Notes under the pieces: model-generated
The model's input: the letters and a program-made list of their open reading frames with translations, nothing else
Told to the model about the DNA's origin: nothing
Database searches by the model: none
Part shown: piece after piece, positions 1 through 64,000 of the stretch
How positions within the stretch are numbered: the stretch's first letter is position 1
Layout: the number at the start of each line of letters is the position of its first letter
From: Lachnospiraceae bacterium
GTDB lineage: Bacteria > Bacillota > Clostridia > Lachnospirales > Lachnospiraceae
Length of the DNA stretch: 64,000 bases
Direction of reading: 5' to 3'
NCBI GenBank assembly: GCA_045627905.1
Contig: JAZQOO010000006.1
Location: 6,301 to 70,300 of the forward strand
Made by a program: the position numbers and the translations under genes

Positions 1-780
1 GAACCACCAAAACCGGCAGCGGCGTGGATGAGTACCTTCTCAGATCTGATGAATCTGTTGCTTTGCTTCTTCGTATTGCTTTTCTCTATGTCAACAATCG
101 ATGCGCAGAAGTTTGAACAGTTAGCAGCATCTTTTTCAGAGAGCTTCAGTATTTTTCAGGCTGGTTCAACATCTATTGGCGAGGGATTACTTGTCGGTAA
201 TGGTGTGATGCAGCTTAATCAGCTTGATGAATATATGAATACAATGGGTAAAGAGGTTGAGGAGTCAGAAGAGGAAGAGGATCCTTTAGAAGAGCTTAAA
301 GAAGAACAGCTTGAGACTTCAGAGGAGCTTGCTGAACTCATAGAGGAAATGGTTATCGAACAAAATCTTGAAAAGGAAGTCGACATTGACTTTACTTCAC
401 AGTATGTTTCGCTAACATTAAATGGTGGAATATTATTTGACTCAGGTAAAGACTCACTTAAGCCTGAATCGTATGATATTCTCGATAAAATAGGACTCAT
501 TCTTGAGAAGTATGCAAAATCAGTAATAGAGGTTGAAGGCCACACTGATAACGTACCTATTCATACAGCAAGATTTAGAAATAATAATGAGCTTTCAAGT
601 GCCAGAGCTTTGTCGGTGTTTGATTATTTTGTGGAACATACAACACTTGACCCTGCGAATATTAAACATTCAGGCAGAGGTGAGTATATCCCGATAGCGG
701 ACAATTCGACACCTGAGGGACGAACTAAAAACAGACGTGTTGAGATTAAAATATATCATAATCTCAGTACATATGAATAA
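1..780 (+). CDS. motB: Flagellar stator protein MotB (OmpA-like C-terminal domain); 5' end lies upstream of the window
   Basis: Frame 1 is open from nt 1 (EPPKPAAAWMSTFSDLMNLLLCFFVLLF, the MotB N-terminal/TM motif). The C-terminus has the OmpA-like signature EGHTDNVPI...NNELSSARA...NRRVEI. It lies directly upstream of fliL-fliM-fliY. Confidence 0.85.
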   Translation, partial: EPPKPAAAWMSTFSDLMNLLLCFFVLLFSMSTIDAQKFEQLAASFSESFSIFQAGSTSIGEGLLVGNGVMQLNQLDEYMNTMGKEVEESEEEEDPLEELKEEQLETSEELAELIEEMVIEQNLEKEVDIDFTSQYVSLTLNGGILFDSGKDSLKPESYDILDKIGLILEKYAKSVIEVEGHTDNVPIHTARFRNNNELSSARALSVFDYFVEHTTLDPANIKHSGRGEYIPIADNSTPEGRTKNRRVEIKIYHNLSTYE

Positions 781-809
781 AATATAAGTTAGAAAAACGA
801 GGAATTACA

Positions 810-1334
810 ATGAAGAAGAACCTTTTATCAATAGTTATTCTTGCATTATTGATTGTCAATACAGCGCTGACTGGCGTAATAATGTTTTCGACAATAAGTA
901 CAAATAATAAAACAGCAGCTCTTGTAAGTGATATTGCATCAGTTCTTGATTTAGAACTTAATTATCAGCCACAGATAGCTGGAAGCAATCCAGGTGGTGC
1001 TGTTGCAATCGCTGATACAGCAGTTTATAACATTGAAGATTCACTTACAGTAGCTCTTAAGCCAAGTGGAGATGGAAAAGAACATTATGCAATGTGTCAG
1101 GTTTCCTTCTCTATGAATACAAAGGATGAGGATTATGCTAAATATGCTGAAATGATGGCACAGCAGGAAAGTAAAATCAGAAGCATTATCATTAGTGTAA
1201 TCAGTCAGTACACAAAGGAAGAAGCTATGGCTGATCAGGCAGCGATTGAAGCAAGTATATTATCAGAGGTTCAGTCGATGTTTAAGTCAAGATTTATATT
1301 TGAAGCATATTTTAGAGATATTAAGTTCCAGTAA
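810..1334 (+). CDS. fliL: Flagellar basal-body-associated protein FliL
   Basis: About 170 aa with a single N-terminal TM helix, in the conserved position between motB and fliM. GAGGA RBS upstream. Confidence 0.7.
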   Translation: MKKNLLSIVILALLIVNTALTGVIMFSTISTNNKTAALVSDIASVLDLELNYQPQIAGSNPGGAVAIADTAVYNIEDSLTVALKPSGDGKEHYAMCQVSFSMNTKDEDYAKYAEMMAQQESKIRSIIISVISQYTKEEAMADQAAIEASILSEVQSMFKSRFIFEAYFRDIKFQ

Positions 1335-1356
1335 AATTATTTAACAGAGGTTAGCA

Positions 1357-2337
1357 ATGGGTGAGGTACTATCACAAAATGAAATAGACAGTCTGTTGCA
1401 GGCACTGAGTACTGGAGAACTTGATGCTGATGATATCAGCAACATTGATGAAAAACCGGCGAAAAACTATGACTTTAGAAGACCGGCTAAGTTCTCAAAG
1501 GAACACTTAAGAACACTTGAAATTATTTTCGAGCATTACGGACGACTTTTATCTACGAATCTTCCAGTATATTTAAGAAAAAATATACAGGTAACAGTCG
1601 TAAACTCCGAAGCCTGTACATTCTCAGAGTTTTCGACGGCGCTTGCGAATCCGGTTCTTCTGTCGGTAGTTAATTTTTCTCCGTTAAACGGCAGTGTTAT
1701 TATGGAACTTGCAGCGAATCTTGGATTTGCGATGATTGACAGAATGCTTGGAGGTCCAGGTAATCCGTTAGATAAAAACAGAGATTTTTCTGAAATTGAA
1801 AGATCGATTATTGATAAAATTATAGTGGTGTGTGTTCAGCTTCTAAGAGAGCCATGGAAAAACGTTATAGAGATTGATCCATATCTTGAACGAGTTGAGA
1901 CTAATCCACAGTTCGCGCAGATTATCGCACCGAGTGAAATGATTGCGATTGTTACACTCAGTATTAAGATAGGTGATGTTGAAGGTCTTATGAATATATG
2001 TCTTCCATATTTCACATTGGAAAGTGTAATGGATAAGCTGAATACAAAGTACTGGTTCGCATCCATGAAGGAAAATAACGAAGACAATTATGAAGACTAC
2101 ATTGAGACTATTGTCAGAAAGGTCAGCATGCCTATTAAGGCTATACTTGGTAAGTCAAGTATTACAGTCAGCGATTTTGCCAACCTGCAAAGAGGTGACA
2201 TTATTAAGCTCAATTCGAAGGTTGAGAATGAAATGGACATCTATGTTGGTAATCTTAAGAAATTCAAAGCTCTGCCAGGTACATCGAAGGATGCTTATGC
2301 GGTGAGAGTTACTTCAGTAATAAGAGAGGAGGATTAG
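1357..2337 (+). CDS. fliM: Flagellar motor switch protein FliM
   Basis: N-terminal CheY-P binding motif (LSQNEIDSLL), a FliM middle domain, and a C-terminal SpoA/FliN-like segment. Confidence 0.9.
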   Translation: MGEVLSQNEIDSLLQALSTGELDADDISNIDEKPAKNYDFRRPAKFSKEHLRTLEIIFEHYGRLLSTNLPVYLRKNIQVTVVNSEACTFSEFSTALANPVLLSVVNFSPLNGSVIMELAANLGFAMIDRMLGGPGNPLDKNRDFSEIERSIIDKIIVVCVQLLREPWKNVIEIDPYLERVETNPQFAQIIAPSEMIAIVTLSIKIGDVEGLMNICLPYFTLESVMDKLNTKYWFASMKENNEDNYEDYIETIVRKVSMPIKAILGKSSITVSDFANLQRGDIIKLNSKVENEMDIYVGNLKKFKALPGTSKDAYAVRVTSVIREED

Positions 2338-2341
2338 CGTT

Positions 2342-3571
2342 ATGGAAGGTATGTTATCCCAGGAAGAGATAAACGCCTTACTAAATGGTATGTCTGCCGG
2401 GGCAGATGATGCACCAGCAGCAGATGCGGGTTCGTCAGATTCCGGAAGTACAGAATCAACATCAAGTGCAGACCAGACACTTTTAACAGATGTTGAGAAA
2501 GATGCCATTGGTGAAGTTGCAAATATCAGCATGGGATCATCAGCAACAACACTATATTCCTTGGTTAACCGTAAGGTTAATATTACGACTCCTGTTGTTT
2601 CGCTAGCAATATGGGATGAGATCGTAGAAGATTACGAAAAACCTTGCGTATTTATTAAAATTAAATACACAGTTGGTCTTGAAGGTACAAACATTCTTAT
2701 TCTTAAGGAATCTGATGTTAAAATAATTACAGACCTTATGATGGGTGGAGATGGTACAAATACCGATGGCGAGTTAGGAGAATTACACCTGAGTGCTATT
2801 TGTGAAGCAATGAACCAGATGATGGGTTCATCTGCAACGAGCCTTTCATCCATGCTTGGAAGAATGATTGATATCTCACCTCCTGAAGCAAGTCTTGTAA
2901 ATATTGATTCGTTTGGAAAAGGTGAAGACATCTCTCCATTCCTTGGAGGTACGTTTGTACGAATCACATTCAGAATGCAGATTGGCGATTTGGTAGATTC
3001 AAAGATTATGCAGCTTTATCCTATTGATTTTGCTAAATCACTGTATGACTTCTTTATGGATTCAAAGGAGCCAGAACCAGAACCAGCAGCCCCAGCGCCA
3101 CCACCAATGCCAGCAGCGGCACCTATGGGAGCGCCAGCAATGGGAATGCCTGATCCTAATATGGGAATGGGTATGAACATGGGAATGGGCATGGGAATGC
3201 CAATGCAGCAGCCACCAATGGGAATGGGCATGGGAATGCCAATGCAGCAGCCAGCGATGGGAATGGGAATGCCAAATGTAAATGTTCAGGCAGCGTCATT
3301 CTCACCATTCTCAAATGATATAGGTGCGATGCAGTCAACCGAGAACATTTCGCTTATTAAAGATGTTCCGCTCGAGGTTACTGTTGAGTTAGGAAGAACA
3401 CATAAGGCAATTTCAGATATTCTTGATTTTGCCCCAGGTACAATTATTGAGCTTGATAAGATTGCAGGTGAACCTGTAGATGTTTTAGTAAATGGTAAGC
3501 TTGTAGCAAAAGGTGAAGTAGTTGTTATTGAAGAAAATTTCGGTATAAGAGTTACGGAAATCGTAAACTAG
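2342..3571 (+). CDS. fliY: Flagellar motor switch phosphatase FliY (CheC-like domain + FliN/SpoA C-terminus) with a Met/Gly/Pro/Gln-rich linker
   Basis: N-terminal LSQEEINALL peptide, CheC-like EKDAIGEVANISMGSSAT and AICEAMNQMMGSSAT motifs, and a C-terminal FliN-like VTVELGR...IIELDK...VDVLVNGKLVAKGEVVV. Confidence 0.85.
   Translation: MEGMLSQEEINALLNGMSAGADDAPAADAGSSDSGSTESTSSADQTLLTDVEKDAIGEVANISMGSSATTLYSLVNRKVNITTPVVSLAIWDEIVEDYEKPCVFIKIKYTVGLEGTNILILKESDVKIITDLMMGGDGTNTDGELGELHLSAICEAMNQMMGSSATSLSSMLGRMIDISPPEASLVNIDSFGKGEDISPFLGGTFVRITFRMQIGDLVDSKIMQLYPIDFAKSLYDFFMDSKEPEPEPAAPAPPPMPAAAPMGAPAMGMPDPNMGMGMNMGMGMGMPMQQPPMGMGMGMPMQQPAMGMGMPNVNVQAASFSPFSNDIGAMQSTENISLIKDVPLEVTVELGRTHKAISDILDFAPGTIIELDKIAGEPVDVLVNGKLVAKGEVVVIEENFGIRVTEIVN
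3179..3253 (+). repeat. Perfect 36-nt direct repeat x2 (3-nt spacer) encoding MGMGMGMPMQQP inside the fliY linker
   Basis: atgggaatgggcatgggaatgccaatgcagcagcca occurs at 3179-3214 and again at 3218-3253. Confidence 0.9.
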
Positions 3572-3634
3572 CCGAAAAAATAAATTAGAAACCCAATTAA
3601 TATTAATTAAGGTATAAATAAGGAGAAAGAAAAA

Positions 3635-3997
3635 ATGGCAAAAAACATTTTAATTTGTGATGATGCAGCTTTCATGCGTATGATGATTAAGGATATCCTT
3701 ACAAAGAACGGCTACAACGTTGCAGGTGAGGCAGAAAATGGAGCAAAGGCTGTAGAAAAGTATAACGAACTTAAGCCTGATTTAGTTCTCATGGATATTA
3801 CAATGCCTGAAATGGATGGTATCCAGGCTCTTAAGAAGATTAAAGAGCAGGACAGTTCTGCGCTTGTTATTATGTGTTCTGCTATGGGACAGCAGGCAAT
3901 GGTTATTGAGTCTATCCAGGCTGGTGCAAAGGACTTCATAGTTAAGCCATTCCAGGCTGATAGAGTTATTGAAGCAGTCAAGAAGGTAGTTGGCTAA
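3635..3997 (+). CDS. cheY: Chemotaxis response regulator CheY
   Basis: 120-aa single receiver domain (ILICDDAAFMR...DLVLMDITMPEMDG...KPF). Strong AGGAGA RBS. Same position as cheY in the B. subtilis fla/che operon. Confidence 0.85.
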   Translation: MAKNILICDDAAFMRMMIKDILTKNGYNVAGEAENGAKAVEKYNELKPDLVLMDITMPEMDGIQALKKIKEQDSSALVIMCSAMGQQAMVIESIQAGAKDFIVKPFQADRVIEAVKKVVG

Positions 3998-4003
3998 TTT
4001 CAA

Positions 4004-4390
4004 ATGAGAATAATACTTTTAAAGGCGTCTTCAGCCGACAGTTTCGTTCAGTTATGTACTGTTCTGGTTTTGTTTGCCTTTGTTCTTTGTGTGACCTATT
4101 TTACTACACGATTTGTAGGCAGCATTCAAAACGTACAGGGAAAAAACAGAAATTTTGAGTTAATAGAGGTTTTTAGACTCTCTAATTCTGTTTGCCTGCA
4201 GCTTGTGAGAACAGGGAAAAGATACTTCGTAATTGCAGTTTCTAAGGAACAGGCGAATGTTATAGCTGAACTTAACGAAGATGAGTTTATTAAAATTCGT
4301 GATAACAATGACAATGCAGGTGAAAAGTTTTCACAGCTGTTTATGAAGGCTAAAGACCGTCTTTTAAATAAAGGCGAAGACAATGAATAG
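4004..4390 (+). CDS. fliO: Flagellar biosynthesis protein FliO/FliZ
   Basis: Small single-TM protein directly upstream of, and overlapping, fliP. The call rests on position and architecture. Confidence 0.55.
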   Translation: MRIILLKASSADSFVQLCTVLVLFAFVLCVTYFTTRFVGSIQNVQGKNRNFELIEVFRLSNSVCLQLVRTGKRYFVIAVSKEQANVIAELNEDEFIKIRDNNDNAGEKFSQLFMKAKDRLLNKGEDNE

Positions 4391-5273
4391 ATTTTTTCAG
4401 ACGATAAGCAAAAGACTAATACTCTTTTGCTTTATTGCGTGTTTATCGGGGCTACCAGTATTCTTCGGAATAAATGTACATGCGGCTGAGCGTACAGTAG
4501 ACAGGGATGCCATAGGTATGCCGGGAGAATCAAGCTATTCGTCCCCAACTGTTATTGACAGACCTGGTACAGCAGAGAGTAGGGAAGATTTAAGAGACTT
4601 AAATGTTTCAAATTCTTTAACTATCACATATGATAATAATGAAGGGTCTTTGGCAGGTGCACTCAGGATATTAATTACGCTTACTTTAGTAGCGTTAATT
4701 CCTACGATTCTCCTGATGATGACTTCTTTTACAAGAATACTCATTGTTTTTCATTTTTTGAGGACTGCTATAGGAACGCAAACGGCACCACCTAATCAGG
4801 TGATAATTGGGCTATCATTATTTTTAACGCTATTCATTATGAATCCTGTTCTTACTGAAATTAATGATACAGCCTTAAAGCCATTTGAGGCTCAGGAAAT
4901 AGATCAGGATGAATTTTTTGAAAAAGCCCTTGTTCCACTGCGAGAGTTTATGTATGGTCAGACTCAGAAAAAGGATGTAAGACTCTTTATGGATATTCAG
5001 AAAATAGAAAGCGTTGAAACTATTGATGATATTCCAACACAGGTTTTAGTGCCAGCATTTATGATAAGTGAGTTAAGAACAGCATTCATTATTGGGTTCC
5101 TTTTGTACATTCCGTTTATCATAATTGATATGGTAGTGGCATCTACGCTTATGTCAATGGGTATGATGATGTTGCCACCGACAACTATTTCTACACCATT
5201 TAAAATACTTTTGTTTGTGTTAGTTGATGGATGGGGACTTGTTATTGGTAATCTGGTAAAAACGTTTTATTAA
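4383..5273 (+). CDS. fliP: Flagellar export apparatus protein FliP
   Basis: Signal-like N-terminus, then conserved FliP segments (LTLVALIPTILLMMTSFTRILIVF..LR.A.GTQ..PPNQV; GMMMLPP). Confidence 0.9.
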   Translation: MNRFFQTISKRLILFCFIACLSGLPVFFGINVHAAERTVDRDAIGMPGESSYSSPTVIDRPGTAESREDLRDLNVSNSLTITYDNNEGSLAGALRILITLTLVALIPTILLMMTSFTRILIVFHFLRTAIGTQTAPPNQVIIGLSLFLTLFIMNPVLTEINDTALKPFEAQEIDQDEFFEKALVPLREFMYGQTQKKDVRLFMDIQKIESVETIDDIPTQVLVPAFMISELRTAFIIGFLLYIPFIIIDMVVASTLMSMGMMMLPPTTISTPFKILLFVLVDGWGLVIGNLVKTFY

Positions 5274-5283
5274 ATGAGGATAT

Positions 5284-5556
5284 GTGATGACAGTAGATGA
5301 CGTTACAGCAATTATTAGAGCAGCTCTGTATGAGGTAATTATTAATTCGGCACCGATGCTAGTCGTATCTTTGATAGTAGGACTTGCAGTAAGTATTTTT
5401 CAGACGGTTACGTCAATCCAGGAACAGACGCTTACATTTGTTCCTAAAATATTATCAATTTTTGCCACAATAATGCTTGTGGGGCACTGGATTATGACTA
5501 ACATGAATGATTATACGGAGGGTCTTTGGAACAGTTTTGCAATATATATACACTAA
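5284..5556 (+). CDS. fliQ: Flagellar export apparatus protein FliQ
   Basis: About 90 aa with two TM segments and a FliQ-like core (SIFQTVTSIQEQTLTFVPKI). GTG start, with an ATG one codon downstream. Confidence 0.85.
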   Translation: MMTVDDVTAIIRAALYEVIINSAPMLVVSLIVGLAVSIFQTVTSIQEQTLTFVPKILSIFATIMLVGHWIMTNMNDYTEGLWNSFAIYIH

Positions 5557-5581
5557 TAATAGCAAAGGAATGTATTTTTAA

Positions 5582-6364
5582 ATGATTGATTATGGTTTTT
5601 CGTATTCTGATTTAGAATATTTTCTTTTGGTTTTTGTGCGTATAAGCTGCTTTGTTTCAACGGCTCCCTTTTTTTCTATGAGCAATGTGCCAAGACAGTT
5701 TAAGGCAGGATTTGCATTTTGGGTAAGTGCCCTTGTTTACTATGCAATAGCACCTCATGAAGTAATTGAATACAGTTCGATTGTTTCCTTTTCACTTATT
5801 GTAATGAAGGAAGCATTTGCAGGAATTATTATTGGTCTTGGTGCCAATATATGTATGTCGATTCTTTCCTTTGCAGGAAAGATTTCGGACATGGAAGCTG
5901 GACTTTCTATGGTTCAGCTATTTGACCCTACGACAAGGGAAATGACAGGTTTTACAGGGAATATATATACATATGCTGTTACATTAATACTTATGGTAAC
6001 GAATATGCATCATATTATTTTAAAAACCTTTATAGATACATATACGCTTATCCCAATTGGAAGTGTTGTGTATAATTCGGGGAAAATAACGGACGTAGTA
6101 ATCAGATTTTTAGGAGATTATATATCGATAGCATTCAGGTTTTGCCTTCCTGTAGTTGCTGCGCTTATGATTTTAAATGCACTGCTTGGAATTATGGCAA
6201 AAACAACTCCGCAGATAAATATGTTTGCGGTTGGTATTCAGTTAAAGCTTTTACTTGGACTTTCGGTAATGTTTTTGACAGTATCGCTAATGCCAACATT
6301 GTCAGAATACATATTTAAAGAAATGCGATTCATGATGAATGCAATGATTGAAGCTCTTATGTGA
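5582..6364 (+). CDS. fliR: Flagellar export apparatus protein FliR
   Basis: 260-aa polytopic membrane protein between fliQ and flhB. Confidence 0.85.
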   Translation: MIDYGFSYSDLEYFLLVFVRISCFVSTAPFFSMSNVPRQFKAGFAFWVSALVYYAIAPHEVIEYSSIVSFSLIVMKEAFAGIIIGLGANICMSILSFAGKISDMEAGLSMVQLFDPTTREMTGFTGNIYTYAVTLILMVTNMHHIILKTFIDTYTLIPIGSVVYNSGKITDVVIRFLGDYISIAFRFCLPVVAALMILNALLGIMAKTTPQINMFAVGIQLKLLLGLSVMFLTVSLMPTLSEYIFKEMRFMMNAMIEALM

Positions 6365-7551
6365 GTATAAGCGTTATGACGAAGCAGGAATTATTATTTT
6401 TAGCAAATAGTAAATCATACATAGAATTAGACCTTCAGTTCTTTGCGAAAGAGGGGCCTGGTGGAGAAAAGACTGAACAGGCGACTGATAAAAAGTTAAA
6501 GGATGCAAGAGAAGAAGGTCAGGTTGCAAAAAGTAAGGAGCTTGGAAGTGCTGCGTTACTTTTTGCTTTATTTGTATCATTAAGAGCATATGCAGGGACT
6601 GTTGGAATAAACTTTCTTGAGACTTTTTCATTTATTTATTCTAAAATCCCTGAAATGACAAAGCTTATTGATGGTAATATTTCATCAAGGGACTTTTACG
6701 TTCTGTTTATCGACATTTTGCTTCTGGCACTCAAAATAATGGCTCCATTTTTGATAATTTCATTTGTAATGTGCTTTATAGCAGATTTGATTCAGGTTAA
6801 ATGGCAGCCAACAGCGAAAACACTTCAGCCAAAGCTTAGTAAATTAAATCCGATAAGTGGAGTGAAAAGGTTATTTTCAAAGGATAAGCTTGTTGAACTT
6901 CTTAAATCAGTTATAAAAATTGGTCTGTTAGGATATATGGGCTACGTTACTCTTATGGATGAGTATACTGTAATATTCAGACTATTTGATTTAGAGATAA
7001 TAGCTGCGATTCAAAGCATTGGAGAAATAGTAATCGACATGGGAATGCGAATGAGCTTCTTTTATCTGGTGCTTGCTATTGTTGATTACGGCTACCAGAA
7101 ATGGAAGTTCAACGAAGATATGAAGATGACGAAGCAGGAAGTCAAGGATGAAATGAAGAACTCTGAAGGAGATCCTCAGATTAAAGGACAGCAGCGTCGT
7201 CGAATGCAGGAAGCATCTAGAAGACGAATGATGCAGTCCGTTCCAGAGGCTGATGTAGTTATTACAAACCCAACACACTTTGCTGTAGCGCTTAGATATG
7301 ATCAGGATGCAGGGGATACGGCGCCATTTGTTGTTGCAAAGGGACAGGATTTTGTGGCAGCAAAAATCAAGGAAGTAGCAAAGGAGAATGGGGTTGAAAT
7401 AGTAGAAAATAAACCACTTGCAAGACAGTTATATGCAAATGTTGAGCTAGGGCAGGCTATACCGCCAGAATTATATCAGGAAGTTGCCACAATTCTTGCC
7501 TATGTATATGGAATGGGTAAGGATGCACAGGCACGAAGAAGAATATCTTAA
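6361..7551 (+). CDS. flhB: Flagellar export switch protein FlhB
   Basis: EKTEQATDKKLKDAREEGQVAKS N-terminus and the NPTH autocleavage motif (VVITNPTHFAVAL). The GTG at 6361 overlaps the fliR stop; the ATG at 6376 is an alternative start. Confidence 0.9.
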   Translation: MSISVMTKQELLFLANSKSYIELDLQFFAKEGPGGEKTEQATDKKLKDAREEGQVAKSKELGSAALLFALFVSLRAYAGTVGINFLETFSFIYSKIPEMTKLIDGNISSRDFYVLFIDILLLALKIMAPFLIISFVMCFIADLIQVKWQPTAKTLQPKLSKLNPISGVKRLFSKDKLVELLKSVIKIGLLGYMGYVTLMDEYTVIFRLFDLEIIAAIQSIGEIVIDMGMRMSFFYLVLAIVDYGYQKWKFNEDMKMTKQEVKDEMKNSEGDPQIKGQQRRRMQEASRRRMMQSVPEADVVITNPTHFAVALRYDQDAGDTAPFVVAKGQDFVAAKIKEVAKENGVEIVENKPLARQLYANVELGQAIPPELYQEVATILAYVYGMGKDAQARRRIS

Positions 7552-7577
7552 AATAATGAGAGGGGAGGGAAGTAAAG

Positions 7578-9632
7578 ATGGCTTTTTTGAAAAAAATGTC
7601 AATTGCAGACATTGGTGTTGCAATATATATTCTTGCAGCCTTTGTATTCTTTATTATTCCTATTCCTTCAGTATTACTTGATGTATGTCTTGCTCTTAAT
7701 ATATCGATAGCGTTTGTAATATTATTTAACACTATGTTTGCAAAAGAAGTACTTGATATGTCATTTTTCCCGACATTACTTCTTTTTACAACTATTTTTA
7801 GAATTTCACTTAACGTTTCATCAACAAGACTTATTTTGTCTACAGGTTCTCCGGGAAACGTCGTTGAGACATTCGGGCAGTTCGTTGGTGGCGGTGATTT
7901 AGTTATTGGTGGAATTGTATTTATAATTCTTATTCTTATTCAGTTCATGGTTATCAACAAAGGTTCTGAGCGAGTTGCCGAAGTAACTGCCAGATTTACT
8001 CTTGATGCTATGCCAGGTAAGCAGATGGCTATTGACGCCGACTTAAATACTGGTGCGATTACTGATGAAGAAGCAAAGCAAAGAAGAGCTAAGATTCAGG
8101 AAGAATCGAGCTTTTTCGGTAACATGGACGGTGCTGTTAAGTACGTAAAGGGAGATGCAACAGCGGGTCTTATTATTACAGCCGTTAACCTTGTCGGTGG
8201 AATTGTCATGGGTGTGACAAGAGGCGGAATGAGCGTAAACGATGCTCTCAATATGTATGCTATTCTTACCATTGGTGATGGATTATGCTCACAGATTCCA
8301 TCTCTGTTAATATCACTCTCAACTGGTATTCTTGTAACTAAGGGTGCAAAGGAAGCGGATACTGGTTCAATTCTCGTAAAACAGTTATTTGGACTTCCAA
8401 AGCCACTTTATTTTGTAGGTGCAACGTTAGCGTTTCTTGGACTTGTGACACCTCTTAATACAATACTTTTTGTCAGCTTTGGTATGATATTTATCGTAAC
8501 GGGTAGAATGATGGCAAGCTCAATCGAGGAGGCAAAGGTTGAAGAGGCTGTTGATACAGAAGAGGTTGAGGCTGATGAAGTGAGAAAGCCGGAAAATGTT
8601 GTATCGCTTTTACAGGTTGACCCGATTGAACTTGAGTTTGGTTACGGAATTATTCCACTTGCCGATGTAAATCAGGGTGGTGACTTGCTTGATAGAGTCG
8701 TAATGATACGTAGACAGGTGGCAATTGAGCTTGGTACGGTTGTACCAATTATTCGACTTAGAGATAATATTCAGCTTAATCCTAATCAGTATATTATTAA
8801 AATAAAAGGTATACAGGTAAGTGAAGGTGAAATTTTATTTGACCATTATATGGCAATGAATCCGGGATTTGTCGAGGAAGAAATAACAGGTATTCCGACA
8901 TTTGAGCCATCCTTCCATCTTCCAGCAATATGGATTACTGAATCGCAGAGAGAACGTGCAGAGATGCTTGGTTATACAGTTGTTGACCCACCATCTATTA
9001 TTGCAACACACCTTACTGAAATTATTAGAACACATATTTCTGAGCTTCTTACGCGTCAGGATGTTCAGAATCTTATTAATAACATTAAGGAATCAAATTC
9101 TACTCTTGTGGACGAGCTTACACCTAAGCTTCTCGGTATCGGTGAGATACAGAAGGTTTTACAAAACCTGCTTAAGGAAGGTATTTCTATAAGAGACTTA
9201 CTTACAATATTTGAAACATTAGCAGACCATGCGGTTGTTACAAGGGATACAGATGTACTTACGGAATATGTGAGACAGAGCCTGAAGCGTGCTATTTCAG
9301 CTAAATATTTTGCAATGAATGAGCCGACAAGTGTTGTTACACTAGACCCTCAGATAGAACAGGATATAATGGCCTCAGTTAAGCAGACTGAACAGGGAGC
9401 TTATCTTACATTGGACCCTGAAAAGACAAAGGCAATTATGAAGTCTGTCGAAACAGAGATTCAGAAGCTTGAAAATCTTGGAAAGATTCCAATGATTATT
9501 ACATCTCCAATTGTAAGAATGTACTTCAAGAAACTGACAGAGGACTATTTTAGAGACTTAGTAGTAGTTTCATATAATGAAATAGAGTCAAATGTTGAGT
9601 TACAGTCAGTTGGAATGGTAACAATCAAATAA
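7578..9632 (+). CDS. flhA: Flagellar export gate protein FlhA
   Basis: 684 aa with the conserved FHIPEP region (FPTLLLFTTIFRISLNVSSTRLIL; ERVAEVTARFTLDAMPGKQMAIDADL) and a cytoplasmic C-domain. Confidence 0.95.
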   Translation: MAFLKKMSIADIGVAIYILAAFVFFIIPIPSVLLDVCLALNISIAFVILFNTMFAKEVLDMSFFPTLLLFTTIFRISLNVSSTRLILSTGSPGNVVETFGQFVGGGDLVIGGIVFIILILIQFMVINKGSERVAEVTARFTLDAMPGKQMAIDADLNTGAITDEEAKQRRAKIQEESSFFGNMDGAVKYVKGDATAGLIITAVNLVGGIVMGVTRGGMSVNDALNMYAILTIGDGLCSQIPSLLISLSTGILVTKGAKEADTGSILVKQLFGLPKPLYFVGATLAFLGLVTPLNTILFVSFGMIFIVTGRMMASSIEEAKVEEAVDTEEVEADEVRKPENVVSLLQVDPIELEFGYGIIPLADVNQGGDLLDRVVMIRRQVAIELGTVVPIIRLRDNIQLNPNQYIIKIKGIQVSEGEILFDHYMAMNPGFVEEEITGIPTFEPSFHLPAIWITESQRERAEMLGYTVVDPPSIIATHLTEIIRTHISELLTRQDVQNLINNIKESNSTLVDELTPKLLGIGEIQKVLQNLLKEGISIRDLLTIFETLADHAVVTRDTDVLTEYVRQSLKRAISAKYFAMNEPTSVVTLDPQIEQDIMASVKQTEQGAYLTLDPEKTKAIMKSVETEIQKLENLGKIPMIITSPIVRMYFKKLTEDYFRDLVVVSYNEIESNVELQSVGMVTIK

Positions 9633-9659
9633 AATAAAAACAAATAAGCGGTAGTAATA

Positions 9660-11018
9660 ATGATAATAAAGAAGTTTACTGGAAAAACTGAAGAAGAGGC
9701 TATGCTTGAGGCAAGACTTGAGCTTGGTGAAGACATCGTTAAGATGAATGTTAAACAAGTAAAGAGAAAAGGACTCTTTGGATTTTTAAGAAAAAAGATT
9801 GTTGAGGTGACAGTTGGATTAGAGGAAGAGCAGGATACTGCCTATGCAAAGATGAATGAAGCTGTCAGTGCAATAAGGGATGTTGTGTTAAAGGATGAAA
9901 TGGCTCCAACCTTCAAGCCGGAAACAAGACAGAGACCTAGCAGTTTAGAGCCAAAGGAAAATGCGTACGAAGGTGTGGCTTACGAGAAATCTTCTTATAG
10001 CAAAGGTGTTACATCAGGTGCTGCATCATCAGCAGTATCATCATATAGTAGAAATGGCGATAAGATTACATATGAAAAGCCTGTATCAAAGCCTCTTTAC
10101 GACACAGTAAAAAAGAACACAGAGTCTTCTTCTAATATAGAAGAAAAGCTTGAAAGCCTTCACTCACTTATTGAACAGCAGTTAGTTAAAGAAACAAAGG
10201 AAGAGGGGACAAAGGAAGAGGGTAAAAACTCAGAGTTCTTTAAGCTTATTTATAACACTCTTATTGATAACGAAGTGAATGAAAAGTATGTCAATGAGCT
10301 TGTTGAAGATGCTGAAAAGGTAAATAAGGATAGCGCTTCTATTGAGAAAATACTTGCAAATATGTATCAGAAAATGATACTTAAGTTTGGAAAAAATAAA
10401 CTTATTTCTGAAAGCAGCAAAAATGCAAAGGTTATATTTTTTATCGGACCTACAGGTGTTGGCAAAACTACTACTATTGCCAAAATTGCTTCGAAGCTTA
10501 TTTTAGATAAGAAAAAGGTAGCTCTTTTAACAACGGATACATATAGAATTGCTGCAACAGACCAGCTTGCAAAATACGCAGAAATTCTTAAGGCTCCGTT
10601 TAAGGTTATTTATACTACTGATGAATTAAAGGATAATATAAAGACATTTGAAAGCTATGACTATATTGTTGTTGATACTGCAGGTCATGCTCACAATAAT
10701 GAGGCACAGAAATCGGGAACGAAGCAGTTTCTTGACAGTGTTTCAGATGAGAATGAGAAGCTTATTTATCTTGTTCTTTCTGCTACAACGAAATACAGGG
10801 ATTTAAAGTCAGTTTGTGACTCTTATTCTGAATATACAAAGTACAGTCTTATTTTTACTAAGCTTGATGAAACATCTTCACTTGGTAATTTGTACAATCT
10901 GAAGCTCTATACGGGAGCTGATATGTCATATGTTACATTTGGACAGGATGTACCTGATGACATAGAAGAATTCAGTCCACAAAGTACAGTAAAACAGTTG
11001 TTGGGAGGTAAAGTTTGA
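9660..11018 (+). CDS. flhF: Flagellar SRP-type GTPase FlhF
   Basis: C-terminal SRP54-type NG domain (GPTGVGKTTTIAKIA...DTYRIAATDQL...VDTAG...TKLDET). Confidence 0.85.
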   Translation: MIIKKFTGKTEEEAMLEARLELGEDIVKMNVKQVKRKGLFGFLRKKIVEVTVGLEEEQDTAYAKMNEAVSAIRDVVLKDEMAPTFKPETRQRPSSLEPKENAYEGVAYEKSSYSKGVTSGAASSAVSSYSRNGDKITYEKPVSKPLYDTVKKNTESSSNIEEKLESLHSLIEQQLVKETKEEGTKEEGKNSEFFKLIYNTLIDNEVNEKYVNELVEDAEKVNKDSASIEKILANMYQKMILKFGKNKLISESSKNAKVIFFIGPTGVGKTTTIAKIASKLILDKKKVALLTTDTYRIAATDQLAKYAEILKAPFKVIYTTDELKDNIKTFESYDYIVVDTAGHAHNNEAQKSGTKQFLDSVSDENEKLIYLVLSATTKYRDLKSVCDSYSEYTKYSLIFTKLDETSSLGNLYNLKLYTGADMSYVTFGQDVPDDIEEFSPQSTVKQLLGGKV

Positions 11019-11069
11019 AAATAAATTTTCAAACCAGCAGGCTGTTGAAATCAGGGGAGGCAAATAATG
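11004..11069 (+). repeat. flhF 3' end / flhF-flhG junction segment that recurs upstream of the lipoprotein gene at 39739; contains a 9-bp-stem hairpin spanning the flhF stop codon
   Basis: ggaggtaaagtttgaaaataaattttcaaac (31/31 identical to 39658-39688) and gctgttgaaatca..ggaggcaa..atg (25/29 identical to 39713-39741). Hairpin: gtttgaaaa-taaa-ttttcaaac. Confidence 0.85.
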
Positions 11070-11960
11070 GATCAGGCTCAGCAGCTTAGAAACATAATAA
11101 AGGCAAACGAAGTAAAAGCACCGTTACCGACTGCAAGAGTTATAACTGTGACAAGTGGTAAAGGTGGTGTAGGTAAATCCAACGTTTCTGTCAATCTGGC
11201 GATTCAGTTTAGAAAGATGGGAAAGAAGGTTATTATTTTTGACGCGGATTTTGGTCTCGCAAATGTAGAGGTAATGTTTGGGGCAGTTCCAAAGCATAAC
11301 CTTTCGGATTTGATTTATCATGGAAAAAACATTAAAGAAATAATAACGACAGGACCAATGGATATAGGCTTTATTTCAGGTGGTTCTGGTATTGCATCAC
11401 TTACAAATCTTGGCAAGGAATATATTAATTATCTTATATTAAATCTTGCAGAGCTTGATACTCTTGCTGATGTAATAATAATTGATACAGGTGCAGGAAT
11501 ATCTGATTCAGTATTGGAATTCCTAGTGGCCAGTAAAGAAATACTACTTGTTACTACACCAGAGCCTGCGTCAATCACGGATTCATATTCGTTATTAAAA
11601 GCATTAAACAGACATCAGAAATTTGATTCGTCAATGACAAAAATAAAAGTTGTTGCAAATAAAACAGAAGGATTTGAGGATGGAAAGCTTCTATATTCAA
11701 AGTTGAGCGCAGTTGTTGCGAAATACTTAAAGCTTCCACTTGAATTTGTAGGTGTAATACCTAGTGACCAGGCGCTTGTAAAGGCTGTTATGCAGCAGAG
11801 TCCTGTATCACTACAGGCACCATCGTCTAAATCAGCACTTGCGTTTGAAGATTTAGCAAAGACACTGACAACAAATAGCACTGAGCCAGTTCAGACGAAA
11901 AGAGGTATGGCTGGTTTCTTCAGTTCATTCATTACAAAACATGTGGGAGGTTATAAATGA
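11067..11960 (+). CDS. flhG: MinD/ParA-family flagellar number regulator FlhG (YlxH)
   Basis: Deviant Walker A (VTSGKGGVGKSNVS), a MinD-like fold, and position directly after flhF. Confidence 0.8.
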   Translation: MDQAQQLRNIIKANEVKAPLPTARVITVTSGKGGVGKSNVSVNLAIQFRKMGKKVIIFDADFGLANVEVMFGAVPKHNLSDLIYHGKNIKEIITTGPMDIGFISGGSGIASLTNLGKEYINYLILNLAELDTLADVIIIDTGAGISDSVLEFLVASKEILLVTTPEPASITDSYSLLKALNRHQKFDSSMTKIKVVANKTEGFEDGKLLYSKLSAVVAKYLKLPLEFVGVIPSDQALVKAVMQQSPVSLQAPSSKSALAFEDLAKTLTTNSTEPVQTKRGMAGFFSSFITKHVGGYK

Positions 11961-12679
11961 TTTCAAAATATGTAAATCCCGGTGATAAGGTAGATATCGA
12001 GCATATCGAAAGAGTAAAATATAATGAAGAAAATGAAAGACGAACATTTAGAAGCTCAATCTACGATATTATTTCTGAAGACAGAATAAAAATAACAATG
12101 CCTATTGAACAGGGTAAAATAATTTTATTTTCTGTAGATGCTGAACTAAATGTATGCTTTTACACTAAAAATGGACTGTTCCAGTGTATAGGAAGAGTAG
12201 TAGACAGATTAAAGGAAAATAATATTTTCTTACTTGATATAGAGTTAGTCACAGATTTAAAAAGATATCAGAGAAGAGAATACTACAGACTTAACTGTGT
12301 TCTTGATATGAAAAGCACTATGATAAATGAAAATGACATAGTCGAGTATACAGAACAGGTAAGATTTCTTGATACAGATATTACATTTGATAACGGAACT
12401 ATGGTCGATATTAGCGGAGGTGGAGCAAGGTTCATTTCACAGGCAAAATATCCTAAGGGAAGTAATATTTTATTTGTATTTTCGTTATTTGTCGATGGCT
12501 CGTTAACTGAGTATAAGCTTCTTGGAAAGGTTCTTTTGTCTGAAGAAGTTAAAAATCAGGAAGGTAAGTACGAGCATAGAATTCAGTTTGTAAATATAAT
12601 GAATGATGATAGAGAAAGTATTATAAAATATATTTTTGAAGAAGAAAGACGCATAAGAAAAAGAGAGAAGGGACTGTAA
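11957..12679 (+). CDS. PilZ-domain (YcgR/MotI-like) putative c-di-GMP flagellar brake protein
   Basis: RxxxR (QRREYYRLN) and D-x-S-x-x-G (VDISGGGARF) PilZ motifs. Overlaps the flhG stop and abuts cheB. Confidence 0.7.
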   Translation: MISKYVNPGDKVDIEHIERVKYNEENERRTFRSSIYDIISEDRIKITMPIEQGKIILFSVDAELNVCFYTKNGLFQCIGRVVDRLKENNIFLLDIELVTDLKRYQRREYYRLNCVLDMKSTMINENDIVEYTEQVRFLDTDITFDNGTMVDISGGGARFISQAKYPKGSNILFVFSLFVDGSLTEYKLLGKVLLSEEVKNQEGKYEHRIQFVNIMNDDRESIIKYIFEEERRIRKREKGL

Positions 12680-13842
12680 TGAAGAAAAAAATTCTTATCA
12701 TAGATGACTCTGCACTCATGAGAAGAGTACTTTGCGATATAATAAACTCTGATGAAAGATTTGAGGTAGCCGATATGGCTACAGATGGTATCGATGGTTT
12801 TAATCACATATGTAAAGGCTCTTATGATGCGGTAGTTCTTGATGTGTATATGCCACGAATGACTGGACTTGAAATGCTCAAGGAAATGCAGAAAGCAAAT
12901 GTTCAGGCAAACGTGCTTATGGCTAGTACTACTACTGGAGAGGGCGCTAGAGAAACACTTGATGCATTGGAACTTGGTGCCATCGACTTCATTAAAAAAC
13001 CTGAAAATGTGGCTGATGCCAGACACGACGAATTTAAAAACAGATTTCTTGAGTTACTTGAAATAGTCTGTGAGTCAGGCGGTGTTCAAAGACACAGGAC
13101 TCCTGTTAGAGGTTCGGGAGAAAAGGCACCGACGTTTTCTGCCAGATATGATGTTAATTTTCATACAAAAGGTGAAAATAATATTACAGCAGATACATAC
13201 AGTCAGTTTACTCCTCGTAAACCGTTAACTGTTGTTAAAACAAGGAACCATACACAGGTTTCAGGAAAGAAAATTGTTGCCATGGCTTCATCAACGGGCG
13301 GCCCTAAAGCCCTTCAGCAGGTAATCCCTAAACTGCCTGCAAATCTTGATGCTACAGTATTACTTGTTCAGCATATGCCAAAAGGTTTTACTGCTTCGTT
13401 AGCTGAAAGGCTTAATGATTTAAGCAAAATCAAGGTTACAGAAGCAAAGGATGGTGACATGATCGAAAAAGGTCATGTATATATTGCACCAGGTGGAAAG
13501 CACCTTAAGCTTGCAAAGCATGGATCGAGTTATTCAATTACTCTTTCGGATGAGCCTTCAAGAGAAGGGGTTAAGCCATGTGCCAATTATATGTATGAAT
13601 CTTTAATCGATTCGGATTTTGATGAAGTAACATGTGCAGTTCTAACAGGTATGGGTGCCGATGGAACAGCAGGAATAAAGGCACTCAGCGAAAAAAAGAA
13701 GACATATGTTGTTGCACAGGATGAAGAAAGTTCAACTGTATATGGTATGCCAAAAGCTATCGCAGCAACAGGATTAGTAAACAGCGTCGTTTCGCTTGAA
13801 AATGTTGCGGAACAGATAGTAAAGAACGTGGGGGTACGCTAA
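12679..13842 (+). CDS. cheB: Chemotaxis protein-glutamate methylesterase CheB
   Basis: N-terminal receiver domain (ILIIDDSALMR...VVLDVYMPRMTG) and a C-terminal CheB catalytic domain (ASSTGGPKAL...VQHMP..FT..LA.RL...GMGADG). Confidence 0.9.
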   Translation: MKKKILIIDDSALMRRVLCDIINSDERFEVADMATDGIDGFNHICKGSYDAVVLDVYMPRMTGLEMLKEMQKANVQANVLMASTTTGEGARETLDALELGAIDFIKKPENVADARHDEFKNRFLELLEIVCESGGVQRHRTPVRGSGEKAPTFSARYDVNFHTKGENNITADTYSQFTPRKPLTVVKTRNHTQVSGKKIVAMASSTGGPKALQQVIPKLPANLDATVLLVQHMPKGFTASLAERLNDLSKIKVTEAKDGDMIEKGHVYIAPGGKHLKLAKHGSSYSITLSDEPSREGVKPCANYMYESLIDSDFDEVTCAVLTGMGADGTAGIKALSEKKKTYVVAQDEESSTVYGMPKAIAATGLVNSVVSLENVAEQIVKNVGVR

Positions 13843-13844
13843 CG

Positions 13845-15959
13845 ATGGATGTAAGCCAGTATTTAGAAATTTTTTTGGATGAGACAGGTGAACACCTGCA
13901 GACATTAAGTGATCAGCTTATGATTCTTGAAAACGAGCCGGAGAATGCTGATACAATTAACGAGATTTTCCGTGCAGCTCACTCTCTCAAGGGTATGGCT
14001 GGTACAATGGGCTATAAGAGAATGCAGAATCTTACACACGACATGGAAAATGTATTTTCAGAAGTTCGTAATGGTAAGATTAAGGTTAATAGCCACCTTG
14101 TAGATATCCTTTTCAAAGCACTTGATGCTTTAGAAGAGTATAAGGATAATATCCAGAATACTCAGGATGAAGGAACAAATGATAATGAGCCTATTATTCA
14201 GGCACTTCAGGAAATATTAAATGGTGGTAGTGCTGAAACAAAGGCAGATGCACCAAAGAAGGCTACAAAGGAAAAGGCTAAAAAGGAAGAGACAAAGGTT
14301 GCTGCAGGAAAGTGGAGAGAGGTTAAGCTTCAGGAAGAGAACCAGCACACTATTGGTGAGGCTATTACAAAGGGACTTCATGCGTATGCATTTACAGTAA
14401 ATGTTCAGGAGTCATGTATTCTTAAGGCTGCAAGAGCATTCCTTGTATTCAAGGCAATCGAAGAGCTCGGCGGTGAAATTGTTGTATCAAATCCTTCAAT
14501 TCAGGATATTGAAGATGAAAAGTTCGAATTTGATTTCAGTATTTTTGTAATAGTAGATGCATCATTTGATGATGTTAAGAAAGCTATATTAAGCGTTTCA
14601 GAAATCGAAAGCACAGAAGGTGAAGAACTTAGCATTGAAAGTGAAATGCTTGAGATTTCAGAAGAAGAGGTTGAAGAACAGGCAGCAGCACCTGCAGTTG
14701 TTGAAGAAAAGGTTGAGGAAGCAAAGGCAGCAGCACCTGCAGAATCACCTCAGGAAAATAAAGCAGCACCTGCTAAGAAGGCAGCTGCAAATAAGCCAGT
14801 TGTTAACAGAACAGTTAGAGTAGATATTGAAAAGCTCGACGTTCTTATGAATCTTGTAAGTGAGCTTATCATTGCCAAAAACTCTCTTGTTTCATTTGGT
14901 TCAGGTGGAGTTAGTGGAAATAGCTCAGAATTCAATGAACAGATTGAATACCTTGAAAGTGTTACAACAAATCTTCATGAATCAGTTATGAAGGTTCGAA
15001 TGGTTCCTATTGAAAGTGTTCTTGCTAAATTCCCAAGAATGATTAGAGACCTTTCAAAGAAGCTTGATAAGCCAATGGAGCTTACAATGACTGGTGAAGA
15101 GACAGAGCTTGACAGAACTGTTGTAGATGAAATCGGTGACCCACTGATGCATCTCCTTCGTAATTCTGCTGACCATGGTCTTGAAAAGGAAGATGTTAGA
15201 CGTTCAAGAGGAAAGAATCCTGTTGGTCAGGTATTCTTAAATGCTTACCAGGAAGGTAATAACGTTATTATCGATGTAGGTGATGATGGTAATGGTATTG
15301 ATGTTGAGGCAGTTAAGAATAAAGCAGTAGAAAAAGGACAGATTACTCGTGAGCAGGCTGATTCAATGAATGATAAGGAAGCTATCGACCTTCTCTTTGG
15401 AGCAGGCTTCTCTACAGCAAAGGTTGTTTCAGATGTATCTGGACGAGGCGTTGGTCTTGATGTTGTTAAATCAAAAATCGAAGCTCTTGGCGGTGATGTA
15501 ACTGTTAAGACAAAGCTTGGTGAAGGTTCAACATTCTCTGTAAGACTTCCACTCACACTTGCTATCATTCAGGCTCTCATGGTTGTTATCGGAACAGAAA
15601 AGTATGCTATTTCATTAGGTTCTATCGATACAATCGAAGCTGTTACTGAAAAAGATATTAAGTATGTTGAAAATAAAGAAGTTATTAACTTACGTGGCGT
15701 AGTTATTCCAATTGTAAGACTTGATTCTATACTTGGAGTTGAATGTGCTAAGAAGGATGATGACAGCTTAATCGTTGTTATTGTTAAGAAGGGTGACCAG
15801 CTCGCAGGTCTTGTTGTTGATGAACTTATCGGACAGCAGGAAATCGTTATTAAGTCACTTGGTAAATATATCAATTGCACATCAAGAATTATCAGTGGTG
15901 CTACTATCCTTGGTGATGGTGAAGTTGCTCTTATTCTTGATTCCAATGTTCTTATATAA
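13845..15959 (+). CDS. cheA: Chemotaxis histidine kinase CheA
   Basis: HPt domain (FRAAHSLKGMAGTMG), HATPase domain (DPLMHLLRNSADHG...GDDGNGID...GRGVGLDVV) and a C-terminal CheW-like domain. Confidence 0.95.
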   Translation: MDVSQYLEIFLDETGEHLQTLSDQLMILENEPENADTINEIFRAAHSLKGMAGTMGYKRMQNLTHDMENVFSEVRNGKIKVNSHLVDILFKALDALEEYKDNIQNTQDEGTNDNEPIIQALQEILNGGSAETKADAPKKATKEKAKKEETKVAAGKWREVKLQEENQHTIGEAITKGLHAYAFTVNVQESCILKAARAFLVFKAIEELGGEIVVSNPSIQDIEDEKFEFDFSIFVIVDASFDDVKKAILSVSEIESTEGEELSIESEMLEISEEEVEEQAAAPAVVEEKVEEAKAAAPAESPQENKAAPAKKAAANKPVVNRTVRVDIEKLDVLMNLVSELIIAKNSLVSFGSGGVSGNSSEFNEQIEYLESVTTNLHESVMKVRMVPIESVLAKFPRMIRDLSKKLDKPMELTMTGEETELDRTVVDEIGDPLMHLLRNSADHGLEKEDVRRSRGKNPVGQVFLNAYQEGNNVIIDVGDDGNGIDVEAVKNKAVEKGQITREQADSMNDKEAIDLLFGAGFSTAKVVSDVSGRGVGLDVVKSKIEALGGDVTVKTKLGEGSTFSVRLPLTLAIIQALMVVIGTEKYAISLGSIDTIEAVTEKDIKYVENKEVINLRGVVIPIVRLDSILGVECAKKDDDSLIVVIVKKGDQLAGLVVDELIGQQEIVIKSLGKYINCTSRIISGATILGDGEVALILDSNVLI

Positions 15960-15974
15960 TAGGAGGGTCGAAGA

Positions 15975-16439
15975 ATGGATGCGTTAAATATTGCAAGAGA
16001 GTATGAAACTCAGCAGTTTATTGTTATAAAGATTGGAGAGGAACAGTACGGAATAGATATCAGATATGTTGATAATATTCTCCGTATGCAGAAAATAACA
16101 AGAGTTCCTCATGTACAGCATTATTTCAAAGGCGTTATTAATCTTCGTGGTGAAGTAGTTCCTGTAATGAGCATCAGACTTAAGATGAATCTTTCAGATG
16201 ATGTTATTACAAATAAATCACGTATTATCATTATTAAATTTGAAAATAATGCTCCAATTGGAATAGTTGTTGATGAAGTTAAAGAAGTTGTTACACTTGA
16301 TGAAAGAAGCATAGATAAGGTTTCAAAGAATGGTGGAGCACAGGAGCCAACATTTATTACAGGTGTTGGTAAGGTTGATGAAAATCTTATTTCACTTCTT
16401 GATTTAACTACAATCATTAACGAGAAGGAAACAGTATAG
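15975..16439 (+). CDS. cheW: Chemotaxis coupling protein CheW
   Basis: 154-aa CheW-like domain (YGIDIRYV..I......TRVP......GVINLRGEVVPV). Confidence 0.9.
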   Translation: MDALNIAREYETQQFIVIKIGEEQYGIDIRYVDNILRMQKITRVPHVQHYFKGVINLRGEVVPVMSIRLKMNLSDDVITNKSRIIIIKFENNAPIGIVVDEVKEVVTLDERSIDKVSKNGGAQEPTFITGVGKVDENLISLLDLTTIINEKETV

Positions 16440-16464
16440 TAATTGTAAACAAAATGAAAGCTAC

Positions 16465-16501
16465 GCTGACGCCGAATGGACTTTAATTGTTCGGCGTCGC
16501 G
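16465..16501 (+). other. GC-rich intra-operon hairpin between cheW and cheC (no U-tract)
   Basis: gacgccgaa (16468-16476) pairs perfectly with ttcggcgtc (16490-16498) around a 13-nt loop. Flanking cgc/gcg extend the stem with one bulge. Confidence 0.5.
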
Positions 16502-16513
16502 TATGAGGAAGAT

Positions 16514-17128
16514 ATGGCAAAAATTGATTTAAATAATATGGATAAAATCTATTTCGATGTATTAAGCGAAATAGGAAATATAGGTGCCGGAAATGCGACA
16601 ACTGCGCTTGCTACTTTACTTAATACGAAGGTAGATATGCATGTTCCTAAGGTCGAGCTTCTTGAGTTTAAGGAAGTAGGCGCGGAAATGGGTGGTGAAG
16701 AAACACTCATGGCAGGAATTTATCAGGTTATTGAAGGCGACATTACAGGAAGTATTATGTTCCTGTTAGAAGAGAAGACAGCAAAGCTTTTAGTTGCAAA
16801 GCTTATGGGAATGGAAAATCCTATAGAGGGTGAATTTACAGAAATGGAAATATCAGCTCTTAAGGAGATTGGAAATATCATTACAGGCTCTTATCTGTCG
16901 TCGTTGTCGACACTTACAAATTTATTTATAAATGCTTCAGTTCCTGCAATCAGTATTGATATGTGCGAAGCTATTTTATCAGTGCCAGCTATCGAATTTG
17001 GTGAGCTAGGTGATAAAATGTTATTAATAAAAACAGAATTTACCGATGATGTCAAATTAGAAGGGTATTTTGTATTAGTACCTGATTTGGATTCATATGA
17101 TAAGATTTTGACTTCAATAGGAATGTAA
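16514..17128 (+). CDS. cheC: Chemotaxis CheY-P phosphatase CheC
   Basis: Two CheC motifs (LSEIGNIGAGNATTAL; LKEIGNIITGSYLSSL). I chose the ATG at 16514 (GAGGAAG RBS) over the TTG at 16487 in the ORF track. Confidence 0.75.
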   Translation: MAKIDLNNMDKIYFDVLSEIGNIGAGNATTALATLLNTKVDMHVPKVELLEFKEVGAEMGGEETLMAGIYQVIEGDITGSIMFLLEEKTAKLLVAKLMGMENPIEGEFTEMEISALKEIGNIITGSYLSSLSTLTNLFINASVPAISIDMCEAILSVPAIEFGELGDKMLLIKTEFTDDVKLEGYFVLVPDLDSYDKILTSIGM

Positions 17129-17146
17129 ATTGGTGGTAGTAAGGTT

Positions 17147-17632
17147 ATGGGAGAATTAATTAAAGTCGGAATGGCAGATCTTAAGCTTTGTAAAGCTCCT
17201 GATACAGTTACAACATTAGGTTTGGGATCTTGTGTAGGAGTTGCTATAAGAGATCCTAATACTAAAATAGGCGGACTTGCGCATGTTATGCTTCCGGATA
17301 GTAAGATTATGCAGAATACCGTTAATATTGCAAAGTTTGCTGACACTGGAGTTAAGGAACTTGTGCGAATTATGGTCGAGGCCGGTGCAAATAAAACAAG
17401 ACTGGTTGCTAAAATAGCAGGCGGTGCGCAGATGTTCGCATTTCAGAATAAATCAGAGCTCACTTCAGTTGGAGACAGAAATGTAGCTGCTGTAAAGCAG
17501 GTGTTAAAAGAGCTTAATATTCCTATTTTAGCAGAGGATACAGGACTCAATTTCGGAAGAACAGTTATATTTGACCCTGCAACAGGTGACTATGTGATAA
17601 AGGCAGTTGGAAAGGAAGTCAAGACGATTTAA
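17147..17632 (+). CDS. cheD: Chemoreceptor glutamine deamidase CheD
   Basis: CheD signature (TLGLGSCVGVAIRD....GGLAHVMLP) and position after cheC. Confidence 0.85.
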   Translation: MGELIKVGMADLKLCKAPDTVTTLGLGSCVGVAIRDPNTKIGGLAHVMLPDSKIMQNTVNIAKFADTGVKELVRIMVEAGANKTRLVAKIAGGAQMFAFQNKSELTSVGDRNVAAVKQVLKELNIPILAEDTGLNFGRTVIFDPATGDYVIKAVGKEVKTI

Positions 17633-17955
17633 TGAAGACTAAAACGGTACCAGCTATTGTTATGCTTCTTGGCTGCTCAGTTGCCAGTGTTGTAATGTAC
17701 ATAAATGGATATGAGTTTGGGAAAATGTTAAGAGTTTTGCTATTAGTTCTTATCATTTTTCTTATTATGGGTTTAGTTATTAAAAAGGTAATAGATAAAC
17801 ATATACCACTTCCGGAAGAGGAAGAGATATCTGAGGACGGTGAAGTAATAGAAAAGCAGTCTGAGGATGAAGATGAAGATGAAGAGGGTCTTTTAGATGT
17901 TGATGAGGATGGTTCTGTAGTACAGGCATCTGCATCAGAAGATAATGAAGAGTAA
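17632..17955 (+). CDS. Hypothetical small membrane protein with a strongly acidic C-terminal tail
   Basis: Two predicted TM helices followed by an EEEEISEDGE...EDEDEDEEG tail. Its TAATG overlaps the cheD stop. Confidence 0.4.
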   Translation: MKTKTVPAIVMLLGCSVASVVMYINGYEFGKMLRVLLLVLIIFLIMGLVIKKVIDKHIPLPEEEEISEDGEVIEKQSEDEDEDEEGLLDVDEDGSVVQASASEDNEE

Positions 17956-17999
17956 ATGAATTGGTAGAGGGATAGGTTACAGCCTACCAGGAGAAGAGT

Positions 18000-18770
18000 A
18001 TGGATGATAACGCTAGAGTGAAGCTTTGGCAGAGCTATGCCAGTAAGCCAACTGCGGATATTAGAGAAAAAATAATACTTGAATATGCTCCACTTGTTAA
18101 GCTTGTAGCAGGCAGATTGTCGATGTATCTTGGCTATAATGTTGAGTATGATGATCTTGTAGGTTATGGAATATTTGGACTTATTGATGCAATTGATAAG
18201 TTTGATCCTAATAAAGAGGTTAAGTTTGAAACATATGCTTCGTTAAGAATTCGTGGTGCTATACTTGACCAGATTCGTAAAATGGACTGGATTCCAAGAA
18301 CTGTTAGACAGCGTCAGAAAAAAATTACAGAAGCAATAAAGGAAATAGAGGCTAATACTGGTAGAAATGCCACTGATGAAGAGGTCGCCTTAGCGATAGG
18401 TATTTCTATAGAAGAGTATGATGAATGGCAGTCACAGATGAAGGTGACAAATGTTGTGTCACTAGATGAATTTGTAGAGCAGGGAAGTGATGTTTCTGAT
18501 GGAAGAGGGTTATCATCAAGAGAAGCAACTCCTGAAGAAGCCATTGAACAGCAGGAATTAAAGCAGAAGCTCGCAGAAGCTTTGAAGGAACTTACAGAAA
18601 AAGAACAGAAGGTAGTACTCTTATATTATTACGAAGATTTAACACTTAAGGAAATAAGTAATATTATGGAGGTTTCGGAATCGCGTGTTTCACAGCTTCA
18701 TACAAAAGCTCTTGGTAAAATGAGAGTTAAGCTTGGAAGATATATGGATATTGTGTTGTCCGCGAATTAA
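18000..18770 (+). CDS. sigD: Flagellar sigma-28 factor (FliA/SigD family)
   Basis: Sigma-70 region 2 (LVGYGIFGLIDAIDKFDP....KFETYASLRIRGAILD) and a region 4 HTH (LTLKEISNIMEVSESRVSQLHTKAL). Same position as sigD in B. subtilis. Confidence 0.9.
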   Translation: MDDNARVKLWQSYASKPTADIREKIILEYAPLVKLVAGRLSMYLGYNVEYDDLVGYGIFGLIDAIDKFDPNKEVKFETYASLRIRGAILDQIRKMDWIPRTVRQRQKKITEAIKEIEANTGRNATDEEVALAIGISIEEYDEWQSQMKVTNVVSLDEFVEQGSDVSDGRGLSSREATPEEAIEQQELKQKLAEALKELTEKEQKVVLLYYYEDLTLKEISNIMEVSESRVSQLHTKALGKMRVKLGRYMDIVLSAN

Positions 18771-18779
18771 GGAGGAAGT

Positions 18780-20387
18780 ATGGCTTCAAGAAATGGTTAC
18801 TTTCAAGTCATTATAAAAGGCGGCAAAACGTATGTAAGGCTCGTACCACCGGTTGACGGAGGAGAGCCTATTTTACTAAATGAATTAAGAGAATATTTAG
18901 CACGAAATAGATTTGAAGTAGACCCGACTATACTTAGTAAGGAATTATTTGAATTAGCAGAGCCTAAAGAAATACTTCTTGCAAGTGTTGCGGGTTATCC
19001 TATAAATGAATGTTTTGCGATGGAGATTTCAGCTGACAGAATGCAGGCAATTGTGAGGTTTTATCCTGCATCAGATGGGGATGTTAAAGGTGCTGCACTT
19101 GCATCGGCTGAAATAGCTAATGATTTACAGCATAAAGGTATTAAGGCAGGTGTCGACGCGACAGCTATAGCTCAGTATGTCAAGGATAAGCATTACTGTA
19201 CGAATTATGTGCTCGCTAAAGGTACGCCACCAGTTCAGGGACAGGATGCAAAGATTGATTATTTATTTAATACAGACAATAGCTTAAAGCCTACACTTAA
19301 TGAAGATGGTACAGTTGATTTCTTTAATCTAAACATTATTTCAAAATGTGCAGCAGGAGATACTTTGGCGCGTCTTACAAAGGAAGTGAAGGGTGAGCCA
19401 GGAATTTCGGTTGTTGGTGAGAAGGTTTTACCAAGAGAAATCAAAGTAAAACGACTTAAATATGGTAACAATATTAAGCTATCAGATGATGAACTGACTA
19501 TTACATCTCTTGTAAACGGGCATGTATCGTTAGTTGATGATAAAGTGTTTGTATCTGATGTTTATGAAGTTGTAGATGTAGATACATCAACGGGAAATAT
19601 TAATTATGTTGGTGATGTAAGAGTTACAGGTAATGTTAAGGCTGGATTTGAATTAAATGTTCAGGGTAGCATAGAAGTTAAAGGTGTTGTTGAGGGCGCT
19701 ATCGTCAAAGCAACGGGAAATATTAGTATTGCGCGTGGTGTTAATGGAATGGGCAAGGGTGTTATTGAAGCTGGTGGAAATGTTGTTGCCAGATTCGTTG
19801 AGAATGCTCATATAACAGCAGGTGGATATGTCCATGCAGAAGCTATTATGAATAGTACTGTTCAGGCTAAAGACAGCGTTACAGTTACAGGTAAGAAGGG
19901 CTTTATTATTGGTAGTAAAATAAGAGCACTTGGAACAGTTGAAGCAAAAACTATTGGTTCTGAAATGGGTGGAGATACAGAGATTGAGGTTGGAACAGAT
20001 CCAATGCTTAAGCTGCAGGTAAATAATCTCCAGGAACTTATAGACGATACAAAGAATAAGATTGAAAAGCTAGAACCAGTTATTGCAACATTTGCTAAGA
20101 AAATAAAAGAGGGCGCGCAGCTTTCGGTTGATCAGATTAGATACTTCAAACAGTTATCTGAACAATATAAGGTTGAGAAGGTTAACTATGCAAATGCTGT
20201 TAAACAGCATGAAACTTTATCTGAACAGATAGCTTCACAGCCTACGAACTCAGCAGTACTTGTTTCTGGAGTACTATATGGCGGTACAAAGCTTACAATT
20301 AATGAAGTATCTCAGGTAATTCAGAGACCAGCTCAGCATTCAAGATTTGTTAGAGATGGAGCAGATATTAGAATAAAGGCATTATAA
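18780..20387 (+). CDS. FapA-family (DUF342) flagellar-assembly-associated protein
   Basis: N-terminal FapA-like domain, then a beta-helix region with repeated G-N/D-V/I motifs (GNINYVGDVRVTGNVKAGFEL.V.GSIEVKGVVEGA...) and a C-terminal coiled coil. Confidence 0.7.
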   Translation: MASRNGYFQVIIKGGKTYVRLVPPVDGGEPILLNELREYLARNRFEVDPTILSKELFELAEPKEILLASVAGYPINECFAMEISADRMQAIVRFYPASDGDVKGAALASAEIANDLQHKGIKAGVDATAIAQYVKDKHYCTNYVLAKGTPPVQGQDAKIDYLFNTDNSLKPTLNEDGTVDFFNLNIISKCAAGDTLARLTKEVKGEPGISVVGEKVLPREIKVKRLKYGNNIKLSDDELTITSLVNGHVSLVDDKVFVSDVYEVVDVDTSTGNINYVGDVRVTGNVKAGFELNVQGSIEVKGVVEGAIVKATGNISIARGVNGMGKGVIEAGGNVVARFVENAHITAGGYVHAEAIMNSTVQAKDSVTVTGKKGFIIGSKIRALGTVEAKTIGSEMGGDTEIEVGTDPMLKLQVNNLQELIDDTKNKIEKLEPVIATFAKKIKEGAQLSVDQIRYFKQLSEQYKVEKVNYANAVKQHETLSEQIASQPTNSAVLVSGVLYGGTKLTINEVSQVIQRPAQHSRFVRDGADIRIKAL

Positions 20388-20704
20388 TGATAACACCAAT
20401 ACAGTCAAGTGGGATTATTTCCCAGACACCAAATATTAATCTGATGAGGCAGGGTGAAGAAGACAGACCTCAGACTAATTATCATAATGTACAGAATACT
20501 TTAGAGGCAAGAGAACAGGAAAAGTCGCAGGAGGTTGTCAGTAAAGATAACTCAGATGGTGCAGATACAAAGCATGATGCCAGAGATGAAAGTAAAAATA
20601 AGTATTTTGACATGCGAGATAAAAATAAAAAGAAAAAACAGCCAGACACTGTAGTAATAAAGAAAAATAATGGTGTAAGTGGTGGATTTGATTTTAGAGT
20701 GTAG
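20387..20704 (+). CDS. Hypothetical hydrophilic, Lys-rich protein
   Basis: The ORF start overlaps the fapA stop (TAATG). No recognisable domain. Confidence 0.35.
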   Translation: MITPIQSSGIISQTPNINLMRQGEEDRPQTNYHNVQNTLEAREQEKSQEVVSKDNSDGADTKHDARDESKNKYFDMRDKNKKKKQPDTVVIKKNNGVSGGFDFRV

Positions 20705-20727
20705 TAACACATATTTAGGAGGGACAC

Positions 20728-21576
20728 ATGACACCTATAGGAATAACACTCCTCGTTGCAGGAGTGCTTATTTTTGGAGTAAGTTTTATTATTCCAGACA
20801 AAAATGATGGTAAGGGTTCGAAGAATACCGAAAAGGACAGGGAAGAAATAAGAAAGCTTATGGAAAAGGAGCTAGACTCCATGAAGCTTCGTGTCAATGA
20901 AGCGACAAATGAAACTGTTGAGTTTGGTATGGAAAAATGTGAGCGTTCCCTTGAAAAGCTTTCAAATGAAAAGATAGCTGCTGTAAATGAGTTTGCAACA
21001 TCTGTCCTTGATGAGATTGAAAAAAACCATAAGGAAGTAATGTTTCTTTATGACATGCTTGACAGCAAGCAGGTAGATGTAAAAAATACTGTAAGAAATG
21101 CAGAAGCTACAGTAAGAGAAGTGAATGACGTAACAAATAGTGCGATTCAGCAAAGAGAAGCTGTGGAAGTACAGCTTTCTGAAAGTCAGAAAAGAGAGGA
21201 AGCACTTAATAGGCAGCTTGCAGAGGTTACTAATATGCAGCCAAGAATTATCAGTCCGTCTGTAGAGCTTGTTAGTCCTGAAACTGTTATAAAGAAGCCT
21301 GAAGCTACAGAAATACAGGTGCAGCCTGTTAAAAAGCCTGAACCAGTATTTTTCAGTGGTAAAATAGATCAGAGCATATTCGAAAAAATGGAAAGACCTC
21401 CGATTAATAAGCCTGCTGAGGCTGTTAAAGCAGAACCTAAAACACTTGAGGAAGCTGCTACGAACAATGCAAGAATACTTGCACTCAGTAAGCAGGGTAT
21501 GGATGTAGTAGAGATAGCACGAGAATTAAATCTAGGAGTAGGAGAGGTAAAGCTCGTTTTAGATTTATATAGATAG
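20728..21576 (+). CDS. Hypothetical membrane-anchored coiled-coil protein with an HTH-like C-terminus
   Basis: AGGAGGG RBS, an N-terminal TM helix, a long charged helical region, and the C-terminal segment ILALSKQGMDVVEIARELNLGVGEVKLVLDLY. Confidence 0.45.
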   Translation: MTPIGITLLVAGVLIFGVSFIIPDKNDGKGSKNTEKDREEIRKLMEKELDSMKLRVNEATNETVEFGMEKCERSLEKLSNEKIAAVNEFATSVLDEIEKNHKEVMFLYDMLDSKQVDVKNTVRNAEATVREVNDVTNSAIQQREAVEVQLSESQKREEALNRQLAEVTNMQPRIISPSVELVSPETVIKKPEATEIQVQPVKKPEPVFFSGKIDQSIFEKMERPPINKPAEAVKAEPKTLEEAATNNARILALSKQGMDVVEIARELNLGVGEVKLVLDLYR

Positions 21577-21609
21577 TGATTATAGATTAGTAATTTGTTG
21601 GAACTAAGT

Positions 21610-22533
21610 ATGAAACTCAGAATGTATTTGCGTGGACTGGGCATAGGAATTGCGGTTACAGCGGTTGTTATGTCATTTACAGTCGGTTCAAAAAATAATA
21701 ATAAATTATCTGATGCTGAGATAATGTCAAGAGCAAAGGAGCTTGGAATGGTTATGGAGGACACAACACTAAAAAGTGGACTGTCAGAAGAAGAACCAAA
21801 ACAAGATGAGAAGGAATCTGGCAAAGAAGAGGTTAAGCCTGAAGAAATAAGCAAGGATAAAGAAGAAGCTAAGCCTGAAGAGGTAAGTGAGGATAAAGAA
21901 GAGGCTAAGCCTGAAGAGGTAAGTGAGGATAAAGAAGAGGCTAAGCCTGAGGAAGCAAGCAAGGATAAAGAAGAAGCTAAGCCTGAAGAAGCAGGCAAGG
22001 ATAAAGAAGATATTAGGTCTGAGGAAAACAGTAAGGCTACTGAAGAAATAAAAAAAGAAGAACCTCAGAAAGAAGAACAAAAAAAATCTGATGAAGAAAT
22101 AAAATCTGAAAAAGAAGAAGTAAAGTCGGAAATTAATAATTCAAAAGATGAAGCATCAGGTAAGGTTCAAAATGAAAAAAAAACAGATGAAGCTATAGAA
22201 TCTGAAAAAGGAAATAAAACAGATGATAAAACAAAGTCTGAAAAAGAAAATAAAACAGATGATAAAGTAAAGTCTGAAAAAGATAAAAAACAAGATAACA
22301 AACCTGATGAAAAAATAAATAAAAAGGGTCAGTTCAAATTAAATATTTCAGGTGGTGTTTCTTCTTATGCAGTGTGCGAGCTATTAGAAAAGGGTGGAGT
22401 TATAAAGAGTGCATCTGAGTTTGATAAATATATATGCGCTAAAGGTTATGACAGAAACATTACAACAGGTGAGCATATAATACCTGAAAATGCGGACTAT
22501 GATACTATTGCTAATATTTTAGTGGGGAAATAG
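21610..22533 (+). CDS. Hypothetical membrane-anchored Lys/Glu-repeat protein with a MltG/YceG N-lobe-like C-terminal domain
   Basis: TM helix (LGIGIAVTAVVM), KE-rich repeats, and a C-terminal segment (ISGGVSSYAVCELLEKGGVIKSASEFDKY...TTGEHIIP..ADYDTIANIL) resembling the LysM-like lobe of YceG/MltG without the catalytic part. The start is uncertain (TTG 21595 or ATG 21610). Confidence 0.45.
   Translation: MKLRMYLRGLGIGIAVTAVVMSFTVGSKNNNKLSDAEIMSRAKELGMVMEDTTLKSGLSEEEPKQDEKESGKEEVKPEEISKDKEEAKPEEVSEDKEEAKPEEVSEDKEEAKPEEASKDKEEAKPEEAGKDKEDIRSEENSKATEEIKKEEPQKEEQKKSDEEIKSEKEEVKSEINNSKDEASGKVQNEKKTDEAIESEKGNKTDDKTKSEKENKTDDKVKSEKDKKQDNKPDEKINKKGQFKLNISGGVSSYAVCELLEKGGVIKSASEFDKYICAKGYDRNITTGEHIIPENADYDTIANILVGK
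21823..22002 (+). repeat. Five tandem 36-nt (12-aa) repeats, KEE(A/V)KPEE(V/A/I)S(E/K)D
   Basis: The direct tandem repetition is visible in both DNA and protein. A looser SEK.NKTDDK.K repeat follows at about 22195-22300. Confidence 0.85.
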
Positions 22534-22543
22534 AGGAATAAAC

Positions 22544-23413
22544 ATGAAGATTGCTATTTGTGTTGATGCAAACAGTGGTTATACAAGAGAGACAGCGGAA
22601 AAAGAAGGATTTTTTTTCATGGATATGCCAGTCATAATAGACGGTGAGAATTATATCCAGGGAGTTAATCTGACTAATGATGCTTTTTATGAGGCACTTG
22701 CTTCGGGAAAAAATGTCACAACATCACAGCCGGCTCCTGGAGATATATTAGATTTCTGGGATGCTATTTTAAAAGATGGATATGATGAAATAGTACATAT
22801 TCCGATGTCAAGCGGTTTATCGACAGCGTGTGATACAGCGAGGATGCTTGCAGATGACTATGATGGAAAGGTTCAGGTAGTTGATAATCACAGAATAGCT
22901 GTCACACAGTCAAGTTCTGCTATTGATGCAAAGCGTATGGCTGAGAACGGCTATAATGCAGAGCAAATCAAGGAAGCGCTTGAAAAGGCGGCCTATGATT
23001 CTGGAATATATATTGCCGTTGATACACTTGAGTATCTAAAAAAGGGTGGAAGGGTAACACCTGCTGGTGCTGCACTTGGTGCGTTGTTAGGAATAAAACC
23101 AATCTTATCACTTTCTGGTGGTAAGCTTGATGCATATGCGAAGGTAAGAGGAACAGCGAAGGCAAAGGCAAAAATTGTTGAGGCGGTTAAAAAGGAAATA
23201 GAAGAAAGATTTCCAAATGTTCCAAAGGAGAAGATTCGTATATTTACAGCAGATACGTTAATGACTGAAGAGGAAGAAGCAGAATGGCATAAGTATGTGA
23301 GTGATGCATTTTCTGAATATGGGGAAGTAGATAGCAGAAAGCTTTCATTAAGCATAGGAACTCATATTGGTCCAGGTGGATTTGCTGCAGCATATGCGTT
23401 AGAGTTAGTATGA
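22544..23413 (+). CDS. DegV-family fatty-acid-binding protein
   Basis: Typical DegV length and motifs (KIAICVDANSG...TTSQPAPGD...HIPMSSGLS...HIGPG). Confidence 0.85.
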   Translation: MKIAICVDANSGYTRETAEKEGFFFMDMPVIIDGENYIQGVNLTNDAFYEALASGKNVTTSQPAPGDILDFWDAILKDGYDEIVHIPMSSGLSTACDTARMLADDYDGKVQVVDNHRIAVTQSSSAIDAKRMAENGYNAEQIKEALEKAAYDSGIYIAVDTLEYLKKGGRVTPAGAALGALLGIKPILSLSGGKLDAYAKVRGTAKAKAKIVEAVKKEIEERFPNVPKEKIRIFTADTLMTEEEEAEWHKYVSDAFSEYGEVDSRKLSLSIGTHIGPGGFAAAYALELV

Positions 23414-23471
23414 TATACTGAATAAGATAAGTAATTATAATGATTTATGTTTTAATTAAAAAATAATAAAT

Positions 23472-23499
23472 AAAAAAGCATCCTTGCGGATGCTTTTTT
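23472..23499. terminator. Bidirectional Rho-independent terminator between convergent degV-family and CAP genes
   Basis: Stem gcatcc (23478-23483) / ggatgc (23488-23493) with a ttgc loop, flanked by A6 upstream and T6 downstream. Confidence 0.8.
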
Positions 23500-23517
23500 A
23501 TTTCATTCAAAACGTGA

Positions 23518-24087
23518 TTAATATCCAAATTCCTGTGCCCAATAATACTGACCATCATTAGCAACATAGATTGAAATTGCAACAGATGTGAAATCAGGCC
23601 ATAAGATATTTTCTCTGTGTGCTGGACTGTTCATCCAAGCGTTCACTGCTGAACTTGCATCGTAGTAACCGTAAGCAAGATTTTCACCACTCATTATACG
23701 GCTGTTAACTGTGTACCAAGCTCTTCCATCAGGTCTTGTGTGAGAGAATGATCTTGAACATTCCTCTGCTCTTACTGCTGATGTTGATTCTAGGTTGTTA
23801 GACCAAACAAGTGGGGCTAAACCATTGGCAGAACGTTCTGAATTAACAAGATTGAACGCTCTTAACGCTTCACTTCGAAGTGTTGAACTACCATCGGATG
23901 TATCAGCAAGAGCTATCAATTCATCATCGAAGTACACTACTGTATCTTCTGCGATTTCTTCTGCTGTACGAAGTGTTGCGCCATCGTCTACACCGCTCTT
24001 ACCCCCGTTCATATAGATGATGCAGGCACAAACAGGAACCATGAGAAGCGCTAATGCAACGCCGAAAATCTTAGATTTCTTCTTCAT
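23518..24087 (-). CDS. Secreted CAP/SCP (YkwD-like) domain protein
   Basis: Signal/TM N-terminus, then LVN.ER...GL.PL.W...L...A..RA.E......HTRP.G......GEN.A.G.....AV.AWMNSP.HR.NIL, typical of the CAP superfamily. It is the only minus-strand gene in the window. Confidence 0.7.
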   Translation of the reverse strand: MKKKSKIFGVALALLMVPVCACIIYMNGGKSGVDDGATLRTAEEIAEDTVVYFDDELIALADTSDGSSTLRSEALRAFNLVNSERSANGLAPLVWSNNLESTSAVRAEECSRSFSHTRPDGRAWYTVNSRIMSGENLAYGYYDASSAVNAWMNSPAHRENILWPDFTSVAISIYVANDGQYYWAQEFGY

Positions 24088-24321
24088 GTGTCCCTCCTTT
24101 CATAAATTACATAAACTCGACTTTCTCTTACAGTAATTATGTCACATGTGTAGTGCAAATGCAACAAAAACACATAAAACACTCAAAATATCTGCTATGT
24201 GACAAAACATAACTAATCTTATTCTACTTATAAAGACGACTATTTATTACAAAAAGGCTCAGCTTAGTGTGTTTTAAAGTCATTTATGATAAAATAAATT
24301 CCAAATAAAAGGAGAGTCTTA

Positions 24322-24648
24322 AACTCAAGCAGTTACGTAGTAGATGGTATAGAACATAAAGAAGAGTATTCATACAGTAGTAATGATGTGACAGAGCTTA
24401 TAGTGTAATCAAAAACGCAATGGGAGATGTAGTAGCATTATATGACCTGTATGGAGCCTTAATAGGAATAAATCATAATCAGGACTACAGCGACACATAT
24501 GGAATGCTTAAGAAGAATCCGTGGTAAAAACTACAGAGCATTGAATAATGACGGAACCTGGTCTGAGATTGGAAAGAAAAATCCTAAATTAACTAATAGT
24601 ATAAAAGATTGGATTGTTAGTAATGGGTGGAATTTACCAAATAATTAA
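24322..24648 (+). pseudogene. Decayed 3' end of an RHS/YD-repeat polymorphic toxin gene (three short out-of-frame pieces)
   Basis: 24322-24408: SYVVDGIEHKEEYSYSSNDVTELIV*. 24420-24527: MGDVVALYDLYGALIGINHNQDYSDTYGMLKKNPW*. 24529-24648: NYRALNNDGTWSEIG...GWNLPNN*. The YD-repeat-like motifs sit in alternating frames with no long ORF. Confidence 0.4.
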
Positions 24649-24665
24649 AGGAGCATTAGTTAATT

Positions 24666-25115
24666 ATGAATAGTGGAAATAATTTATATCCTCAAGTTAT
24701 ATTGCATGATTCTTATGTAAATAAAATATATTATGATAAAAGGAAAATTGTATTTGAATTTGAACCATATGGTTATTATGTAAAGTCAAAGGATAAGTAT
24801 TATGGGTGTAATAAATCTAAGATAATATTTGATTTAAAAGAAGATGAATCTTATGAAATTCAACTAAAAAAGGATATCTGTTTATTTGGATTTGTTTTTA
24901 CAATGGTTGAAGATATATCTATAGAGAAACTGAAAAGAAAACTTGATGCCGGAAAAATTGATATTGAATTCATATATGAGTATTATGCATTAGATAGTTG
25001 TTTTTATGAAATAATGGTACATGAAAAAAATGTTAATAAATGGGGATATTTAAAGCTTGAGATAGCAAATATAGAATACGAATGGGATAAAATAGATTGT
25101 AATTATCCGTTATAG
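24666..25115 (+). CDS. Hypothetical protein; candidate polymorphic-toxin immunity protein
   Basis: Very AT-rich 149-aa cytoplasmic ORF with a GGAG RBS, directly downstream of the toxin remnant. No recognised domain; the role is inferred from position only. Confidence 0.3.
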   Translation: MNSGNNLYPQVILHDSYVNKIYYDKRKIVFEFEPYGYYVKSKDKYYGCNKSKIIFDLKEDESYEIQLKKDICLFGFVFTMVEDISIEKLKRKLDAGKIDIEFIYEYYALDSCFYEIMVHEKNVNKWGYLKLEIANIEYEWDKIDCNYPL

Positions 25116-25418
25116 TTGATGATTTTTCTCTTAGAAGTCGATGGCTTCATAACTGGAGCCATAACAGGAGGAATAACAAGTAATCATTGCTTTGTAGCAG
25201 GAACGGCTGTCGTAACAGTATCAGGATATAAACAGACAGAAAACATAAAAGCAGGTGATAAGGTATACGCAGTAGACAGTGATACAGGAGATGTGTCAAT
25301 AAAAAATCAAACGGGAGAATTCACAGTTTTAGGAAACGCAGAATCCCTAGAGAATGGTTCTTTGAAAGCATCTGATTTACCTGAGATTAGAATATGGAAA
25401 GATGATAGTGGAAAATGA
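25116..25418 (+). pseudogene. Orphan/truncated polymorphic-toxin fragment carrying the start of a Hint (PT-HINT) domain
   Basis: CFVAGTAVVTVSGYKQTENIKAGDKVYAVDSDTGD matches the N-terminal Hint motif (C-F-x-x-G-T...I..I..GD.V). The ORF has no credible N-terminus or RBS (TTG directly after the preceding stop), and the Hint domain breaks off after about 45 aa. Confidence 0.55.
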
Positions 25419-25661
25419 CAACGACAAATGGTGGAACATCCATTAAATTGAAATGTGGTAATAGTTTAATCTATGGAATACCATTTGTTTTATATGATAG
25501 AAATGATCGATTGGTGCTTAGGAAGAAACTGGATGATATACTTTCTGTGAGAGGGTAGTCTATAATATGGGGTGGTTCAGCAGTCTGTGGTGGTTTGGGA
25601 TTTGATGAGATTGTTAATTTGGAAAAATATACCGTTATTTTGAAATAGAGGTGAGTGATTA

Positions 25662-26102
25662 ATGGAAAAGATAATAGAATGCGAACTAAGTAGAAAGAAA
25701 ATAATTGAACGTATATCTGCGTTGATTGAAGGCGATATAAAAATATCAGAATATCACATAAGTGGTATTGAAAGTTGCTATGGAAAAATTAATAATAATT
25801 GCAGCTTTGATTTGTATTTTAAACAGGCTTTTTTTGTTAGGATAGAGGGGTGTTTTATTGATGATAGCAATGAACTGAAAGTGAGTATATATTGTAATTA
25901 TTGGAAATATATATTTATTGGGCTATTATATGGTATGGGAATCGTTTCCGTAATCCTGAGTATGTACAAACATTTATATATTTTATCAATTATGATTTGT
26001 TTAGCAGTAATGTTCATGAATCTGTGGATTATAATAGTAGAACATATAATTCTTAATAGTTATTATGATGCATTATATAGTTTGTTGACACGCAAAATAT
26101 AA
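25662..26102 (+). CDS. Hypothetical membrane protein (possible immunity protein)
   Basis: 146 aa with GAGGTGAG RBS and two C-terminal TM helices. AT-rich, no recognised domain. Confidence 0.3.
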   Translation: MEKIIECELSRKKIIERISALIEGDIKISEYHISGIESCYGKINNNCSFDLYFKQAFFVRIEGCFIDDSNELKVSIYCNYWKYIFIGLLYGMGIVSVILSMYKHLYILSIMICLAVMFMNLWIIIVEHIILNSYYDALYSLLTRKI

Positions 26103-26234
26103 AAATGAATTTTATTGTGGAGATAGTGGGATTTATTTGGGTGAATCTGTGGAAATTTAACAACAGCAGGAAATTATTCACCTAAAAATGCTTGTGATAT
26201 AATATATTCTAAATAAGAAGGAGTTAAGAAAGCT

Positions 26235-27293
26235 ATGGAAAATACAGAGGTAAATAAACAGCGAGAAACAGGTCTTGATATTGTAAAAAGTATTGCAGCA
26301 TTTTTTGTAATAGGTGTTCACTTTTATTTGAACTGTGGTTATTATTCCGAGCCACTTATTACTAAAAAACTATTTGTTATGACTAATGCCAGATGGCTGT
26401 TTATGATTTGTGTGCCATTGTATATTATGGTGACGGGGTATCTTAAATCTAACAAGACTATTTGCAAAAAGCATTATATGTCGTTGATACCATTATTTAT
26501 TGCGTATTTTGTGATAAATATTTACAAGATGCTAGTTGTCAATCATGTTTTTGGAAATCTTTATACTATGGATTTTGCTATTAGAAATTTGGCTAATTAC
26601 CAGATTGCATGGTATATGGGAATGTATCTTTCACTTGTACTTATAATTCCTTTTTTGAATATGATGTGGAAAGGGTGTAAGGATAAATCACAGCATAGGA
26701 TTCTCATTGGTTCATTTGCATTTGTTTCAATGCTTTATCCAATATTCTTATATATAGTTCCATCATATTGGCAAATGCTTTATCCTATTGTATATTATTT
26801 TTTGGGTACGTATTTATATGTGTACAGACCAAAGGCTAATAAGCTGTTTCTTATCGCCACAATGCTTGTGATGGTACTATTTGAATCATGTGTGTCATGG
26901 CATTTTGCAAAAGGTGGCAATTTTGATTGGACTATACTTGGACCTACAGATAATGGTTATTCTACAATAACGGTTGCCATAACGGCAATTTGTATGTTTA
27001 TGCTATTTTATGATGTGCAAATAAATAATAAACTTGTAGCTTCTGTATTCAAATCTATCGCTGGATGTACGTTTGAAATTTACTTATTTTCCGGAGCATA
27101 TGATATGATTATTTTCTACTATCTTAAGAGATATATTTTCAATGCTCAGGGATTTTTCTGGTGGTTCTTTGTTACAGTTCCTGCATCATTTATTTTAGCA
27201 TGGATATCATCATTGATATATAAGCTTTTGTATAAGAAAATTTCTAGATTAGTAGTCAGTCTTTTTTCTAAAAGAGAAGAGAAATTGTCGTAA
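26235..27293 (+). CDS. Acyltransferase family 3 (integral-membrane O-acyltransferase)
   Basis: About 350 aa, around 10 TM segments, and the family-typical N-terminus (R..GLDIVKSIAAFFVIGVHF). Confidence 0.75.
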   Translation: MENTEVNKQRETGLDIVKSIAAFFVIGVHFYLNCGYYSEPLITKKLFVMTNARWLFMICVPLYIMVTGYLKSNKTICKKHYMSLIPLFIAYFVINIYKMLVVNHVFGNLYTMDFAIRNLANYQIAWYMGMYLSLVLIIPFLNMMWKGCKDKSQHRILIGSFAFVSMLYPIFLYIVPSYWQMLYPIVYYFLGTYLYVYRPKANKLFLIATMLVMVLFESCVSWHFAKGGNFDWTILGPTDNGYSTITVAITAICMFMLFYDVQINNKLVASVFKSIAGCTFEIYLFSGAYDMIIFYYLKRYIFNAQGFFWWFFVTVPASFILAWISSLIYKLLYKKISRLVVSLFSKREEKLS

Positions 27294-27426
27294 AAATCAG
27301 GCGAATAAAATATTGTTTAAAATATTTTAAAATACTAACATACGAGCACATAATTATGGACAGCCAAACATTTATAATTCATGTTAGAAAATAAGTTAAG
27401 TGAATTATAAATGGAGGGTATATATT

Positions 27427-27651
27427 ATGAGAGGACAGAATATTATAAAAGGTGCTGTATTAGTTAGTTTGATTATATTCAACATTATATTGCAGGTAAT
27501 GTGTGATTATAGCCAGAAGCCAAGATGTATTGTTGATGAATGTAATCATGTAAGAGCGAAGACTGAATTTTACTGTAAAAATCACAAACATTTTGAGGAT
27601 TTTGAAATAGATATTCAGATAATAAGGGTAGATGCAGATAAAAGCAAATAA
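27427..27651 (+). CDS. Hypothetical small membrane-anchored Cys/His-motif protein
   Basis: ATG with GGAGGG RBS, one TM helix, then CIVDECNH...FYCKNHKH (a possible zinc-ribbon-like motif). Confidence 0.3.
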   Translation: MRGQNIIKGAVLVSLIIFNIILQVMCDYSQKPRCIVDECNHVRAKTEFYCKNHKHFEDFEIDIQIIRVDADKSK

Positions 27652-27664
27652 AGAGAGGGATTAG

Positions 27665-28981
27665 ATGAACGAACAAATAATAAAAGAATTAAGCGACTTT
27701 CTAAAGAATTCGCCGACAGCTTTTCACGCAGTTGAGACAATATCAAATATATTAAATAAAGAAGGCTATACATGTCTTTCAGAAGCTGATAAATTTAAAA
27801 TAGTTCCAGGTGGAAAGTATTACATAACTAGAAATCGTTCGTCAATTATTGCATTTAATATAAGTGAAAATGTTGAGGATTATTCATTTAGAATCATGGC
27901 ATCGCATTCAGATTCTCCAACATTTAAAATAAAAGAAAAGTCGGAATTAGTTGTAAAAGACCATTATTCAAAGCTAAATACTGAGGGCTATGGTGGTATG
28001 ATTTGTTCTACATGGTTTGACAGACCTCTATCAGTAGCTGGCAGGGTTATGGTTCAGAATGGTGATAACATAGAAACGAAGCTGATAAGGCTTAATCGTG
28101 ATTTATGTATGATTCCAAGCCTTGCAATTCACATGGACAGAAATGTTAACGAAGGACATAGCTTCAACAAGCAGGTAGATATGCTACCGCTTATTGGCAG
28201 TGAACAGTTTACAGATGGGTCATTATATAAGCTTATTGCAGAAGAGTGCGGTATTGATTTTGGAAGTATTGTAAGTGCAGATTTATATTTGTATAATCGA
28301 ATGGAAGCTACAGTATGGGGTGCACAAAACGAATATTTTTCTGCGCCAAAGCTAGATGATTTGCAGTGTGCATATGCCACATTAAAAGGTTTTATAAAGT
28401 CCACGCCAGTATGTGGAGTAAATGTTTTTGTATGCTTTGATAATGAAGAAGTAGGCAGTACGACTAAGCAGGGAGCTGTATCAACATTCATGAGTGATGT
28501 TTTATGGCGTATTAATTCTTCACTTGCAAAAAATGATGAGGATTATTTTAGGGCGATGGCAGAAAGCTTTATGATAAGCTGTGATAACGCTCATGCAGTT
28601 CATCCTAATTATCCAGATAAAACAGACCAAAATAACTGCGCATATCTGAATGGAGGAATTGTTATTAAATCCCACGCAGGACAAAAGTATACGAGTGATG
28701 GTGTCAGTATTGCGATATTTAAGTCAATATGTAAAAAGTCAGGCGTACCATTCCAGTATTTTGCTAATCGCTCGGATATGGCAGGCGGATCAACGTTAGG
28801 TAATCTTGCAATGACGCATGTTTCTGTGAATGCGCTGGATGTAGGACTTCCGCAGTTATCGATGCATTCTAGTTACGAAACATGTGGTGTAAATGATACA
28901 TGCTACCTTGTAGATGCAAGTAAAACATTTTATAGCAGTAAAATTACATCAGAACGTGATGGAGATTATTCAATCATTTAG
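27665..28981 (+). CDS. M18-family aminopeptidase
   Basis: Length and motifs typical of M18 (F.I.ASHSDSP.FK.K...; FDNEEVGS.T.QGA; HA.HPNYPDK...; SMHS..E). Confidence 0.85.
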   Translation: MNEQIIKELSDFLKNSPTAFHAVETISNILNKEGYTCLSEADKFKIVPGGKYYITRNRSSIIAFNISENVEDYSFRIMASHSDSPTFKIKEKSELVVKDHYSKLNTEGYGGMICSTWFDRPLSVAGRVMVQNGDNIETKLIRLNRDLCMIPSLAIHMDRNVNEGHSFNKQVDMLPLIGSEQFTDGSLYKLIAEECGIDFGSIVSADLYLYNRMEATVWGAQNEYFSAPKLDDLQCAYATLKGFIKSTPVCGVNVFVCFDNEEVGSTTKQGAVSTFMSDVLWRINSSLAKNDEDYFRAMAESFMISCDNAHAVHPNYPDKTDQNNCAYLNGGIVIKSHAGQKYTSDGVSIAIFKSICKKSGVPFQYFANRSDMAGGSTLGNLAMTHVSVNALDVGLPQLSMHSSYETCGVNDTCYLVDASKTFYSSKITSERDGDYSII

Positions 28982-29022
28982 TGAAAATAGCCATACAGGC
29001 TTGAGAACATGGGAGACAGGTA

Positions 29023-31137
29023 ATGGATGATATTAGTAAGTCAGTTGTAAAAAAAGATCATAAAGAAAAAATGAGCGGAAAAGCTGTATATGCCCCAGAT
29101 TTCTCACTTGATGGGATGATATATGGTAAGGTAGTGCGCTCTAAGGTGGCACATGGAAGAATTAAAGAAATAAAGCTTCCAAAACTTCCAGAGGGCTATT
29201 TTTCAGTAGATGCATCAGATATTCCTGGAGAGCAGGGTGTAAAGATTATTACAAGTGATTTGCCTATATTCAATAATGATGAAATAAGGCATATGGCAGA
29301 ATCTATACTTATGATAGTCGGACCAGATATTAAAAAGGTTAGAGAACTTGCAGATAGTGTTGAAATAGAATATGAAGAGTTAAAAGCCGTATATACAATA
29401 GATGAGGCAACGGAAACAATTGTTGAATATTCATATAAGGCAGGAGAAGCAGTTGATGATGTATTTTCAAGAGCTTCAAAGATAGTAGAAGAGACATTTG
29501 AAACAGGATATCAGGAGCAGGCATACATAGAACCACAGGGAGCGATTGGTCACTGGCATGATGGAATAATTACAGTTTATGGCTCTATGCAATGTCCGTT
29601 TTATGTGAGAGATGCACTCATGCAGGCACTTTCACTTGATGAAGAACATGCACAGGTAATACAGACTACAACAGGTGGTGGATTCGGTGGAAAAGAGGAT
29701 TATGCATCTTTGTTAGGCTGTCAGGTTGCAATCGCATCATATAAAACAGGTAAGCCTGTGAAAATGATTTTAGATAGAAGAGATGATATGTCAACGACGA
29801 CAAAGCGACATCCGGCTAAGCTTACATATAAAGCGGCGATTGATGAAAATAATAAGGTTGTTGCTATTAAGGCAGACATAAGACTTAATGCCGGTGCATA
29901 TGAAGGATTATCCAGAGTGGTGCTCCAAAGAAGTATCATTGTGGCATGTGGTGTATACAATATTCCAAATGTAGAAGTGTATGGTGCTGCAATGCGTACT
30001 AATACTGTTAATAATGGTGCTTTTAGAGGTTTTGGAGCTCCTCAGAGTGTTTTTGCAGTGGAAACACTTATGAACCATATTGCTAGACAGCTTTCAGTAG
30101 ATGAGCTGGATTTCAAGATGCGTCATTTTGTAAAGCAGGGTGATTCAACATCTACTGGTGGAAAATTTCATCATCATGTATCACTTAATGAGCTTGTCGA
30201 AAAGGCCTGCGAGCTTTCAGAATACAGAAGTAAGCATAAAGAATATTCAATGGAGCAGTCTGGAAGGTATAGAAGAGGTATAGGAATGTCTATATTCCTT
30301 CATGGGTGTGGATTTACCGGCGCGGCTGAAAAGGATTTCATAAAAGCTAAGCTAAAGCTAGAGAAATATGAAGATGGTACAGTAGAAATACTTGCAAGTA
30401 ATACAGACATTGGGCAGGGTCTCAAAACTACATTTAGTAAAGTGGCTGCAAAAGAGCTTGATATTCCGTTAGACAAAGTAATAGTAAAAAATCCAGATAC
30501 ATTCAGAGTTCCTAATTCTGGACCTACGGCAGCTTCGCGTTCACTATTAATTACAGGAAAACTTATTGAAAGAGCCGCCAGAAAGCTAAAGCATGAATGG
30601 AAGGATTCAGAACATCAAATAATAATAGAGAATTATGAGCATCCGGACTTTATGATTCCATGGGATATATACGCATTTAGTGGAGATGCGTATCCAACAT
30701 ATGCATATGGTGTAAACGTGATAGAAACAGAACTCGATACTGTTACAGGAAATACAAGACTTATTGATGTTACTGGTGTGTTTGATGTTGGAAAATGTGT
30801 TGATGAAACTATAATGCGCGGACAGGCTGAAGGTGGAATGTTGCAGGGCATTGGATATGGTTCGATGGAGAAAATGGAGAGTGTTAACGGGGTTATAAAA
30901 CAGTCAAGCTTTACTGACTATATGATTCCAACAGCTATGGATACAGTTCCTTTTAAAATCGCCTTTATAGATAACCCTTACGAAGGTGGCCCGTCTGGTG
31001 CAAAGGGTGCGGGAGAGCTTACTTTAGTAGGTGCAGCACCAGCATATGAGGCAGCTATTGAACAGGCAACAAAAGTAGATATGTTTAGTATTCCTGTTAC
31101 ACCAGAGAAAATAATAAAAGCAGTTAGCAGGGAATAA
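29023..31137 (+). CDS. Xanthine dehydrogenase/aldehyde oxidase-family molybdopterin-binding large subunit
   Basis: a/b-hammerhead N-terminus (GKAVYAPDF...G.VVRS..AHGRI) and Mo-binding motifs (GGGFGGKE; FRGFGAPQ; GQGL.T; GAGE). Confidence 0.9.
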   Translation: MDDISKSVVKKDHKEKMSGKAVYAPDFSLDGMIYGKVVRSKVAHGRIKEIKLPKLPEGYFSVDASDIPGEQGVKIITSDLPIFNNDEIRHMAESILMIVGPDIKKVRELADSVEIEYEELKAVYTIDEATETIVEYSYKAGEAVDDVFSRASKIVEETFETGYQEQAYIEPQGAIGHWHDGIITVYGSMQCPFYVRDALMQALSLDEEHAQVIQTTTGGGFGGKEDYASLLGCQVAIASYKTGKPVKMILDRRDDMSTTTKRHPAKLTYKAAIDENNKVVAIKADIRLNAGAYEGLSRVVLQRSIIVACGVYNIPNVEVYGAAMRTNTVNNGAFRGFGAPQSVFAVETLMNHIARQLSVDELDFKMRHFVKQGDSTSTGGKFHHHVSLNELVEKACELSEYRSKHKEYSMEQSGRYRRGIGMSIFLHGCGFTGAAEKDFIKAKLKLEKYEDGTVEILASNTDIGQGLKTTFSKVAAKELDIPLDKVIVKNPDTFRVPNSGPTAASRSLLITGKLIERAARKLKHEWKDSEHQIIIENYEHPDFMIPWDIYAFSGDAYPTYAYGVNVIETELDTVTGNTRLIDVTGVFDVGKCVDETIMRGQAEGGMLQGIGYGSMEKMESVNGVIKQSSFTDYMIPTAMDTVPFKIAFIDNPYEGGPSGAKGAGELTLVGAAPAYEAAIEQATKVDMFSIPVTPEKIIKAVSRE

Positions 31138-31151
31138 CAAAGGTAAAGATT

Positions 31152-31619
31152 ATGATAGATTTTATTTTAAACGGAAAAAATGTAAGTACAGATGCGAAGC
31201 CAAATGAAAGGCTGTTAGATGTATTAAGGAATGAATTTGGTATGAGAGGCCCTAAAGAAGGCTGCGGTGAAGGTGAATGTGGTGCATGTGCCGTTATTGT
31301 AAATGGATGCCTCATGAATTCATGTGTTACAGCAATTGGTTCAGTTAAATCAAGAAGTGTTATTACACTTGATGGCTTCAGAGAAACAAAGCAGTATAAG
31401 GTTTTAGAGGATGCATATGCAAAGTGTGGAGCTGTTCAGTGTGGTTTCTGTACTCCGGGAATGATTATGGCAAGTCAGGTACTTTTAATGCATAACCCAC
31501 ATCCTACAGATGAAGAAATCAGAGAGGGACTATCTGGAAATTTGTGCAGGTGTACAGGCTATAATATGATAGTTGATGCTGTAAAAACAGCCTCAGAAAA
31601 GGGGGATGGACTATGGTAA
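31152..31619 (+). CDS. (2Fe-2S)-binding small subunit of the molybdoenzyme
   Basis: CGEGECGACAV plus CGFCTPG and CRCTGY cluster motifs. Confidence 0.9.
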   Translation: MIDFILNGKNVSTDAKPNERLLDVLRNEFGMRGPKEGCGEGECGACAVIVNGCLMNSCVTAIGSVKSRSVITLDGFRETKQYKVLEDAYAKCGAVQCGFCTPGMIMASQVLLMHNPHPTDEEIREGLSGNLCRCTGYNMIVDAVKTASEKGDGLW

Positions 31620-32446
31620 CAGGACATTATCCTAACACTTTACAGGAAGCGTTAGAATATAGGAAAGACCATAAAGACGCGCTTTTAATTACTGGTGGTA
31701 CAGATGTAATGGTTGTAAAAAAGAGCGCAGAGCATATTATTTTTCTGAACAATATTGAGGAGCTTAAGCACGTAGAAGATAATGGTGTAGATATTTGTAT
31801 TGGAGCAGGAGCTGTATATACAGACCTTATTAATAATGCTATTGTTCCAGAAATACTTAAGATGGCAATGAGAAAAATTGCTTCTCCAGCAATAAGAAGT
31901 GCAGGAACTGTTGCGGGTAATATATGCAATGCTTCTCCAGCAGGTGATACACTTCCAATATTGTATGCTCTTGATGCAAGTGTTATACTCAAGTCGTTAA
32001 GGTCTGATGAAATAGTAACACGTATAGTGCCTATAGAAGAATTTATTCTTGGAATAAGAAAGATTGATTTGCAGCCAGACGAAATAGTCACAGAAATAAG
32101 AATACCAAAGGCTGGCTATGAAAATGCCACTAAAGTATATTATGAAAAAGTAGGGGCAAGAAGGTCAGAAGCGATTTCTAAGCTTTCATTTGTTGGTATA
32201 TACAGGCTTGACAATGACAAAATAAGCGATATGAGGTTCGCATTTGGTTCTGTAGGAATCACTGTTCAAAGATTTAAAGATATAGAGAAGAAGTTTACTA
32301 CTCTTTCTTTAAGTGAGGTCAGAGATAATGAAACTGAATATATCAGTGAGATAATGAGTAGAATACATCCTATTGACGATCAAAGATCGAGCGCGGAGTA
32401 TCGAATCAGCGTATGTAAGAATCTACTTAAGGATTTTATTTTATAG
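31613..32446 (+). CDS. FAD-binding medium subunit (CO dehydrogenase flavoprotein-like)
   Basis: LITGGTDVMV and AGTVAGNICNASPAGD motifs. Overlaps the small-subunit stop. Confidence 0.85.
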   Translation: MVTGHYPNTLQEALEYRKDHKDALLITGGTDVMVVKKSAEHIIFLNNIEELKHVEDNGVDICIGAGAVYTDLINNAIVPEILKMAMRKIASPAIRSAGTVAGNICNASPAGDTLPILYALDASVILKSLRSDEIVTRIVPIEEFILGIRKIDLQPDEIVTEIRIPKAGYENATKVYYEKVGARRSEAISKLSFVGIYRLDNDKISDMRFAFGSVGITVQRFKDIEKKFTTLSLSEVRDNETEYISEIMSRIHPIDDQRSSAEYRISVCKNLLKDFIL

Positions 32447-32483
32447 ACATAGTTTGAAAATAATGATAAACGAGGATTACAGT

Positions 32484-34145
32484 ATGAAGACAAAACAGAG
32501 CACATTATTTATTATGTTAATAATGGCAGTAACATTTCTGTGTGGATGTGGTGCAAATAAAAGTACGGAAGGGTATTTGTGCACATATGCTGATGGCTCT
32601 CCGCTGACTATTGATTCGATTTGGTCTTCGGATTCGGGCTCGGATGAAATAATCAGTAACACACAGTCTGCACTATTTAGACGACGCGGAGATGGAAGCA
32701 TGACTCCTGATTTGGCAGAAAGCTATGATGTATCTGATGATGGAACTGTGTATACATTCCATTTAAGAGATACAAAGTGGTCAAATGGTGAACAGGTAAC
32801 TGCGAGTGACTTTGTGTTCGGTATGCGTGAATATTTGCGTCTTGGTGGTGGAATGCCAGGTGTATTTATTGAGATGGCACATATAAAAAATGCTGCAGAG
32901 ATTTATTATGGAGATGATAACGGTAATCATTTACCAGTAGAGGAACTAGGCATAAGAGCTATAGACGATAAAACGCTAGAGATAACTTTGGAGAGACCAG
33001 TAAGCTATTTCTTATCCTTATTATCTCTTAGAAATTTTGCACCAATAAATGAACAGTTTTATAAAAGTCAGGAAGAGGGGATGTATGCAACAGGACCTAA
33101 TACAATTATTTGTTCTGGCGCGTTTACAATAGAAGATTATATTCCGGGTACAACAACAGTTTTAGTTAAGAAAAATTCATATTACTGGGATGCTGATAAT
33201 GTGAAATTGCCGGGAATTAAATTTATGACTATAGATGACGCAGATACTGCTGTTGCGGCATTTAAGATTAAGGCATTAGATTCTACGAGAATAAGTACTG
33301 CTAATCGTAATGATTGCTTAAATGATGAAGAGCTTGGAAAATATTTGCAGGATTATACATTGGGAGCATTCACATATTTAATAGTTAATTTGGATGAAGC
33401 TTCAAACATAAAAACATGTCAGAATAGAAATCTAAGGCTTGCAATATCGAATGCGCTTGATAGAGACTCAATGTGTAAGAATATTTTGAATGGTAGCGCA
33501 CAGCCTTGTTATACGCCACTGCCACAGGGTACTTTTTTTAATAAGGATACAGAAGAGGATTTCATAACAGACATAAAAGCTTATAGTGAATACTGTGATT
33601 TTAATGTTAAACGTGCGCAGGAATGCTTCGAGGAAGCAAAAAAAGAACTCGGAATGGATAAAATCACACTTTCACTTATGATTCCGTCCACTAGCACAAA
33701 GATAGGGCAGGTCATTAAGGAACAACTTGAACGTAATCTTAAAGGACTTACTGTAAATCTTGATGTTGTTCAGTTTGGAGAGATGCTTACACGAAGAGAT
33801 AGTCACGATTTTGAAATTACTATAACCAGTTATCTTCCAGATTTTATCGATCCAATGGCGTTATTACTTTTATACGTAGATGATAACGAGCTAAATTCTG
33901 CATCATTCCATAGTGATGAATTTATGGAAATATATAATAAATGTGATATTGGTGAGTATTCTTCCGATTATGCAAAACGTTGGGAGGCAATGCAGACAGC
34001 GCTTGAGTTTCCAGCAAAGGAACAGGCGGTCATACCGCTTTATGTACTCAACAGATCCGTTCTTTCTTATGATAATCTTAAAGGAGTGGATTATTTAGTT
34101 GGTGGACCGGTTATATATCAGGATGCATATAGGGAGGAGCCGTAA
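32484..34145 (+). CDS. Peptide ABC transporter substrate-binding lipoprotein (SBP family 5, OppA-like)
   Basis: I chose the ATG at 32484 (GAGGA RBS), which gives the lipoprotein signal MKTKQSTLFIMLIMAVTFLCGCG. The ORF-track start at 32373 would overlap the upstream gene by 74 nt. Confidence 0.85.
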   Translation: MKTKQSTLFIMLIMAVTFLCGCGANKSTEGYLCTYADGSPLTIDSIWSSDSGSDEIISNTQSALFRRRGDGSMTPDLAESYDVSDDGTVYTFHLRDTKWSNGEQVTASDFVFGMREYLRLGGGMPGVFIEMAHIKNAAEIYYGDDNGNHLPVEELGIRAIDDKTLEITLERPVSYFLSLLSLRNFAPINEQFYKSQEEGMYATGPNTIICSGAFTIEDYIPGTTTVLVKKNSYYWDADNVKLPGIKFMTIDDADTAVAAFKIKALDSTRISTANRNDCLNDEELGKYLQDYTLGAFTYLIVNLDEASNIKTCQNRNLRLAISNALDRDSMCKNILNGSAQPCYTPLPQGTFFNKDTEEDFITDIKAYSEYCDFNVKRAQECFEEAKKELGMDKITLSLMIPSTSTKIGQVIKEQLERNLKGLTVNLDVVQFGEMLTRRDSHDFEITITSYLPDFIDPMALLLLYVDDNELNSASFHSDEFMEIYNKCDIGEYSSDYAKRWEAMQTALEFPAKEQAVIPLYVLNRSVLSYDNLKGVDYLVGGPVIYQDAYREEP

Positions 34146-35080
34146 TGAATAATTATTTTGTGAAAAGAACAGTTATGTCGTTAGTGACGTTAATTATTAT
34201 TTCATTTGCATTATTTAGTTTAGTAAGAATTATTCCTGGAAATCCATTTCCAACTGAGAAGCTGACGGAGAAGCAGATAGAAATAAAAAGACAGGCTTTA
34301 GGGCTGGATGACCCGATAATTGTACAGTATGTGAGGTACATTAAGAACATACTTAAGGGTGATTTAGGGACAGGAACGGCTCTTTATAACGGAGCGCCAA
34401 TTAAGGCGGTACTAGGTACATGTATTAAAAATTCATTGCTAGTTGGTGGTGAGGCGATTCTTTTAGGAGTGACGTTTGGAATATTGCTAGGGGTTCTTGC
34501 AGCATTATATAAGGGTAGCTTTTTTGACGGCTTATGTTCTTTTGTTAGTATAGCTGGTATTTGTGTTCCATCATATGTATTTATGATTATACTCCAGAAT
34601 GTGTTCTGCTTTAGAATACCTGTTTTCCCTATTTTGTTTGACCAGAGTGATTTCTTTAAATCAACCTTGTTACCATCTATTTCGCTGGCATTTGTTTCGT
34701 CTGCAACTATTGCAAGATTTACAAGAAATGAAATGAGAGCCGTATTAGGTAGCGATTTTGTTGCACTTGCAAAATCAAAAGGTATGGACGGAATGGAGCT
34801 AATGTTTAAACATGTTTTAAGAAATGCCCTGATACCGATTATTACTGTAATAGGACCTATAGTTGTTGGGTTACTGACAGGAGCGCTTGTTACAGAGAAA
34901 ATATATGGAATCAACGGTATTGGAAAGCTAATGTCAGACGCAATTTCCGGGTCTGCTGTTGATTATAATTATGTACTTATTCTTGGTATGCTATATGCGA
35001 CAATGTATATTGTTATTATGTATATTTTAGATATATTATATGGAATTGTTGACCCTAGAATACGTTTGAAAGGAGAATGA
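34145..35080 (+). CDS. Peptide ABC transporter permease (OppB/DppB-like)
   Basis: BPD_transp_1-type permease, 6 TM, and the N-terminal FVKRTVMSLVTLIIISF motif. Confidence 0.9.
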   Translation: MNNYFVKRTVMSLVTLIIISFALFSLVRIIPGNPFPTEKLTEKQIEIKRQALGLDDPIIVQYVRYIKNILKGDLGTGTALYNGAPIKAVLGTCIKNSLLVGGEAILLGVTFGILLGVLAALYKGSFFDGLCSFVSIAGICVPSYVFMIILQNVFCFRIPVFPILFDQSDFFKSTLLPSISLAFVSSATIARFTRNEMRAVLGSDFVALAKSKGMDGMELMFKHVLRNALIPIITVIGPIVVGLLTGALVTEKIYGINGIGKLMSDAISGSAVDYNYVLILGMLYATMYIVIMYILDILYGIVDPRIRLKGE

Positions 35081-36051
35081 ATATGACGAATCAGGATTTT
35101 ACCTTTCATCCTTTTGTTGAAGAAGAAAAAAGAAATATTGAAAAGGAAGAGTCTTACTATAAAAAGGTAATACGCAGATATTTCAGTAAAAAGAAATACG
35201 CAGCGGCACTTATTTTAATTGTAGTATTAGTGTTGTGTGCTATATTTGCACCAATGTTATCAAATCATAAATATACTCAGAGTGTAAGAGTTTCAGAAGA
35301 TGGTAATGAGGTTGTGGCAACAAATATTCCACCACAGATAGGTAATGCAGGTAGTACAGAGACATTTGGTAATGTTACATTTTTATTTGGAACAGACGAT
35401 TTAGGACGAGACCTGTTTACAAGAGTGTGGATGGGAACGAGAATATCCTTGATTATTGCTATAATCAGTATATTAATCAATGTTATTATTGGAACAGGAT
35501 ATGGAATGATATCTGGATATGCAGGTGGTATGACGGACAGCGTTATGCAGAGATTTATTGAGATAATAAATAGTGTCCCAAGTCTTGTTATGGTTGCTGT
35601 TCTTGCTATTTTTGTACCAAAGGGTGTAGGTCTTGTATTAATAATGCTTATATTGATTGGATGGATAGATGTAAGCCGAATCGCAAGAACTGGAACTATG
35701 CGAGTGAAAAATCTCGAGTACGTGATGGCGAGCAGAACTATGGGTGCTAGTGATGCAAGAATTATTTTCAAAACAATTCTTCCAAATATTTTTGAACCAA
35801 TAGTTACTCAGATTATCATTTCTGTGCCAGAAGCAATTTTTGTAGAGGCATTTTTGAGCTTTGTAGGTGTAGGAATCGTTCCACCAGACTGCTCACTTGG
35901 TTCACTTATTCAGGATGGCTTTACTCATGTGTTGTCTCATCCATACCAGATAGTTGCACCTGTTATGGTGCTTGCGTTGCTTATGATTAGCTTTAATTAC
36001 ATTGGGGAAGGAATCGGATATGCGCTCGCCTCAGGAAAGGATGGTTTATAA
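35077..36051 (+). CDS. Peptide ABC transporter permease (OppC/DppC-like)
   Basis: OppC-type N-terminal extension, FGTDDLGRD motif, and the EAA loop region. Confidence 0.9.
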   Translation: MNMTNQDFTFHPFVEEEKRNIEKEESYYKKVIRRYFSKKKYAAALILIVVLVLCAIFAPMLSNHKYTQSVRVSEDGNEVVATNIPPQIGNAGSTETFGNVTFLFGTDDLGRDLFTRVWMGTRISLIIAIISILINVIIGTGYGMISGYAGGMTDSVMQRFIEIINSVPSLVMVAVLAIFVPKGVGLVLIMLILIGWIDVSRIARTGTMRVKNLEYVMASRTMGASDARIIFKTILPNIFEPIVTQIIISVPEAIFVEAFLSFVGVGIVPPDCSLGSLIQDGFTHVLSHPYQIVAPVMVLALLMISFNYIGEGIGYALASGKDGL

Positions 36052-37143
36052 ATGGAAGATAAAGTGATGCTTGAATTTAAAAACCTGAATTTATATTTTA
36101 ATGCTGCAGATGGAGAATCGCATATTTTAAGAGGCGTTGATATAGAACTAAAAAAGGGTCAGTGTATAGCAATAGTTGGTGAATCAGGTTCAGGAAAGTC
36201 TGTTTCAGTTAAAACTGCTGTAGGGCTTTCGGACGATAACGCAAAATTTGGTGATGGTGAAGTGTTATACCATTACACAGATGATTCAGGCAAAGAAGTA
36301 ACTGTTGATATATTGAAAAAAGATATAAAGTGGATTAGAAAGAACATTAATGGAGAAAGAATAGCCTATGTATTTCAGGATCCTATGACAAGTCTTGACC
36401 CGCTTATGACGATAGAGAACCAGCTGATAGAGGGTATGCTTATTCATAAGAAGGCAGATAAGACTACTGCCAAAAAGCAGGCAAGAGAGCTTTTGTTAGA
36501 GGTAGGAATAAATAATGTAGATAAAGTACTGAAATCATATCCACACGAATTATCAGGTGGAATGAGACAGCGAGTTGTTATTGCAATTGCTCTTTCCTGC
36601 GACCCTGAAATATTGATTTGTGATGAACCAACTACAGCACTTGATGTAACAATGCAAGATAAAATACTTGATTTAATAACGGGTCTTCAGGTAAAAAGAG
36701 GACTTTCTGTTATATTTATTACTCATAATCTTGGTGTTGTATCAAAAGTAGCAGATTATATTTATGTGTTATATGCTGGAAAAGTTGTTGAAAAGGGAAC
36801 TGAGATTGATATATTCTTTGATCCTAGACACCCATACACGTGGGGACTACTTTCAGCTATGCCAAGCCTCGATACTACGGATAGCAGATTGTATACAATA
36901 CCTGGTGCACCGCCTAATAGAGCGGAGAAAATTGTAGGAGATGCTTTTGCGCCAAGAAACAGGTATGCTCTTGAAATTGATTTTAAAGAAGAACCACCGA
37001 TGTTTAAAATATCAGAGACACATTATGCTGCAACATGGCTTTTAGATGAAAGAGCACCTAAGGTAGAAGTCCCTGAAGAGGTAAAGCATAAGATTAATAA
37101 GATGAAGGAGGACTTTGCTAATGAATCAAGACGAGCTGATTAA
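36052..37143 (+). CDS. Peptide ABC transporter ATP-binding protein (OppD-like)
   Basis: Walker A GESGSGKS, signature LSGGMRQR, Walker B LICDEPTTALD, and an oligopeptide C-terminal extension (HPYT). Confidence 0.9.
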   Translation: MEDKVMLEFKNLNLYFNAADGESHILRGVDIELKKGQCIAIVGESGSGKSVSVKTAVGLSDDNAKFGDGEVLYHYTDDSGKEVTVDILKKDIKWIRKNINGERIAYVFQDPMTSLDPLMTIENQLIEGMLIHKKADKTTAKKQARELLLEVGINNVDKVLKSYPHELSGGMRQRVVIAIALSCDPEILICDEPTTALDVTMQDKILDLITGLQVKRGLSVIFITHNLGVVSKVADYIYVLYAGKVVEKGTEIDIFFDPRHPYTWGLLSAMPSLDTTDSRLYTIPGAPPNRAEKIVGDAFAPRNRYALEIDFKEEPPMFKISETHYAATWLLDERAPKVEVPEEVKHKINKMKEDFANESRRAD

Positions 37144-37999
37144 AGTGGAAGGCCTTAAAAAATATTTTGGTGCTGTAAAAGCAGTTGATGATATCAGTTT
37201 TTCAATTAATAAAGGCGAAATATTTGGACTAGTAGGTGAGTCGGGCTCTGGTAAGTCAACTATCGGAAAATGCATTATCAGACTTGAAAATCCTACAGAG
37301 GGAAGCATTGTATTTAAAGGACACGAAATTGGTGGTAATCTGGATAAAGAGAATACTAAAATTTTACGTTCAGGAATACAGATGATATATCAGGACCCTA
37401 TGGCATCACTTAATCCACGACTTACAATAGGAGAGATTATTGGTGAAGGACTCGATATAAGAAAGCTTTATACATCTAGACAGGAAAGAAGAACAAAAAT
37501 AGAAAATATGATGCTAAAGGTTGGGTTAAATCCAGCATATTACGACAGATATCCAGCTCAGTTTTCGGGTGGTCAGAGACAGAGAGCAGGAATAGCCAGA
37601 GTTCTTCTTATGGAGCCAGAGCTTATAATTGCAGATGAATGTATTTCAGCTCTTGATGTTTCTGTTCAGGCTCAGGTAGTTAATCTTTTAAAGGAGCTTA
37701 GACAGGAGCTTAATACGGCGATGCTTTTTATTGCACATGATTTGTCAATGGTTAAATATATTTCAGACCGTATTGGTGTATTACATCTTGGACATTTAGT
37801 GGAAATTGGAACAACAGAAGAGATTTTTAAAAATCCAATGCATCCGTATACGAGGAGCCTTGTTGCAACTATACCGACAACTAATCCTGTAATAGAAAAA
37901 TTCAAGACTAAGGTTACATTTGATTATCATACTAGCGGACTTGATTATTCTAAGGGGAAAATGGAATGCGTAGAAGGAACGCACTACGTGCTCAAATAG
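37121..37999 (+). CDS. Peptide ABC transporter ATP-binding protein (OppF-like)
   Basis: Walker A GESGSGKST, signature FSGGQRQR, Walker B IIADECISALD. I preferred the ATG at 37121 to the TTG at 37115. Confidence 0.9.
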   Translation: MNQDELIKVEGLKKYFGAVKAVDDISFSINKGEIFGLVGESGSGKSTIGKCIIRLENPTEGSIVFKGHEIGGNLDKENTKILRSGIQMIYQDPMASLNPRLTIGEIIGEGLDIRKLYTSRQERRTKIENMMLKVGLNPAYYDRYPAQFSGGQRQRAGIARVLLMEPELIIADECISALDVSVQAQVVNLLKELRQELNTAMLFIAHDLSMVKYISDRIGVLHLGHLVEIGTTEEIFKNPMHPYTRSLVATIPTTNPVIEKFKTKVTFDYHTSGLDYSKGKMECVEGTHYVLK

Positions 38000-38072
38000 G
38001 GTGCCGATGACATATCAATGAGCTTTCGAAGAAAGTGAGTTGATGATACATATTAAATAAGGAATTACTTAA

Positions 38073-38804
38073 ATGAAATTAAACGAACTATTAATTAATC
38101 AGATGCTAACAGTACAGATTGTATTTGGAGAGCAAAAAATAGAGTTCTATTCTGATGTTGTTGATAAGGAAGGGACAGATGTGTTTATTACTCCATATAT
38201 TCACAATGCTGCTCCGCTAGAGCTGAATATCAATGGTGATAAAGGTGTTGTATGTAATCTTTATACAGATGATTCAATGTCAAATAGACGTATTTCATGG
38301 AAAGGCGTTGAACTTTTAACAGTAAGCAGAAATAATAATACTGTTTACTGCGTTAAAACTCATATGTTTAACAATATTTCAAATGTTGATGAAAGACGCC
38401 AGCATGAAAGAACTTTAGTGCAGGTAGTAGGAAAGGTTACAGACGAAAATCGTGGAGATGAACACAAAATTATCATTCATGATATTAGCGACAATGGAAT
38501 TTCATTTTATGCTAAAGATTCTTTTTCACCTGCATCTCAGAAGCTATTTATTAGTTTTACTGATAAGATTGACAAGAAAGAATTTGATATTCAGTTAGAT
38601 TGTTCTGTTTCAAGGACACAAAAAGAATATGGTCACAATATTATTGGATGCAGAATACTCAGAGAAAATAAAAACTATTTGTTATATGCAATGCTCAAGC
38701 ATCTGAAAGGAAAAATTGTTACTATAGTTAATGAGGGTGATTCATCTGTGACTGATACAAGAGCAGATGATACCGGAGAAACTGATAATAATCAGTCAGA
38801 ATAG
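38073..38804 (+). CDS. PilZ-domain protein (YcgR-like N-domain + PilZ), second copy in the window
   Basis: RxxxR (ERRQHERT) and D-x-S-x-x-G (HDISDNGISF) motifs. Confidence 0.65.
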   Translation: MKLNELLINQMLTVQIVFGEQKIEFYSDVVDKEGTDVFITPYIHNAAPLELNINGDKGVVCNLYTDDSMSNRRISWKGVELLTVSRNNNTVYCVKTHMFNNISNVDERRQHERTLVQVVGKVTDENRGDEHKIIIHDISDNGISFYAKDSFSPASQKLFISFTDKIDKKEFDIQLDCSVSRTQKEYGHNIIGCRILRENKNYLLYAMLKHLKGKIVTIVNEGDSSVTDTRADDTGETDNNQSE

Positions 38805-38847
38805 ATAAAATTATGCTGAAGGTATGTGAACTTAAGAGGAGGAAAGA

Positions 38848-39612
38848 ATGGCTACAATAGTTTTGATTCATGGTGGTTGGAGTGGAAAATGGTGCTATCA
38901 ACATAACGTTGGGGCTATAGAAGCTGCAGGAAATAAAGTTATATGTTTGGATTTGCCTGGTCATGGTGATAATAATAGAGAATTAATTACTAGTGTTAAT
39001 TTAAAGTGTTATGTTGATTACATTGAGAAAGAACTTAGTAAAATAGAGGGCTCAGTAATACTAGTTGCACATTCAATGACAGGGATGGTAATAGCTCAGG
39101 TTGCTGAGGATATGCCAGACAAGGTTGAAAAGCTCGTGTATGCAGCTGCGTTCATGCCAAGTACAGATGGGCAGAGAATGATTGAGTTTATTGAAGGAGA
39201 TATATGGACTGGAGTAGGTAAAAATAGTCTCATAGAGCTACCAGATGGAACTGTCACAATGAATCCGTTGTACGCTAGAAATCTAGGCTTCAGATTTAGT
39301 GATGATGAGAAGTTTATGGAATGTCTTAAGTGTATGCAGAATGAAAATACAACAATGTGGTCGGAACCTGTTCATCTTACAGAAAAATACCACAATGTTC
39401 CAAAATACTACATTCATACGCTTAAGGACAATTGTCTATCGTACTGGATGCAGAGAAAGATGGTTCATGAAGAACCAGTTATTAAGCAATATTATTTAGA
39501 TACTGATCACTGCTGTATGATTAGTATGCCAGAGGAATTTTGCGATGCAATCATTGATGTTGCAAATGACAGATATCTGGCTGATGCTCTTGCATTTTTA
39601 AACAGTAAATAG
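38848..39612 (+). CDS. Alpha/beta-fold hydrolase (esterase-like)
   Basis: IVLIHGG oxyanion region, nucleophile elbow VAHSMTG, and a C-terminal D..H pair (DTDHC). Confidence 0.7.
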   Translation: MATIVLIHGGWSGKWCYQHNVGAIEAAGNKVICLDLPGHGDNNRELITSVNLKCYVDYIEKELSKIEGSVILVAHSMTGMVIAQVAEDMPDKVEKLVYAAAFMPSTDGQRMIEFIEGDIWTGVGKNSLIELPDGTVTMNPLYARNLGFRFSDDEKFMECLKCMQNENTTMWSEPVHLTEKYHNVPKYYIHTLKDNCLSYWMQRKMVHEEPVIKQYYLDTDHCCMISMPEEFCDAIIDVANDRYLADALAFLNSK

Positions 39613-39657
39613 TATCGTGTATTAATTATTTCAAATTTGAAAGCAGTTTGAAATCTT

Positions 39658-39741
39658 GGAGGTAAAGTTTGAAAATAAATTTTCAAACTTGATTGATATT
39701 TCAATTAAACAAGCTGTTGAAATCATAGGAGGCAAGTTATG
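39658..39741 (+). repeat. Second copy of the flhF-flhG junction segment, forming the 5' region, RBS and start of the lipoprotein gene; embedded in an array of TTTCAA/TTGAAA half-sites
   Basis: 39658-39688 is identical to 11004-11034. 39713-39741 matches 11041-11069 at 25/29. Nearby is the 14-nt perfect palindrome tttcaaatttgaaa (about 39630-39643). Confidence 0.85.
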
Positions 39742-41019
39742 AAAAAAGCAAATGAAAAATTAACAAAGAAGGTAGCAGTAGCATTTTTAACAGCAGTTTT
39801 AGCATTAGGAATGCTAACAGGCTGTGGCAAAAAGGAAGAGACTGTTACAGAAGAACAGGAAATTAGTACAGAAAACGTTGAAACAGAAAACACAGGAAAA
39901 CAAGAGGAAACTACTGTAGTAGAGTCAGCGGAGGAAACGGTTACAACGCCATTTTTAGATGACCTTGAAAAGTATGACAGTATTATTTCTACTCTTACAA
40001 CTGAGCAGTATTATGCATTTGCACCTATAGGAGAGGATTATGATGCATTGCTTGTCACAGATGGTGTTTATGATAATGGTGACGGTAATATGGCTGCTAT
40101 TGATGCCAAGGTCTATGGATTTGGTAGTAATGGTGTGATTTATGAGGCAGGTTCTGTGTGGAGTGATGGAACAGCATATCCTCTTGCTGTATATGAAAAT
40201 TCTATTATGTTTGGTGGAAATCATCATATGTCAATGGCTTGTGTAAGAGATGGCTCAGTAATAATAGAAAAAGAGGCTGATGAAGTTTTCGATGAGCAGG
40301 GAAATGCAACGTACAGCTACAATGAAGGCAATATCGACGATATAAGAGAAGTTGAAGATAACAGTATTTTAACAGAGATGTATAAAACATACGAGAAGGC
40401 TATTGTAATCAATTTCTTTAAGGGTGAGGCAGAATTTACACCAGATGAAGAACTCGGTGATTACCCATCAAATAGCTTTGAGGAAAGGGTTGGAAAAACT
40501 TCTTTTGAATCATATGATGAAATAATAGGCTTACTTGAAGGTGACGAAGCTTATGCATTAGTAAATGTTAAGGGCTATGACGGAGAGGTTCTTTTAGTAA
40601 CAAACTATACATACGATGATTTATTAGGTCACATAGCAACAACAGAATGTACACCATATACTGTAAAGTCGAGTGGTGTATGTAGCGCAGATAGCGCTAT
40701 TGTTTCAGGAGGAACTGCAACACCTATTAAAATTGATAAGGATGGAGTGCTTTGTACTGCAACACATGTTTCTGTTGAAAAGAACTGTTATGGTACAAAC
40801 GGCACAGATGATGTTGCAATTATAGTTCTTGCAACAGTATATGCTGATGAGCTTGATGATAATGGAAATCCTAAGACAGTAGGTGGATTTATTAGAACAA
40901 AGAATTCTGTTGTTGATGATGATTCAAAGACGATTGAAAGTAACGATGCTGACACTTATAAGCAGCTATTTGATGATTATAACAATGCAGAGGAAATAAG
41001 CTTTACTAAAGCAAAATAG
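39739..41019 (+). CDS. Hypothetical lipoprotein
   Basis: Lipobox signal (LALGMLTGCGKK) and an acidic linker. No recognised domain. Confidence 0.5.
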   Translation: MKKANEKLTKKVAVAFLTAVLALGMLTGCGKKEETVTEEQEISTENVETENTGKQEETTVVESAEETVTTPFLDDLEKYDSIISTLTTEQYYAFAPIGEDYDALLVTDGVYDNGDGNMAAIDAKVYGFGSNGVIYEAGSVWSDGTAYPLAVYENSIMFGGNHHMSMACVRDGSVIIEKEADEVFDEQGNATYSYNEGNIDDIREVEDNSILTEMYKTYEKAIVINFFKGEAEFTPDEELGDYPSNSFEERVGKTSFESYDEIIGLLEGDEAYALVNVKGYDGEVLLVTNYTYDDLLGHIATTECTPYTVKSSGVCSADSAIVSGGTATPIKIDKDGVLCTATHVSVEKNCYGTNGTDDVAIIVLATVYADELDDNGNPKTVGGFIRTKNSVVDDDSKTIESNDADTYKQLFDDYNNAEEISFTKAK

Positions 41020-41030
41020 TTTAAATACTT

Positions 41031-41570
41031 ATGGCAATACTTATAGATTTATTTCTCACATTTCTTAAGATTGGAGCTTTTACATTCGGCGGTGGCTATG
41101 CGATGATACCACTTATCCAAAGAGAGATTGTGGAGAATAAAAAATGGCTTACGAATAAAGACATATCTGATGTCATTGCGATAGCAGAGACAACACCTGG
41201 ACCGATTGCGATAAATGCTGCAACCTTTGTAGGATATAAGACAAATGGAATTAAAGGAGCAATCGCGTCTACTATAGGTGTTGTGTTGCCATCGTTTGTG
41301 ATTATTGTACTTATATCAGCGGGTTTTTATAAATATATGAGCGTAAAGCTTGTAACAAAAGCCTTTTTTGGTGTGCGTGTAGCTGTTATTGTGCTTATGT
41401 GCAAAGCATTTATTACAATGTTAAAGCAGTGTCCTAGGAATGTTGTTTCATATTGTATAGCAATTTTAGCATTAGTTTTGACTTTTTTATTTCATACAAA
41501 TGTTTTGTTGATTATTGTCGCAGCAATATTTATAGGTATTATTTATAAACAAATAAAAAGGGCGCTATAG
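41031..41570 (+). CDS. Chromate-transporter (CHR) family protein, half-size subunit 1
   Basis: FLKIGAFTFGGGYAMIPL and ETTPGPIAIN motifs, typical of short-chain CHR pairs. Confidence 0.8.
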   Translation: MAILIDLFLTFLKIGAFTFGGGYAMIPLIQREIVENKKWLTNKDISDVIAIAETTPGPIAINAATFVGYKTNGIKGAIASTIGVVLPSFVIIVLISAGFYKYMSVKLVTKAFFGVRVAVIVLMCKAFITMLKQCPRNVVSYCIAILALVLTFLFHTNVLLIIVAAIFIGIIYKQIKRAL

Positions 41571-41571
41571 A

Positions 41572-42111
41572 ATGATATATGTTAAGCTGTTTCTAACATT
41601 TTTTAATATAGGGCTATTTACCTTTGGCGGTGGATATGCAATGATTCCGCTTATTGAACAGGAAGTGTTAAACAATGGATGGATAAGTACAGAGGAGCTT
41701 ATTGATTTTATAGCAATAAGCGAAAGTACGCCAGGGCCACTAGCAGTTAATATATCTACCTTTGTAGGAATGAAGATGGCAGGTATCATGGGGGCTTTTT
41801 GTGCAACATTAGGAGTTATTTTGCCATCATTTATTATTATACTGATTGTTGCAGGTATATTTGAAAGCTTTCAGAAGAGCAGGTTTGTTAAAGGCGCGAT
41901 GATAGGGCTAAAGGGTGTCGTTGTAGGTCTTATAGGTTCATCAATAATGTCTACTGGTCTTGTTGTTTTCGGGAATGCTGTAAAAACATTAGATATTAAA
42001 AAAATGCTATGTATGGCTATTGTATTTGCTGTAGTGTCTATTGGACTTGTAAAAAAGATACATCCAGTTATTCTTATAGCTGTGTCAGCAGTTATAGGGA
42101 TAATACTGTAG
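41572..42111 (+). CDS. Chromate-transporter (CHR) family protein, half-size subunit 2
   Basis: FFNIGLFTFGGGYAMIPL and ESTPGPLAVN motifs. Adjacent paralogue of the previous gene. Confidence 0.8.
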   Translation: MIYVKLFLTFFNIGLFTFGGGYAMIPLIEQEVLNNGWISTEELIDFIAISESTPGPLAVNISTFVGMKMAGIMGAFCATLGVILPSFIIILIVAGIFESFQKSRFVKGAMIGLKGVVVGLIGSSIMSTGLVVFGNAVKTLDIKKMLCMAIVFAVVSIGLVKKIHPVILIAVSAVIGIIL

Positions 42112-42196
42112 TATTAATTAAGTTGATGATTTTAGCGTTGTAGAGGATGAAAGTTGTTGTAAAAAAATGAGATTTGTAGTACTATTTTAGTAGTGT

Positions 42197-42227
42197 TTAG
42201 ATTATAAATAATTAAGTATGTTATAGT
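42197..42227 (+). promoter_or_regulatory. Candidate sigma-A promoter with extended -10 (TGtTATAGT) ahead of the NRPS-like operon
   Basis: TG at 42219-42220, TATAGT at 42222-42227, and a weak -35-like TTAGAT at 42197-42202 with a long spacer. Pattern match only. Confidence 0.25.
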
Positions 42228-42257
42228 GTTTACTCGTTAGAAAAGGAGAAAAGTAAA

Positions 42258-43532
42258 ATGGTTAAAGAAGAAATGAAAGAATTGTTAAAGTTGGCTTGGA
42301 AAGATGTTTTCAAGACAGAAGAAGCAGAGGATGATGCAGACTTTTTTGAAGCAGGCGGAGATTCGATAATGGCAGTACAGCTTTCTGCATGGCTTCTTCA
42401 GAAAGGTGTTAAGCTTGAACTTCAGGATGTATTTGCTACATCAAAGCTTGGAGATATGGTTGAAAAGCTTACAGAAACAACACCATTTTATGTACCAAAT
42501 GCACTTCTTACAAAAGAAATTGCAGCTAATGAAATGCAGGGAATGTTTGGAGGCATGTTTGGAGGTATGATGCCAAATAATGCACCTACTAATGAACAGG
42601 AACAGGCAGATGCTAGTAAGCTTCCAGAACAGCAGGTTTGCAGTACACCATTTACAGGAAATCAGCAGATGGATGGTCAGGCTGCATCACAGCAGGTATG
42701 TACACCAGATAATAGTCAGCAGGCATGTTCATCAATGAACAATCAGGAAATATGCAATCAGCAGATATGCTCATCACAGCAGATGTGTATGCCAATGAGC
42801 AGCCAGCAGGTATGTATGCCACAGCAGATGTGTATGCCAATGGGAAGTCAGCAGGTATGCATGCCACAGCAGATATGTATGCCAATGAATAGTCAGCAGG
42901 TATGTATGCCAATGGGAAGTCAGCAGGTATGTATGCCACAGCAGGTATGCATGCCAATGGGAAACCAGCAGATGTGCATGCCAATGGGAAGTCAGCAGGT
43001 ATGTATGCCAATGAATAATCAGCAGGTATGCATGCCAATGGGAAGTCAGCAGGTATGTATGCCAATGAATAATCAGCAGGTATGCATGCCAATGGGAAAC
43101 CAGCAGATGTGTATGCCAATGGGAAATCAGCAGATGTGTATGCCAATGGGAAATCAACAGATGTGCATGCCAATGGGAGGAAATGGCAATTTTTTTTTAG
43201 ATAAAGATAACGGATTGCCACCACAGTTGCAGAAGTATGTTTCAAAGGAAGTGGACGCTCCTATAGAAAATCCAAATATTATTAAAATAGAAAAGGCAAA
43301 GGTTTCAAAGCCTACAGTTCCAGCACCACAGGCACTTGAAATTGTTATGAATACATTAATGAATTCTTATGATAAGGAAAAGGATTTATTTGAGCAGGGT
43401 CTTACATCTTTAGATACAGTGAAAATGGTAACAAGATGTGGAGAAAACGGTTACAGTCTTTCACTTAAGGATATATACAAGGAACGTACATTTGATGCAA
43501 TTGTTGATTGTATGGTACCTGGAGAAGAATAA
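42258..43532 (+). CDS. Di-carrier protein: PCP/ACP domain, about 21 single-Cys QQxC(MPMxx) repeats, then a second carrier-like domain
   Basis: N-terminal Ppant motif DADFFEAGGDSIMAVQL. Repeat region at aa 125-308. C-terminal carrier-like motif DLFEQGLTSLDTVKMV...LSLKDIY..RTFDAIVD. GGAGAA RBS. Confidence 0.7.
   Translation: MVKEEMKELLKLAWKDVFKTEEAEDDADFFEAGGDSIMAVQLSAWLLQKGVKLELQDVFATSKLGDMVEKLTETTPFYVPNALLTKEIAANEMQGMFGGMFGGMMPNNAPTNEQEQADASKLPEQQVCSTPFTGNQQMDGQAASQQVCTPDNSQQACSSMNNQEICNQQICSSQQMCMPMSSQQVCMPQQMCMPMGSQQVCMPQQICMPMNSQQVCMPMGSQQVCMPQQVCMPMGNQQMCMPMGSQQVCMPMNNQQVCMPMGSQQVCMPMNNQQVCMPMGNQQMCMPMGNQQMCMPMGNQQMCMPMGGNGNFFLDKDNGLPPQLQKYVSKEVDAPIENPNIIKIEKAKVSKPTVPAPQALEIVMNTLMNSYDKEKDLFEQGLTSLDTVKMVTRCGENGYSLSLKDIYKERTFDAIVDCMVPGEE
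42630..43180 (+). repeat. In-frame tandem array of 27-nt and 18-nt units encoding QQ(V/M/I)CMPM(G/N/S)(S/N) and QQxCMP; degenerate at the 5' end and near-identical from about 42774
   Basis: Units such as cagcaggtatgtatgccaatgggaagt recur almost verbatim. About 21 QQxC units, each with exactly one Cys codon. Confidence 0.9.
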
Positions 43533-43544
43533 TAGGTAATTTTC

Positions 43545-43587
43545 ATCTGCCCCCTTCATTTCGAAAGCCGATATGTAGGGGGTAGAT
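43545..43587 (+). terminator. Candidate terminator/attenuator hairpin 13 nt after the di-carrier gene
   Basis: atctgccccct (43545-43555) pairs with agggggtagat (43577-43587): 11 bp including one G-U, with a 21-nt loop. The following TTGTTAT is only moderately U-rich. Confidence 0.4.
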
Positions 43588-43772
43588 TTGTTATACATGA
43601 TAACGCAAATGGTTCGCAGAGCGTGCCATTTCGTTATATAGACCAACGATGAAATCGTTGGTAGCCCGCCGTGCCATAGTATCGCATCGAAGATGTGATA
43701 CATTTGGAGGCATCAGAGAAATGACGTAAGGCATTTCTTCATTATTAACAGACCAACGATGGGAAATATAAT
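43588..43772 (+). promoter_or_regulatory. Structured leader with mutually exclusive pairings around the RBS of the C-domain gene
   Basis: The 11-nt gaccaacgatg occurs at 43641-43651 and 43751-43761. atcgttggt (43654-43662) is complementary to both. Further hairpins: aaatgg/ccattt (43607-43630) and agaaatg/catttct (43716-43737). Confidence 0.4.
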
Positions 43773-45995
43773 ATGAACAATAATTTTAATAATAATTTTT
43801 TTCAAATGATGAATATGAATTGGGGATTCCCGGGATTTCCTAATAATACTCAGGGTGGAAATATTAATCAAAATATGCTTCCAAATTGGATGCAAATGCA
43901 GTTTCCACAGTGGCAAAATACAAACGTTACACCAAACGTCAGGAGTGTGTCAGCACAGGTTGTAAAACAGGCTTCACAACCTAAACAGACGAATAATTCG
44001 CAGCAAAGTCCTGCACGTCAAATGCAGCCTGTTCAGCCTGCAAAGTCTGTTCAGTCTGTTCAGCCTGTTCAGCCTGTAAAGCCTACAGCAGACACCGAAA
44101 AAAAGAAAAGAACTGTTGAGATAGAGAATAAATATACTGTTAAAAATATATCGGATGATGATTTATACGAAATCTTTACGCAATATGGAAATAATATTGA
44201 GGATATATATGAGCTATCACCGGGACAGAAATGGATGTTTGAAAATGGTCATGAAGTCCATAACACACAGATGCTCCAGCTTGTAATTGAGGCAGAGTTA
44301 AAGCTTGACCCAGTTGCTTTTAGACATCAGTATGACAGTGTATGCAATAGACTTGAAAACCTTAGAAATGCTATTTGCTATACAAATCTTTCAAAGCCAT
44401 ACAGAGTTCTGCTTAAAAACAGGGAACAGCAGATGTACTTTGGTGTAATAGACAGTATAAGTGCAGATGCAACTGATGAAGAAAAAAAGAAGTTAATAGA
44501 TAAATTCTTAGCGGCCGACAGAGAGCGAGGCTTTGATATTGAAGGAGAACCTTTGATACGAGTTAAAGTGCTCAGGATACATGATACAGATAAATATATA
44601 TTTATTATATCTCAGCCTCATATCAATTCTGATGGTACAAGCGTTGGAGTTTTAATGAATGATTTGTTTATTGACTACGCATTGAAATTTGAAGGTATCG
44701 ATATTCCAGTCTGTGATAACTCATACACAAAGTATGCTGAATTTCTAGAAAAAGTAGATATAAAAAAAGAAATGGACTATTGGAAATCGTTATATTCGGA
44801 TATGCCAGAGCTTAAACAGTTGCCGGGAAGAAGAGTTTCAAGCAGAATATATCATCTTGGAAGCTATAAAGCAGAACTGAAAAAGTCTTCAATAGACGGT
44901 CTTAAGAAGCTTCAGTCCAGTACAAAGGCTACATTTTTTAATATATTACAGACAGCATGGGCAATAAGTCTTAATAAGTTACAAAAATCTGATGAGGTAT
45001 GCTTTGGAACTATTACATCAGGGCGTGATACGAGTGTTCAGGGAAGCATGATGCTTTCAGGAGAATTTGCTAATGTAGTGCCTATGAGAGTGAAGCTTGA
45101 TGATGATGAAACCTTTAAAGAGAGTGTAAGTAAATTACAAGCTTTATTTAACGAAAATAATAAGCATGCATATTGTACACCAAAGGAAATATGTAGTTCA
45201 CTTAATAGAAGTACACCATTGTTTGACCATCTGATTAATTATCATAATTTTGCAATAGCACCTGAAGATAATATGACAAAAGGATGTTTTGGCAATTTTA
45301 ATATAATAGGCGGTCAGGTATATGTTAGTCCAACGGAGGACCTAAACGTTGTATTTAGAACCGAGGGTGGACAGATGATGTGTTACATGGATTATAACCA
45401 GAATGTTTATCCTGAAAAAGCTGTTGTTGAATATGTAAAATATTTCAATAGAGTGATAGAAACAATTGCTAAGAAGGGTGTTGATATTAAAATATCTGAA
45501 ATTCCTAGACCGGATGATAGCGTGTTTGAAAAAATAGCAGGAATGTATGTAATGAACAATATTCAGATTGCTGAATTCCTTAAAGAAACTGACATTTTTT
45601 CAAACTTTGATTATAAGGAACTACTTGATTTGGCATCAAAATTCAGAGTTGATTATTATCATGACAGCCAGGTTATTGTTGAAGAACATTCCCAAAATGA
45701 TCGTTTCATGTTTGTTTTAGATGGAATGGTAGTTACAACGAAATGTAAAAATAATGCGTGGGATAATGTCGTTGAGGTTGTAAAAAATGGAAAAATCCTC
45801 ATTAATGGACTAGATAAGGATGGAGCTTCAGAATTTGGATTTGTCTCGATGTCAGACAATACAAAAATCCTGTCAATATCATATGATGAGATGATAGAAA
45901 TTATGAGTACTTATAAAGAGGTCTCTATTGCTGCTACTAAAGAAGTGTTAGACAAATATGTTAAATATGTAAAATTGTGGCTTAATGCAGAATAG
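43773..45995 (+). CDS. Stand-alone NRPS condensation (C) domain protein with a Q/N/M-rich N-terminus and a C-terminal cNMP-binding-like domain
   Basis: C-domain core IFIISQPHINSDGTSVGVL (xHxxxDG). The C-terminal about 140 aa (FLKETDIFSNFDYKELLDLASKFRVDYYHDSQVIVEEHSQNDRFMFVLDGMVV...) fits the cNMP-binding/CRP effector-domain pattern. Confidence 0.65.
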   Translation: MNNNFNNNFFQMMNMNWGFPGFPNNTQGGNINQNMLPNWMQMQFPQWQNTNVTPNVRSVSAQVVKQASQPKQTNNSQQSPARQMQPVQPAKSVQSVQPVQPVKPTADTEKKKRTVEIENKYTVKNISDDDLYEIFTQYGNNIEDIYELSPGQKWMFENGHEVHNTQMLQLVIEAELKLDPVAFRHQYDSVCNRLENLRNAICYTNLSKPYRVLLKNREQQMYFGVIDSISADATDEEKKKLIDKFLAADRERGFDIEGEPLIRVKVLRIHDTDKYIFIISQPHINSDGTSVGVLMNDLFIDYALKFEGIDIPVCDNSYTKYAEFLEKVDIKKEMDYWKSLYSDMPELKQLPGRRVSSRIYHLGSYKAELKKSSIDGLKKLQSSTKATFFNILQTAWAISLNKLQKSDEVCFGTITSGRDTSVQGSMMLSGEFANVVPMRVKLDDDETFKESVSKLQALFNENNKHAYCTPKEICSSLNRSTPLFDHLINYHNFAIAPEDNMTKGCFGNFNIIGGQVYVSPTEDLNVVFRTEGGQMMCYMDYNQNVYPEKAVVEYVKYFNRVIETIAKKGVDIKISEIPRPDDSVFEKIAGMYVMNNIQIAEFLKETDIFSNFDYKELLDLASKFRVDYYHDSQVIVEEHSQNDRFMFVLDGMVVTTKCKNNAWDNVVEVVKNGKILINGLDKDGASEFGFVSMSDNTKILSISYDEMIEIMSTYKEVSIAATKEVLDKYVKYVKLWLNAE

Positions 45996-46032
45996 AAGTG
46001 AAGGATACATAATACAGTAGGAGGAACAGTTA

Positions 46033-49000
46033 TTGAAAAAGGATATATCGATTGTAACACCATTTCATAATACAGAGATGAGTTTTTTTGAAAAAACAGT
46101 GTCCTCTGTTGTAGCTCAGTCACTTAATAAAGACAGCTTTGAGTGGGTTATTATTTTTCATAATTGTGCTGATAACTATATTGATGATGCAAAGGCTATT
46201 ATTGATAGAGACTGCAAGGATTTATGTACTAAGCTTTATTACCTTAAAGATGACACAAAAAGTCCTTCAGAACCTAGAAATGTTGGAATAAGAAATGCGG
46301 AAGGAAAATATTTATATTTTCTCGATTCTGACGATTTGGTTGATAAGGATTTTCTGTTAAAAGCGATTGAAATAGCAGAAACAGATTTGGCTGACATCGT
46401 ATTTGCAAAATCTGTTTCTGTGTCATTAAATGAGAATCTTGTTAAACTTCCCGTTCCGTTATTATTTTATGGTAGCGATGGAAAGCTTGTGATAGATAAT
46501 GAACGGTATAAATTAACAAAAGATGTAAGTGGTGCTAAGAAGGTTATTAGAAAAAATAGAGAGATATTAGGAAGATTTTTGTATGGTGCTCCAAATTATC
46601 TGGCAACTAAACTTATAAAAAGAGAGTTGTTAATTGATAATAATATCTTCTTTGATAAAAAATATCGAGTTATTGAGGATGTTCTATTTAACGTTTTAAC
46701 TATAGCTCGTGCTAAAAAGCTTGTCGTATTAACGGATGTTCAGGCATATACGTATTATCAGCGTGAGGGTTCACAGATTCAGTCACTATCAGAAAAAGGT
46801 GGTTTCACTAAAGAACTGTACTTAGAGCCACTTAAGGAAATAGCTGAAACCTGTGAAAAAGAAGATATTGATTACAATATTTTCCTTTGGAGTATGTTTG
46901 AAATGTTTGGAACGATGGTTCTAAAGGGTACATTGTCAAACGAAGAAAAAGAGGCGCTCATAATAGGAATGTCGCCATATAAGGAGAAGCTTAAAAAGAT
47001 ACCATATCTAGGAGAAAACGGCGCAAAGAATGCAGAGAGTATGCGTTTGTTTGCAAATATATTTATGCGCAATAATGCCTATGAGCATACAAATCAAGCA
47101 ATTACTGTCATTGATATGATAGAAAACACAAGAAATTTAAGTGGTAAAGCTGTTTGTATGGAAAATGGTGAAATAAGCTTTGAAGAGCTTCATGCTAAGT
47201 CCGACAAGGTTGCAGTATTCCTTCTGGAAAAGGGATACAAAAGGGGAAAAAGAATCGGACTTTGTATGAGAAAGAGCATTGATGCATATATTGCATTGTA
47301 TGGAATTATTAAAACAGGTGCTACGCTTGTTGTTATTTCTGGCTCTAACAGTAGTGAACGAAATGATTTTATAAAAAAAGACGCAAATATCGACTATTTC
47401 ATAGATGATGAGTGCTTTAATAATGTGCTTACTGAATGTGAACATATCTATAGTGAATATGAACCTATTAAAGTAAAGGGGACTGATGACTTTGTAATTA
47501 TTTATACGTCTGGTTCTGAGGGAAAGCCAAAAGGTGTCAGATTATCCAATATAAATGTTACAAATATGAATCTTTTACTTAAGGGGAATGAAAAAGCAAT
47601 ATATCAGTATTCAAATTGCAATACGTATCTTATGGCTATGGATATTGATTTTTTATTCGGGTTCCTCGTTTCATTAGAAGCAATGTTTTTTGGAAAAACA
47701 TTATATGTGTTAAAAGATGTATCAGATATAAATAGTGAATTTGCCAAAAAAGTTTTATTAGATGATAGTAATAAAATAAACATATCCTGTGTTCCTTCTG
47801 CAAGTGCATTTTGGTTTACAGACGGTAATATAAGTAAGCTACTAAAAAATGTAAGTATTGTTGCATTTGGTGGTGAGGGTGTCAAAAGGGAACTGATGGA
47901 TAGCGCTAAAAACGCACTTAAAGATGCCGCTATTTTTCAGGGATACGCAACTACAGAAACGGGTCCTGCATGTTATGAGCAGTATACGGGTGATGTGATA
48001 ACGGCGGGAGTACCTCAGGCGGATGTTATTGTATCTATTGTTGATGAAGATATTAATCCAGTTCCATTAGGCGAAAAAGGCAGAGTATGTATTACTGGTT
48101 ACAGAGTTTCTAAAGGATATTTAAATATTGATTCAGATGATTTTCTGCCAGCAAGAGATAATGTAAACACATTTATTTCAAAGGATGAAGGTTTTATTAA
48201 CGAAGAAGGAAGGCTTTGTATTACTGGTAGACTTGACAGAATGCAAAAGGTACATGGAGTTCGTATCGAACCTGCAGAGGTTGAAAATGCATTCCTTGAA
48301 TACAGTGGGGTAAATGAAGCAGCAGCAAAAATCATTGAAAAATCAGGTAAAAACAGTATATATATGTTTTACTGCTCAGAACGACAGTTAAATGAGTATG
48401 AAATCAGAAGCTTTTTATCAAAAAAGATACCATATTACATGATTCCTGATGGGTTTATTCGTATTAATAAAATGCCCCTCACAAATAGAGGTAAGCTTGA
48501 TTATAACAGCCTAAATCCAGCGGAGTATTTAGAAAATCAGGTTGAGAGTACTAAAAACTGTGGCAATGAGACAATAATAAGCAAATGCTTTAAGGAACTC
48601 CTAAATATTGAAAATGTAAATGTGGACTCTAATTTCTTTGCATTAGGTGGAGATTCACTTCTTGCTATAAAGCTTGTTGTTTTATTAGAACAGCATAATA
48701 TTAAAATAAAAGTAAAAGATATATTTGCTTTTCCTACACCGAGCTTACTTATGCAGTTTGTAGACAGTAATGAAGCAAGTACAGATAACAGTAAGGATAC
48801 CTTTGACTATTCGATAGCTGAAAAAAAGCGAATAATGGAAGGACTTGAAAAAATAGCTGTAAATGGAACTATTACTGCAAACAGAGGCGGACACAATGAG
48901 GAAATAAGGCTAGAGGATGTGCGTGACGCATATGCTGTTCATGGAACAATAAAGAACTATTTTGACATGCAGACTGAATTCAGAGAGGCGTTCAGATATA

Positions 49001-50142
49001 CTATTAGAATTCAGTTTGAAACAACAAAGAAAATAGATGAAGAATATATTACGAAACGGGTCAGACTTTTACAAAAGAAACATCCTGTGTTAAATTCTTA
49101 TTTTACGTATATAGATGGAGTAAAGAGACCCGAGTTCATTCAGCTTATATTAAATAAAAAGAGTATTCCAGTGTTCTACGAGGATTTATCTGATTTAAAT
49201 ATAGATGAAGGTGAAAAGCATCGAACAAGTCTATGGGAAAAGCTGGATACATTAAATGAATTTTTTACAGTTGCTTCGCTTAAAATATCAGAAGACCATT
49301 ATACAGTACTTGTGCGAATTAATCATGTTGTTGCGGACGCACTAAGCAGTAATATTTTGTTAAATGAGCTTGTATCAGACGAGCAGTTAATAGATACTTG
49401 CGAGGATAGATTTATTACGTGCCGAAATACAATGTTTAATGAAAAACAGGATGTCGAAGCAATAAAAAGCTTTTTTGATGATTATCTTAAGGATGCCAAG
49501 CTCTCAAGGGTTTATAAAGGTTCAGAAATATTGAGAAGCAGCAGAGAGATAGTTAATCGTAAAATAAAGATATCCTATGAAAAGTATTGTGAACTTTTAG
49601 ATGCTTGTAAGTGTAGAGGAATAATATTTAGTAATTATGTTCAGTACATATTTGGTAAAAGCCTTTTAAAGGCAATGAATGAGCGTGCGCTGATATTTTT
49701 AAGTATGTTTGCAGGAAGAAATAAAAATAACGTAAATACAGTTGACAATTATTTCAACATGTTACCAATATGTATCAGAGATGATATGAACATTTACAAA
49801 TTTCAGGAGAACTTAATTAAGCTATCTGAGCTATATTATCTCACAATTGATGAGCTAGGTGCAATTTTGAGAAAACCGTTCCATTTACTTGGTTGTGCAG
49901 ATGGAATAAATTCTAATCTGATAGATTCGGTGCTTGAAAGAGATGGGGTATATGATGCAAAACAAATTGTTTGGTCAGAGCTCAGAGGAAACAGGGCATA
50001 TATTGAGGACGGAAGCTTTGTAATTGAGATTTCAAATTACACGGATGAGCTGACAGATGTTATATATAATGAAATCGCAGGATATATGGAAGAAATGATA
50101 TGTAATGTTGAAGAATATTTAAAGGAGTTGGACAATGAGTAA
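46033..50142 (+). CDS. Multidomain NRPS-like protein: GT2 glycosyltransferase, adenylation, carrier, condensation
   Basis: GT2: ISIVTPFHN...EPRNVGI...YLYFLDSDD. A: IIYTSGSEGKPKGV, GYATTETG, GRLDRMQKVHGVRIEPAEVE, NRGKLD. T: FFALGGDSLLAIKL. C: RINHVVADALS. TTG start with AGGAGG RBS. Confidence 0.8.
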   Translation: MKKDISIVTPFHNTEMSFFEKTVSSVVAQSLNKDSFEWVIIFHNCADNYIDDAKAIIDRDCKDLCTKLYYLKDDTKSPSEPRNVGIRNAEGKYLYFLDSDDLVDKDFLLKAIEIAETDLADIVFAKSVSVSLNENLVKLPVPLLFYGSDGKLVIDNERYKLTKDVSGAKKVIRKNREILGRFLYGAPNYLATKLIKRELLIDNNIFFDKKYRVIEDVLFNVLTIARAKKLVVLTDVQAYTYYQREGSQIQSLSEKGGFTKELYLEPLKEIAETCEKEDIDYNIFLWSMFEMFGTMVLKGTLSNEEKEALIIGMSPYKEKLKKIPYLGENGAKNAESMRLFANIFMRNNAYEHTNQAITVIDMIENTRNLSGKAVCMENGEISFEELHAKSDKVAVFLLEKGYKRGKRIGLCMRKSIDAYIALYGIIKTGATLVVISGSNSSERNDFIKKDANIDYFIDDECFNNVLTECEHIYSEYEPIKVKGTDDFVIIYTSGSEGKPKGVRLSNINVTNMNLLLKGNEKAIYQYSNCNTYLMAMDIDFLFGFLVSLEAMFFGKTLYVLKDVSDINSEFAKKVLLDDSNKINISCVPSASAFWFTDGNISKLLKNVSIVAFGGEGVKRELMDSAKNALKDAAIFQGYATTETGPACYEQYTGDVITAGVPQADVIVSIVDEDINPVPLGEKGRVCITGYRVSKGYLNIDSDDFLPARDNVNTFISKDEGFINEEGRLCITGRLDRMQKVHGVRIEPAEVENAFLEYSGVNEAAAKIIEKSGKNSIYMFYCSERQLNEYEIRSFLSKKIPYYMIPDGFIRINKMPLTNRGKLDYNSLNPAEYLENQVESTKNCGNETIISKCFKELLNIENVNVDSNFFALGGDSLLAIKLVVLLEQHNIKIKVKDIFAFPTPSLLMQFVDSNEASTDNSKDTFDYSIAEKKRIMEGLEKIAVNGTITANRGGHNEEIRLEDVRDAYAVHGTIKNYFDMQTEFREAFRYTIRIQFETTKKIDEEYITKRVRLLQKKHPVLNSYFTYIDGVKRPEFIQLILNKKSIPVFYEDLSDLNIDEGEKHRTSLWEKLDTLNEFFTVASLKISEDHYTVLVRINHVVADALSSNILLNELVSDEQLIDTCEDRFITCRNTMFNEKQDVEAIKSFFDDYLKDAKLSRVYKGSEILRSSREIVNRKIKISYEKYCELLDACKCRGIIFSNYVQYIFGKSLLKAMNERALIFLSMFAGRNKNNVNTVDNYFNMLPICIRDDMNIYKFQENLIKLSELYYLTIDELGAILRKPFHLLGCADGINSNLIDSVLERDGVYDAKQIVWSELRGNRAYIEDGSFVIEISNYTDELTDVIYNEIAGYMEEMICNVEEYLKELDNE

Positions 50143-50473
50143 AGAAGAAATGAAGGAATTTTTAGTTGAGGCATGGAAGGAAGTATTTCAGGTAGAGGAA
50201 GTATCAGACGATGCAGATTTCTTTGAGGCTGGTGGAGATTCAATAAATGCAGTACAGTTAACTGCCTGGTTAGTTCAAAAGGGTGTTAAGCTTGATCTTG
50301 GAGATATTTTTATCTATTCAACTGTAGGTGAATTAAGTGAACATCTTACAGAGACAACACCTGTATATGTTCCAGAAGCACTCCTTACAATGGATGTTGC
50401 ATCAAAAGAAATGAGAGAACAGTTATTCTCAAATGGTATGCCGGGTGCAGATTTACCATTTCTTAAGAAATAA
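50135..50473 (+). CDS. Stand-alone carrier protein (PCP/ACP), paralogue of the N-terminus of the 42258 protein
   Basis: DADFFEAGGDSINAVQL Ppant motif. By eye, roughly two-thirds identical to aa 1-95 of the di-carrier protein, including the post-domain tail LTETTP.YVP.ALLT. Overlaps the upstream stop by 8 nt. Confidence 0.8.
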   Translation: MSKEEMKEFLVEAWKEVFQVEEVSDDADFFEAGGDSINAVQLTAWLVQKGVKLDLGDIFIYSTVGELSEHLTETTPVYVPEALLTMDVASKEMREQLFSNGMPGADLPFLKK

Positions 50474-50495
50474 ATAAACGCTATTAAGGATTAAT

Positions 50496-51713
50496 ATGAG
50501 ATACGACGATACAAACTTTCTTGAAGTGCGTGAAAAACTGAATACGTTAGAAACAGTTCTTGATATGCTTAAAGGTTCGGTAGATGACAAATCATTTAGT
50601 GCAAAACTAAGACGCTACCAAGGTATAATGGTAATGTGTAATACGCTCTTATTTGATGTTGCAAATATCGATGACTATGATGATTTATTTGATTCTTCGC
50701 TAAATGAAAAACGAACCAATAATGAGGTTTTATCAAGATGTGAAGATTATTACAATTTTATAAAAAATATTTATTTAGAAAGAAAAGAATTACCCCTGTC
50801 AATTGACAGAAACTTTAAAAAAATATGCGATCAGTCAAAATATGTCTCATATGATAATTTAGTTAAGCTTGTAAAAGAGAGATTACTAAAAAAAGACGAA
50901 AACATGCTTTCTAATTATAAAAAGTTTTTTGATAAATTTGAGCATTTTTGGGGAAAGCTAGATGTTAAAGCTGAGAATTTTGAAGTAATAACTAAAAGAA
51001 TGGAAATTCTTAAGGCTAATATAGAAGATTTTATTTCGGTTTATGAAGAGTTAGCAGATAACAGGTCAAAGGCCGTTCTTACAGGATATTTGCATAACTG
51101 GCTGACTATGTCAGAGGATGATATTTTTGACATGGGTGAACGAATATTCTTTGATTATGCTGATTTTGATATATGCAAATGTGACAGCAATGAGATTATC
51201 GCGGACATTGGTGCATATAACGGCGATTCGGCACTAGGATATATTTATTCATATGGAAGCTATAAAAAAATGTATTGCTACGAAATAACGCCATCTTCGT
51301 TTGAAAAGCTTAGCGATAATCTAAAGGGATACGAAAATATTATCTTATGTAGAAAGGGAGTAGGAAGCAAATACTCAGAGACTAACCTCGATATAAAAGA
51401 TGATGCGTATTCAAATGATATTACAAGTAAGGGTGATTTAAAAACAGAAATAGTTACTCTTGATGAGGATATAAAGGATAAACTTACTCTTATCAAAATG
51501 GATATAGAGGGTGCTGAAAAAGATGCTTTAAAAGGTTGTGTAAATCACATAAAAAATGAAAAGCCAAAGCTTTTGATTTGTGTTTATCACGGAAATACAG
51601 ATATATTTGAAATTCCAAAGCTTATCAAGGAAATGAGGAGTGACTACAAATTTTATTTAAGAAGCAGCGGCTGGCAGTATGCACCATCAGAGATTGTACT
51701 GTACGCATTGTAA
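50496..51713 (+). CDS. FkbM-family SAM-dependent methyltransferase with an N-terminal extension of about 220 aa of unknown function
   Basis: C-terminal half has FkbM-type motifs (IIADIGAYNGDSA...LIKMDIEGAEKDALKG...KPKLLICVYH). The N-terminal half is helical with no recognised domain. Confidence 0.7.
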   Translation: MRYDDTNFLEVREKLNTLETVLDMLKGSVDDKSFSAKLRRYQGIMVMCNTLLFDVANIDDYDDLFDSSLNEKRTNNEVLSRCEDYYNFIKNIYLERKELPLSIDRNFKKICDQSKYVSYDNLVKLVKERLLKKDENMLSNYKKFFDKFEHFWGKLDVKAENFEVITKRMEILKANIEDFISVYEELADNRSKAVLTGYLHNWLTMSEDDIFDMGERIFFDYADFDICKCDSNEIIADIGAYNGDSALGYIYSYGSYKKMYCYEITPSSFEKLSDNLKGYENIILCRKGVGSKYSETNLDIKDDAYSNDITSKGDLKTEIVTLDEDIKDKLTLIKMDIEGAEKDALKGCVNHIKNEKPKLLICVYHGNTDIFEIPKLIKEMRSDYKFYLRSSGWQYAPSEIVLYAL

Positions 51714-51740
51714 CATAGGTATTTAAAGAAAGAGGATTGA

Positions 51741-53243
51741 ATGAACTACGAAAATATATGCATGAATTGTGAAAGTGAAACATTTAGAAATCTGTTTTTT
51801 TCCGCAGCTAATAATAATCCAGATAAAATAGCGTTGGAATACAGATTCGGAAAGGTTCAGTATACATATAAGGAACTCGCAGATAACATAGTTTCTCTTG
51901 GAAGCTATTTGTACAGTACAGGACTTTCTAAAAAACGTATAGCACTTCTTGGCGCTAGGGAACTTCCTTTTATTTACTTTATTTTAACTGCATTATGCAG
52001 TGATATGGTTATGTCACCAATCGACGCAAAGATGAGTAAAGAGGATATTTTAAAGCGTATTGAAATAGTAAAACCAGAGATTGTTTTTACATTCAGTGAT
52101 GTAGATGAAGAATTGTTGAATGAACTTAAAAATGGAAAAGTTGAGAGTGTTGACGAAAATAAGCTCAATGAGTTATTTGAACAGGGAAACAAGCTATTAG
52201 AAGAAGGATACGAAGATTATATTACGGCTACTATTAAGGAAACTGACCCTGGAATGCTTGTTTTTACATCAGGCACAGGTGGTACAATAAAGGCTGCTGT
52301 ATTAAGTCATAGATCTGTTACTGCATCTAGAATTTCAAAGCAGACAATATATATGAAGCCGGTAGATGTGCTTCATGTTATGCCAATGTTCCATATAGGT
52401 GGAATTGCTGACTTGACAGGAACTCTTATGGCAGAGGGTAAAGTATATATGAGTCAGGGTATGCAGTTTCTATTAAAGGAATTTGCATATGTTAAGCCAG
52501 GAACATTTATAACGGTTCCAGGTCAGGCACAGTTTTTCTTGGAAATCATCAAAGACAAGAGCGTCGAAGAGGGAAGGGAAGTATTAGGTGGAAGACTTAA
52601 GCTTCTAAGAACATGTGGTGCAATGCTGATGGACTCTCTTGTGGCAGGCTTTGAAAAGTTTGATATTACTGTTACTAGTGAATACGGAATGACGGAAAGT
52701 GCGACAGCGTGTACAAGCGCAGTTGTTAGGGATGGTGTTGTATGGACTAAGAGAGGCTCTGTAGGACATATTGTAAATCCGTATCTTGTAGACATATTTG
52801 AAAAGGATAGTGAGGGACGTGGAGAAATAATAATCGGAGGACCTTATATTTTCAATGGTTATTTGAATAACGAAGAAGCTACAAGGGAAATGCTTGTTGA
52901 TGGTTTTGTTCATACTGGAGATATAGGCTATTTTGACGAGGATGGTTTCTTATTCTTAACTGGAAGAAAGAAAAATGTAATCATTGTCTCAACGGGAGAA
53001 AATGTTGTTCCTGAAGAAATTGAAGAGCAGATATATTCAATCGATGGTGTGAAAGAATGTCTTGTGTACAGCAAAGATGACGTGATTGCCGTAGATATAT
53101 ATACTGAAAGTGACGAAGAGTACATAAGAAATGAAATATTTAAAATAAATAAGATTAACTCTAATTACAAATGTGTAAGAACTATTAATTTTACGAAAGA
53201 GCCACTGAAAAAGACATCAACAGGTAAAATCGCGAGGTCATAA
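51741..53243 (+). CDS. Stand-alone AMP-dependent ligase (FadD/acyl-CoA-synthetase-like adenylating enzyme)
   Basis: LVFTSGTGGTIKAAVLSH, MPMFHIGG, EYGMTES, HTGDIGYFDEDGFLFLTGRKKN and TGKIAR motifs. No carrier domain. Confidence 0.8.
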   Translation: MNYENICMNCESETFRNLFFSAANNNPDKIALEYRFGKVQYTYKELADNIVSLGSYLYSTGLSKKRIALLGARELPFIYFILTALCSDMVMSPIDAKMSKEDILKRIEIVKPEIVFTFSDVDEELLNELKNGKVESVDENKLNELFEQGNKLLEEGYEDYITATIKETDPGMLVFTSGTGGTIKAAVLSHRSVTASRISKQTIYMKPVDVLHVMPMFHIGGIADLTGTLMAEGKVYMSQGMQFLLKEFAYVKPGTFITVPGQAQFFLEIIKDKSVEEGREVLGGRLKLLRTCGAMLMDSLVAGFEKFDITVTSEYGMTESATACTSAVVRDGVVWTKRGSVGHIVNPYLVDIFEKDSEGRGEIIIGGPYIFNGYLNNEEATREMLVDGFVHTGDIGYFDEDGFLFLTGRKKNVIIVSTGENVVPEEIEEQIYSIDGVKECLVYSKDDVIAVDIYTESDEEYIRNEIFKINKINSNYKCVRTINFTKEPLKKTSTGKIARS

Positions 53244-53246
53244 TAA

Positions 53247-56153
53247 ATGTACAAAACTGCTCAGCAGCTATTATTAAAAACAGAAGGAATAGAAATATTA
53301 TATAATGGTGCAGTTACCTCTAGAGATTCATTTGTAGAAAAGGTTGATAATATTGCTAAAAATATAAGGCTGTCAGGTATTAATACTGGGCAGCCTATAA
53401 TACTAAAAATGTGTGATGCAAAAAATGAGTATATAGCGCTGTGTGGAATAATTCGCTCAGGAGCATGTGTGGTTCCAGTGAGTGCCGATATCCCTAGTAC
53501 AAGATTACAAAGCATCACTAAAATGATAAATGCGGAATGCATTATAAGCGATGATAATTTTGATAAATATGCAGGCATTCCAAATGAATCAGTAGATATT
53601 GACTATGCAGATGAAAATGACAATGCACTTATTTTATTTACATCAGGTACAACCGGTGTACCTGAAGGCATTAAACATACGCAGAAAAGTCTTTTGTATA
53701 TTATTAAATGTGTCACAGATTTTATTGTAAAAAATAAAATTCAAGTTAATAATGTATATTCAATAACTGAGTTTTCCTATATTTCATCATTCCTTTTTGA
53801 AATAGGAGTGACATTATTTCATACAAAAAAAATAATAATATCTGATAAAAAAAGTAGAAATGTTGTATCAAAAATAAACGAAGATGTTAAGGGACAAAAT
53901 GACCTTATTATGTTTATGACACCTTCGAAATTTAGAGCTTTTTTTAGTGACATAGATTTTAGAGAAACATTAAAGCAGGTTTCAATGTTCTGCTTTGCTG
54001 GAGAGGCTCTATCAGATGAGGATAAAAATAGTTTTATTAAAGTATTTAATGATAACAGTTATGTTGCGAATTTCTATGGAAGTTCTGAATGTGGGCTTAT
54101 TTTTTCATATGATGTAAAAAACAATACAGTTTATACTTTTAATCCATATATTATTGTTGATGATAATGGAAAGGTCAGCGAAAAATCTGGTCAGGTGTAT
54201 GTAAATGCAGAATATTGTTTAGTGGGATATACGGGTGAGCGAAGCCTGAAAATATATAATCTCGATAATATAGATTATTATGGAACTGGAGATTTTGTTG
54301 AGATAGAAGGGAACATACCTAAATTAAGAGGAAGAATAGATAGAATGATAAAGCTTCATGGTTTAAGAGTGGAGCTTGACGACATTGAAGAACACATCCG
54401 TCATATATCGTATATTGGCGAATGTGCTGTTGTTTTTGACAGGGAAAAAGAAAGAATTGTTGCATTTATTATAGCAAATAATACGTTAGATTATGGCATA
54501 AACTTTCAGTCTGATATACGAGCTAAGCTATCAGATGTTTTGCCGTATTATATGATACCTGCCTATTTTGTAGAGCTTGAAAGCTTGCCATATAACAGCC
54601 ATCAAAAGACAGATTACTATTTATTGCAGCAGAAGGCAAAGGAACTTGAGCTAGCAGAAATCAGCAAAGCTGACAGAAACATCGAAGGAAAATTTGAATA
54701 TATCAATGACGATAGATATTTTGCGCTTAAAGAGGCATTAAAGGCAGTAATAGGAGATGTAGAAATAAATCCGTCAGATTCTATTATAGAGCTTTCAATT
54801 GATTCACTTAAGGCAATTACATTGCAAAATGAGTTGAGAAAGAAAAGTCTGAATATTTCTTTAAGTGATATATTTATCCATCCAGTTATCAGTGAACTAT
54901 ATAAATACATAAATGAAATAAAAACACCTGACAATAATATCATTAATGATACAAAGAATGATAAGGAATACAAATTCAAAATTATAACAGATTTTCATAA
55001 AATGGTGTTGTCTGCACAGTTAAGCAATAATCACATGCTGGCTATGTGGGTTGAAGACAAATTCATTGGTAAAAGGTCATTTACAGAAGAGACATTTTAT
55101 GAACGACTTAGAGCGGTTTTAATGAGACATCCAGCTCTTAGAAGCAGGTTTTATGTTGAAGCAAAAGAGTATTTTCAGGAAATAGATAAGAATATCACAA
55201 ATATAAAAAATTATGGTGAATATATCGACATAACTACAATGGCAGAAGGAACTATTGGTACTATTTCTAGTAAGCAGAAGGAATACATAGAAAAAAACTT
55301 TAACAAATTATATGCTGATGAAACATTACAAGGTAAGCCATTCTATGTATTCTGTCACCAGATAGATAATGAACATTGCGTAATAACGATGAGAATTTCA
55401 CACGTATGTGCAGATGGTGTTAGTGTATCAATACTCAGAGCGGATTTTTTAAACGAGGAAATAGAAGAGTCAGAAGATTCATATTTTGAATATAGAGAAT
55501 GGTACACTGATGAGGCGGAAAGAGAAAAGGCATTTAATTTTTATCTAAATTATATAAAAGGAGCGGCGTTTGCAAGACTCCCGATAATTAGCTTTGGAAA
55601 TCCATTTGAAGCGCAAAATGTCAAAGAGTATGACATTGATTTAGGTGATGTTAATAGCTTAAATACAGTTACGCCGTTTATGAGTGTTCTTTATAGATAT
55701 GGAAAAGCAGCGTTAGAGGTGCTTGGCTTAAAAAAAATGATGTTTTATATGACTTCCTCAGGAAGAAGTGTTAATGTGCGGGATATGGACAGCTTAGTGT
55801 CTGGTATTTCGTATAGAATGCTTGTTGTAATATCTGAGGATGATACTATAGAAACGTTTATGAGTGGGGTATATGAAGCAGAAAAGCATATGTGTGTAAG
55901 GCCAGAAGAAATATGGGTAAAACGCTATGGGAAGGATGTAAATCTCATAAATCTGCCTATTATAACGTCTGAATATTTTAGAGACCTTACAGATGGAAGA
56001 TGCACAAAGGTGTTAAATCCAGTCACTCCAGATACTATGGGGTTAAGCAGCTTTTTCTACATTGAAAATGAAAGAATGAAGCTTAAAATGGGCTGCAATA
56101 CTAACATAATGGATATAGATGTATTTGAGAAAATAATAGGAGCATTAATTTGA
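53247..56153 (+). CDS. NRPS module A-T-C
   Basis: A: LILFTSGTTGVPEGIKH, GTGDF, LRGRIDRMIKLHGLRVELDDIE. T: IELSIDSLKAITLQ. C: RISHVCADGVS. Confidence 0.8.
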   Translation: MYKTAQQLLLKTEGIEILYNGAVTSRDSFVEKVDNIAKNIRLSGINTGQPIILKMCDAKNEYIALCGIIRSGACVVPVSADIPSTRLQSITKMINAECIISDDNFDKYAGIPNESVDIDYADENDNALILFTSGTTGVPEGIKHTQKSLLYIIKCVTDFIVKNKIQVNNVYSITEFSYISSFLFEIGVTLFHTKKIIISDKKSRNVVSKINEDVKGQNDLIMFMTPSKFRAFFSDIDFRETLKQVSMFCFAGEALSDEDKNSFIKVFNDNSYVANFYGSSECGLIFSYDVKNNTVYTFNPYIIVDDNGKVSEKSGQVYVNAEYCLVGYTGERSLKIYNLDNIDYYGTGDFVEIEGNIPKLRGRIDRMIKLHGLRVELDDIEEHIRHISYIGECAVVFDREKERIVAFIIANNTLDYGINFQSDIRAKLSDVLPYYMIPAYFVELESLPYNSHQKTDYYLLQQKAKELELAEISKADRNIEGKFEYINDDRYFALKEALKAVIGDVEINPSDSIIELSIDSLKAITLQNELRKKSLNISLSDIFIHPVISELYKYINEIKTPDNNIINDTKNDKEYKFKIITDFHKMVLSAQLSNNHMLAMWVEDKFIGKRSFTEETFYERLRAVLMRHPALRSRFYVEAKEYFQEIDKNITNIKNYGEYIDITTMAEGTIGTISSKQKEYIEKNFNKLYADETLQGKPFYVFCHQIDNEHCVITMRISHVCADGVSVSILRADFLNEEIEESEDSYFEYREWYTDEAEREKAFNFYLNYIKGAAFARLPIISFGNPFEAQNVKEYDIDLGDVNSLNTVTPFMSVLYRYGKAALEVLGLKKMMFYMTSSGRSVNVRDMDSLVSGISYRMLVVISEDDTIETFMSGVYEAEKHMCVRPEEIWVKRYGKDVNLINLPIITSEYFRDLTDGRCTKVLNPVTPDTMGLSSFFYIENERMKLKMGCNTNIMDIDVFEKIIGALI

Positions 56154-59104
56154 ATACAATACAGAGCGTAGTACTTTCAAAACGAAATAAGTATACAGGT
56201 ACTGCTATTGAGTGTGGTAGTAAAAAAATAAGCTATAGCGAATTCGATTTACTGACAGATAAAATAGCGACAGGTCTTTCTGACAATGGAATTAGACCCG
56301 GAGATAAGGTAATAATAAACCTTGGACGAAGTATCGAGATGGTATTGGCAATGTTTGGTATTTTAAAGACGGGAGCTGCTTTTGTACCTATCGCTAAAGA
56401 TACTCCAGCAGAAAGATTAAATTCAATAATGAAGACAAGTGGTGCTAAGCTTGTCTTTGATATGAATTATTATGAGCAAATAGCTTCAAAAAGTGATAGA
56501 TGTAATGTGCAGTTTGAGCCGATTATGGCAAGCGAAGATGATCCTGCGATTGTGCTTTATACATCAGGTTCTACAGGCGAGCCAAAGGGTGTATGTCAGA
56601 ATCAGGCAGCTGTAAAGCTTTTATTTGAACAGTTTCCGTATAATATAAATACGAATGGAATAGCTGTAGAGGATTTTGATACATGTATTGCAAGACTGAA
56701 TTATGCATTTATTGTTGCATATCATTATGAGTATCCAGTTGCGCTACTTAATGGGAAAAAGCTTGTCCTATTAAATGACGACGAGCAGAATTCTATTGTC
56801 GATACATGCAGAGTGTTAGAAGAAAATGAACGTTGTTTGGTGGCTATATTACCTTCTCAGCTAGCTGTATATATGGAAAATGACAGTTTTAAAAAGGCAA
56901 TGCGACATATTAAGTGCTTATGTTTTTTTGCAGAACCTGTAGCAGAATATGTTATAAATAGCATTTTAGAAGTAGATGGCTTTGAGGGAAGTGTTGTGTC
57001 AGTATATGGAACAACCGAAACCTTTGGCGTTGCATGGCAGGATTTTAGAGATAGTAAGCGAGGGATGATTGTATCTAATCATGTCGATTTTAAGCTTTTA
57101 GATGATGAAGGAAAAGATACTTTAGTTGATTGCATGGGCGAAATAGTAGTAAAGTCGCCAACTATTTTTAGCGAATATTATATGACTGACAGTGACTTAT
57201 GTAATAGGTCGTTTGATGCAAAGAATTTATATATTGACAGTAAGCGTTACGTAAGAACAGGAGATATGGGAATACGTGATGAATCTGGAAGAATTACACT
57301 GTGTGGCAGAAACGACAGAATGGTTAAATTCCATGGGCAGAGGGTGGAACTTCCTGAAATAGAGAATGTAATTAAGCGCTTTGAAGGAATAAGAAATTGC
57401 TGTGCAATTTTAGGAAAAGGAAAATCAGGGAAGAAACTTCTTGTTGCCTATTACGAGGGTGTAAGTGAGCAGGAAATTGATGAAAAAAGTCTGACACAGT
57501 ATATTAAGGACTATTTGCCACCATATATGATTCCATCGATGTATATTAAGCTTCCTATTATACCGCTCAATGCAAATGGTAAAATAGACTATAAGCAGTT
57601 ATCAGCAATAGAGATTGAAGATACGTTTACTGTAGAAAATATACATAAGTCTGATGAAGAAAAAGCAAAAGAGACAACGCAAGAAAAGCTTATTATAAGT
57701 GAGAGTGCTAATATTTTAAAAATGTCAGAGGATGCGATATCTGTTACAAGCAATTTAAAAATGCTAGGTATGGATTCGCTAATGGTAGTGCTTTTGATAA
57801 GTGCGTTAAGGGAAGCTGGATATGTATTAACTATTGAAGATTATGTATCAGCGTCGAATGTCAGCGAAATTGCAAAGTCACTTAAGAAAAAAGACAAAGA
57901 CTTACATAAAGCTTCAAAGGAAGAGTCGGATGTATATGAATGTACTCAGATGCAGAGTCTATGGGTTAAAGAGCGATTTGTTGTAGTATCTAATTTCCTG
58001 GCATACATAGGCATTGATGAAGAAATAATTGCTAATAGAGTTGCAATGTTATCACGAAAACATCAGGCTTTGCGAAGCGAGTTTTATAATAATGAAAATA
58101 TATATAAAACAAAAGTAGTGAAAGATAAAGCGGTTAATTACGACTATTATGATGCAAGACGCCTGCTAAAAGATGGCGAGATATCTCCTAGGCAGTCAGC
58201 ACTTATAAACATGAAAACAATGGAGCTGTTTAGTGGTTTAAGTGAGGATGCAATGTTTCATCTATGTGTAGTAAGGCTAAAGGATGACCTGACATGTCTT
58301 ATTATGGCGTGTGACCACAGGGTTGTTGATGGAATGAGTGAAAAGGTATTATTTGACGAGCTGACATCTGGATTTGAAAATGAAGAAAATGATAAATATA
58401 TTGAATATCTTGACTATATCAACAGTGATATAAATGTAGAGGCTGCACGAAGCTTTTACAGAGAATATGTTTCTGGTTCAAGGATAGTACCTGTAACATT
58501 AAATAAAGAACATACAGGAAAGCCAAATATTAAAAGCTTTGGAATTACAATAGAAAAGAATACTATCGGAAGACTTGAGGAGGTTTGGAAAAAGGAGAAT
58601 GTCTCTGCATTTGCATACATTATGTATCAGTATGCAAGAACTCATATGGAGTTATCTGGTTTTGACGATATTATTATTCCGATGGGATGTTCAGGAAGAT
58701 GTCTGGATTTAGACAGCATGAACTGCATGGTTGGCTGTCTCGTTAATCAGATTCCCGTGCGTTGCAAAAAAACAGACAGCATCAATGATTTTATGAAATC
58801 ATATCTGATTGCTGATAAATATGGTTTTATTAAAGATACGGACATTTTCGAGGATGATGAGGACAGGGAAAAGCTAAATTTAGTTCCAAGTATTATGTCT
58901 GAGATTTTTCCAGGAAATGTAATTAGAACGAAATGGTCATATTTTAGAGAGCCATCATTTTTAAATATACCACGTGGTAACTTCTTGTGGGAGGATGACG
59001 CCGGTATGCACATTACTTTCCATATTGATACAGATATATGGGATGAGGAATATATTCAGAAAATGGTAAATTTATTTGAGGTAAAACTAAATGCTGAAAA
59101 TTGA
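56150..59104 (+). CDS. NRPS module A-T-C
   Basis: A: IVLYTSGSTGEPKGV, YGTTET, RTGDMG, GRNDRMVKFHGQRVELPEIE, NGKIDY. T: LKMLGMDSLMVVLL. C: ACDHRVVDGMS. TTG start overlaps the upstream stop; AGGAG RBS. Confidence 0.8.
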   Translation: MNTIQSVVLSKRNKYTGTAIECGSKKISYSEFDLLTDKIATGLSDNGIRPGDKVIINLGRSIEMVLAMFGILKTGAAFVPIAKDTPAERLNSIMKTSGAKLVFDMNYYEQIASKSDRCNVQFEPIMASEDDPAIVLYTSGSTGEPKGVCQNQAAVKLLFEQFPYNINTNGIAVEDFDTCIARLNYAFIVAYHYEYPVALLNGKKLVLLNDDEQNSIVDTCRVLEENERCLVAILPSQLAVYMENDSFKKAMRHIKCLCFFAEPVAEYVINSILEVDGFEGSVVSVYGTTETFGVAWQDFRDSKRGMIVSNHVDFKLLDDEGKDTLVDCMGEIVVKSPTIFSEYYMTDSDLCNRSFDAKNLYIDSKRYVRTGDMGIRDESGRITLCGRNDRMVKFHGQRVELPEIENVIKRFEGIRNCCAILGKGKSGKKLLVAYYEGVSEQEIDEKSLTQYIKDYLPPYMIPSMYIKLPIIPLNANGKIDYKQLSAIEIEDTFTVENIHKSDEEKAKETTQEKLIISESANILKMSEDAISVTSNLKMLGMDSLMVVLLISALREAGYVLTIEDYVSASNVSEIAKSLKKKDKDLHKASKEESDVYECTQMQSLWVKERFVVVSNFLAYIGIDEEIIANRVAMLSRKHQALRSEFYNNENIYKTKVVKDKAVNYDYYDARRLLKDGEISPRQSALINMKTMELFSGLSEDAMFHLCVVRLKDDLTCLIMACDHRVVDGMSEKVLFDELTSGFENEENDKYIEYLDYINSDINVEAARSFYREYVSGSRIVPVTLNKEHTGKPNIKSFGITIEKNTIGRLEEVWKKENVSAFAYIMYQYARTHMELSGFDDIIIPMGCSGRCLDLDSMNCMVGCLVNQIPVRCKKTDSINDFMKSYLIADKYGFIKDTDIFEDDEDREKLNLVPSIMSEIFPGNVIRTKWSYFREPSFLNIPRGNFLWEDDAGMHITFHIDTDIWDEEYIQKMVNLFEVKLNAEN

Positions 59105-59759
59105 GCATATGTCTAAAAGCTTTATGGACAGGGAGATACTTAAAGACGTAAATCTCAGCATAAATGATGGAGAAATCGTATCTATTGTTGGAAACAGCGG
59201 AATTGGAAAAACAACAATGCTAAGGTGTATATGTTGTCTTGAAAAAGCCGATGCAGGAACAATAGAAATAGATGGTTCAAAGCTGTCGTTTGGAAACTGT
59301 ACAAAAAAGCAGATTGACGAGGTAAGACTAAAAACGGGTATTGTATTTCAGACATTTGATTTATTTAAGCATAGAACTGTAATTCAAAATGTCAGAGATG
59401 CTTTAATAAAAGTAAAAAAAATAGAGAAGAATAAGGCAAATGAAATTGCACTCAGTCATCTTTCGCTAATGGATATGGATGGATACTGTGAGTATTATCC
59501 AAGGCAGTTATCAGGTGGTCAGCAGCAAAGAGTTGCGATAGCAAGAATGGTGGCAATGAGCCCTGAGCTTCTTATGTTTGACGAGCCAACATCAGCGCTT
59601 GATTCATCATTAAAAGAAGAAATTACAAAATATATTAAAAAGGTTTCTGAGGGTGGCAGAATGATAATAATTGTCACTCATGATTACGAATTTGCGAAGC
59701 AGGTGTCAAATAGAATTTTGAGGCTCGATAATGGAATAGTAATGGAGGAAAATTTATAA
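59091..59759 (+). CDS. Polar amino-acid ABC transporter ATP-binding protein (GlnQ/HisP-like)
   Basis: Walker A GNSGIGKTT, signature LSGGQQQRVAIAR, Walker B LLMFDEPTSALD. The start overlaps the NRPS stop by 14 nt. Confidence 0.9.
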   Translation: MLKIEHMSKSFMDREILKDVNLSINDGEIVSIVGNSGIGKTTMLRCICCLEKADAGTIEIDGSKLSFGNCTKKQIDEVRLKTGIVFQTFDLFKHRTVIQNVRDALIKVKKIEKNKANEIALSHLSLMDMDGYCEYYPRQLSGGQQQRVAIARMVAMSPELLMFDEPTSALDSSLKEEITKYIKKVSEGGRMIIIVTHDYEFAKQVSNRILRLDNGIVMEENL

Positions 59760-60583
59760 TGAAGATTAATCAGAAAATTTTGGCAGGAATTTTGAGCATT
59801 TTAGCTGTAGCTACATTAATTGGCTGCACCAGTAAGTCATCAGAGAATGATGCTAATAGTTTAGATTCAAGAGAAATAAAGATAAGCGTGGCAGCAGGCT
59901 TTTATCCGATTACTTATGCTGATGATGATGGAAATGCGTGTGGTTATGATGTAGATGTAATGAAAGCAGTTGATGAGATGCTCGATAATTATTCATTTAC
60001 TTATGAAATCACAGATAAGGAAACAATGAACGTTGGTGTACAGACTGCCACATATCAGATGGGAATTAATTCACTATTTAAAACTGATGAGAGATGTGAA
60101 ATATATATTATGCCAGACAACAATATGGGTAATTCTCCAATTGGGTTTGTACAGCGTGAGGATGATAATATAAACAGCTTTAGTGATGCATATAATATGA
60201 ATAAGAAAATATATCCAGTTCAGGCTACTAGTGGAATACGACTGATTGTAGATAAATGGAATGAAGAGCATTCAGATATGAAAATAGAATATCCACTTCG
60301 TTCTGAAAGTAACTATGCTGAGTTATTTGATTCAATTAAGACAGGTGCATATGACTATGCAGTAGAGCTTATACCTGTATATAATTTGCAGCCAGAAGAA
60401 GCGGTAGGAGGACTTAAGGTATCAGATGCGGTAGCCGTAATTCCGACATATCCTATAATAAATATGGATGAAAAGGAACTTGCTGATTCAGTTAATGAGT
60501 CGCTTAAGGAACTTAAGGAGAATGGAACTTTAAGTGAATTAGCCAAAAAGCATTTTGGATATGATATTTTTGAGCTGGAGTAA
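59759..60583 (+). CDS. Amino-acid ABC transporter substrate-binding lipoprotein (SBP family 3)
   Basis: Lipobox ATLIGCTS, and a family-3 SBP size and pattern (GFYPITYADDDGN..GYDVDV). Confidence 0.8.
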   Translation: MKINQKILAGILSILAVATLIGCTSKSSENDANSLDSREIKISVAAGFYPITYADDDGNACGYDVDVMKAVDEMLDNYSFTYEITDKETMNVGVQTATYQMGINSLFKTDERCEIYIMPDNNMGNSPIGFVQREDDNINSFSDAYNMNKKIYPVQATSGIRLIVDKWNEEHSDMKIEYPLRSESNYAELFDSIKTGAYDYAVELIPVYNLQPEEAVGGLKVSDAVAVIPTYPIINMDEKELADSVNESLKELKENGTLSELAKKHFGYDIFELE

Positions 60584-60589
60584 TAAGTA

Positions 60590-61279
60590 TTGGAAAATCT
60601 GATTGATATAAAATTTATTATTGAAAAGCTTCCTAATCTGCTCAAAGCCTTGCCAGTTACTATGGAAATAATGATTCTTACGCTTTTTTGGGGGTGTACG
60701 ATAGGCTTGCTAATGGCTGTTTTGAAGATTTCGGGTAGTAGCTTTGTAAAAAAATTGCTTACAGTAATAACTGCCTGTGTAAGGGGGATACCGACAATAT
60801 TAATTTTATTTCTCATTTATTTTGGACTGCCTGTTATATTAAAAAATTTTAGTATAAATGCAGGTGAATGGGATAAGAAAATATTTGTTGTTGCTGCACT
60901 TTCAATTGAATTTGGAATACAGAGCAGTGAATTATTTAAGAGTGCATATAATGGTATAGATAAAGGACAGATTAATGCAGCGATAAGCCTTGGATATTCT
61001 ACAATTCAGAGATTTTTTTATCTTTATATCCCACAGGGGTTGAAGATTATTCTTCCAAATCTTGGAAACTGTGTCCTTGCCTGTATACAGTCGACAGCTT
61101 TAGTATATACTCTTGGTGTATTTGATTTGCTTGGAAAGGCAAGACAGATAGACAGTAATGCTTTCTCGCTTAAAACATTTGAGATGTATTTGACGGTCTC
61201 TATTATTTACTGGATTATGGCACTTATAAATGATTGTATTTTTAAATGGGTGGAAAATCGGAATGTCTTTAGATTTTAA
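60590..61279 (+). CDS. Amino-acid ABC transporter permease (His/Glu/Gln/Arg/opine family)
   Basis: About 225 aa, 5 TM, and an EAA-like region (SSELFKSAYNGIDKGQINAAISLGYS). TTG start. Confidence 0.8.
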   Translation: MENLIDIKFIIEKLPNLLKALPVTMEIMILTLFWGCTIGLLMAVLKISGSSFVKKLLTVITACVRGIPTILILFLIYFGLPVILKNFSINAGEWDKKIFVVAALSIEFGIQSSELFKSAYNGIDKGQINAAISLGYSTIQRFFYLYIPQGLKIILPNLGNCVLACIQSTALVYTLGVFDLLGKARQIDSNAFSLKTFEMYLTVSIIYWIMALINDCIFKWVENRNVFRF

Positions 61280-61958
61280 TTTTATAAGTAAATGTATAAT
61301 TAAATTATTAAATGCATTGCCACTAACTCTTTTAATTACTGTTATGCCTTTTGCTCTTGGCGGGTTTTTAGGACTTATATTTGCACTAATTCTTCAAAAG
61401 AAGGTTTTTGTACTGTCTGGGGTTGTGCGTGTATTTAATTCTTTTTTTAGGAGTGTACCGCTTATTTTATTACTTTTTTTAGGATATTACGGCACTCCAC
61501 GATTTATTAATTATTTCAGTGGTACTAAGATTATTTCAAGCGCGGATATTAACAACAATGTGACTGCTATTATAATACTTACGCTGTATTCAACAGCGTT
61601 TTTATGTGAGATTATTCGTGGTGCGATGAAAAGCGTGGATGTTAAACAGCTCGAGGCAGGGTATGTTTTAGGAATGAGTAAGAGTCAGATTTTATTTGGC
61701 ATCTACATACCACAGGCGGCAATTGTTGCATTGCCGAACCTGACGAATTTTTTTCAGGGGTTATTTAAATCATGCTCGGTTGTATTTTGCATAGGAGTGG
61801 TTGACATAATGTCGGCGGCAAAAATAGAAGCAGAGGTTGGCTATAGGTATATAGAGGCCTATCTTACGGTAGGGGTTATTTATCTATTATTTAGTATATT
61901 TATTACAAAACTATCTTTAAGTCTTGAAAAGAAGACATACAATAATACGATAAAATGA
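61263..61958 (+). CDS. Amino-acid ABC transporter permease (second subunit)
   Basis: Paralogous permease (EIIRGAMKSVDVKQLEAGYVLGMS). I preferred the ATG at 61263 to the ORF-track start at 61230. Confidence 0.8.
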   Translation: MSLDFNFISKCIIKLLNALPLTLLITVMPFALGGFLGLIFALILQKKVFVLSGVVRVFNSFFRSVPLILLLFLGYYGTPRFINYFSGTKIISSADINNNVTAIIILTLYSTAFLCEIIRGAMKSVDVKQLEAGYVLGMSKSQILFGIYIPQAAIVALPNLTNFFQGLFKSCSVVFCIGVVDIMSAAKIEAEVGYRYIEAYLTVGVIYLLFSIFITKLSLSLEKKTYNNTIK

Positions 61959-61976
61959 TGGAAAGGTACAATTAGT

Positions 61977-63191
61977 ATGAAAAAAATAATTGAAGGTTAT
62001 GTTAAAACAAATCTTGTAATTCGAATCGTTATCGCACTTATAATTGGTGCAACACTTGGACTGACTGTACCTGACATATATTTTATAGGTGTTTTTGGCT
62101 CTTTATTTGTTGGAGCATTAAAGGCTCTTGCTCCTATATTAGTATTTTTACTTGTAATGAGTTCATTAATGAATTCAAAAGGTGAAATAGGGAAGCGGAT
62201 GACTTCTGTTGTTTTATTATATTTGTTAAGTACGTTAATTGCCTCTGTAATTGCAGTATTTGCGAGCTTTATGTTTCCACTCACACTGATTTTGTCGCAT
62301 AATGGAGTATCAGCAGAAGCTCCTGGCAGTGTAGGGGAGATATTTGACGGTATACTTACAGGAATTGTATCAAATCCGATTCAGGCTATTTCAACAGGAA
62401 ATTACATTAGTATATTATTTTGGGCTGTTTTAATAGGTATTGCTTTTAAGACAATAGCAGATGATGCCAGTAAAAGGATAGTGCAGGATTTATCAGATAC
62501 GTTTTCAAAGCTGATTACATGGATTATCCAGTTTGCTCCGTTTGGTATATTTGGTCTTGTGTATTCGACTGTTGCTGAGTTTGGTGCGGAGGTGTTTGAA
62601 AATTATGCAGGTCTTATATTATTACTTTGTGGAACAATGCTATTTCAGATGCTTGTTGTAAATGCAATTATTGTTGCTTTTACGATAAAGGCAAATCCAT
62701 ATCCGCTGTTATTTACATGTCTTAGACGTAGTGCAATTACAGCATTTTTTACAAGAAGCTCTGCTGCTAATATTCCTGTTAATATGCAGCTTTGTAAAGA
62801 TTTGAATTTAGATGAAGAATTATATTCTGTGTCAATTCCGCTAGGTTCTACTATAAATATGGATGGTGCAGCAATTACTATTACGATAATGAGTATTACG
62901 GCGGCTCACACATTAGGTATTCCTATTACTCTTCCTATGGCGATAAGCTGTAGTATTGTTGCAACACTTGCGGCGTGTGGTACGAGCGGCGTTACTGGGG
63001 GCTCACTTCTTTTAATTCCAATGGGCTGTTCATTGCTTGGTATTTCGAATGATTTGGCAATGCAGGTAGTTGCTGTTGGATTTATTATTAGCTTTATTCA
63101 GGACTCAATTGAGACAGCGCTTAATTCATCTAGTGATGTGTTATTTACGGCAGCAGCAGATTTTAGGGCAAATAATCGTAAGAAGATATAG
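61977..63191 (+). CDS. sstT: Serine/threonine:sodium symporter SstT (DAACS family)
   Basis: 404 aa with SstT-like motifs (LKALAPILVFLLV; FFTRSSAANIPVNM; ATLAACGTSGVTGGSL). Confidence 0.85.
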   Translation: MKKIIEGYVKTNLVIRIVIALIIGATLGLTVPDIYFIGVFGSLFVGALKALAPILVFLLVMSSLMNSKGEIGKRMTSVVLLYLLSTLIASVIAVFASFMFPLTLILSHNGVSAEAPGSVGEIFDGILTGIVSNPIQAISTGNYISILFWAVLIGIAFKTIADDASKRIVQDLSDTFSKLITWIIQFAPFGIFGLVYSTVAEFGAEVFENYAGLILLLCGTMLFQMLVVNAIIVAFTIKANPYPLLFTCLRRSAITAFFTRSSAANIPVNMQLCKDLNLDEELYSVSIPLGSTINMDGAAITITIMSITAAHTLGIPITLPMAISCSIVATLAACGTSGVTGGSLLLIPMGCSLLGISNDLAMQVVAVGFIISFIQDSIETALNSSSDVLFTAAADFRANNRKKI

Positions 63192-63212
63192 AAAAATAAG
63201 GAATTATATGTC

Positions 63213-64000
63213 ATGAAAAGTATAAAAAGTGTATACAAAATCGGTAACGGTCCATCAAGCTCACATACTGTTGGTCCATATAATGCAGCATGTATATTTA
63301 AAAAAAGATATAATGATGCAGATGAATATAAGGTTGTATTGTTTGGCTCATTGGCGTACACAGGTGTAGGACATGGAACTGGTAAAGCTATATTGACAGC
63401 GATACCTGAGGCAAAGGTTTTATTTGATACAAAAACAACAGACCTTCCACATCCAAATACAATGAAGTTTACTGCGCTAAAGAATGGAAATGAAGTTGGT
63501 GAAGAAACAATTTTGTCTGTAGGTGGAGGCTCAATCCGTATAGTTGGAGAAGAGCACGAAGAAGACATAGAATTATATATGGAAAAAGACTTTCGCGAGT
63601 TTAGGAAAACGTGTGAAAGAGGCGGAATTACATTAGAACAGTACATATTCTCAAGAGAACCTGATGATTTTAAAGACTATTTAAGAGAAATATGGGCGAC
63701 AATGGAGGATGCTGTAGAGAGGGGTCTGAATGCAGAAGGAATACTGCCAGGAGGATTAGAGGTTGAAAGAAAAGCCAAGAAGCTCCATACAATGAGATGT
63801 CATAATGAATCAGCAGATATAACATTTGAGAGAAAGCTTGCGTCATATGCTTATGCGGTAAGTGAAGAAAATGCTGATGAGCATATTGTTGTAACAGCAC
63901 CAACATGTGGAAGCTGTGGAATAATACCAGCAGTTTTCTATTATATGAAACACGATAAGGGATTTACAGAGGACGAAATAATTAATGGACTTGCGGTTGC
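63213..64000 (+). CDS. sdaA: L-serine ammonia-lyase (iron-sulfur-dependent, fused beta-alpha type); 3' end beyond the window
   Basis: Frame open from the ATG at 63213 to the window end. MKSIKSVYKIGNGPSSSHTVGP N-terminus and the TAPTCGSCGIIPAV alpha-domain motif. Absent from the ORF track because it has no stop in the window. Confidence 0.85.
   Translation, partial: MKSIKSVYKIGNGPSSSHTVGPYNAACIFKKRYNDADEYKVVLFGSLAYTGVGHGTGKAILTAIPEAKVLFDTKTTDLPHPNTMKFTALKNGNEVGEETILSVGGGSIRIVGEEHEEDIELYMEKDFREFRKTCERGGITLEQYIFSREPDDFKDYLREIWATMEDAVERGLNAEGILPGGLEVERKAKKLHTMRCHNESADITFERKLASYAYAVSEENADEHIVVTAPTCGSCGIIPAVFYYMKHDKGFTEDEIINGLAV

Follow-up and report, generated by a model that had tools for sequence, protein, structure and literature searches.

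Organization of the Locus

The 64,000-nucleotide stretch of Lachnospiraceae DNA analyzed here (hereafter, the window) contains an NRPS-like thiotemplate locus of eight co-directional genes, g1 to g8, on the forward strand. All eight ORFs are present at the coordinates given in a first-pass annotation, and its domain calls for them are borne out by profile HMMs, structure prediction, and orthologue alignments. Pfam HMMs, named beforehand as the test of these calls, support the adenylation (A), carrier (T), and condensation (C) domains, and the A3, Ppant, and C-core motifs quoted earlier are all found in the translations. The first gene (g1, 42258..43532) encodes a carrier scaffold in which two PP-binding matches, T1 and T2, flank a series of Q-hydrophobic-C-x-P repeats, while g2 (43773..45995) encodes a disordered N-terminus, a C domain (PHINSDG), and a CNB-fold domain. 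A GT2-A-T-C protein is encoded by g3 (46033..50142; Pfam Glycos_transf_2, AMP-binding, PP-binding, and Condensation). It is followed by a free T domain (g4, 50135..50473; PP-binding), an FkbM-family methyltransferase (g5, 50496..51713; Pfam FkbM, with TIGR01444 above cut-off), a free-standing adenylating enzyme of the acyl-CoA-ligase type (g6, 51741..53243; AMP-binding), and two A-T-C proteins with AMP-binding, PP-binding, and Condensation matches (g7, 53247..56153, SHVCADG; g8, 56150..59104, DHRVVDG).

In total, the cluster comprises four enzymes that adenylate, six carriers, and four C domains, in keeping with the earlier description of surplus carriers and of proteins ending in C. The reported lack of TE, R, MbtH, and PPTase genes is also supported, as none of these families matches any scanned window ORF (at least 100 aa up to position 38000 and at least 80 aa beyond, omitting a few opposite-strand ORFs wholly inside called genes).

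The cluster had been delimited at 42258–59104. This core stands, but its 3' border does not, because the locus continues with an importer to 61958; an upstream hydrolase gene is probably also to be added (discussed below). An ABC ATPase (59091..59759, best match TcyN) starts within the end of g8 (59104), followed on the same strand by an SBP of the polar amino acid type (SBP_bac_3; 59759..60583), related to YtmK, which is annotated as an amino-acid-binding protein, and by two ABC permeases (60590..61958) with a cystine ABC permease as best match. This cystine-type importer is translationally coupled to the cluster and predicted to be co-transcribed with it. In orthologous loci the SBP and both permeases lie within the cluster, and the SBP is its most conserved gene (59–67% identity). 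The first-pass annotation overlooked the importer, and it did not recognize that the cysteine motif of g1 is conserved throughout the family.

Distribution and Relatives

The two-gene cassette comprising the T-(Q-hydrophobic-C-x-P)n-T carrier and the C-CNB protein is the hallmark of the family and is apparently new. Of 1.8 billion protein clusters, only about 37 contain it, most of them derived from metagenomes of the ruminant gut, and the counterparts of g1 and g2 are neighbors in almost every locus. Only 4 of 565 scored matches in a word-indexed search of 5.8 billion clusters share the GT2-A-T-C architecture of g3, none of them named; generic NRPSs among these matches are 21–28% identical to g3. 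No characterized relative of the cluster was found, in line with the earlier view that the architecture resembles nothing characterized.

Family members encode one to three A-T-C proteins, the order of which is shuffled between orthologous loci. GT1, GT8, GT2-APH, a MATE exporter, a type II TE, and a PPTase also occur among them, indicating a small-molecule biosynthetic cluster; the type II thioesterase and PPTase are encoded in more distant members. A radical SAM enzyme recurs in relatives and matches the BtrN, MoaA, and BlsE types, with no anaerobic sulfatase maturases among its matches. Some members, including locus L010, keep the g1 repeats but have no GT2.

Glycosyltransferase and Methyltransferase

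The GT2 domain of g3 (46033..47082) has a GT-A fold and an invariant DSDD motif. Its best sequence and fold matches are TarP, TarS, and RmlT, which align across the whole 350-residue domain, including its helical C-terminal part, at 18–22% identity; SunS-type S-glycosyltransferases are absent from the sequence search and from the top 50 fold matches. We conclude that it is a TarP/TarS/RmlT-like predicted O-glycosyltransferase placed ahead of one module, and a GT2 of this teichoic-acid type in such a position is apparently a new feature. It shares the fold and an invariant DxD motif with these wall teichoic acid enzymes but is fused to an NRPS-like module and lacks their trimerization or C-terminal domains; poly-ribitol-phosphate is an unlikely acceptor. 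A parallel is the F-A-T-C initiation module of LgrA, in which a tailoring domain modifies the tethered unit: in both proteins the tailoring domain precedes A-T and a C domain follows, but it is a formyltransferase in LgrA and a GT-A glycosyltransferase in g3. To our knowledge, which does not rest on an exhaustive search, no NRPS module carries a built-in glycosyltransferase domain.

The FkbM domain of g5 comprises aa 235–380, preceded by a helical N-terminal region. In orthologous loci its gene adjoins or overlaps the g3 counterpart, and in L010 and L017 it is fused as A-T-FkbM in a module without a C domain, so the methyltransferase is genetically coupled to the g3-type module.

g2 and the Accessory Proteins

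The N-terminal region of g2 is disordered and rich in N, Q, P, and M. Pfam detects its C domain strongly (E 2e-58) and cNMP_binding weakly (E 0.006); PF00027 is precomputed for many of the listed g2 orthologues. For the region 45498..45992, an AF2 model (pLDDT 91) gave Foldseek top matches to GlxR, CRP, PKA-R, and PKG, with TM 0.7–0.77 and rmsd of about 2 Å. The cNMP-like domain noted earlier thus holds as a CNB fold, but alignment with CAP shows that the canonical Glu, Arg, and Ser of the phosphate-binding cassette, features of CRP/PKA-type domains, are not conserved. Known CNB domains occur on DNA-binding, kinase, or channel modules, whereas this one is joined to a condensation domain; such a fusion of a C domain to a modeled, cassette-deficient CNB fold is apparently new.

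The free carrier g4 is a paralogue of g1 T1 (roughly 70% identical, judged by eye); the most closely related syntenic loci, L001, L005, L006, and L007, lack it. The ligase g6 had been described as fatty-acyl-AMP-ligase-like, a label for which no FAAL-specific feature was found; it is of the acyl-CoA-ligase type.

Adenylation Domains and Building Blocks

In canonical A domains, Asp235 binds the alpha-amino group of the substrate. This residue is absent from the A domains of g3, g7, and g8 and from all 14 orthologous sequences, but is kept in 20 of 20 canonical reference A domains in the same alignment. All three window domains have Ser or an aliphatic residue at position 235: it is Val/Ile in g8, and g7 has no Asp at or beside it but Ser or Ile/Leu, depending on the alignment. 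In modules beside the cassette in L010–L031 it is A, G, S, V, or E. Motif A5 of the three NRPS-type A domains also lacks the usual Pro. Both changes are hallmarks of A domains that take alpha-hydroxy, alpha-keto, or other non-amino acids. According to a review, small or aliphatic residues take the place of D235 in A domains for hydroxy and keto acids (PMC11253843). Based on the missing Asp235, the substrates of g3, g7, and g8 are probably hydroxy, keto, or other carboxylic acids; the absence is suggestive of non-amino acids but not decisive, and McyG has Val at this position.

These data bear on the earlier proposal of a glycosylated, methylated lipopeptide built from amino acids, or of glycan aminoacylation, which we consider decidedly improbable: Asp235 is missing not only here but also from every orthologue and from most related loci, and the altered A5 motif points the same way. 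In favor of amino acids, the best-scoring models for the A domains are those for amino-acid adenylation and DltA, although all below cut-offs, and the g8 A domain is overall most similar to the second LgrA A domain (residues 1240–1713 of the chain), presumably Gly-activating. The operon also holds an amino-acid importer, and distant family members (L032–L034) have canonical Asp235 modules alongside the g1-g2 cassette. The g3 A domain keeps a conserved Asp two residues upstream of position 235 (IDF).

Condensation Domains and Release

All four C domains keep the catalytic His and Asp of xHxxxD(G/A) in every orthologue and are thus predicted to be catalytically intact. They best match genuine in-line NRPS C domains (bacitracin synthase 3); for that of g8, further matches are the TqaA terminal C_T domain and chain 4znm, which we take to be the ester-forming SgcC5. 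The α/β hydrolase (38848..39612, forward strand; Pfam Abhydrolase_6) has the nucleophile elbow AHSMTG, and its best solved relatives are the group of SABP2, pyrethroid hydrolase, polyneuridine-aldehyde esterase, and methylketone synthase 1. Between it and g1, the window has three genes with no relation to the cluster, one unknown and two for chromate transporters. In L014 and L015, an orthologue with 50% identity immediately precedes gene 1 on its upstream side. It is probably an accessory esterase/thioesterase of the cluster. The earlier statement that there is no release domain therefore holds formally, as TE and R are absent, but the terminal C domain and this conserved hydrolase are both release candidates.

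Stand-alone C-type enzymes that acylate free acceptors include VibH, Pap acyltransferases, and SgcC5. The A-T-C proteins may likewise be self-contained acyl transferases that converge on one small scaffold, either the imported amino acid or a sugar or polyol that the GT2 makes or attaches, to give a poly-acylated, methylated glycoconjugate. We consider this possible but rather unlikely. The equal number of A and C domains, the terminal position of C in every multidomain protein, and the variable number and order of A-T-C genes would fit independent units, and the GT2 resembles enzymes acting on polyol hydroxyls. In the FAA pathway of gut Lachnospiraceae, composed of a free A enzyme (OaaA), a carrier (OaaACP), and a free C enzyme releasing onto a free amine (OaaC), the last acts as a stand-alone C-type enzyme on a free acceptor (PMC13310621). 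On the other hand, the C domains here resemble ordinary in-line ones, the A-T-FkbM module of L010 and L017 has no C domain, and the GT2 is the sole scaffold-forming enzyme encoded in the window.

The g1 Carrier Scaffold

In g1, T1 (42285..42464; Pfam PP-binding, aa 10–69; GGDSI) and T2 (43284..43514; PP-binding; GLTSL) flank a Cys/Met/Gln/Pro repeat region (42624..43184; unit SQQVCMPMG, a 27-nt tandem repeat), and a conserved Lys/Pro-rich segment precedes T2. The protein has 23 cysteines, 21 of them in the repeat region, and 20 in a QQxC context. Around 122 central cysteines from 19 full-length representatives, Gln occupies position -2 in 93%, L/I/V/M position -1 in 97%, and Pro position +2 in 89%. 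The repeats number from 1 to 24, and spacer length differs, whereas the motif itself is conserved; we regard the repeats as a conserved, predicted functional motif, of a kind apparently without earlier description.

Alternatively, g1 might itself be the substrate or product platform. Its repeat cysteines would be put to covalent use, whether by S-acylation to serve as additional thiol stations, by S-glycosylation, or by some other modification, and each protein would offer the pathway as many as about 20 sites to act or build on. Motif conservation despite varying copy number and spacing, the near-constant adjacency of g2, the cystine-type importer, predicted to be co-transcribed, and the recurrent radical SAM enzyme in relatives are consistent with this idea. 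We nevertheless judge it improbable: the GT2 fold matches teichoic acid O-glycosyltransferases, with no SunS type in the sequence search or the top 50 fold matches, the GT2 is missing from some repeat-bearing members, anaerobic sulfatase maturases are not among the matches of the radical SAM enzyme, no protease or recognizable peptide-modifying enzyme is present, and we know of no case in which a C domain acylates a protein cysteine.

Proposed Product and Mechanism

Our preferred reading, held tentatively and at somewhat less than an even chance, is an NRPS-like secondary-metabolite thiotemplate that yields a glycosylated, O-methylated oligo-acyl ester or depside, probably without a peptide backbone. 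The locus would then be a rare assembly line of an uncultured gut Lachnospiraceae bacterium that appears to join non-amino-acid units and add a sugar and a methyl group. The free ligase g6 would load a starter acid onto a g1 carrier or g4, and g2, the neighbor of g1 in almost every locus, would perform the first transfer, a step possibly gated by a CNB ligand. Each A-T-C protein would load its own acid, and its C domain would pass the chain to the next carrier-bound hydroxyl, so that protein borders simply fall after C and not before it. The g3-bound unit would be glycosylated and methylated while tethered. In the end, the last C domain may hand the chain over to a free nucleophile, for which the imported amino acid is a candidate, or the esterase-type hydrolase may release or edit the chain.

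Several observations count against an oligo-acyl ester. There is no ketoreductase, and keto acids would then supply no nucleophile; the amino-acid importer is unexplained unless an amino acid is the release nucleophile. Gene order varies between orthologous loci, so module order is not fixed, and the second g1 carrier and the Cys repeats have no role in the model. The upstream Asp of g3 and the LgrA likeness of g8 also fit poorly, and neither an exporter, a PPTase, nor a TE is encoded in the window.

In favor of the oligo-acyl ester, the FAA pathway provides a precedent from the same bacterial family that also uses a free adenylating enzyme, and its release is a condensation with a free small-molecule nucleophile, without a TE (PMC13310621). 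That pathway comprises three small proteins and one condensation, whereas four A and four C domains are found here, along with a GT2, FkbM, the two-carrier Cys-repeat scaffold, and a CNB domain on a C protein. The only, and putative, link to OaaC among the matches is chain 12kh ("Condensation Domain Protein"), which is found marginally with the g3 C profile (E 0.004) but not in the searches with g2 or the g8 C profile. In depsipeptide synthetases of the cereulide/valinomycin type, StsA, and enniatin synthetase A1, the modules for hydroxy and keto acids likewise have Asp235 replaced by a small or aliphatic residue (PMC11253843), and C domains also link carrier-bound units. Compared with these, the present cluster shows low sequence identity (21–28% to any characterized synthetase), has no embedded ketoreductase, alternating amino-acid modules, or TE, and instead consists of A-T-C proteins with a GT2 and FkbM attached.

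The A-T-C Cluster

The cluster consists of eight co-directional NRPS-like genes (42258-59104), here termed g1 to g8. A first-pass annotation, made by a model from the sequence alone, had placed these genes at coordinates that proved exact, and Pfam profiles upheld its domain calls for all eight. The g1 gene (42258-43532) contains two PP-binding stretches, while g2 (43773-45995) contains a Condensation domain (E 2e-58) and a sub-threshold cNMP_binding match; we refer to this pair as the cassette. These are followed by g3 (from 46033), which encodes a GT2 glycosyltransferase region fused to adenylation (A), carrier (T), and condensation (C) domains, g4 (from 50135), a free PP-binding domain, g5 (from 50496), an FkbM domain that also exceeds the TIGR01444 cut-off, g6 (from 51741), a free AMP-binding enzyme, and the two A-T-C proteins g7 and g8. 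The g3/g4 and g7/g8 pairs overlap by 8 nt and 4 nt, respectively, and 3 nt separate g6 from g7.

Every motif quoted in that annotation was found in the translations. The six PP-binding hits carry the Ser of the GxxS motif (GGDSI twice, GGDSL, SIDSL, GMDSL, and GLTSL). All four C domains have an xHxxxD(G/A) core (PHINSDG, NHVVADA, SHVCADG, and DHRVVDG), in which the catalytic His and structural Asp are invariant among orthologues and the first His of HHxxxDG is substituted, as had been noted. The modules of g3, g7, and g8 are indeed ordered A-T-C, not C-A-T. The reported absence of TE, R, MbtH, and PPTase also held, as none of these families was matched among the scanned ORFs of the window; PF00975 and reductase profiles had zero matches there. 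Pfam found no KR or SDR domain in any cluster protein. A PPTase is encoded next to the cassette in three related metagenomic loci (L011, L033, and L034), whereas none occurs within the 64 kb window, and an Rfam scan of the window found no known RNA, riboswitches included. The cluster thus agrees with canonical amino-acid NRPSs in its GxxS carriers and the catalytic His of its C domains, but differs from them in module order, in the release domain, and in Asp235 of the A domains (discussed below).

Adenylation Domains and Their Predicted Substrates

We aligned the A domains to GrsA-PheA and to 20 canonical A domains taken from the g3 search; the GrsA-PheA sequence was checked by recovery of its code, DAWTIAAICK. 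Asp occupies position 235 in 20/20 reference domains and in 0/14 sequences of the g3, g7, and g8 families (window and orthologues), all three of which retain Lys517. Position 235 is Leu/Ile in g3, Val/Ile in g8, and, depending on the alignment, Ser or Ile/Leu in g7, but never Asp. Motif A5 (YGPTE) has lost its Pro as well, which is weaker evidence, as two Thr-type references lack it too. In the wider family, position 235 of cassette-adjacent modules is Ala, Gly, Ser, Val, or Glu; only the most remote loci (L032-L034) show the canonical residue, in their multimodular NRPSs. Two features call for caution: g3 has a conserved Asp two residues N-terminal to position 235, and the g8 A domain is overall closest to the second A domain of LgrA, which we take to be Gly-activating.

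According to a recent review (PMC11253843), alpha-amino acids cannot be handled without D235; at this position alpha-hydroxy-acid domains have Ala/Gly, the keto-acid domain StsA has Ile, McyG has Val, and aryl-acid enzymes have Asn. Because Asp235 is replaced, the building blocks of the g3, g7, and g8 A domains are, judging from these pocket residues, probably not alpha-amino acids. The same replacement argues against a rival reading, a lipopeptide assembled from amino acids, which was one of the products proposed in the first-pass annotation. By the criterion of the same review (PMC11253843), the change from Asp235 to a small or aliphatic residue agrees with depsipeptide-type hydroxy- and keto-acid modules; the cluster differs from these in having no KR, so the correspondence is partial. 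The free ligase g6 resembles oxalate-, malonate-, and fatty-acyl-CoA ligases as well as luciferases.

The Cassette: a Cysteine-Repeat Carrier and a C-CNB Protein

All full-length g1 representatives share a layout of T1 (GGDSI), repeats, a Met-rich and a Lys/Pro-rich stretch, and T2 (GLTSL...VTRCGE). In the window, 21 of the 23 g1 cysteines fall within the central repeat region; 20 of them belong to a QQ(V/I/M/A)C motif that MPMG usually follows, with a period of 9 residues that corresponds to a 27-nt tandem repeat in the DNA. Across 122 central cysteines from 19 proteins (≤50% identical), position -2 is Gln in 93%, -1 is L/I/V/M in 97%, +1 is T/M/D/S in a combined 97%, and +2 is Pro in 89%. 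Family members contain 1-24 copies separated by spacers of 6 to about 20 residues. Since the motif is kept while spacer length and copy number vary, this pattern of conservation marks Q-hydrophobic-C-x-P as a selected short linear motif and not a mere linker.

The cysteines could act as covalent thiol stations, multivalent docking sites, or modification sites; alternatively, g1 itself could be the substrate. Two specific modifications were considered and rejected. S-glycosylation by the GT2 is disfavored by the fold and sequence of that domain, which are those of teichoic-acid O-glycosyltransferases with no SunS-type match, and by L010, a related locus that has the repeats without any glycosyltransferase. 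Formylglycine formation at C-T-P is disfavored because the motif lacks the Arg at +4 found in substrates of anaerobic sulfatase maturases (C-x-P-x-R), having Q, G, M, or A instead, and because the radical SAM enzyme of related loci resembles BtrN, MoaA, and BlsE, with no sulfatase maturase matched. No radical SAM or sulfatase maturase is encoded in the window.

The g1 homologue in L010 (8524-9920) is broken across two frames within the repeat region, probably because the tandem repeat was mis-sequenced or misassembled; gene calling therefore yielded just a 102-aa carrier at this locus.

The last 165 residues of g2 have a predicted fold (pLDDT 91), an eight-stranded beta-barrel with flanking helices, that matches the cyclic-nucleotide-binding (CNB) domains of GlxR, CRP, PKA-R, and PKG with TM 0.7-0.77. 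The domain shares the fold of CRP/PKA-type CNB domains without their phosphate-binding cassette residues: in an alignment with E. coli CAP, the Glu, Arg, and Ser by which CAP grips the cyclic phosphate are not conserved across 26 g2 family members. Canonical cAMP binding by g2 was rejected on this basis. A KLWxNA tail is conserved at the C-terminus, and the N-terminus has a disordered stretch rich in Met, Pro, Gln, and Gly, like the g1 repeat region. A Pro/Met/Gly-rich insertion (PGMPPMPPMP...) of a composition similar to the g1 repeats and the g2 N-terminus lies between the C-domain lobes of g7 orthologues (L001 6538-7776; L005 5998-7197; and L007 1680-3080, where it is ~90 aa); the window g7 lacks it.

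Predicted Tailoring Domains GT2 and FkbM

The GT2 region of g3 has an invariant DSDD and best matches TarS, TarP, RmlT, and GalT1 in sequence. Its AlphaFold model (pLDDT 81) superimposes in Foldseek on TarP, RmlT, and TarS along its full length of ~350 residues with TM 0.6-0.67, and has the GT-A fold, the DxD motif, and the helical C-terminal subdomain. TarP, TarS, and RmlT, with which the domain shares both fold and DxD motif, O-glycosylate polyol hydroxyls. The glycocin-type S-glycosyltransferases SunS and ThuS are not its closest relatives, and SunS-type enzymes are absent from both the sequence matches (E ≤ 0.01) and the top 50 fold matches. There are no teichoic acid genes nearby. The fusion of the GT2 to A-T-C argues for an acceptor that is carrier-bound or a small molecule; poly-ribitol-phosphate, the acceptor of the teichoic-acid type, is unlikely.

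The FkbM gene abuts or overlaps g3 in orthologous loci. In L010 and L017, FkbM is fused directly after a carrier (A-T-FkbM), and in L023-L025 an FkbM ORF of its own directly follows A-T. Based on this coupling to g3 and fusion behind carriers in relatives, FkbM most likely methylates the tethered unit.

Distribution and Variation of the Family

A search with g3 against a database of 5.8 billion entries returned 565 scored hits, only 4 of which (90%-identity clusters, including that of the window itself) have the GT2-A-T-C architecture. None of these four carries a protein name, and the other listed hits are generic NRPSs with 21-28% identity. Among the latter, P0032 is annotated to the anaerobic rumen fungus Piromyces sp. 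E2, which fits an exchange of NRPS genes between rumen bacteria and fungi, and in P0025 and P0027 a PilZ domain lies within a C-A-T-R synthetase, a hint that some NRPSs are controlled by c-di-GMP.

GT2-A-T-C proteins are encoded on contigs from gut metagenomes (sheep rumen among them), a Blautia MAG, and a MAG of an uncultured Lachnospiraceae; the gene set of these contigs is that of the window cluster, arranged in another order. The blocks kept across these orthologous loci are g1 with g2, g6 with g7, g3 with g5, g8, and a substrate-binding protein (SBP) with two permeases. The g2 family includes 26 further clusters, none of them named, while the T2 end of g1, searched against 1.84 billion proteins, matched only 37 representatives (E < 1e-10).

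A metagenome scan revealed 21 more loci, with a GC content of 34-58%, in nearly all of which g1 is followed by g2. The modules around this cassette are variable. They include A-T-FkbM (L010 16398-19796; 1132 aa), GT8-A and kinase-like GT2-APH fusions (L011 10177-14224), and a C-GT2 fusion in which GT2 replaces the CNB domain (L012 315-3155; P0152; 946 aa), as well as a GT1 enzyme, a radical SAM enzyme, a type II thioesterase, a PPTase, a GH3 ligase, a MATE exporter-HATPase_c_2 fusion, and STAS and SpoIIE regulators. [quoted passage not shown] An alternative, in which the A-T-C proteins would be independent acyl transferases that decorate one scaffold, is favored by the shuffled gene order and the varying number of modules.

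Clusters of the family repeatedly have partner-switching regulators (STAS, an anti-sigma-type HATPase_c_2 kinase, and a SpoIIE phosphatase) and HATPase_c_2-fused MATE exporters beside them (L005 19935-23474; L033 and L034 894-9017; L012 11693-12895), and none of these is present in the window. A polyamine operon upstream of L010 was judged unrelated, as genes on both strands intervene before the cassette.

Cluster Borders, Importer, and Hydrolase

The last NRPS gene, g8, overlaps an ABC ATPase gene, which is followed by the SBP and two permeases, ending at 61958. In orthologous loci the SBP and permeases lie mid-cluster among the NRPS genes, and the SBP is the best conserved gene (59-67% identity vs 30-45% for the synthetases). 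The L-cystine system is the best match of the transporter: the ATPase is similar to TcyN, the permeases to cystine permease, and the solved proteins matching the SBP include B. subtilis YtmK. Downstream (61977-64000), an SstT serine/threonine transporter above the equivalog cut-off precedes the start of a putative L-serine dehydratase gene, read by eye as the iron-sulfur type. This is an ordinary, separate serine-utilization unit and sets the downstream border of the cluster.

Upstream, an alpha/beta hydrolase gene (38848-39612) has a 50%-identical orthologue immediately before gene 1 in L014 and L015. Its solved relatives are of the methyl-esterase type (SABP2, pyrethroid hydrolase, polyneuridine-aldehyde esterase, and methylketone synthase 1). 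In the window, it is separated from g1 by three genes (39739-42111), two encoding half-size chromate transporters and one a 426-aa protein whose only match is a weak lipoprotein-like N-terminus; because gene 1 directly adjoins the hydrolase in L014 and L015, these three look like an insertion. A stand-alone PilZ-domain protein is encoded just 5' of the hydrolase (38073-38804).

Proposed Function

The best-supported reading is that the cluster encodes a thiotemplate line for non-amino acids. What the data give directly are domain identities, pocket features, and gene couplings, and from these we infer the individual steps. The ligase g6 would place a starter acid on a g1 carrier or on g4, a duplicate specific to the window. 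The first transfer would be catalyzed by g2, possibly gated by a ligand of its CNB domain. Each A-T-C protein would then load an acid and hand the chain on via ester bonds, the "inverted" module borders being protein breaks placed after C. The g3 unit would be glycosylated and methylated while on its carrier. The last C domain would release the chain to a free nucleophile, for which an imported amino acid is a candidate, as OaaC does in a fatty-acid-amide pathway of Lachnospiraceae (PMC13310621); alternatively, the esterase-type hydrolase could provide release.

The cluster combines known folds in an NRPS-like logic. A literature search for a GT2-NRPS fusion, an A-T-C protein with FkbM, or an S-glycosyltransferase paired with carrier proteins found nothing matching, and we found no precedent for a glycosyltransferase domain in an NRPS-like module, a C-CNB fusion, or a two-carrier protein with conserved Cys repeats. 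A bolder and, in our estimation, rather doubtful proposal is that the cassette is a new thiotemplate initiation unit which, with the first in-module glycosyltransferase, constitutes a new logic for non-peptide glyco-esters in gut anaerobes. The two Ppant arms may then bracket 1-24 motifs that serve as thiol stations or as docking or modification sites, and the partner C enzyme may be gated by a small-molecule ligand of the CNB-fold domain.

NRPS-type machinery would reach glycosylated esters if the A domains do take non-amino acids and if tethered intermediates are the substrates of GT2 and FkbM; engineering would then gain two parts, an in-line glycosyltransferase and a C domain gated by a ligand. 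The cysteine-repeat carrier adds a sharply defined motif. The family occurs only in a handful of uncultured Clostridia from ruminant guts, where small-molecule chemistry is mostly unexplored and may affect community ecology.

Other Features of the Window

The remainder of the window contains a flagellar/chemotaxis operon, transporters, and metabolic genes. The operon (28-23413) is complete, encoding MotB, FliL/M/N(Y), CheY, FliO/P/R, FlhB, FlhA, FlhF, a MinD-like protein, a YcgR-type PilZ protein, CheB, CheA, CheW, CheC, CheD, a FliA-type sigma factor, and FapA, which indicates that the host is a motile Lachnospiraceae; FlhA is 87-88% identical to proteins from Lachnospiraceae MAGs. Between 24000 and 28000, the GC content falls to about 30%. 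This region has a minus-strand gene for a CAP/SCP-domain protein (23518-24087) and a 100-aa ORF (25116-25418) with a sub-threshold Pretoxin-HINT/Hint match (26.6 bits vs a cut-off of 27.7), and it may be the remnant of a polymorphic-toxin or mobile insertion.

Follow-up and report, generated by a model that had tools for sequence, protein, structure and literature searches.

The CNB (cyclic-nucleotide-binding) domains of the CRP/FNR sensors, including C. glutamicum GlxR (3r6s), M. tuberculosis CRP (4a2u) and E. coli CRP, are the top structural matches, long C-helix included, of the C-terminal domain described here. At the level of sequence, its best matches are CNB-D of P. falciparum PKG (5dyk) and CNB-B of human PKG I and II. 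The only well-studied CNB domain fused to an acyl-transfer enzyme is that of Pat (MtPat, Rv0998, and MsPat, MSMEG_5458; PMC8556138), a cAMP-binding N-terminal domain with a canonical cassette. The catalytic domain of Pat is a GNAT, not a condensation domain of the CAT superfamily. CNB-fold modules also occur within secondary-metabolite machinery, namely the family 2B encapsulin insert (NF041163) and the 'bacteriocin-type transport-associated protein' (TIGR03896). Their hosts are a capsid shell and a small stand-alone protein beside ABC exporters, and an NRPS catalytic domain is part of neither. The closest sequence matches of the condensation (C) domain, BacC E-COM-C (9rde), SrfA-C (2vsq/8f7f) and TycB1 (9bfd), at 2e-53, 9e-40 and 6e-35, respectively, come after epimerases, bear COM docking helices and have A-T(-TE) in cis. 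No NRPS catalytic domain is known to possess a sensor domain of its own, and the only accessory control known is exerted by partners such as MbtH-like proteins.

In the window (the whole 64,000-nt stretch of the Lachnospiraceae contig that was analysed), one gene joins a C domain to a CNB-fold domain. It lies at 43773..45995 on the forward strand and encodes, from an ATG start, a protein of 740 aa, for which the ORF list, Pfam and an AF2 model give the order head, COM-like helix, C domain, linker helix and CNB-fold domain. The three-part anatomy recorded in the first-pass annotation (head, C domain and C-terminal sensor-like region) was correct. The assigned start carries the caveat that only a weak GGGAA Shine-Dalgarno-like stretch is found upstream; the N-terminal extensions of homologs are similar in length to that of the window protein.

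The C + CNB fusion is real and is neither an assembly nor a frameshift artefact, because the relative is one continuous ORF in 32 related loci, which also answers the suggestion that the gene might turn out to be two ORFs. The C + CNB arrangement is kept in 31 of these loci. The fusion occurs as one continuous ORF in about 30 genomes/species, mostly of rumen/gut Clostridia, plus Coriobacteriia and Sporomusa ovata (Negativicutes), and the mean column identity of the CNB domain across Clostridia, Coriobacteriia and Negativicutes is 41%. When a representative library was searched with the full-length profile, multi-C mega-synthetases dominated the matches, and the number of family clusters at 50% identity is given as a lower bound of at least ~10. 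Full-text literature searches gave no paper on the joining of condensation and CNB domains in one protein, in keeping with the earlier remark that no description of such a fusion was known.

The C domain (aa 142-568; 44196..45476, forward strand) was assigned from PF00668, Foldseek and PDB sequence matches. PF00668 matched residues 143-568 with E=2.4e-58 and 198.4 bits, above the curated cutoff of 30.6, and Foldseek related the two-lobe V-shaped fold to the SrfA-C C domain (E=1e-36, TM(target) 0.78-0.79). McyB and PvdL-C3 follow BacC E-COM-C, SrfA-C and TycB1 among the best PDB sequence matches. The PHINSDG core reported at first was located at residues 282-288 (P282-H283-I-N-S-D287-G288; 44616..44636, forward strand) and is a single-His variant of HHxxxDG. 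All 26 homologs share Q281, H283, N285, D287 and G288 (QPHxNxDG); the first His of HHxxxDG is Pro in every one of them, and the second His, Asp and Gly do not vary. With the catalytic His, Asp and Gly all present, the C domain is predicted to be catalytically competent. It shares with BacC, SrfA-C and TycB1 the V-shaped fold, the catalytic His-xxx-Asp-Gly and an N-terminal helix aligned with the BacC COM, but differs from them in the Pro at the first His and in the CNB-fold domain that comes next. In a comparison with the DCL subtype (C domains that accept D-configured donors), made with PDB matches rather than a reference phylogeny, every top match is a C domain that follows an epimerase, and the BacC COM is the counterpart of the helix, but neither an epimerase (E) domain nor a donor COM helix was found in the window cluster.

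Composition, pLDDT and TRF define the head (aa 1-116; 43773..44120, forward strand) as disordered and of low complexity, with AF2 pLDDT <50 over its whole length. Residues 1-50 include no charged residues and consist of N (30%), Q (14%), M (14%), F (12%) and W (6%) to a degree that is not seen in the remainder of the protein, where each of these accounts for 0.8-6.6%. The 3-aa VQP/VQS repeats noted earlier are present, with units at residues 87, 93, 96 and 99 (span aa 87-101) and a 9-nt tandem repeat of 5.9 copies beneath them at 44025-44077 (TRF). The description of this N-terminus as 'prion-like' holds for composition only, the head sequence being variable from homolog to homolog. Before the C domain lies a conserved COM-like helix (aa 123-141, KNISDDDLYEIFTQYGNNI; 44139..44195, forward strand), defined by AF2 and the family alignment. 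It aligns with residues 458-476 of BacC in the COM (communication-mediating) region, and is modelled as helical at residues 128-141.

After the C domain, AF2 models show a long linker that forms the N-terminal helix of the CNB module (aa 582-605; 45516..45587, forward strand), and the CNB-fold (CRP-like) domain itself was placed at 45588..45992 (forward strand) by PF00027, comparison of the family profile with the PDB, AF2 and Foldseek. This domain of ~160 aa consists of helices, an 8-stranded β-barrel at aa ~614-703, and B/C helices at 704-737. In the window protein PF00027 matched residues 628-714 over profile positions 3-89 of 89 with E=0.0057, its 17.0 bits falling below the curated cutoff of 27.5, and 25 of 26 homologs were matched at E<=0.01 (best 1.4e-10). 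Hence, of the two HMMER searches that had been proposed, the one with PF00668 was clear, and that with PF00027 succeeded across the family but not for the window protein alone. The family profile matched solved PKG, PKA-R and CRP domains at ~1e-12 to 1e-16 (chains matched via a single CNB domain), the value for CRP/FNR-family domains being ~1e-12 and the best sequence-level matches being PKG and PKA domains. The AF2 model of the C-terminal domain has a pLDDT of 88.9, and Foldseek aligned it with GlxR and M. tuberculosis CRP with TM 0.73-0.77 and rmsd 2.0-2.3 Å over ~141 residues. With PKG included, TM is 0.63-0.77, and the match comprises the barrel together with the N-terminal and B/C helices. 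The PF00027 match is therefore marginal for the window copy alone, and the CNB homology is solid because of the family profile and AF2/Foldseek. As judged by profiles and models, the C-terminal domain is a true homolog of CNB domains of the CRP/PKG type, and the CRP/cNMP-binding fold ascribed at first to a C-terminal region of about 140 aa is borne out, including by the AlphaFold and Foldseek comparison that the first-pass annotation had recommended.

Among curated families, the CNB domain is matched most often by NF041163 (18 of 19 members) and TIGR03896 (5 of 19), and NF058543, the NCBIfam Pat model, gives weak CNB-level matches in 2 of 19. The type III GNAT (Pat) architecture does not apply: here a PF00668 domain, not a GNAT, is the catalytic part and precedes the CNB domain, the cassette of which is degenerate. 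A search with the CNB-only alignment against a set of 5.8 billion proteins returned zero matches at E<=1e-5 and is uninformative about other architectures. Unlike CRP/FNR proteins, in which a helix-turn-helix DNA-binding domain is present, the window protein carries its CNB domain C-terminal to an enzyme, ends at residue 740, three residues past the C-helix, and gave no match to any helix-turn-helix profile. The hydrophobic pattern of the C-helix is broken, with R/K at the position of CRP L124. Because the heptad pattern is interrupted, CRP-style coiled-coil dimerisation via the C-helix is not evident and is not claimed.

The equivalent of the phosphate-binding cassette (PBC) is degenerate and spans aa 675-692 (ILINGLDKDGASEFGFVS; 45795..45848, forward strand). 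Its register was taken from a pairwise HMMER alignment to PfPKG, and columns were tabulated over 43 sequences. In the window copy, a deletion and Ile replace the Gly-Glu pair, A685-S686 replace the PBC Arg-Thr and E668 replaces the β5 Arg, so that the Gly-Glu plus Arg-Thr/Ser signature is absent; likewise, the CRP cAMP contacts G71, E72, R82 and S83 are not kept. The PBC loop is also the least confident part of the CNB model (pLDDT 73 over residues 101-110 of the C-terminal model). Thus, every canonical cNMP contact is gone and the window copy is a poor candidate for a sensor. Typical relatives have [KR][TS] at the PBC, their 'RT' or 'KT' aligning on the PKG Arg-Thr and their 'LR' on the PKG β5 Leu-Arg. 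At the PBC Arg position the family has Arg in 13 and Lys in 20 of 43 sequences (basic in 33), the PKG-type β5 position is basic (K/R) in 29, and both are basic in 25. Hence, the first-pass observation that the PBC Arg is absent is true of this protein (A685) but not family-wide. The ribose-binding pair is lost throughout, with Gly in 4/43 and Glu in 0/43. The family therefore differs from PKG in the lack of the cassette Gly-Glu, the window copy in the additional lack of the Arg residues, and the effector is not a kinase.

Conservation in the family is concentrated in a flap and a tail Trp rather than in the ribose/phosphate cassette. The β4-β5 hairpin A662-W663-D-N-V666 (45756..45770, forward strand) corresponds to the family consensus G-W-x-N-P, in which G is found in 41, W in 42, N in 30 and P in 31 of 43 sequences, and the window copy deviates at the G and P. 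The C-terminal tail L-W736-L-N-A-E (45975..45992, forward strand), recognised in the alignment of homologs, carries the family signature LWxNA, the Trp of which is nearly invariant (>=90% of 26 homologs). At the family-specific positions A662, V666, M646 and S703 the window copy is the most divergent member; G651, W663 and W736 are retained.

The gene immediately upstream (42258..43532, forward strand) encodes a partner with two carrier domains, T - repeat linker - T', delineated by Pfam, TRF and a neighbourhood survey. T is a PP-binding domain at aa 10-69, and T' scores 22.1 bits against a cutoff of 20.8. The linker has the form QQ[VMI]C[MT]P..., encoded by a 27-nt repeat at 42867-43178 (TRF). 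The conserved linker repeat of such partners is Q-hydrophobic-C-[T/D/M]-P, with Q at -2 in 116 and P at +2 in 112 of 119 instances. The partner also has a conserved P[IV]ENPN[VI] stretch. A partner homolog adjoins the C-CNB gene on its upstream side in most loci with enough flank; among the 32 related loci, the T-T' partner is present in 23 and A-containing NRPS proteins in 24. Between the two genes of the window lies a highly structured spacer of 240 nt (43533..43772, forward strand; RNA folding, MFE -87.8 kcal/mol, z=-7.2), which includes the direct repeat AGACCAACGATG twice and matched no family in an Rfam search.

Downstream on the forward strand, Pfam assigns a 1369-aa GT2 - A - T - C protein (46033..50142), an FkbM-type methyltransferase (50496-51713), a stand-alone A (51741-53243) and two A-T-C proteins (53247-56153 and 56150-59104), the second of which is the last protein of the window assembly line. 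The line is split at every C|A junction, and the cluster is of the glycosyltransferase-rich, peptide-antibiotic type of gut/rumen Clostridia. The terminal domains of the A-T-C proteins are divergent C domains that match the C parts of BacC, TycB, McyB and PvdL. Their assignment as epimerases, which would have left the C-CNB enzyme as the sole condensation catalyst, was ruled out, as the matches are to C parts and not to E. The C domain of the C-CNB protein had been called free-standing; it has no A domain in cis, but the term needs qualifying because the enzyme travels with a two-carrier protein and split A-T-C modules.

Given this setting, we tentatively prefer the explanation that the protein is a trans-acting condensation enzyme in which the CRP-fold domain is a ligand-blind adaptor or coupling module, i.e. 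a pseudo-receptor. The N-terminal COM-like helix would dock the T-T' carrier partner as donor, and the downstream (GT2-)A-T would provide the acceptor, the GT2-A-T-C protein being the probable acceptor module. Donor and acceptor are assigned here from gene order and a single fusion protein, a homolog (P0024, seen on 3 independent contigs) in which the C domain runs straight into the GT2 domain of the next gene and the CNB module is absent. This fusion indicates that the C fold does not depend on the CNB module and that the module lies where the enzyme meets the next protein. The CNB-fold domain would occupy the place where a cis A domain would come after the C domain, and may hold or position the enzyme relative to its partners or oligomerise it, through contacts made by the family-specific β4-β5 'GWxNP' flap and the 'LWxNA' tail. 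In the window protein it would not sense cAMP or cGMP.

The evidence against the adaptor explanation includes the interrupted C-helix pattern and the residues that most relatives retain. Basic residues at the PBC, at β5 and at both together, in the proportions given above, resemble a functional anion/nucleotide site and favour a sensor role for the family. In addition, enzyme-fused CNB domains are usually regulatory, and in MtPat and MsPat cAMP relieves autoinhibition (PMC8556138), which counts against an adaptor and provides a precedent for CNB-regulated acyl-transfer enzymes. The CNB domain might accordingly be a true sensor of a ligand other than cAMP or cGMP (another nucleotide, CoA or a phosphorylated pathway intermediate) that allosterically switches the C domain. 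The alignment of the relatives' 'RT'/'KT' and 'LR' on the PKG Arg-Thr and β5 Leu-Arg agrees with this, and the nearly invariant tail Trp could serve as a lid. Capping aromatic residues are known in PKA and PKG. We nevertheless consider a true sensor unlikely: the window protein has neither the two basic residues nor the Gly-Glu pair, which is lost family-wide; Lys is commoner than Arg at the PBC position, and the replacement of Arg by Lys is generally highly damaging to cNMP binding; and no nucleotide cyclase or phosphodiesterase is among the recurrent neighbours of the related loci. The control of condensation by a ligand-sensing, allosteric domain, as envisaged in the first-pass annotation, is thus not supported for the window copy, which has none of the canonical contacts, but is more plausible for typical relatives with [KR][TS] and the β5 Leu-Arg. 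In these relatives, which are the majority, the module may have kept a response to some anionic ligand that resembles a nucleotide, and a switch operated by a non-cNMP ligand is possible.

A more elaborate version, which we regard as doubtful when taken as a whole, makes the C-CNB proteins ligand-gated condensation enzymes. In typical members, a nucleotide-like or phosphorylated metabolite, bound in a remodelled pocket formed by the β5 Arg, the PBC [KR][TS] and the tail Trp as lid, would switch a trans-acting C domain that serves the multivalent two-carrier scaffold. The Q-phi-C-[TDM]-P repeats would be sites of tethering or modification, e.g. thioester formation or S-/O-glycosylation by the GT2 enzymes of the cluster, and the window copy would be derived and constitutive. 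If true, NRPS catalytic domains under allosteric regulation would have their first example here, and the carrier scaffold would be of a novel type.

The repeats may instead be what the CNB pocket binds. KCNH channel CNB-homology domains carry an 'intrinsic ligand', and by analogy a peptide segment of the partner (Q-phi-C-[TDM]-P or P[IV]ENPN[VI]) might occupy the pocket and tether the enzyme to a multivalent scaffold. Co-occurrence with the repeat-bearing partner, the strong conservation of Q and P in the repeats, the degeneracy of the family pocket for nucleotides and the location of the motif in the enzyme's own N-terminal head in one homolog (L023) are all consistent with such tethering. 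It appears improbable, however; P0024, which has no CNB module, still lies, on a contig truncated at the 5' end, beside the gene for a homolog of the T' (C-terminal) portion of the partner.

The loss of the module from P0024 and the status of the window copy as the most degenerate member could also mean that the CNB-fold domain of the window protein is a remnant of evolution that no longer has a function. There is little to recommend this, as the domain is still a confidently folded unit, retains G651, W663 and W736, and is maintained in all but one of the related loci, across three classes. A canonical cAMP or cGMP receptor that places peptide synthesis under second-messenger control is hardly credible in spite of the CNB homology, the best matches to PKG and PKA domains and the PBC Arg kept in 13 of 43 relatives, given the absence of the ribose-binding Gly-Glu from essentially all members and, in the window copy, the Ala-Ser in place of Arg-Thr, the Glu in place of the β5 Arg, the Pfam score below the cutoff and the PBC loop as the part of the domain modelled with least confidence.

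The C-CNB fusion may represent the first direct post-translational control of peptide-bond formation or, alternatively, a further case in which a split assembly line has taken over a sensor fold for docking or as an adaptor. Both outcomes would be of use in the engineering of NRPS, by way of split modules or of condensation switched by a ligand, and would help to decode this glycosyltransferase-rich family of Clostridia clusters. The question is testable because two cultured hosts exist, Sporomusa ovata DSM 2662 and Oribacterium sp. NK2B42.

The LWxNA tail was also considered as a generic docking peptide at the C|A junctions of all NRPS proteins of the clusters. This was ruled out, as the tail is specific to the C-CNB proteins, essentially all of which have it, and is missing from the remaining NRPS proteins encoded there. 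A lone LNAE look-alike tail ('KLNAEN'), which has no Trp, ends the last A-T-C protein of the window.

The C-CNB protein of the window, a condensation domain followed by a C-terminal cyclic-nucleotide-binding (CNB)-fold domain, is encoded by an ORF at 43773..45995 on the forward strand (740 aa, ATG start), and the first-pass annotation had placed it at exactly these coordinates. Its unusual head holds up in terms of composition: by count, residues 1-50 include no charged residue and are rich in Asn (30%), Gln (14%), Met (14%), Phe (12%) and Trp (6%), and four VQP/VQS units at residues 87-101 are encoded by a 9-nt tandem repeat (44025-44077). Residues 1-116 have pLDDT values below 50 (AlphaFold2, 26-sequence alignment). 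The Shine-Dalgarno-like stretch upstream of the ATG is weak (GGGAA); despite this, N-terminal extensions of comparable length are present in homologs.

PF00668 is matched by residues 143-568 (E=2.4e-58), and the His, Asp and Gly of the active-site motif P-H283-I-N-S-D287-G288 are invariant across 26 homologs. Foldseek superimposes the model on the condensation domain of SrfA-C (E=1e-36, TM(target) 0.78). Profile and fold confirm the predicted condensation domain with a PHINSDG core; this identity is unambiguous, and C-CNB belongs to the condensation-domain family. Among solved structures, the domain is closest to BacC E-COM-C (2e-53), SrfA-C, TycB1, McyB and PvdL-C3, and each of these is a C domain that follows an epimerase. 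The alignment with BacC starts within the conserved pre-C helix of C-CNB (KNISDDDLYEIFTQYG versus KGISLDQLEEIKLKYKG), which is the communication-mediating (COM) region. Judged by its motifs, C-CNB is a free-standing condensation domain that appears catalytically equipped and carries a predicted docking-type N-terminal helix.

The window protein alone scores 17 bits (E=0.0057) with PF00027, below the cutoff of 27.5, yet spans the whole profile, and on its own it finds PKA-RI-alpha at 4e-4. PF00027 is matched by 25 of 26 family members (best 1.4e-10). When a profile was made from the C-terminal ~166 residues of 19 members, it matched the solved CNB domains of PKG, PKA-R, CRP, GlxR and Mtb CRP; against the PDB, matches to single CNB domains reach ~1e-12 to 1e-16 and those to multi-domain chains up to 1e-30. 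The AlphaFold2 model of the isolated C-terminal domain (pLDDT 88.9, pTM 0.81) superimposes on GlxR and Mtb CRP (TM 0.73-0.77, rmsd 2.0-2.3 A, ~141 columns); PKG, PKA and HCN domains come next. Given these three independent lines, the CNB assignment is firm, and the CRP/cNMP-binding barrel proposed earlier is upheld. The module consists of a long N-helix (residues 582-605), a beta-barrel (residues ~614-703) and B/C helices (residues 704-737). The protein ends right after the latter; hence it has no DNA-binding domain. When the modules of the 19 members were compared with curated families, the family 2B encapsulin insert was the most frequent match (18/19), and FtrB (12/19), CRP (8/19), the bacteriocin-transport-associated CNB protein TIGR03896 (5/19) and Pat (2/19) were also found. 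A bona fide CNB-fold domain occupies the place where a cis A domain would follow the C domain. Homology and fold put it in the CNB superfamily, but it does not have the phosphate-binding cassette (PBC) that defines such domains.

At the PBC, the loop of E. coli CRP is one residue longer than that of the C-CNB family. The register was set by pairwise HMMER alignment of P0006, a typical relative, to Plasmodium falciparum PKG ('EET-RT-SNMVS' with 'DEP-RT-ASIIS' at the PBC, and 'P-LR-VL' with 'R-LR-TL') and was tabulated over 43 unique sequences. The position of the PBC Arg is occupied by Arg in 13, Lys in 20 and other residues in 10 sequences, with [KR][TS] in 19/43. On beta5, 29/43 have Arg or Lys, and both sites are basic in 25/43. 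The ribose-binding Gly-Glu pair is essentially lost across the family (Gly 4/43, Glu 0/43). In the window copy, Ala685-Ser686 stand at the PBC, beta5 carries Glu668 and the Gly position is deleted; hence the reported absence of the PBC Arg holds for this protein but does not extend to the family. The main rival to the reading favoured below generalises the allosteric control of condensation suggested in the first pass, in that a non-cNMP ligand, probably anionic or nucleotide-like, would gate condensation. It fits the typical relatives better than the window copy and is considered rather unlikely.

Conservation in the family is highest in the beta4-beta5 hairpin G-W-x-N-P (G 41/43, W 42/43) and, at the C-terminus, in an L-W-x-N-A tail. 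The allosteric conduit of CRP is made up of the beta4-beta5 flap and the hinge, where the C-helix ends. Judged from the alignment, the Trp of the tail would lie about two helical turns past the base-contacting residues of CRP, near its hinge. We tentatively prefer the reading that the CNB module of the window protein is a ligand-blind adaptor or coupling element acting through the conserved flap and tail. The window copy departs from the consensus at A662, V666, M646, S703 and K715 (G, P, P, P and P in the family); that the domain is a relic without function is nonetheless improbable. The tail was also considered as a docking tail common to the NRPS proteins of the clusters, and this was rejected: essentially every C-CNB protein has it, whereas the other NRPS proteins of these clusters do not, the lone look-alike (LNAE) lacking the Trp.

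The partner gene (42258-43532, forward strand) encodes an N-terminal PP-binding domain (Pfam), a repeat linker and a C-terminal PP-binding domain, which passes the Pfam cutoff of 20.8 in three species (22.1, 38.4 and 24.5 bits). The linker DNA (42690-43178, forward strand) has a 27-nt period, with units such as QQVCMPMGS in the window. Its motif, Q-hydrophobic-C-[T/D/M]-P, is more than plain low complexity: of 119 linker cysteines in 17 partner proteins, 116 have Gln at -2, 117 a hydrophobic residue at -1, 111 T/D/M at +1 and 112 Pro at +2. There are 1 to ~21 copies in these proteins (~30 by eye in locus L016), and the motif is kept from Sporomusa to Lachnospiraceae. It resembles the sulfatase CxPxR motif only partially, having no Arg, and could be a site of modification, tethering or binding. 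In a Butyrivibrio MAG (L023:1868-4138), the disordered head of C-CNB is itself made of QQLC[TA]P repeats like those of partner linkers elsewhere, which suggests that head and linker are functionally related. A CNB pocket that binds peptide, and so tethers C-CNB to the repeats of its partner, is a further reading of low probability.

Clustering of all ORFs of 32 loci gave a core in which C-CNB (32) co-occurs with A-domain NRPS proteins (24) and the two-carrier scaffold (23), the latter directly upstream of C-CNB in most loci with enough flank. The association of C-CNB with the scaffold and with split A-T-C modules is taken to be obligatory. In the window, the NRPS proteins (46033-59104) are GT2-A-T-C, A-T-C and A-T-C plus a stand-alone A, the GT2 glycosyltransferase domain being fused N-terminally to the first A domain. 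As each multidomain protein ends in a C domain, every C|A junction of the assembly line is a break between proteins. The four C-type domains are all single-His (PHINSDG, NHVVADA, SHVCADG and DHRVVDG); the terminal domains of the A-T-C proteins were considered as epimerases, but are divergent condensation domains. No TE domain was found in the window genes scanned. Accessory genes that recur encode glycosyltransferases (GT2, GT8, GT1/28-like), an FkbM-type methyltransferase, a PPTase and a MatE-HATPase_c_2 fusion. No nucleotide cyclase or phosphodiesterase is among the recurrent neighbours in the 32 loci. A canonical cAMP/cGMP sensor is very unlikely. Upstream of the cluster lie genes for a PilZ-domain protein (38073-38804), an alpha/beta hydrolase (38848-39612), a 426-aa ORF without a Pfam match (39739-41019) and a split pair of the chromate-transporter family (41031-41570 and 41572-42111). 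These are window-only singletons with no homolog in 31 related loci (L001-L030, L039), and hence are probably outside the conserved system.

For the favoured adaptor, the COM-like helix of C-CNB would dock the carrier partner as donor, and C-CNB would condense onto the downstream (GT2-)A-T as acceptor, with the CNB-fold module at the junction to the next protein. This placement is supported by gene order and by P0024 (L026:315-3155, Sarcina MAG, 946 aa), in which the C domain runs straight into a GT2 domain and the CNB module is missing. That GT2 domain is homologous to the N-terminus of the window gene downstream of C-CNB. The C-GT2 form was seen on three independent contigs and thus is not a single misassembly.

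The same architecture was found in 26 clusters (28-36% identity) of a 5.8-billion protein set, most already carrying precomputed PF00668 and PF00027 matches and none a source-given protein name. In a representative library, whose search was dominated by mega-synthetases so that the count is a lower bound, at least 10 separate clusters at 50% identity (600-740 aa) matched the complete profile without a break. When one genome per species was scanned, the full-length fusion turned up in ~30, among them rumen and gut Lachnospiraceae, Ruminococcus, Oribacterium sp. NK2B42, Blautia, Butyrivibrio, Christensenella and Eubacterium, three Coriobacteriia, and the cultured Negativicute Sporomusa ovata DSM 2662. 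The window (GC 30-40%) has its best-matching neighbours in L029, an uncultured Lachnospiraceae MAG; both features point to one of the Clostridia living in gut or rumen.

C-CNB has no HTH and hence is not a CRP/FNR regulator; nor is it a Pat-type enzyme, as catalytic fold and domain order differ. MtPat/MsPat is a CNB-controlled acyl-transfer enzyme and is the best functional analogy (PMC8556138). Full-text literature searches found no paper describing a condensation domain fused to a CNB domain, in agreement with the first pass, which was aware of no description; the architecture is visible so far only as automatic Pfam matches. Such a fusion would surprise an NRPS specialist and is testable in two cultured hosts.

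A ~600-aa protein in which a MatE-type membrane domain is joined to HATPase_c_2, a histidine-kinase-like ATPase domain of the anti-sigma/serine-kinase type, recurs in 6 loci and is absent from the window. It lies directly downstream of C-CNB in four (L001:2882-4675, L005:3135-4886, L012:10532-12394 and L015:11977-13767) of the five listed, the fifth being L003:11975-13738.

The 240-nt spacer between partner and C-CNB (43533-43772) is strongly structured (MFE -87.8 kcal/mol, z=-7.2, with 0/200 shuffles folding as well), and Rfam gave no match. It includes a direct repeat, AGACCAACGATG, at 43640 and 43750, a hairpin, ACCAACGAT-GAA-ATCGTTGGT, and GGAGG with a two-codon mini-ORF behind it. In L008, L013, L018, L014 and L011, the spacers at this position likewise fold strongly (z -3 to -8.6) but show no sequence relationship.
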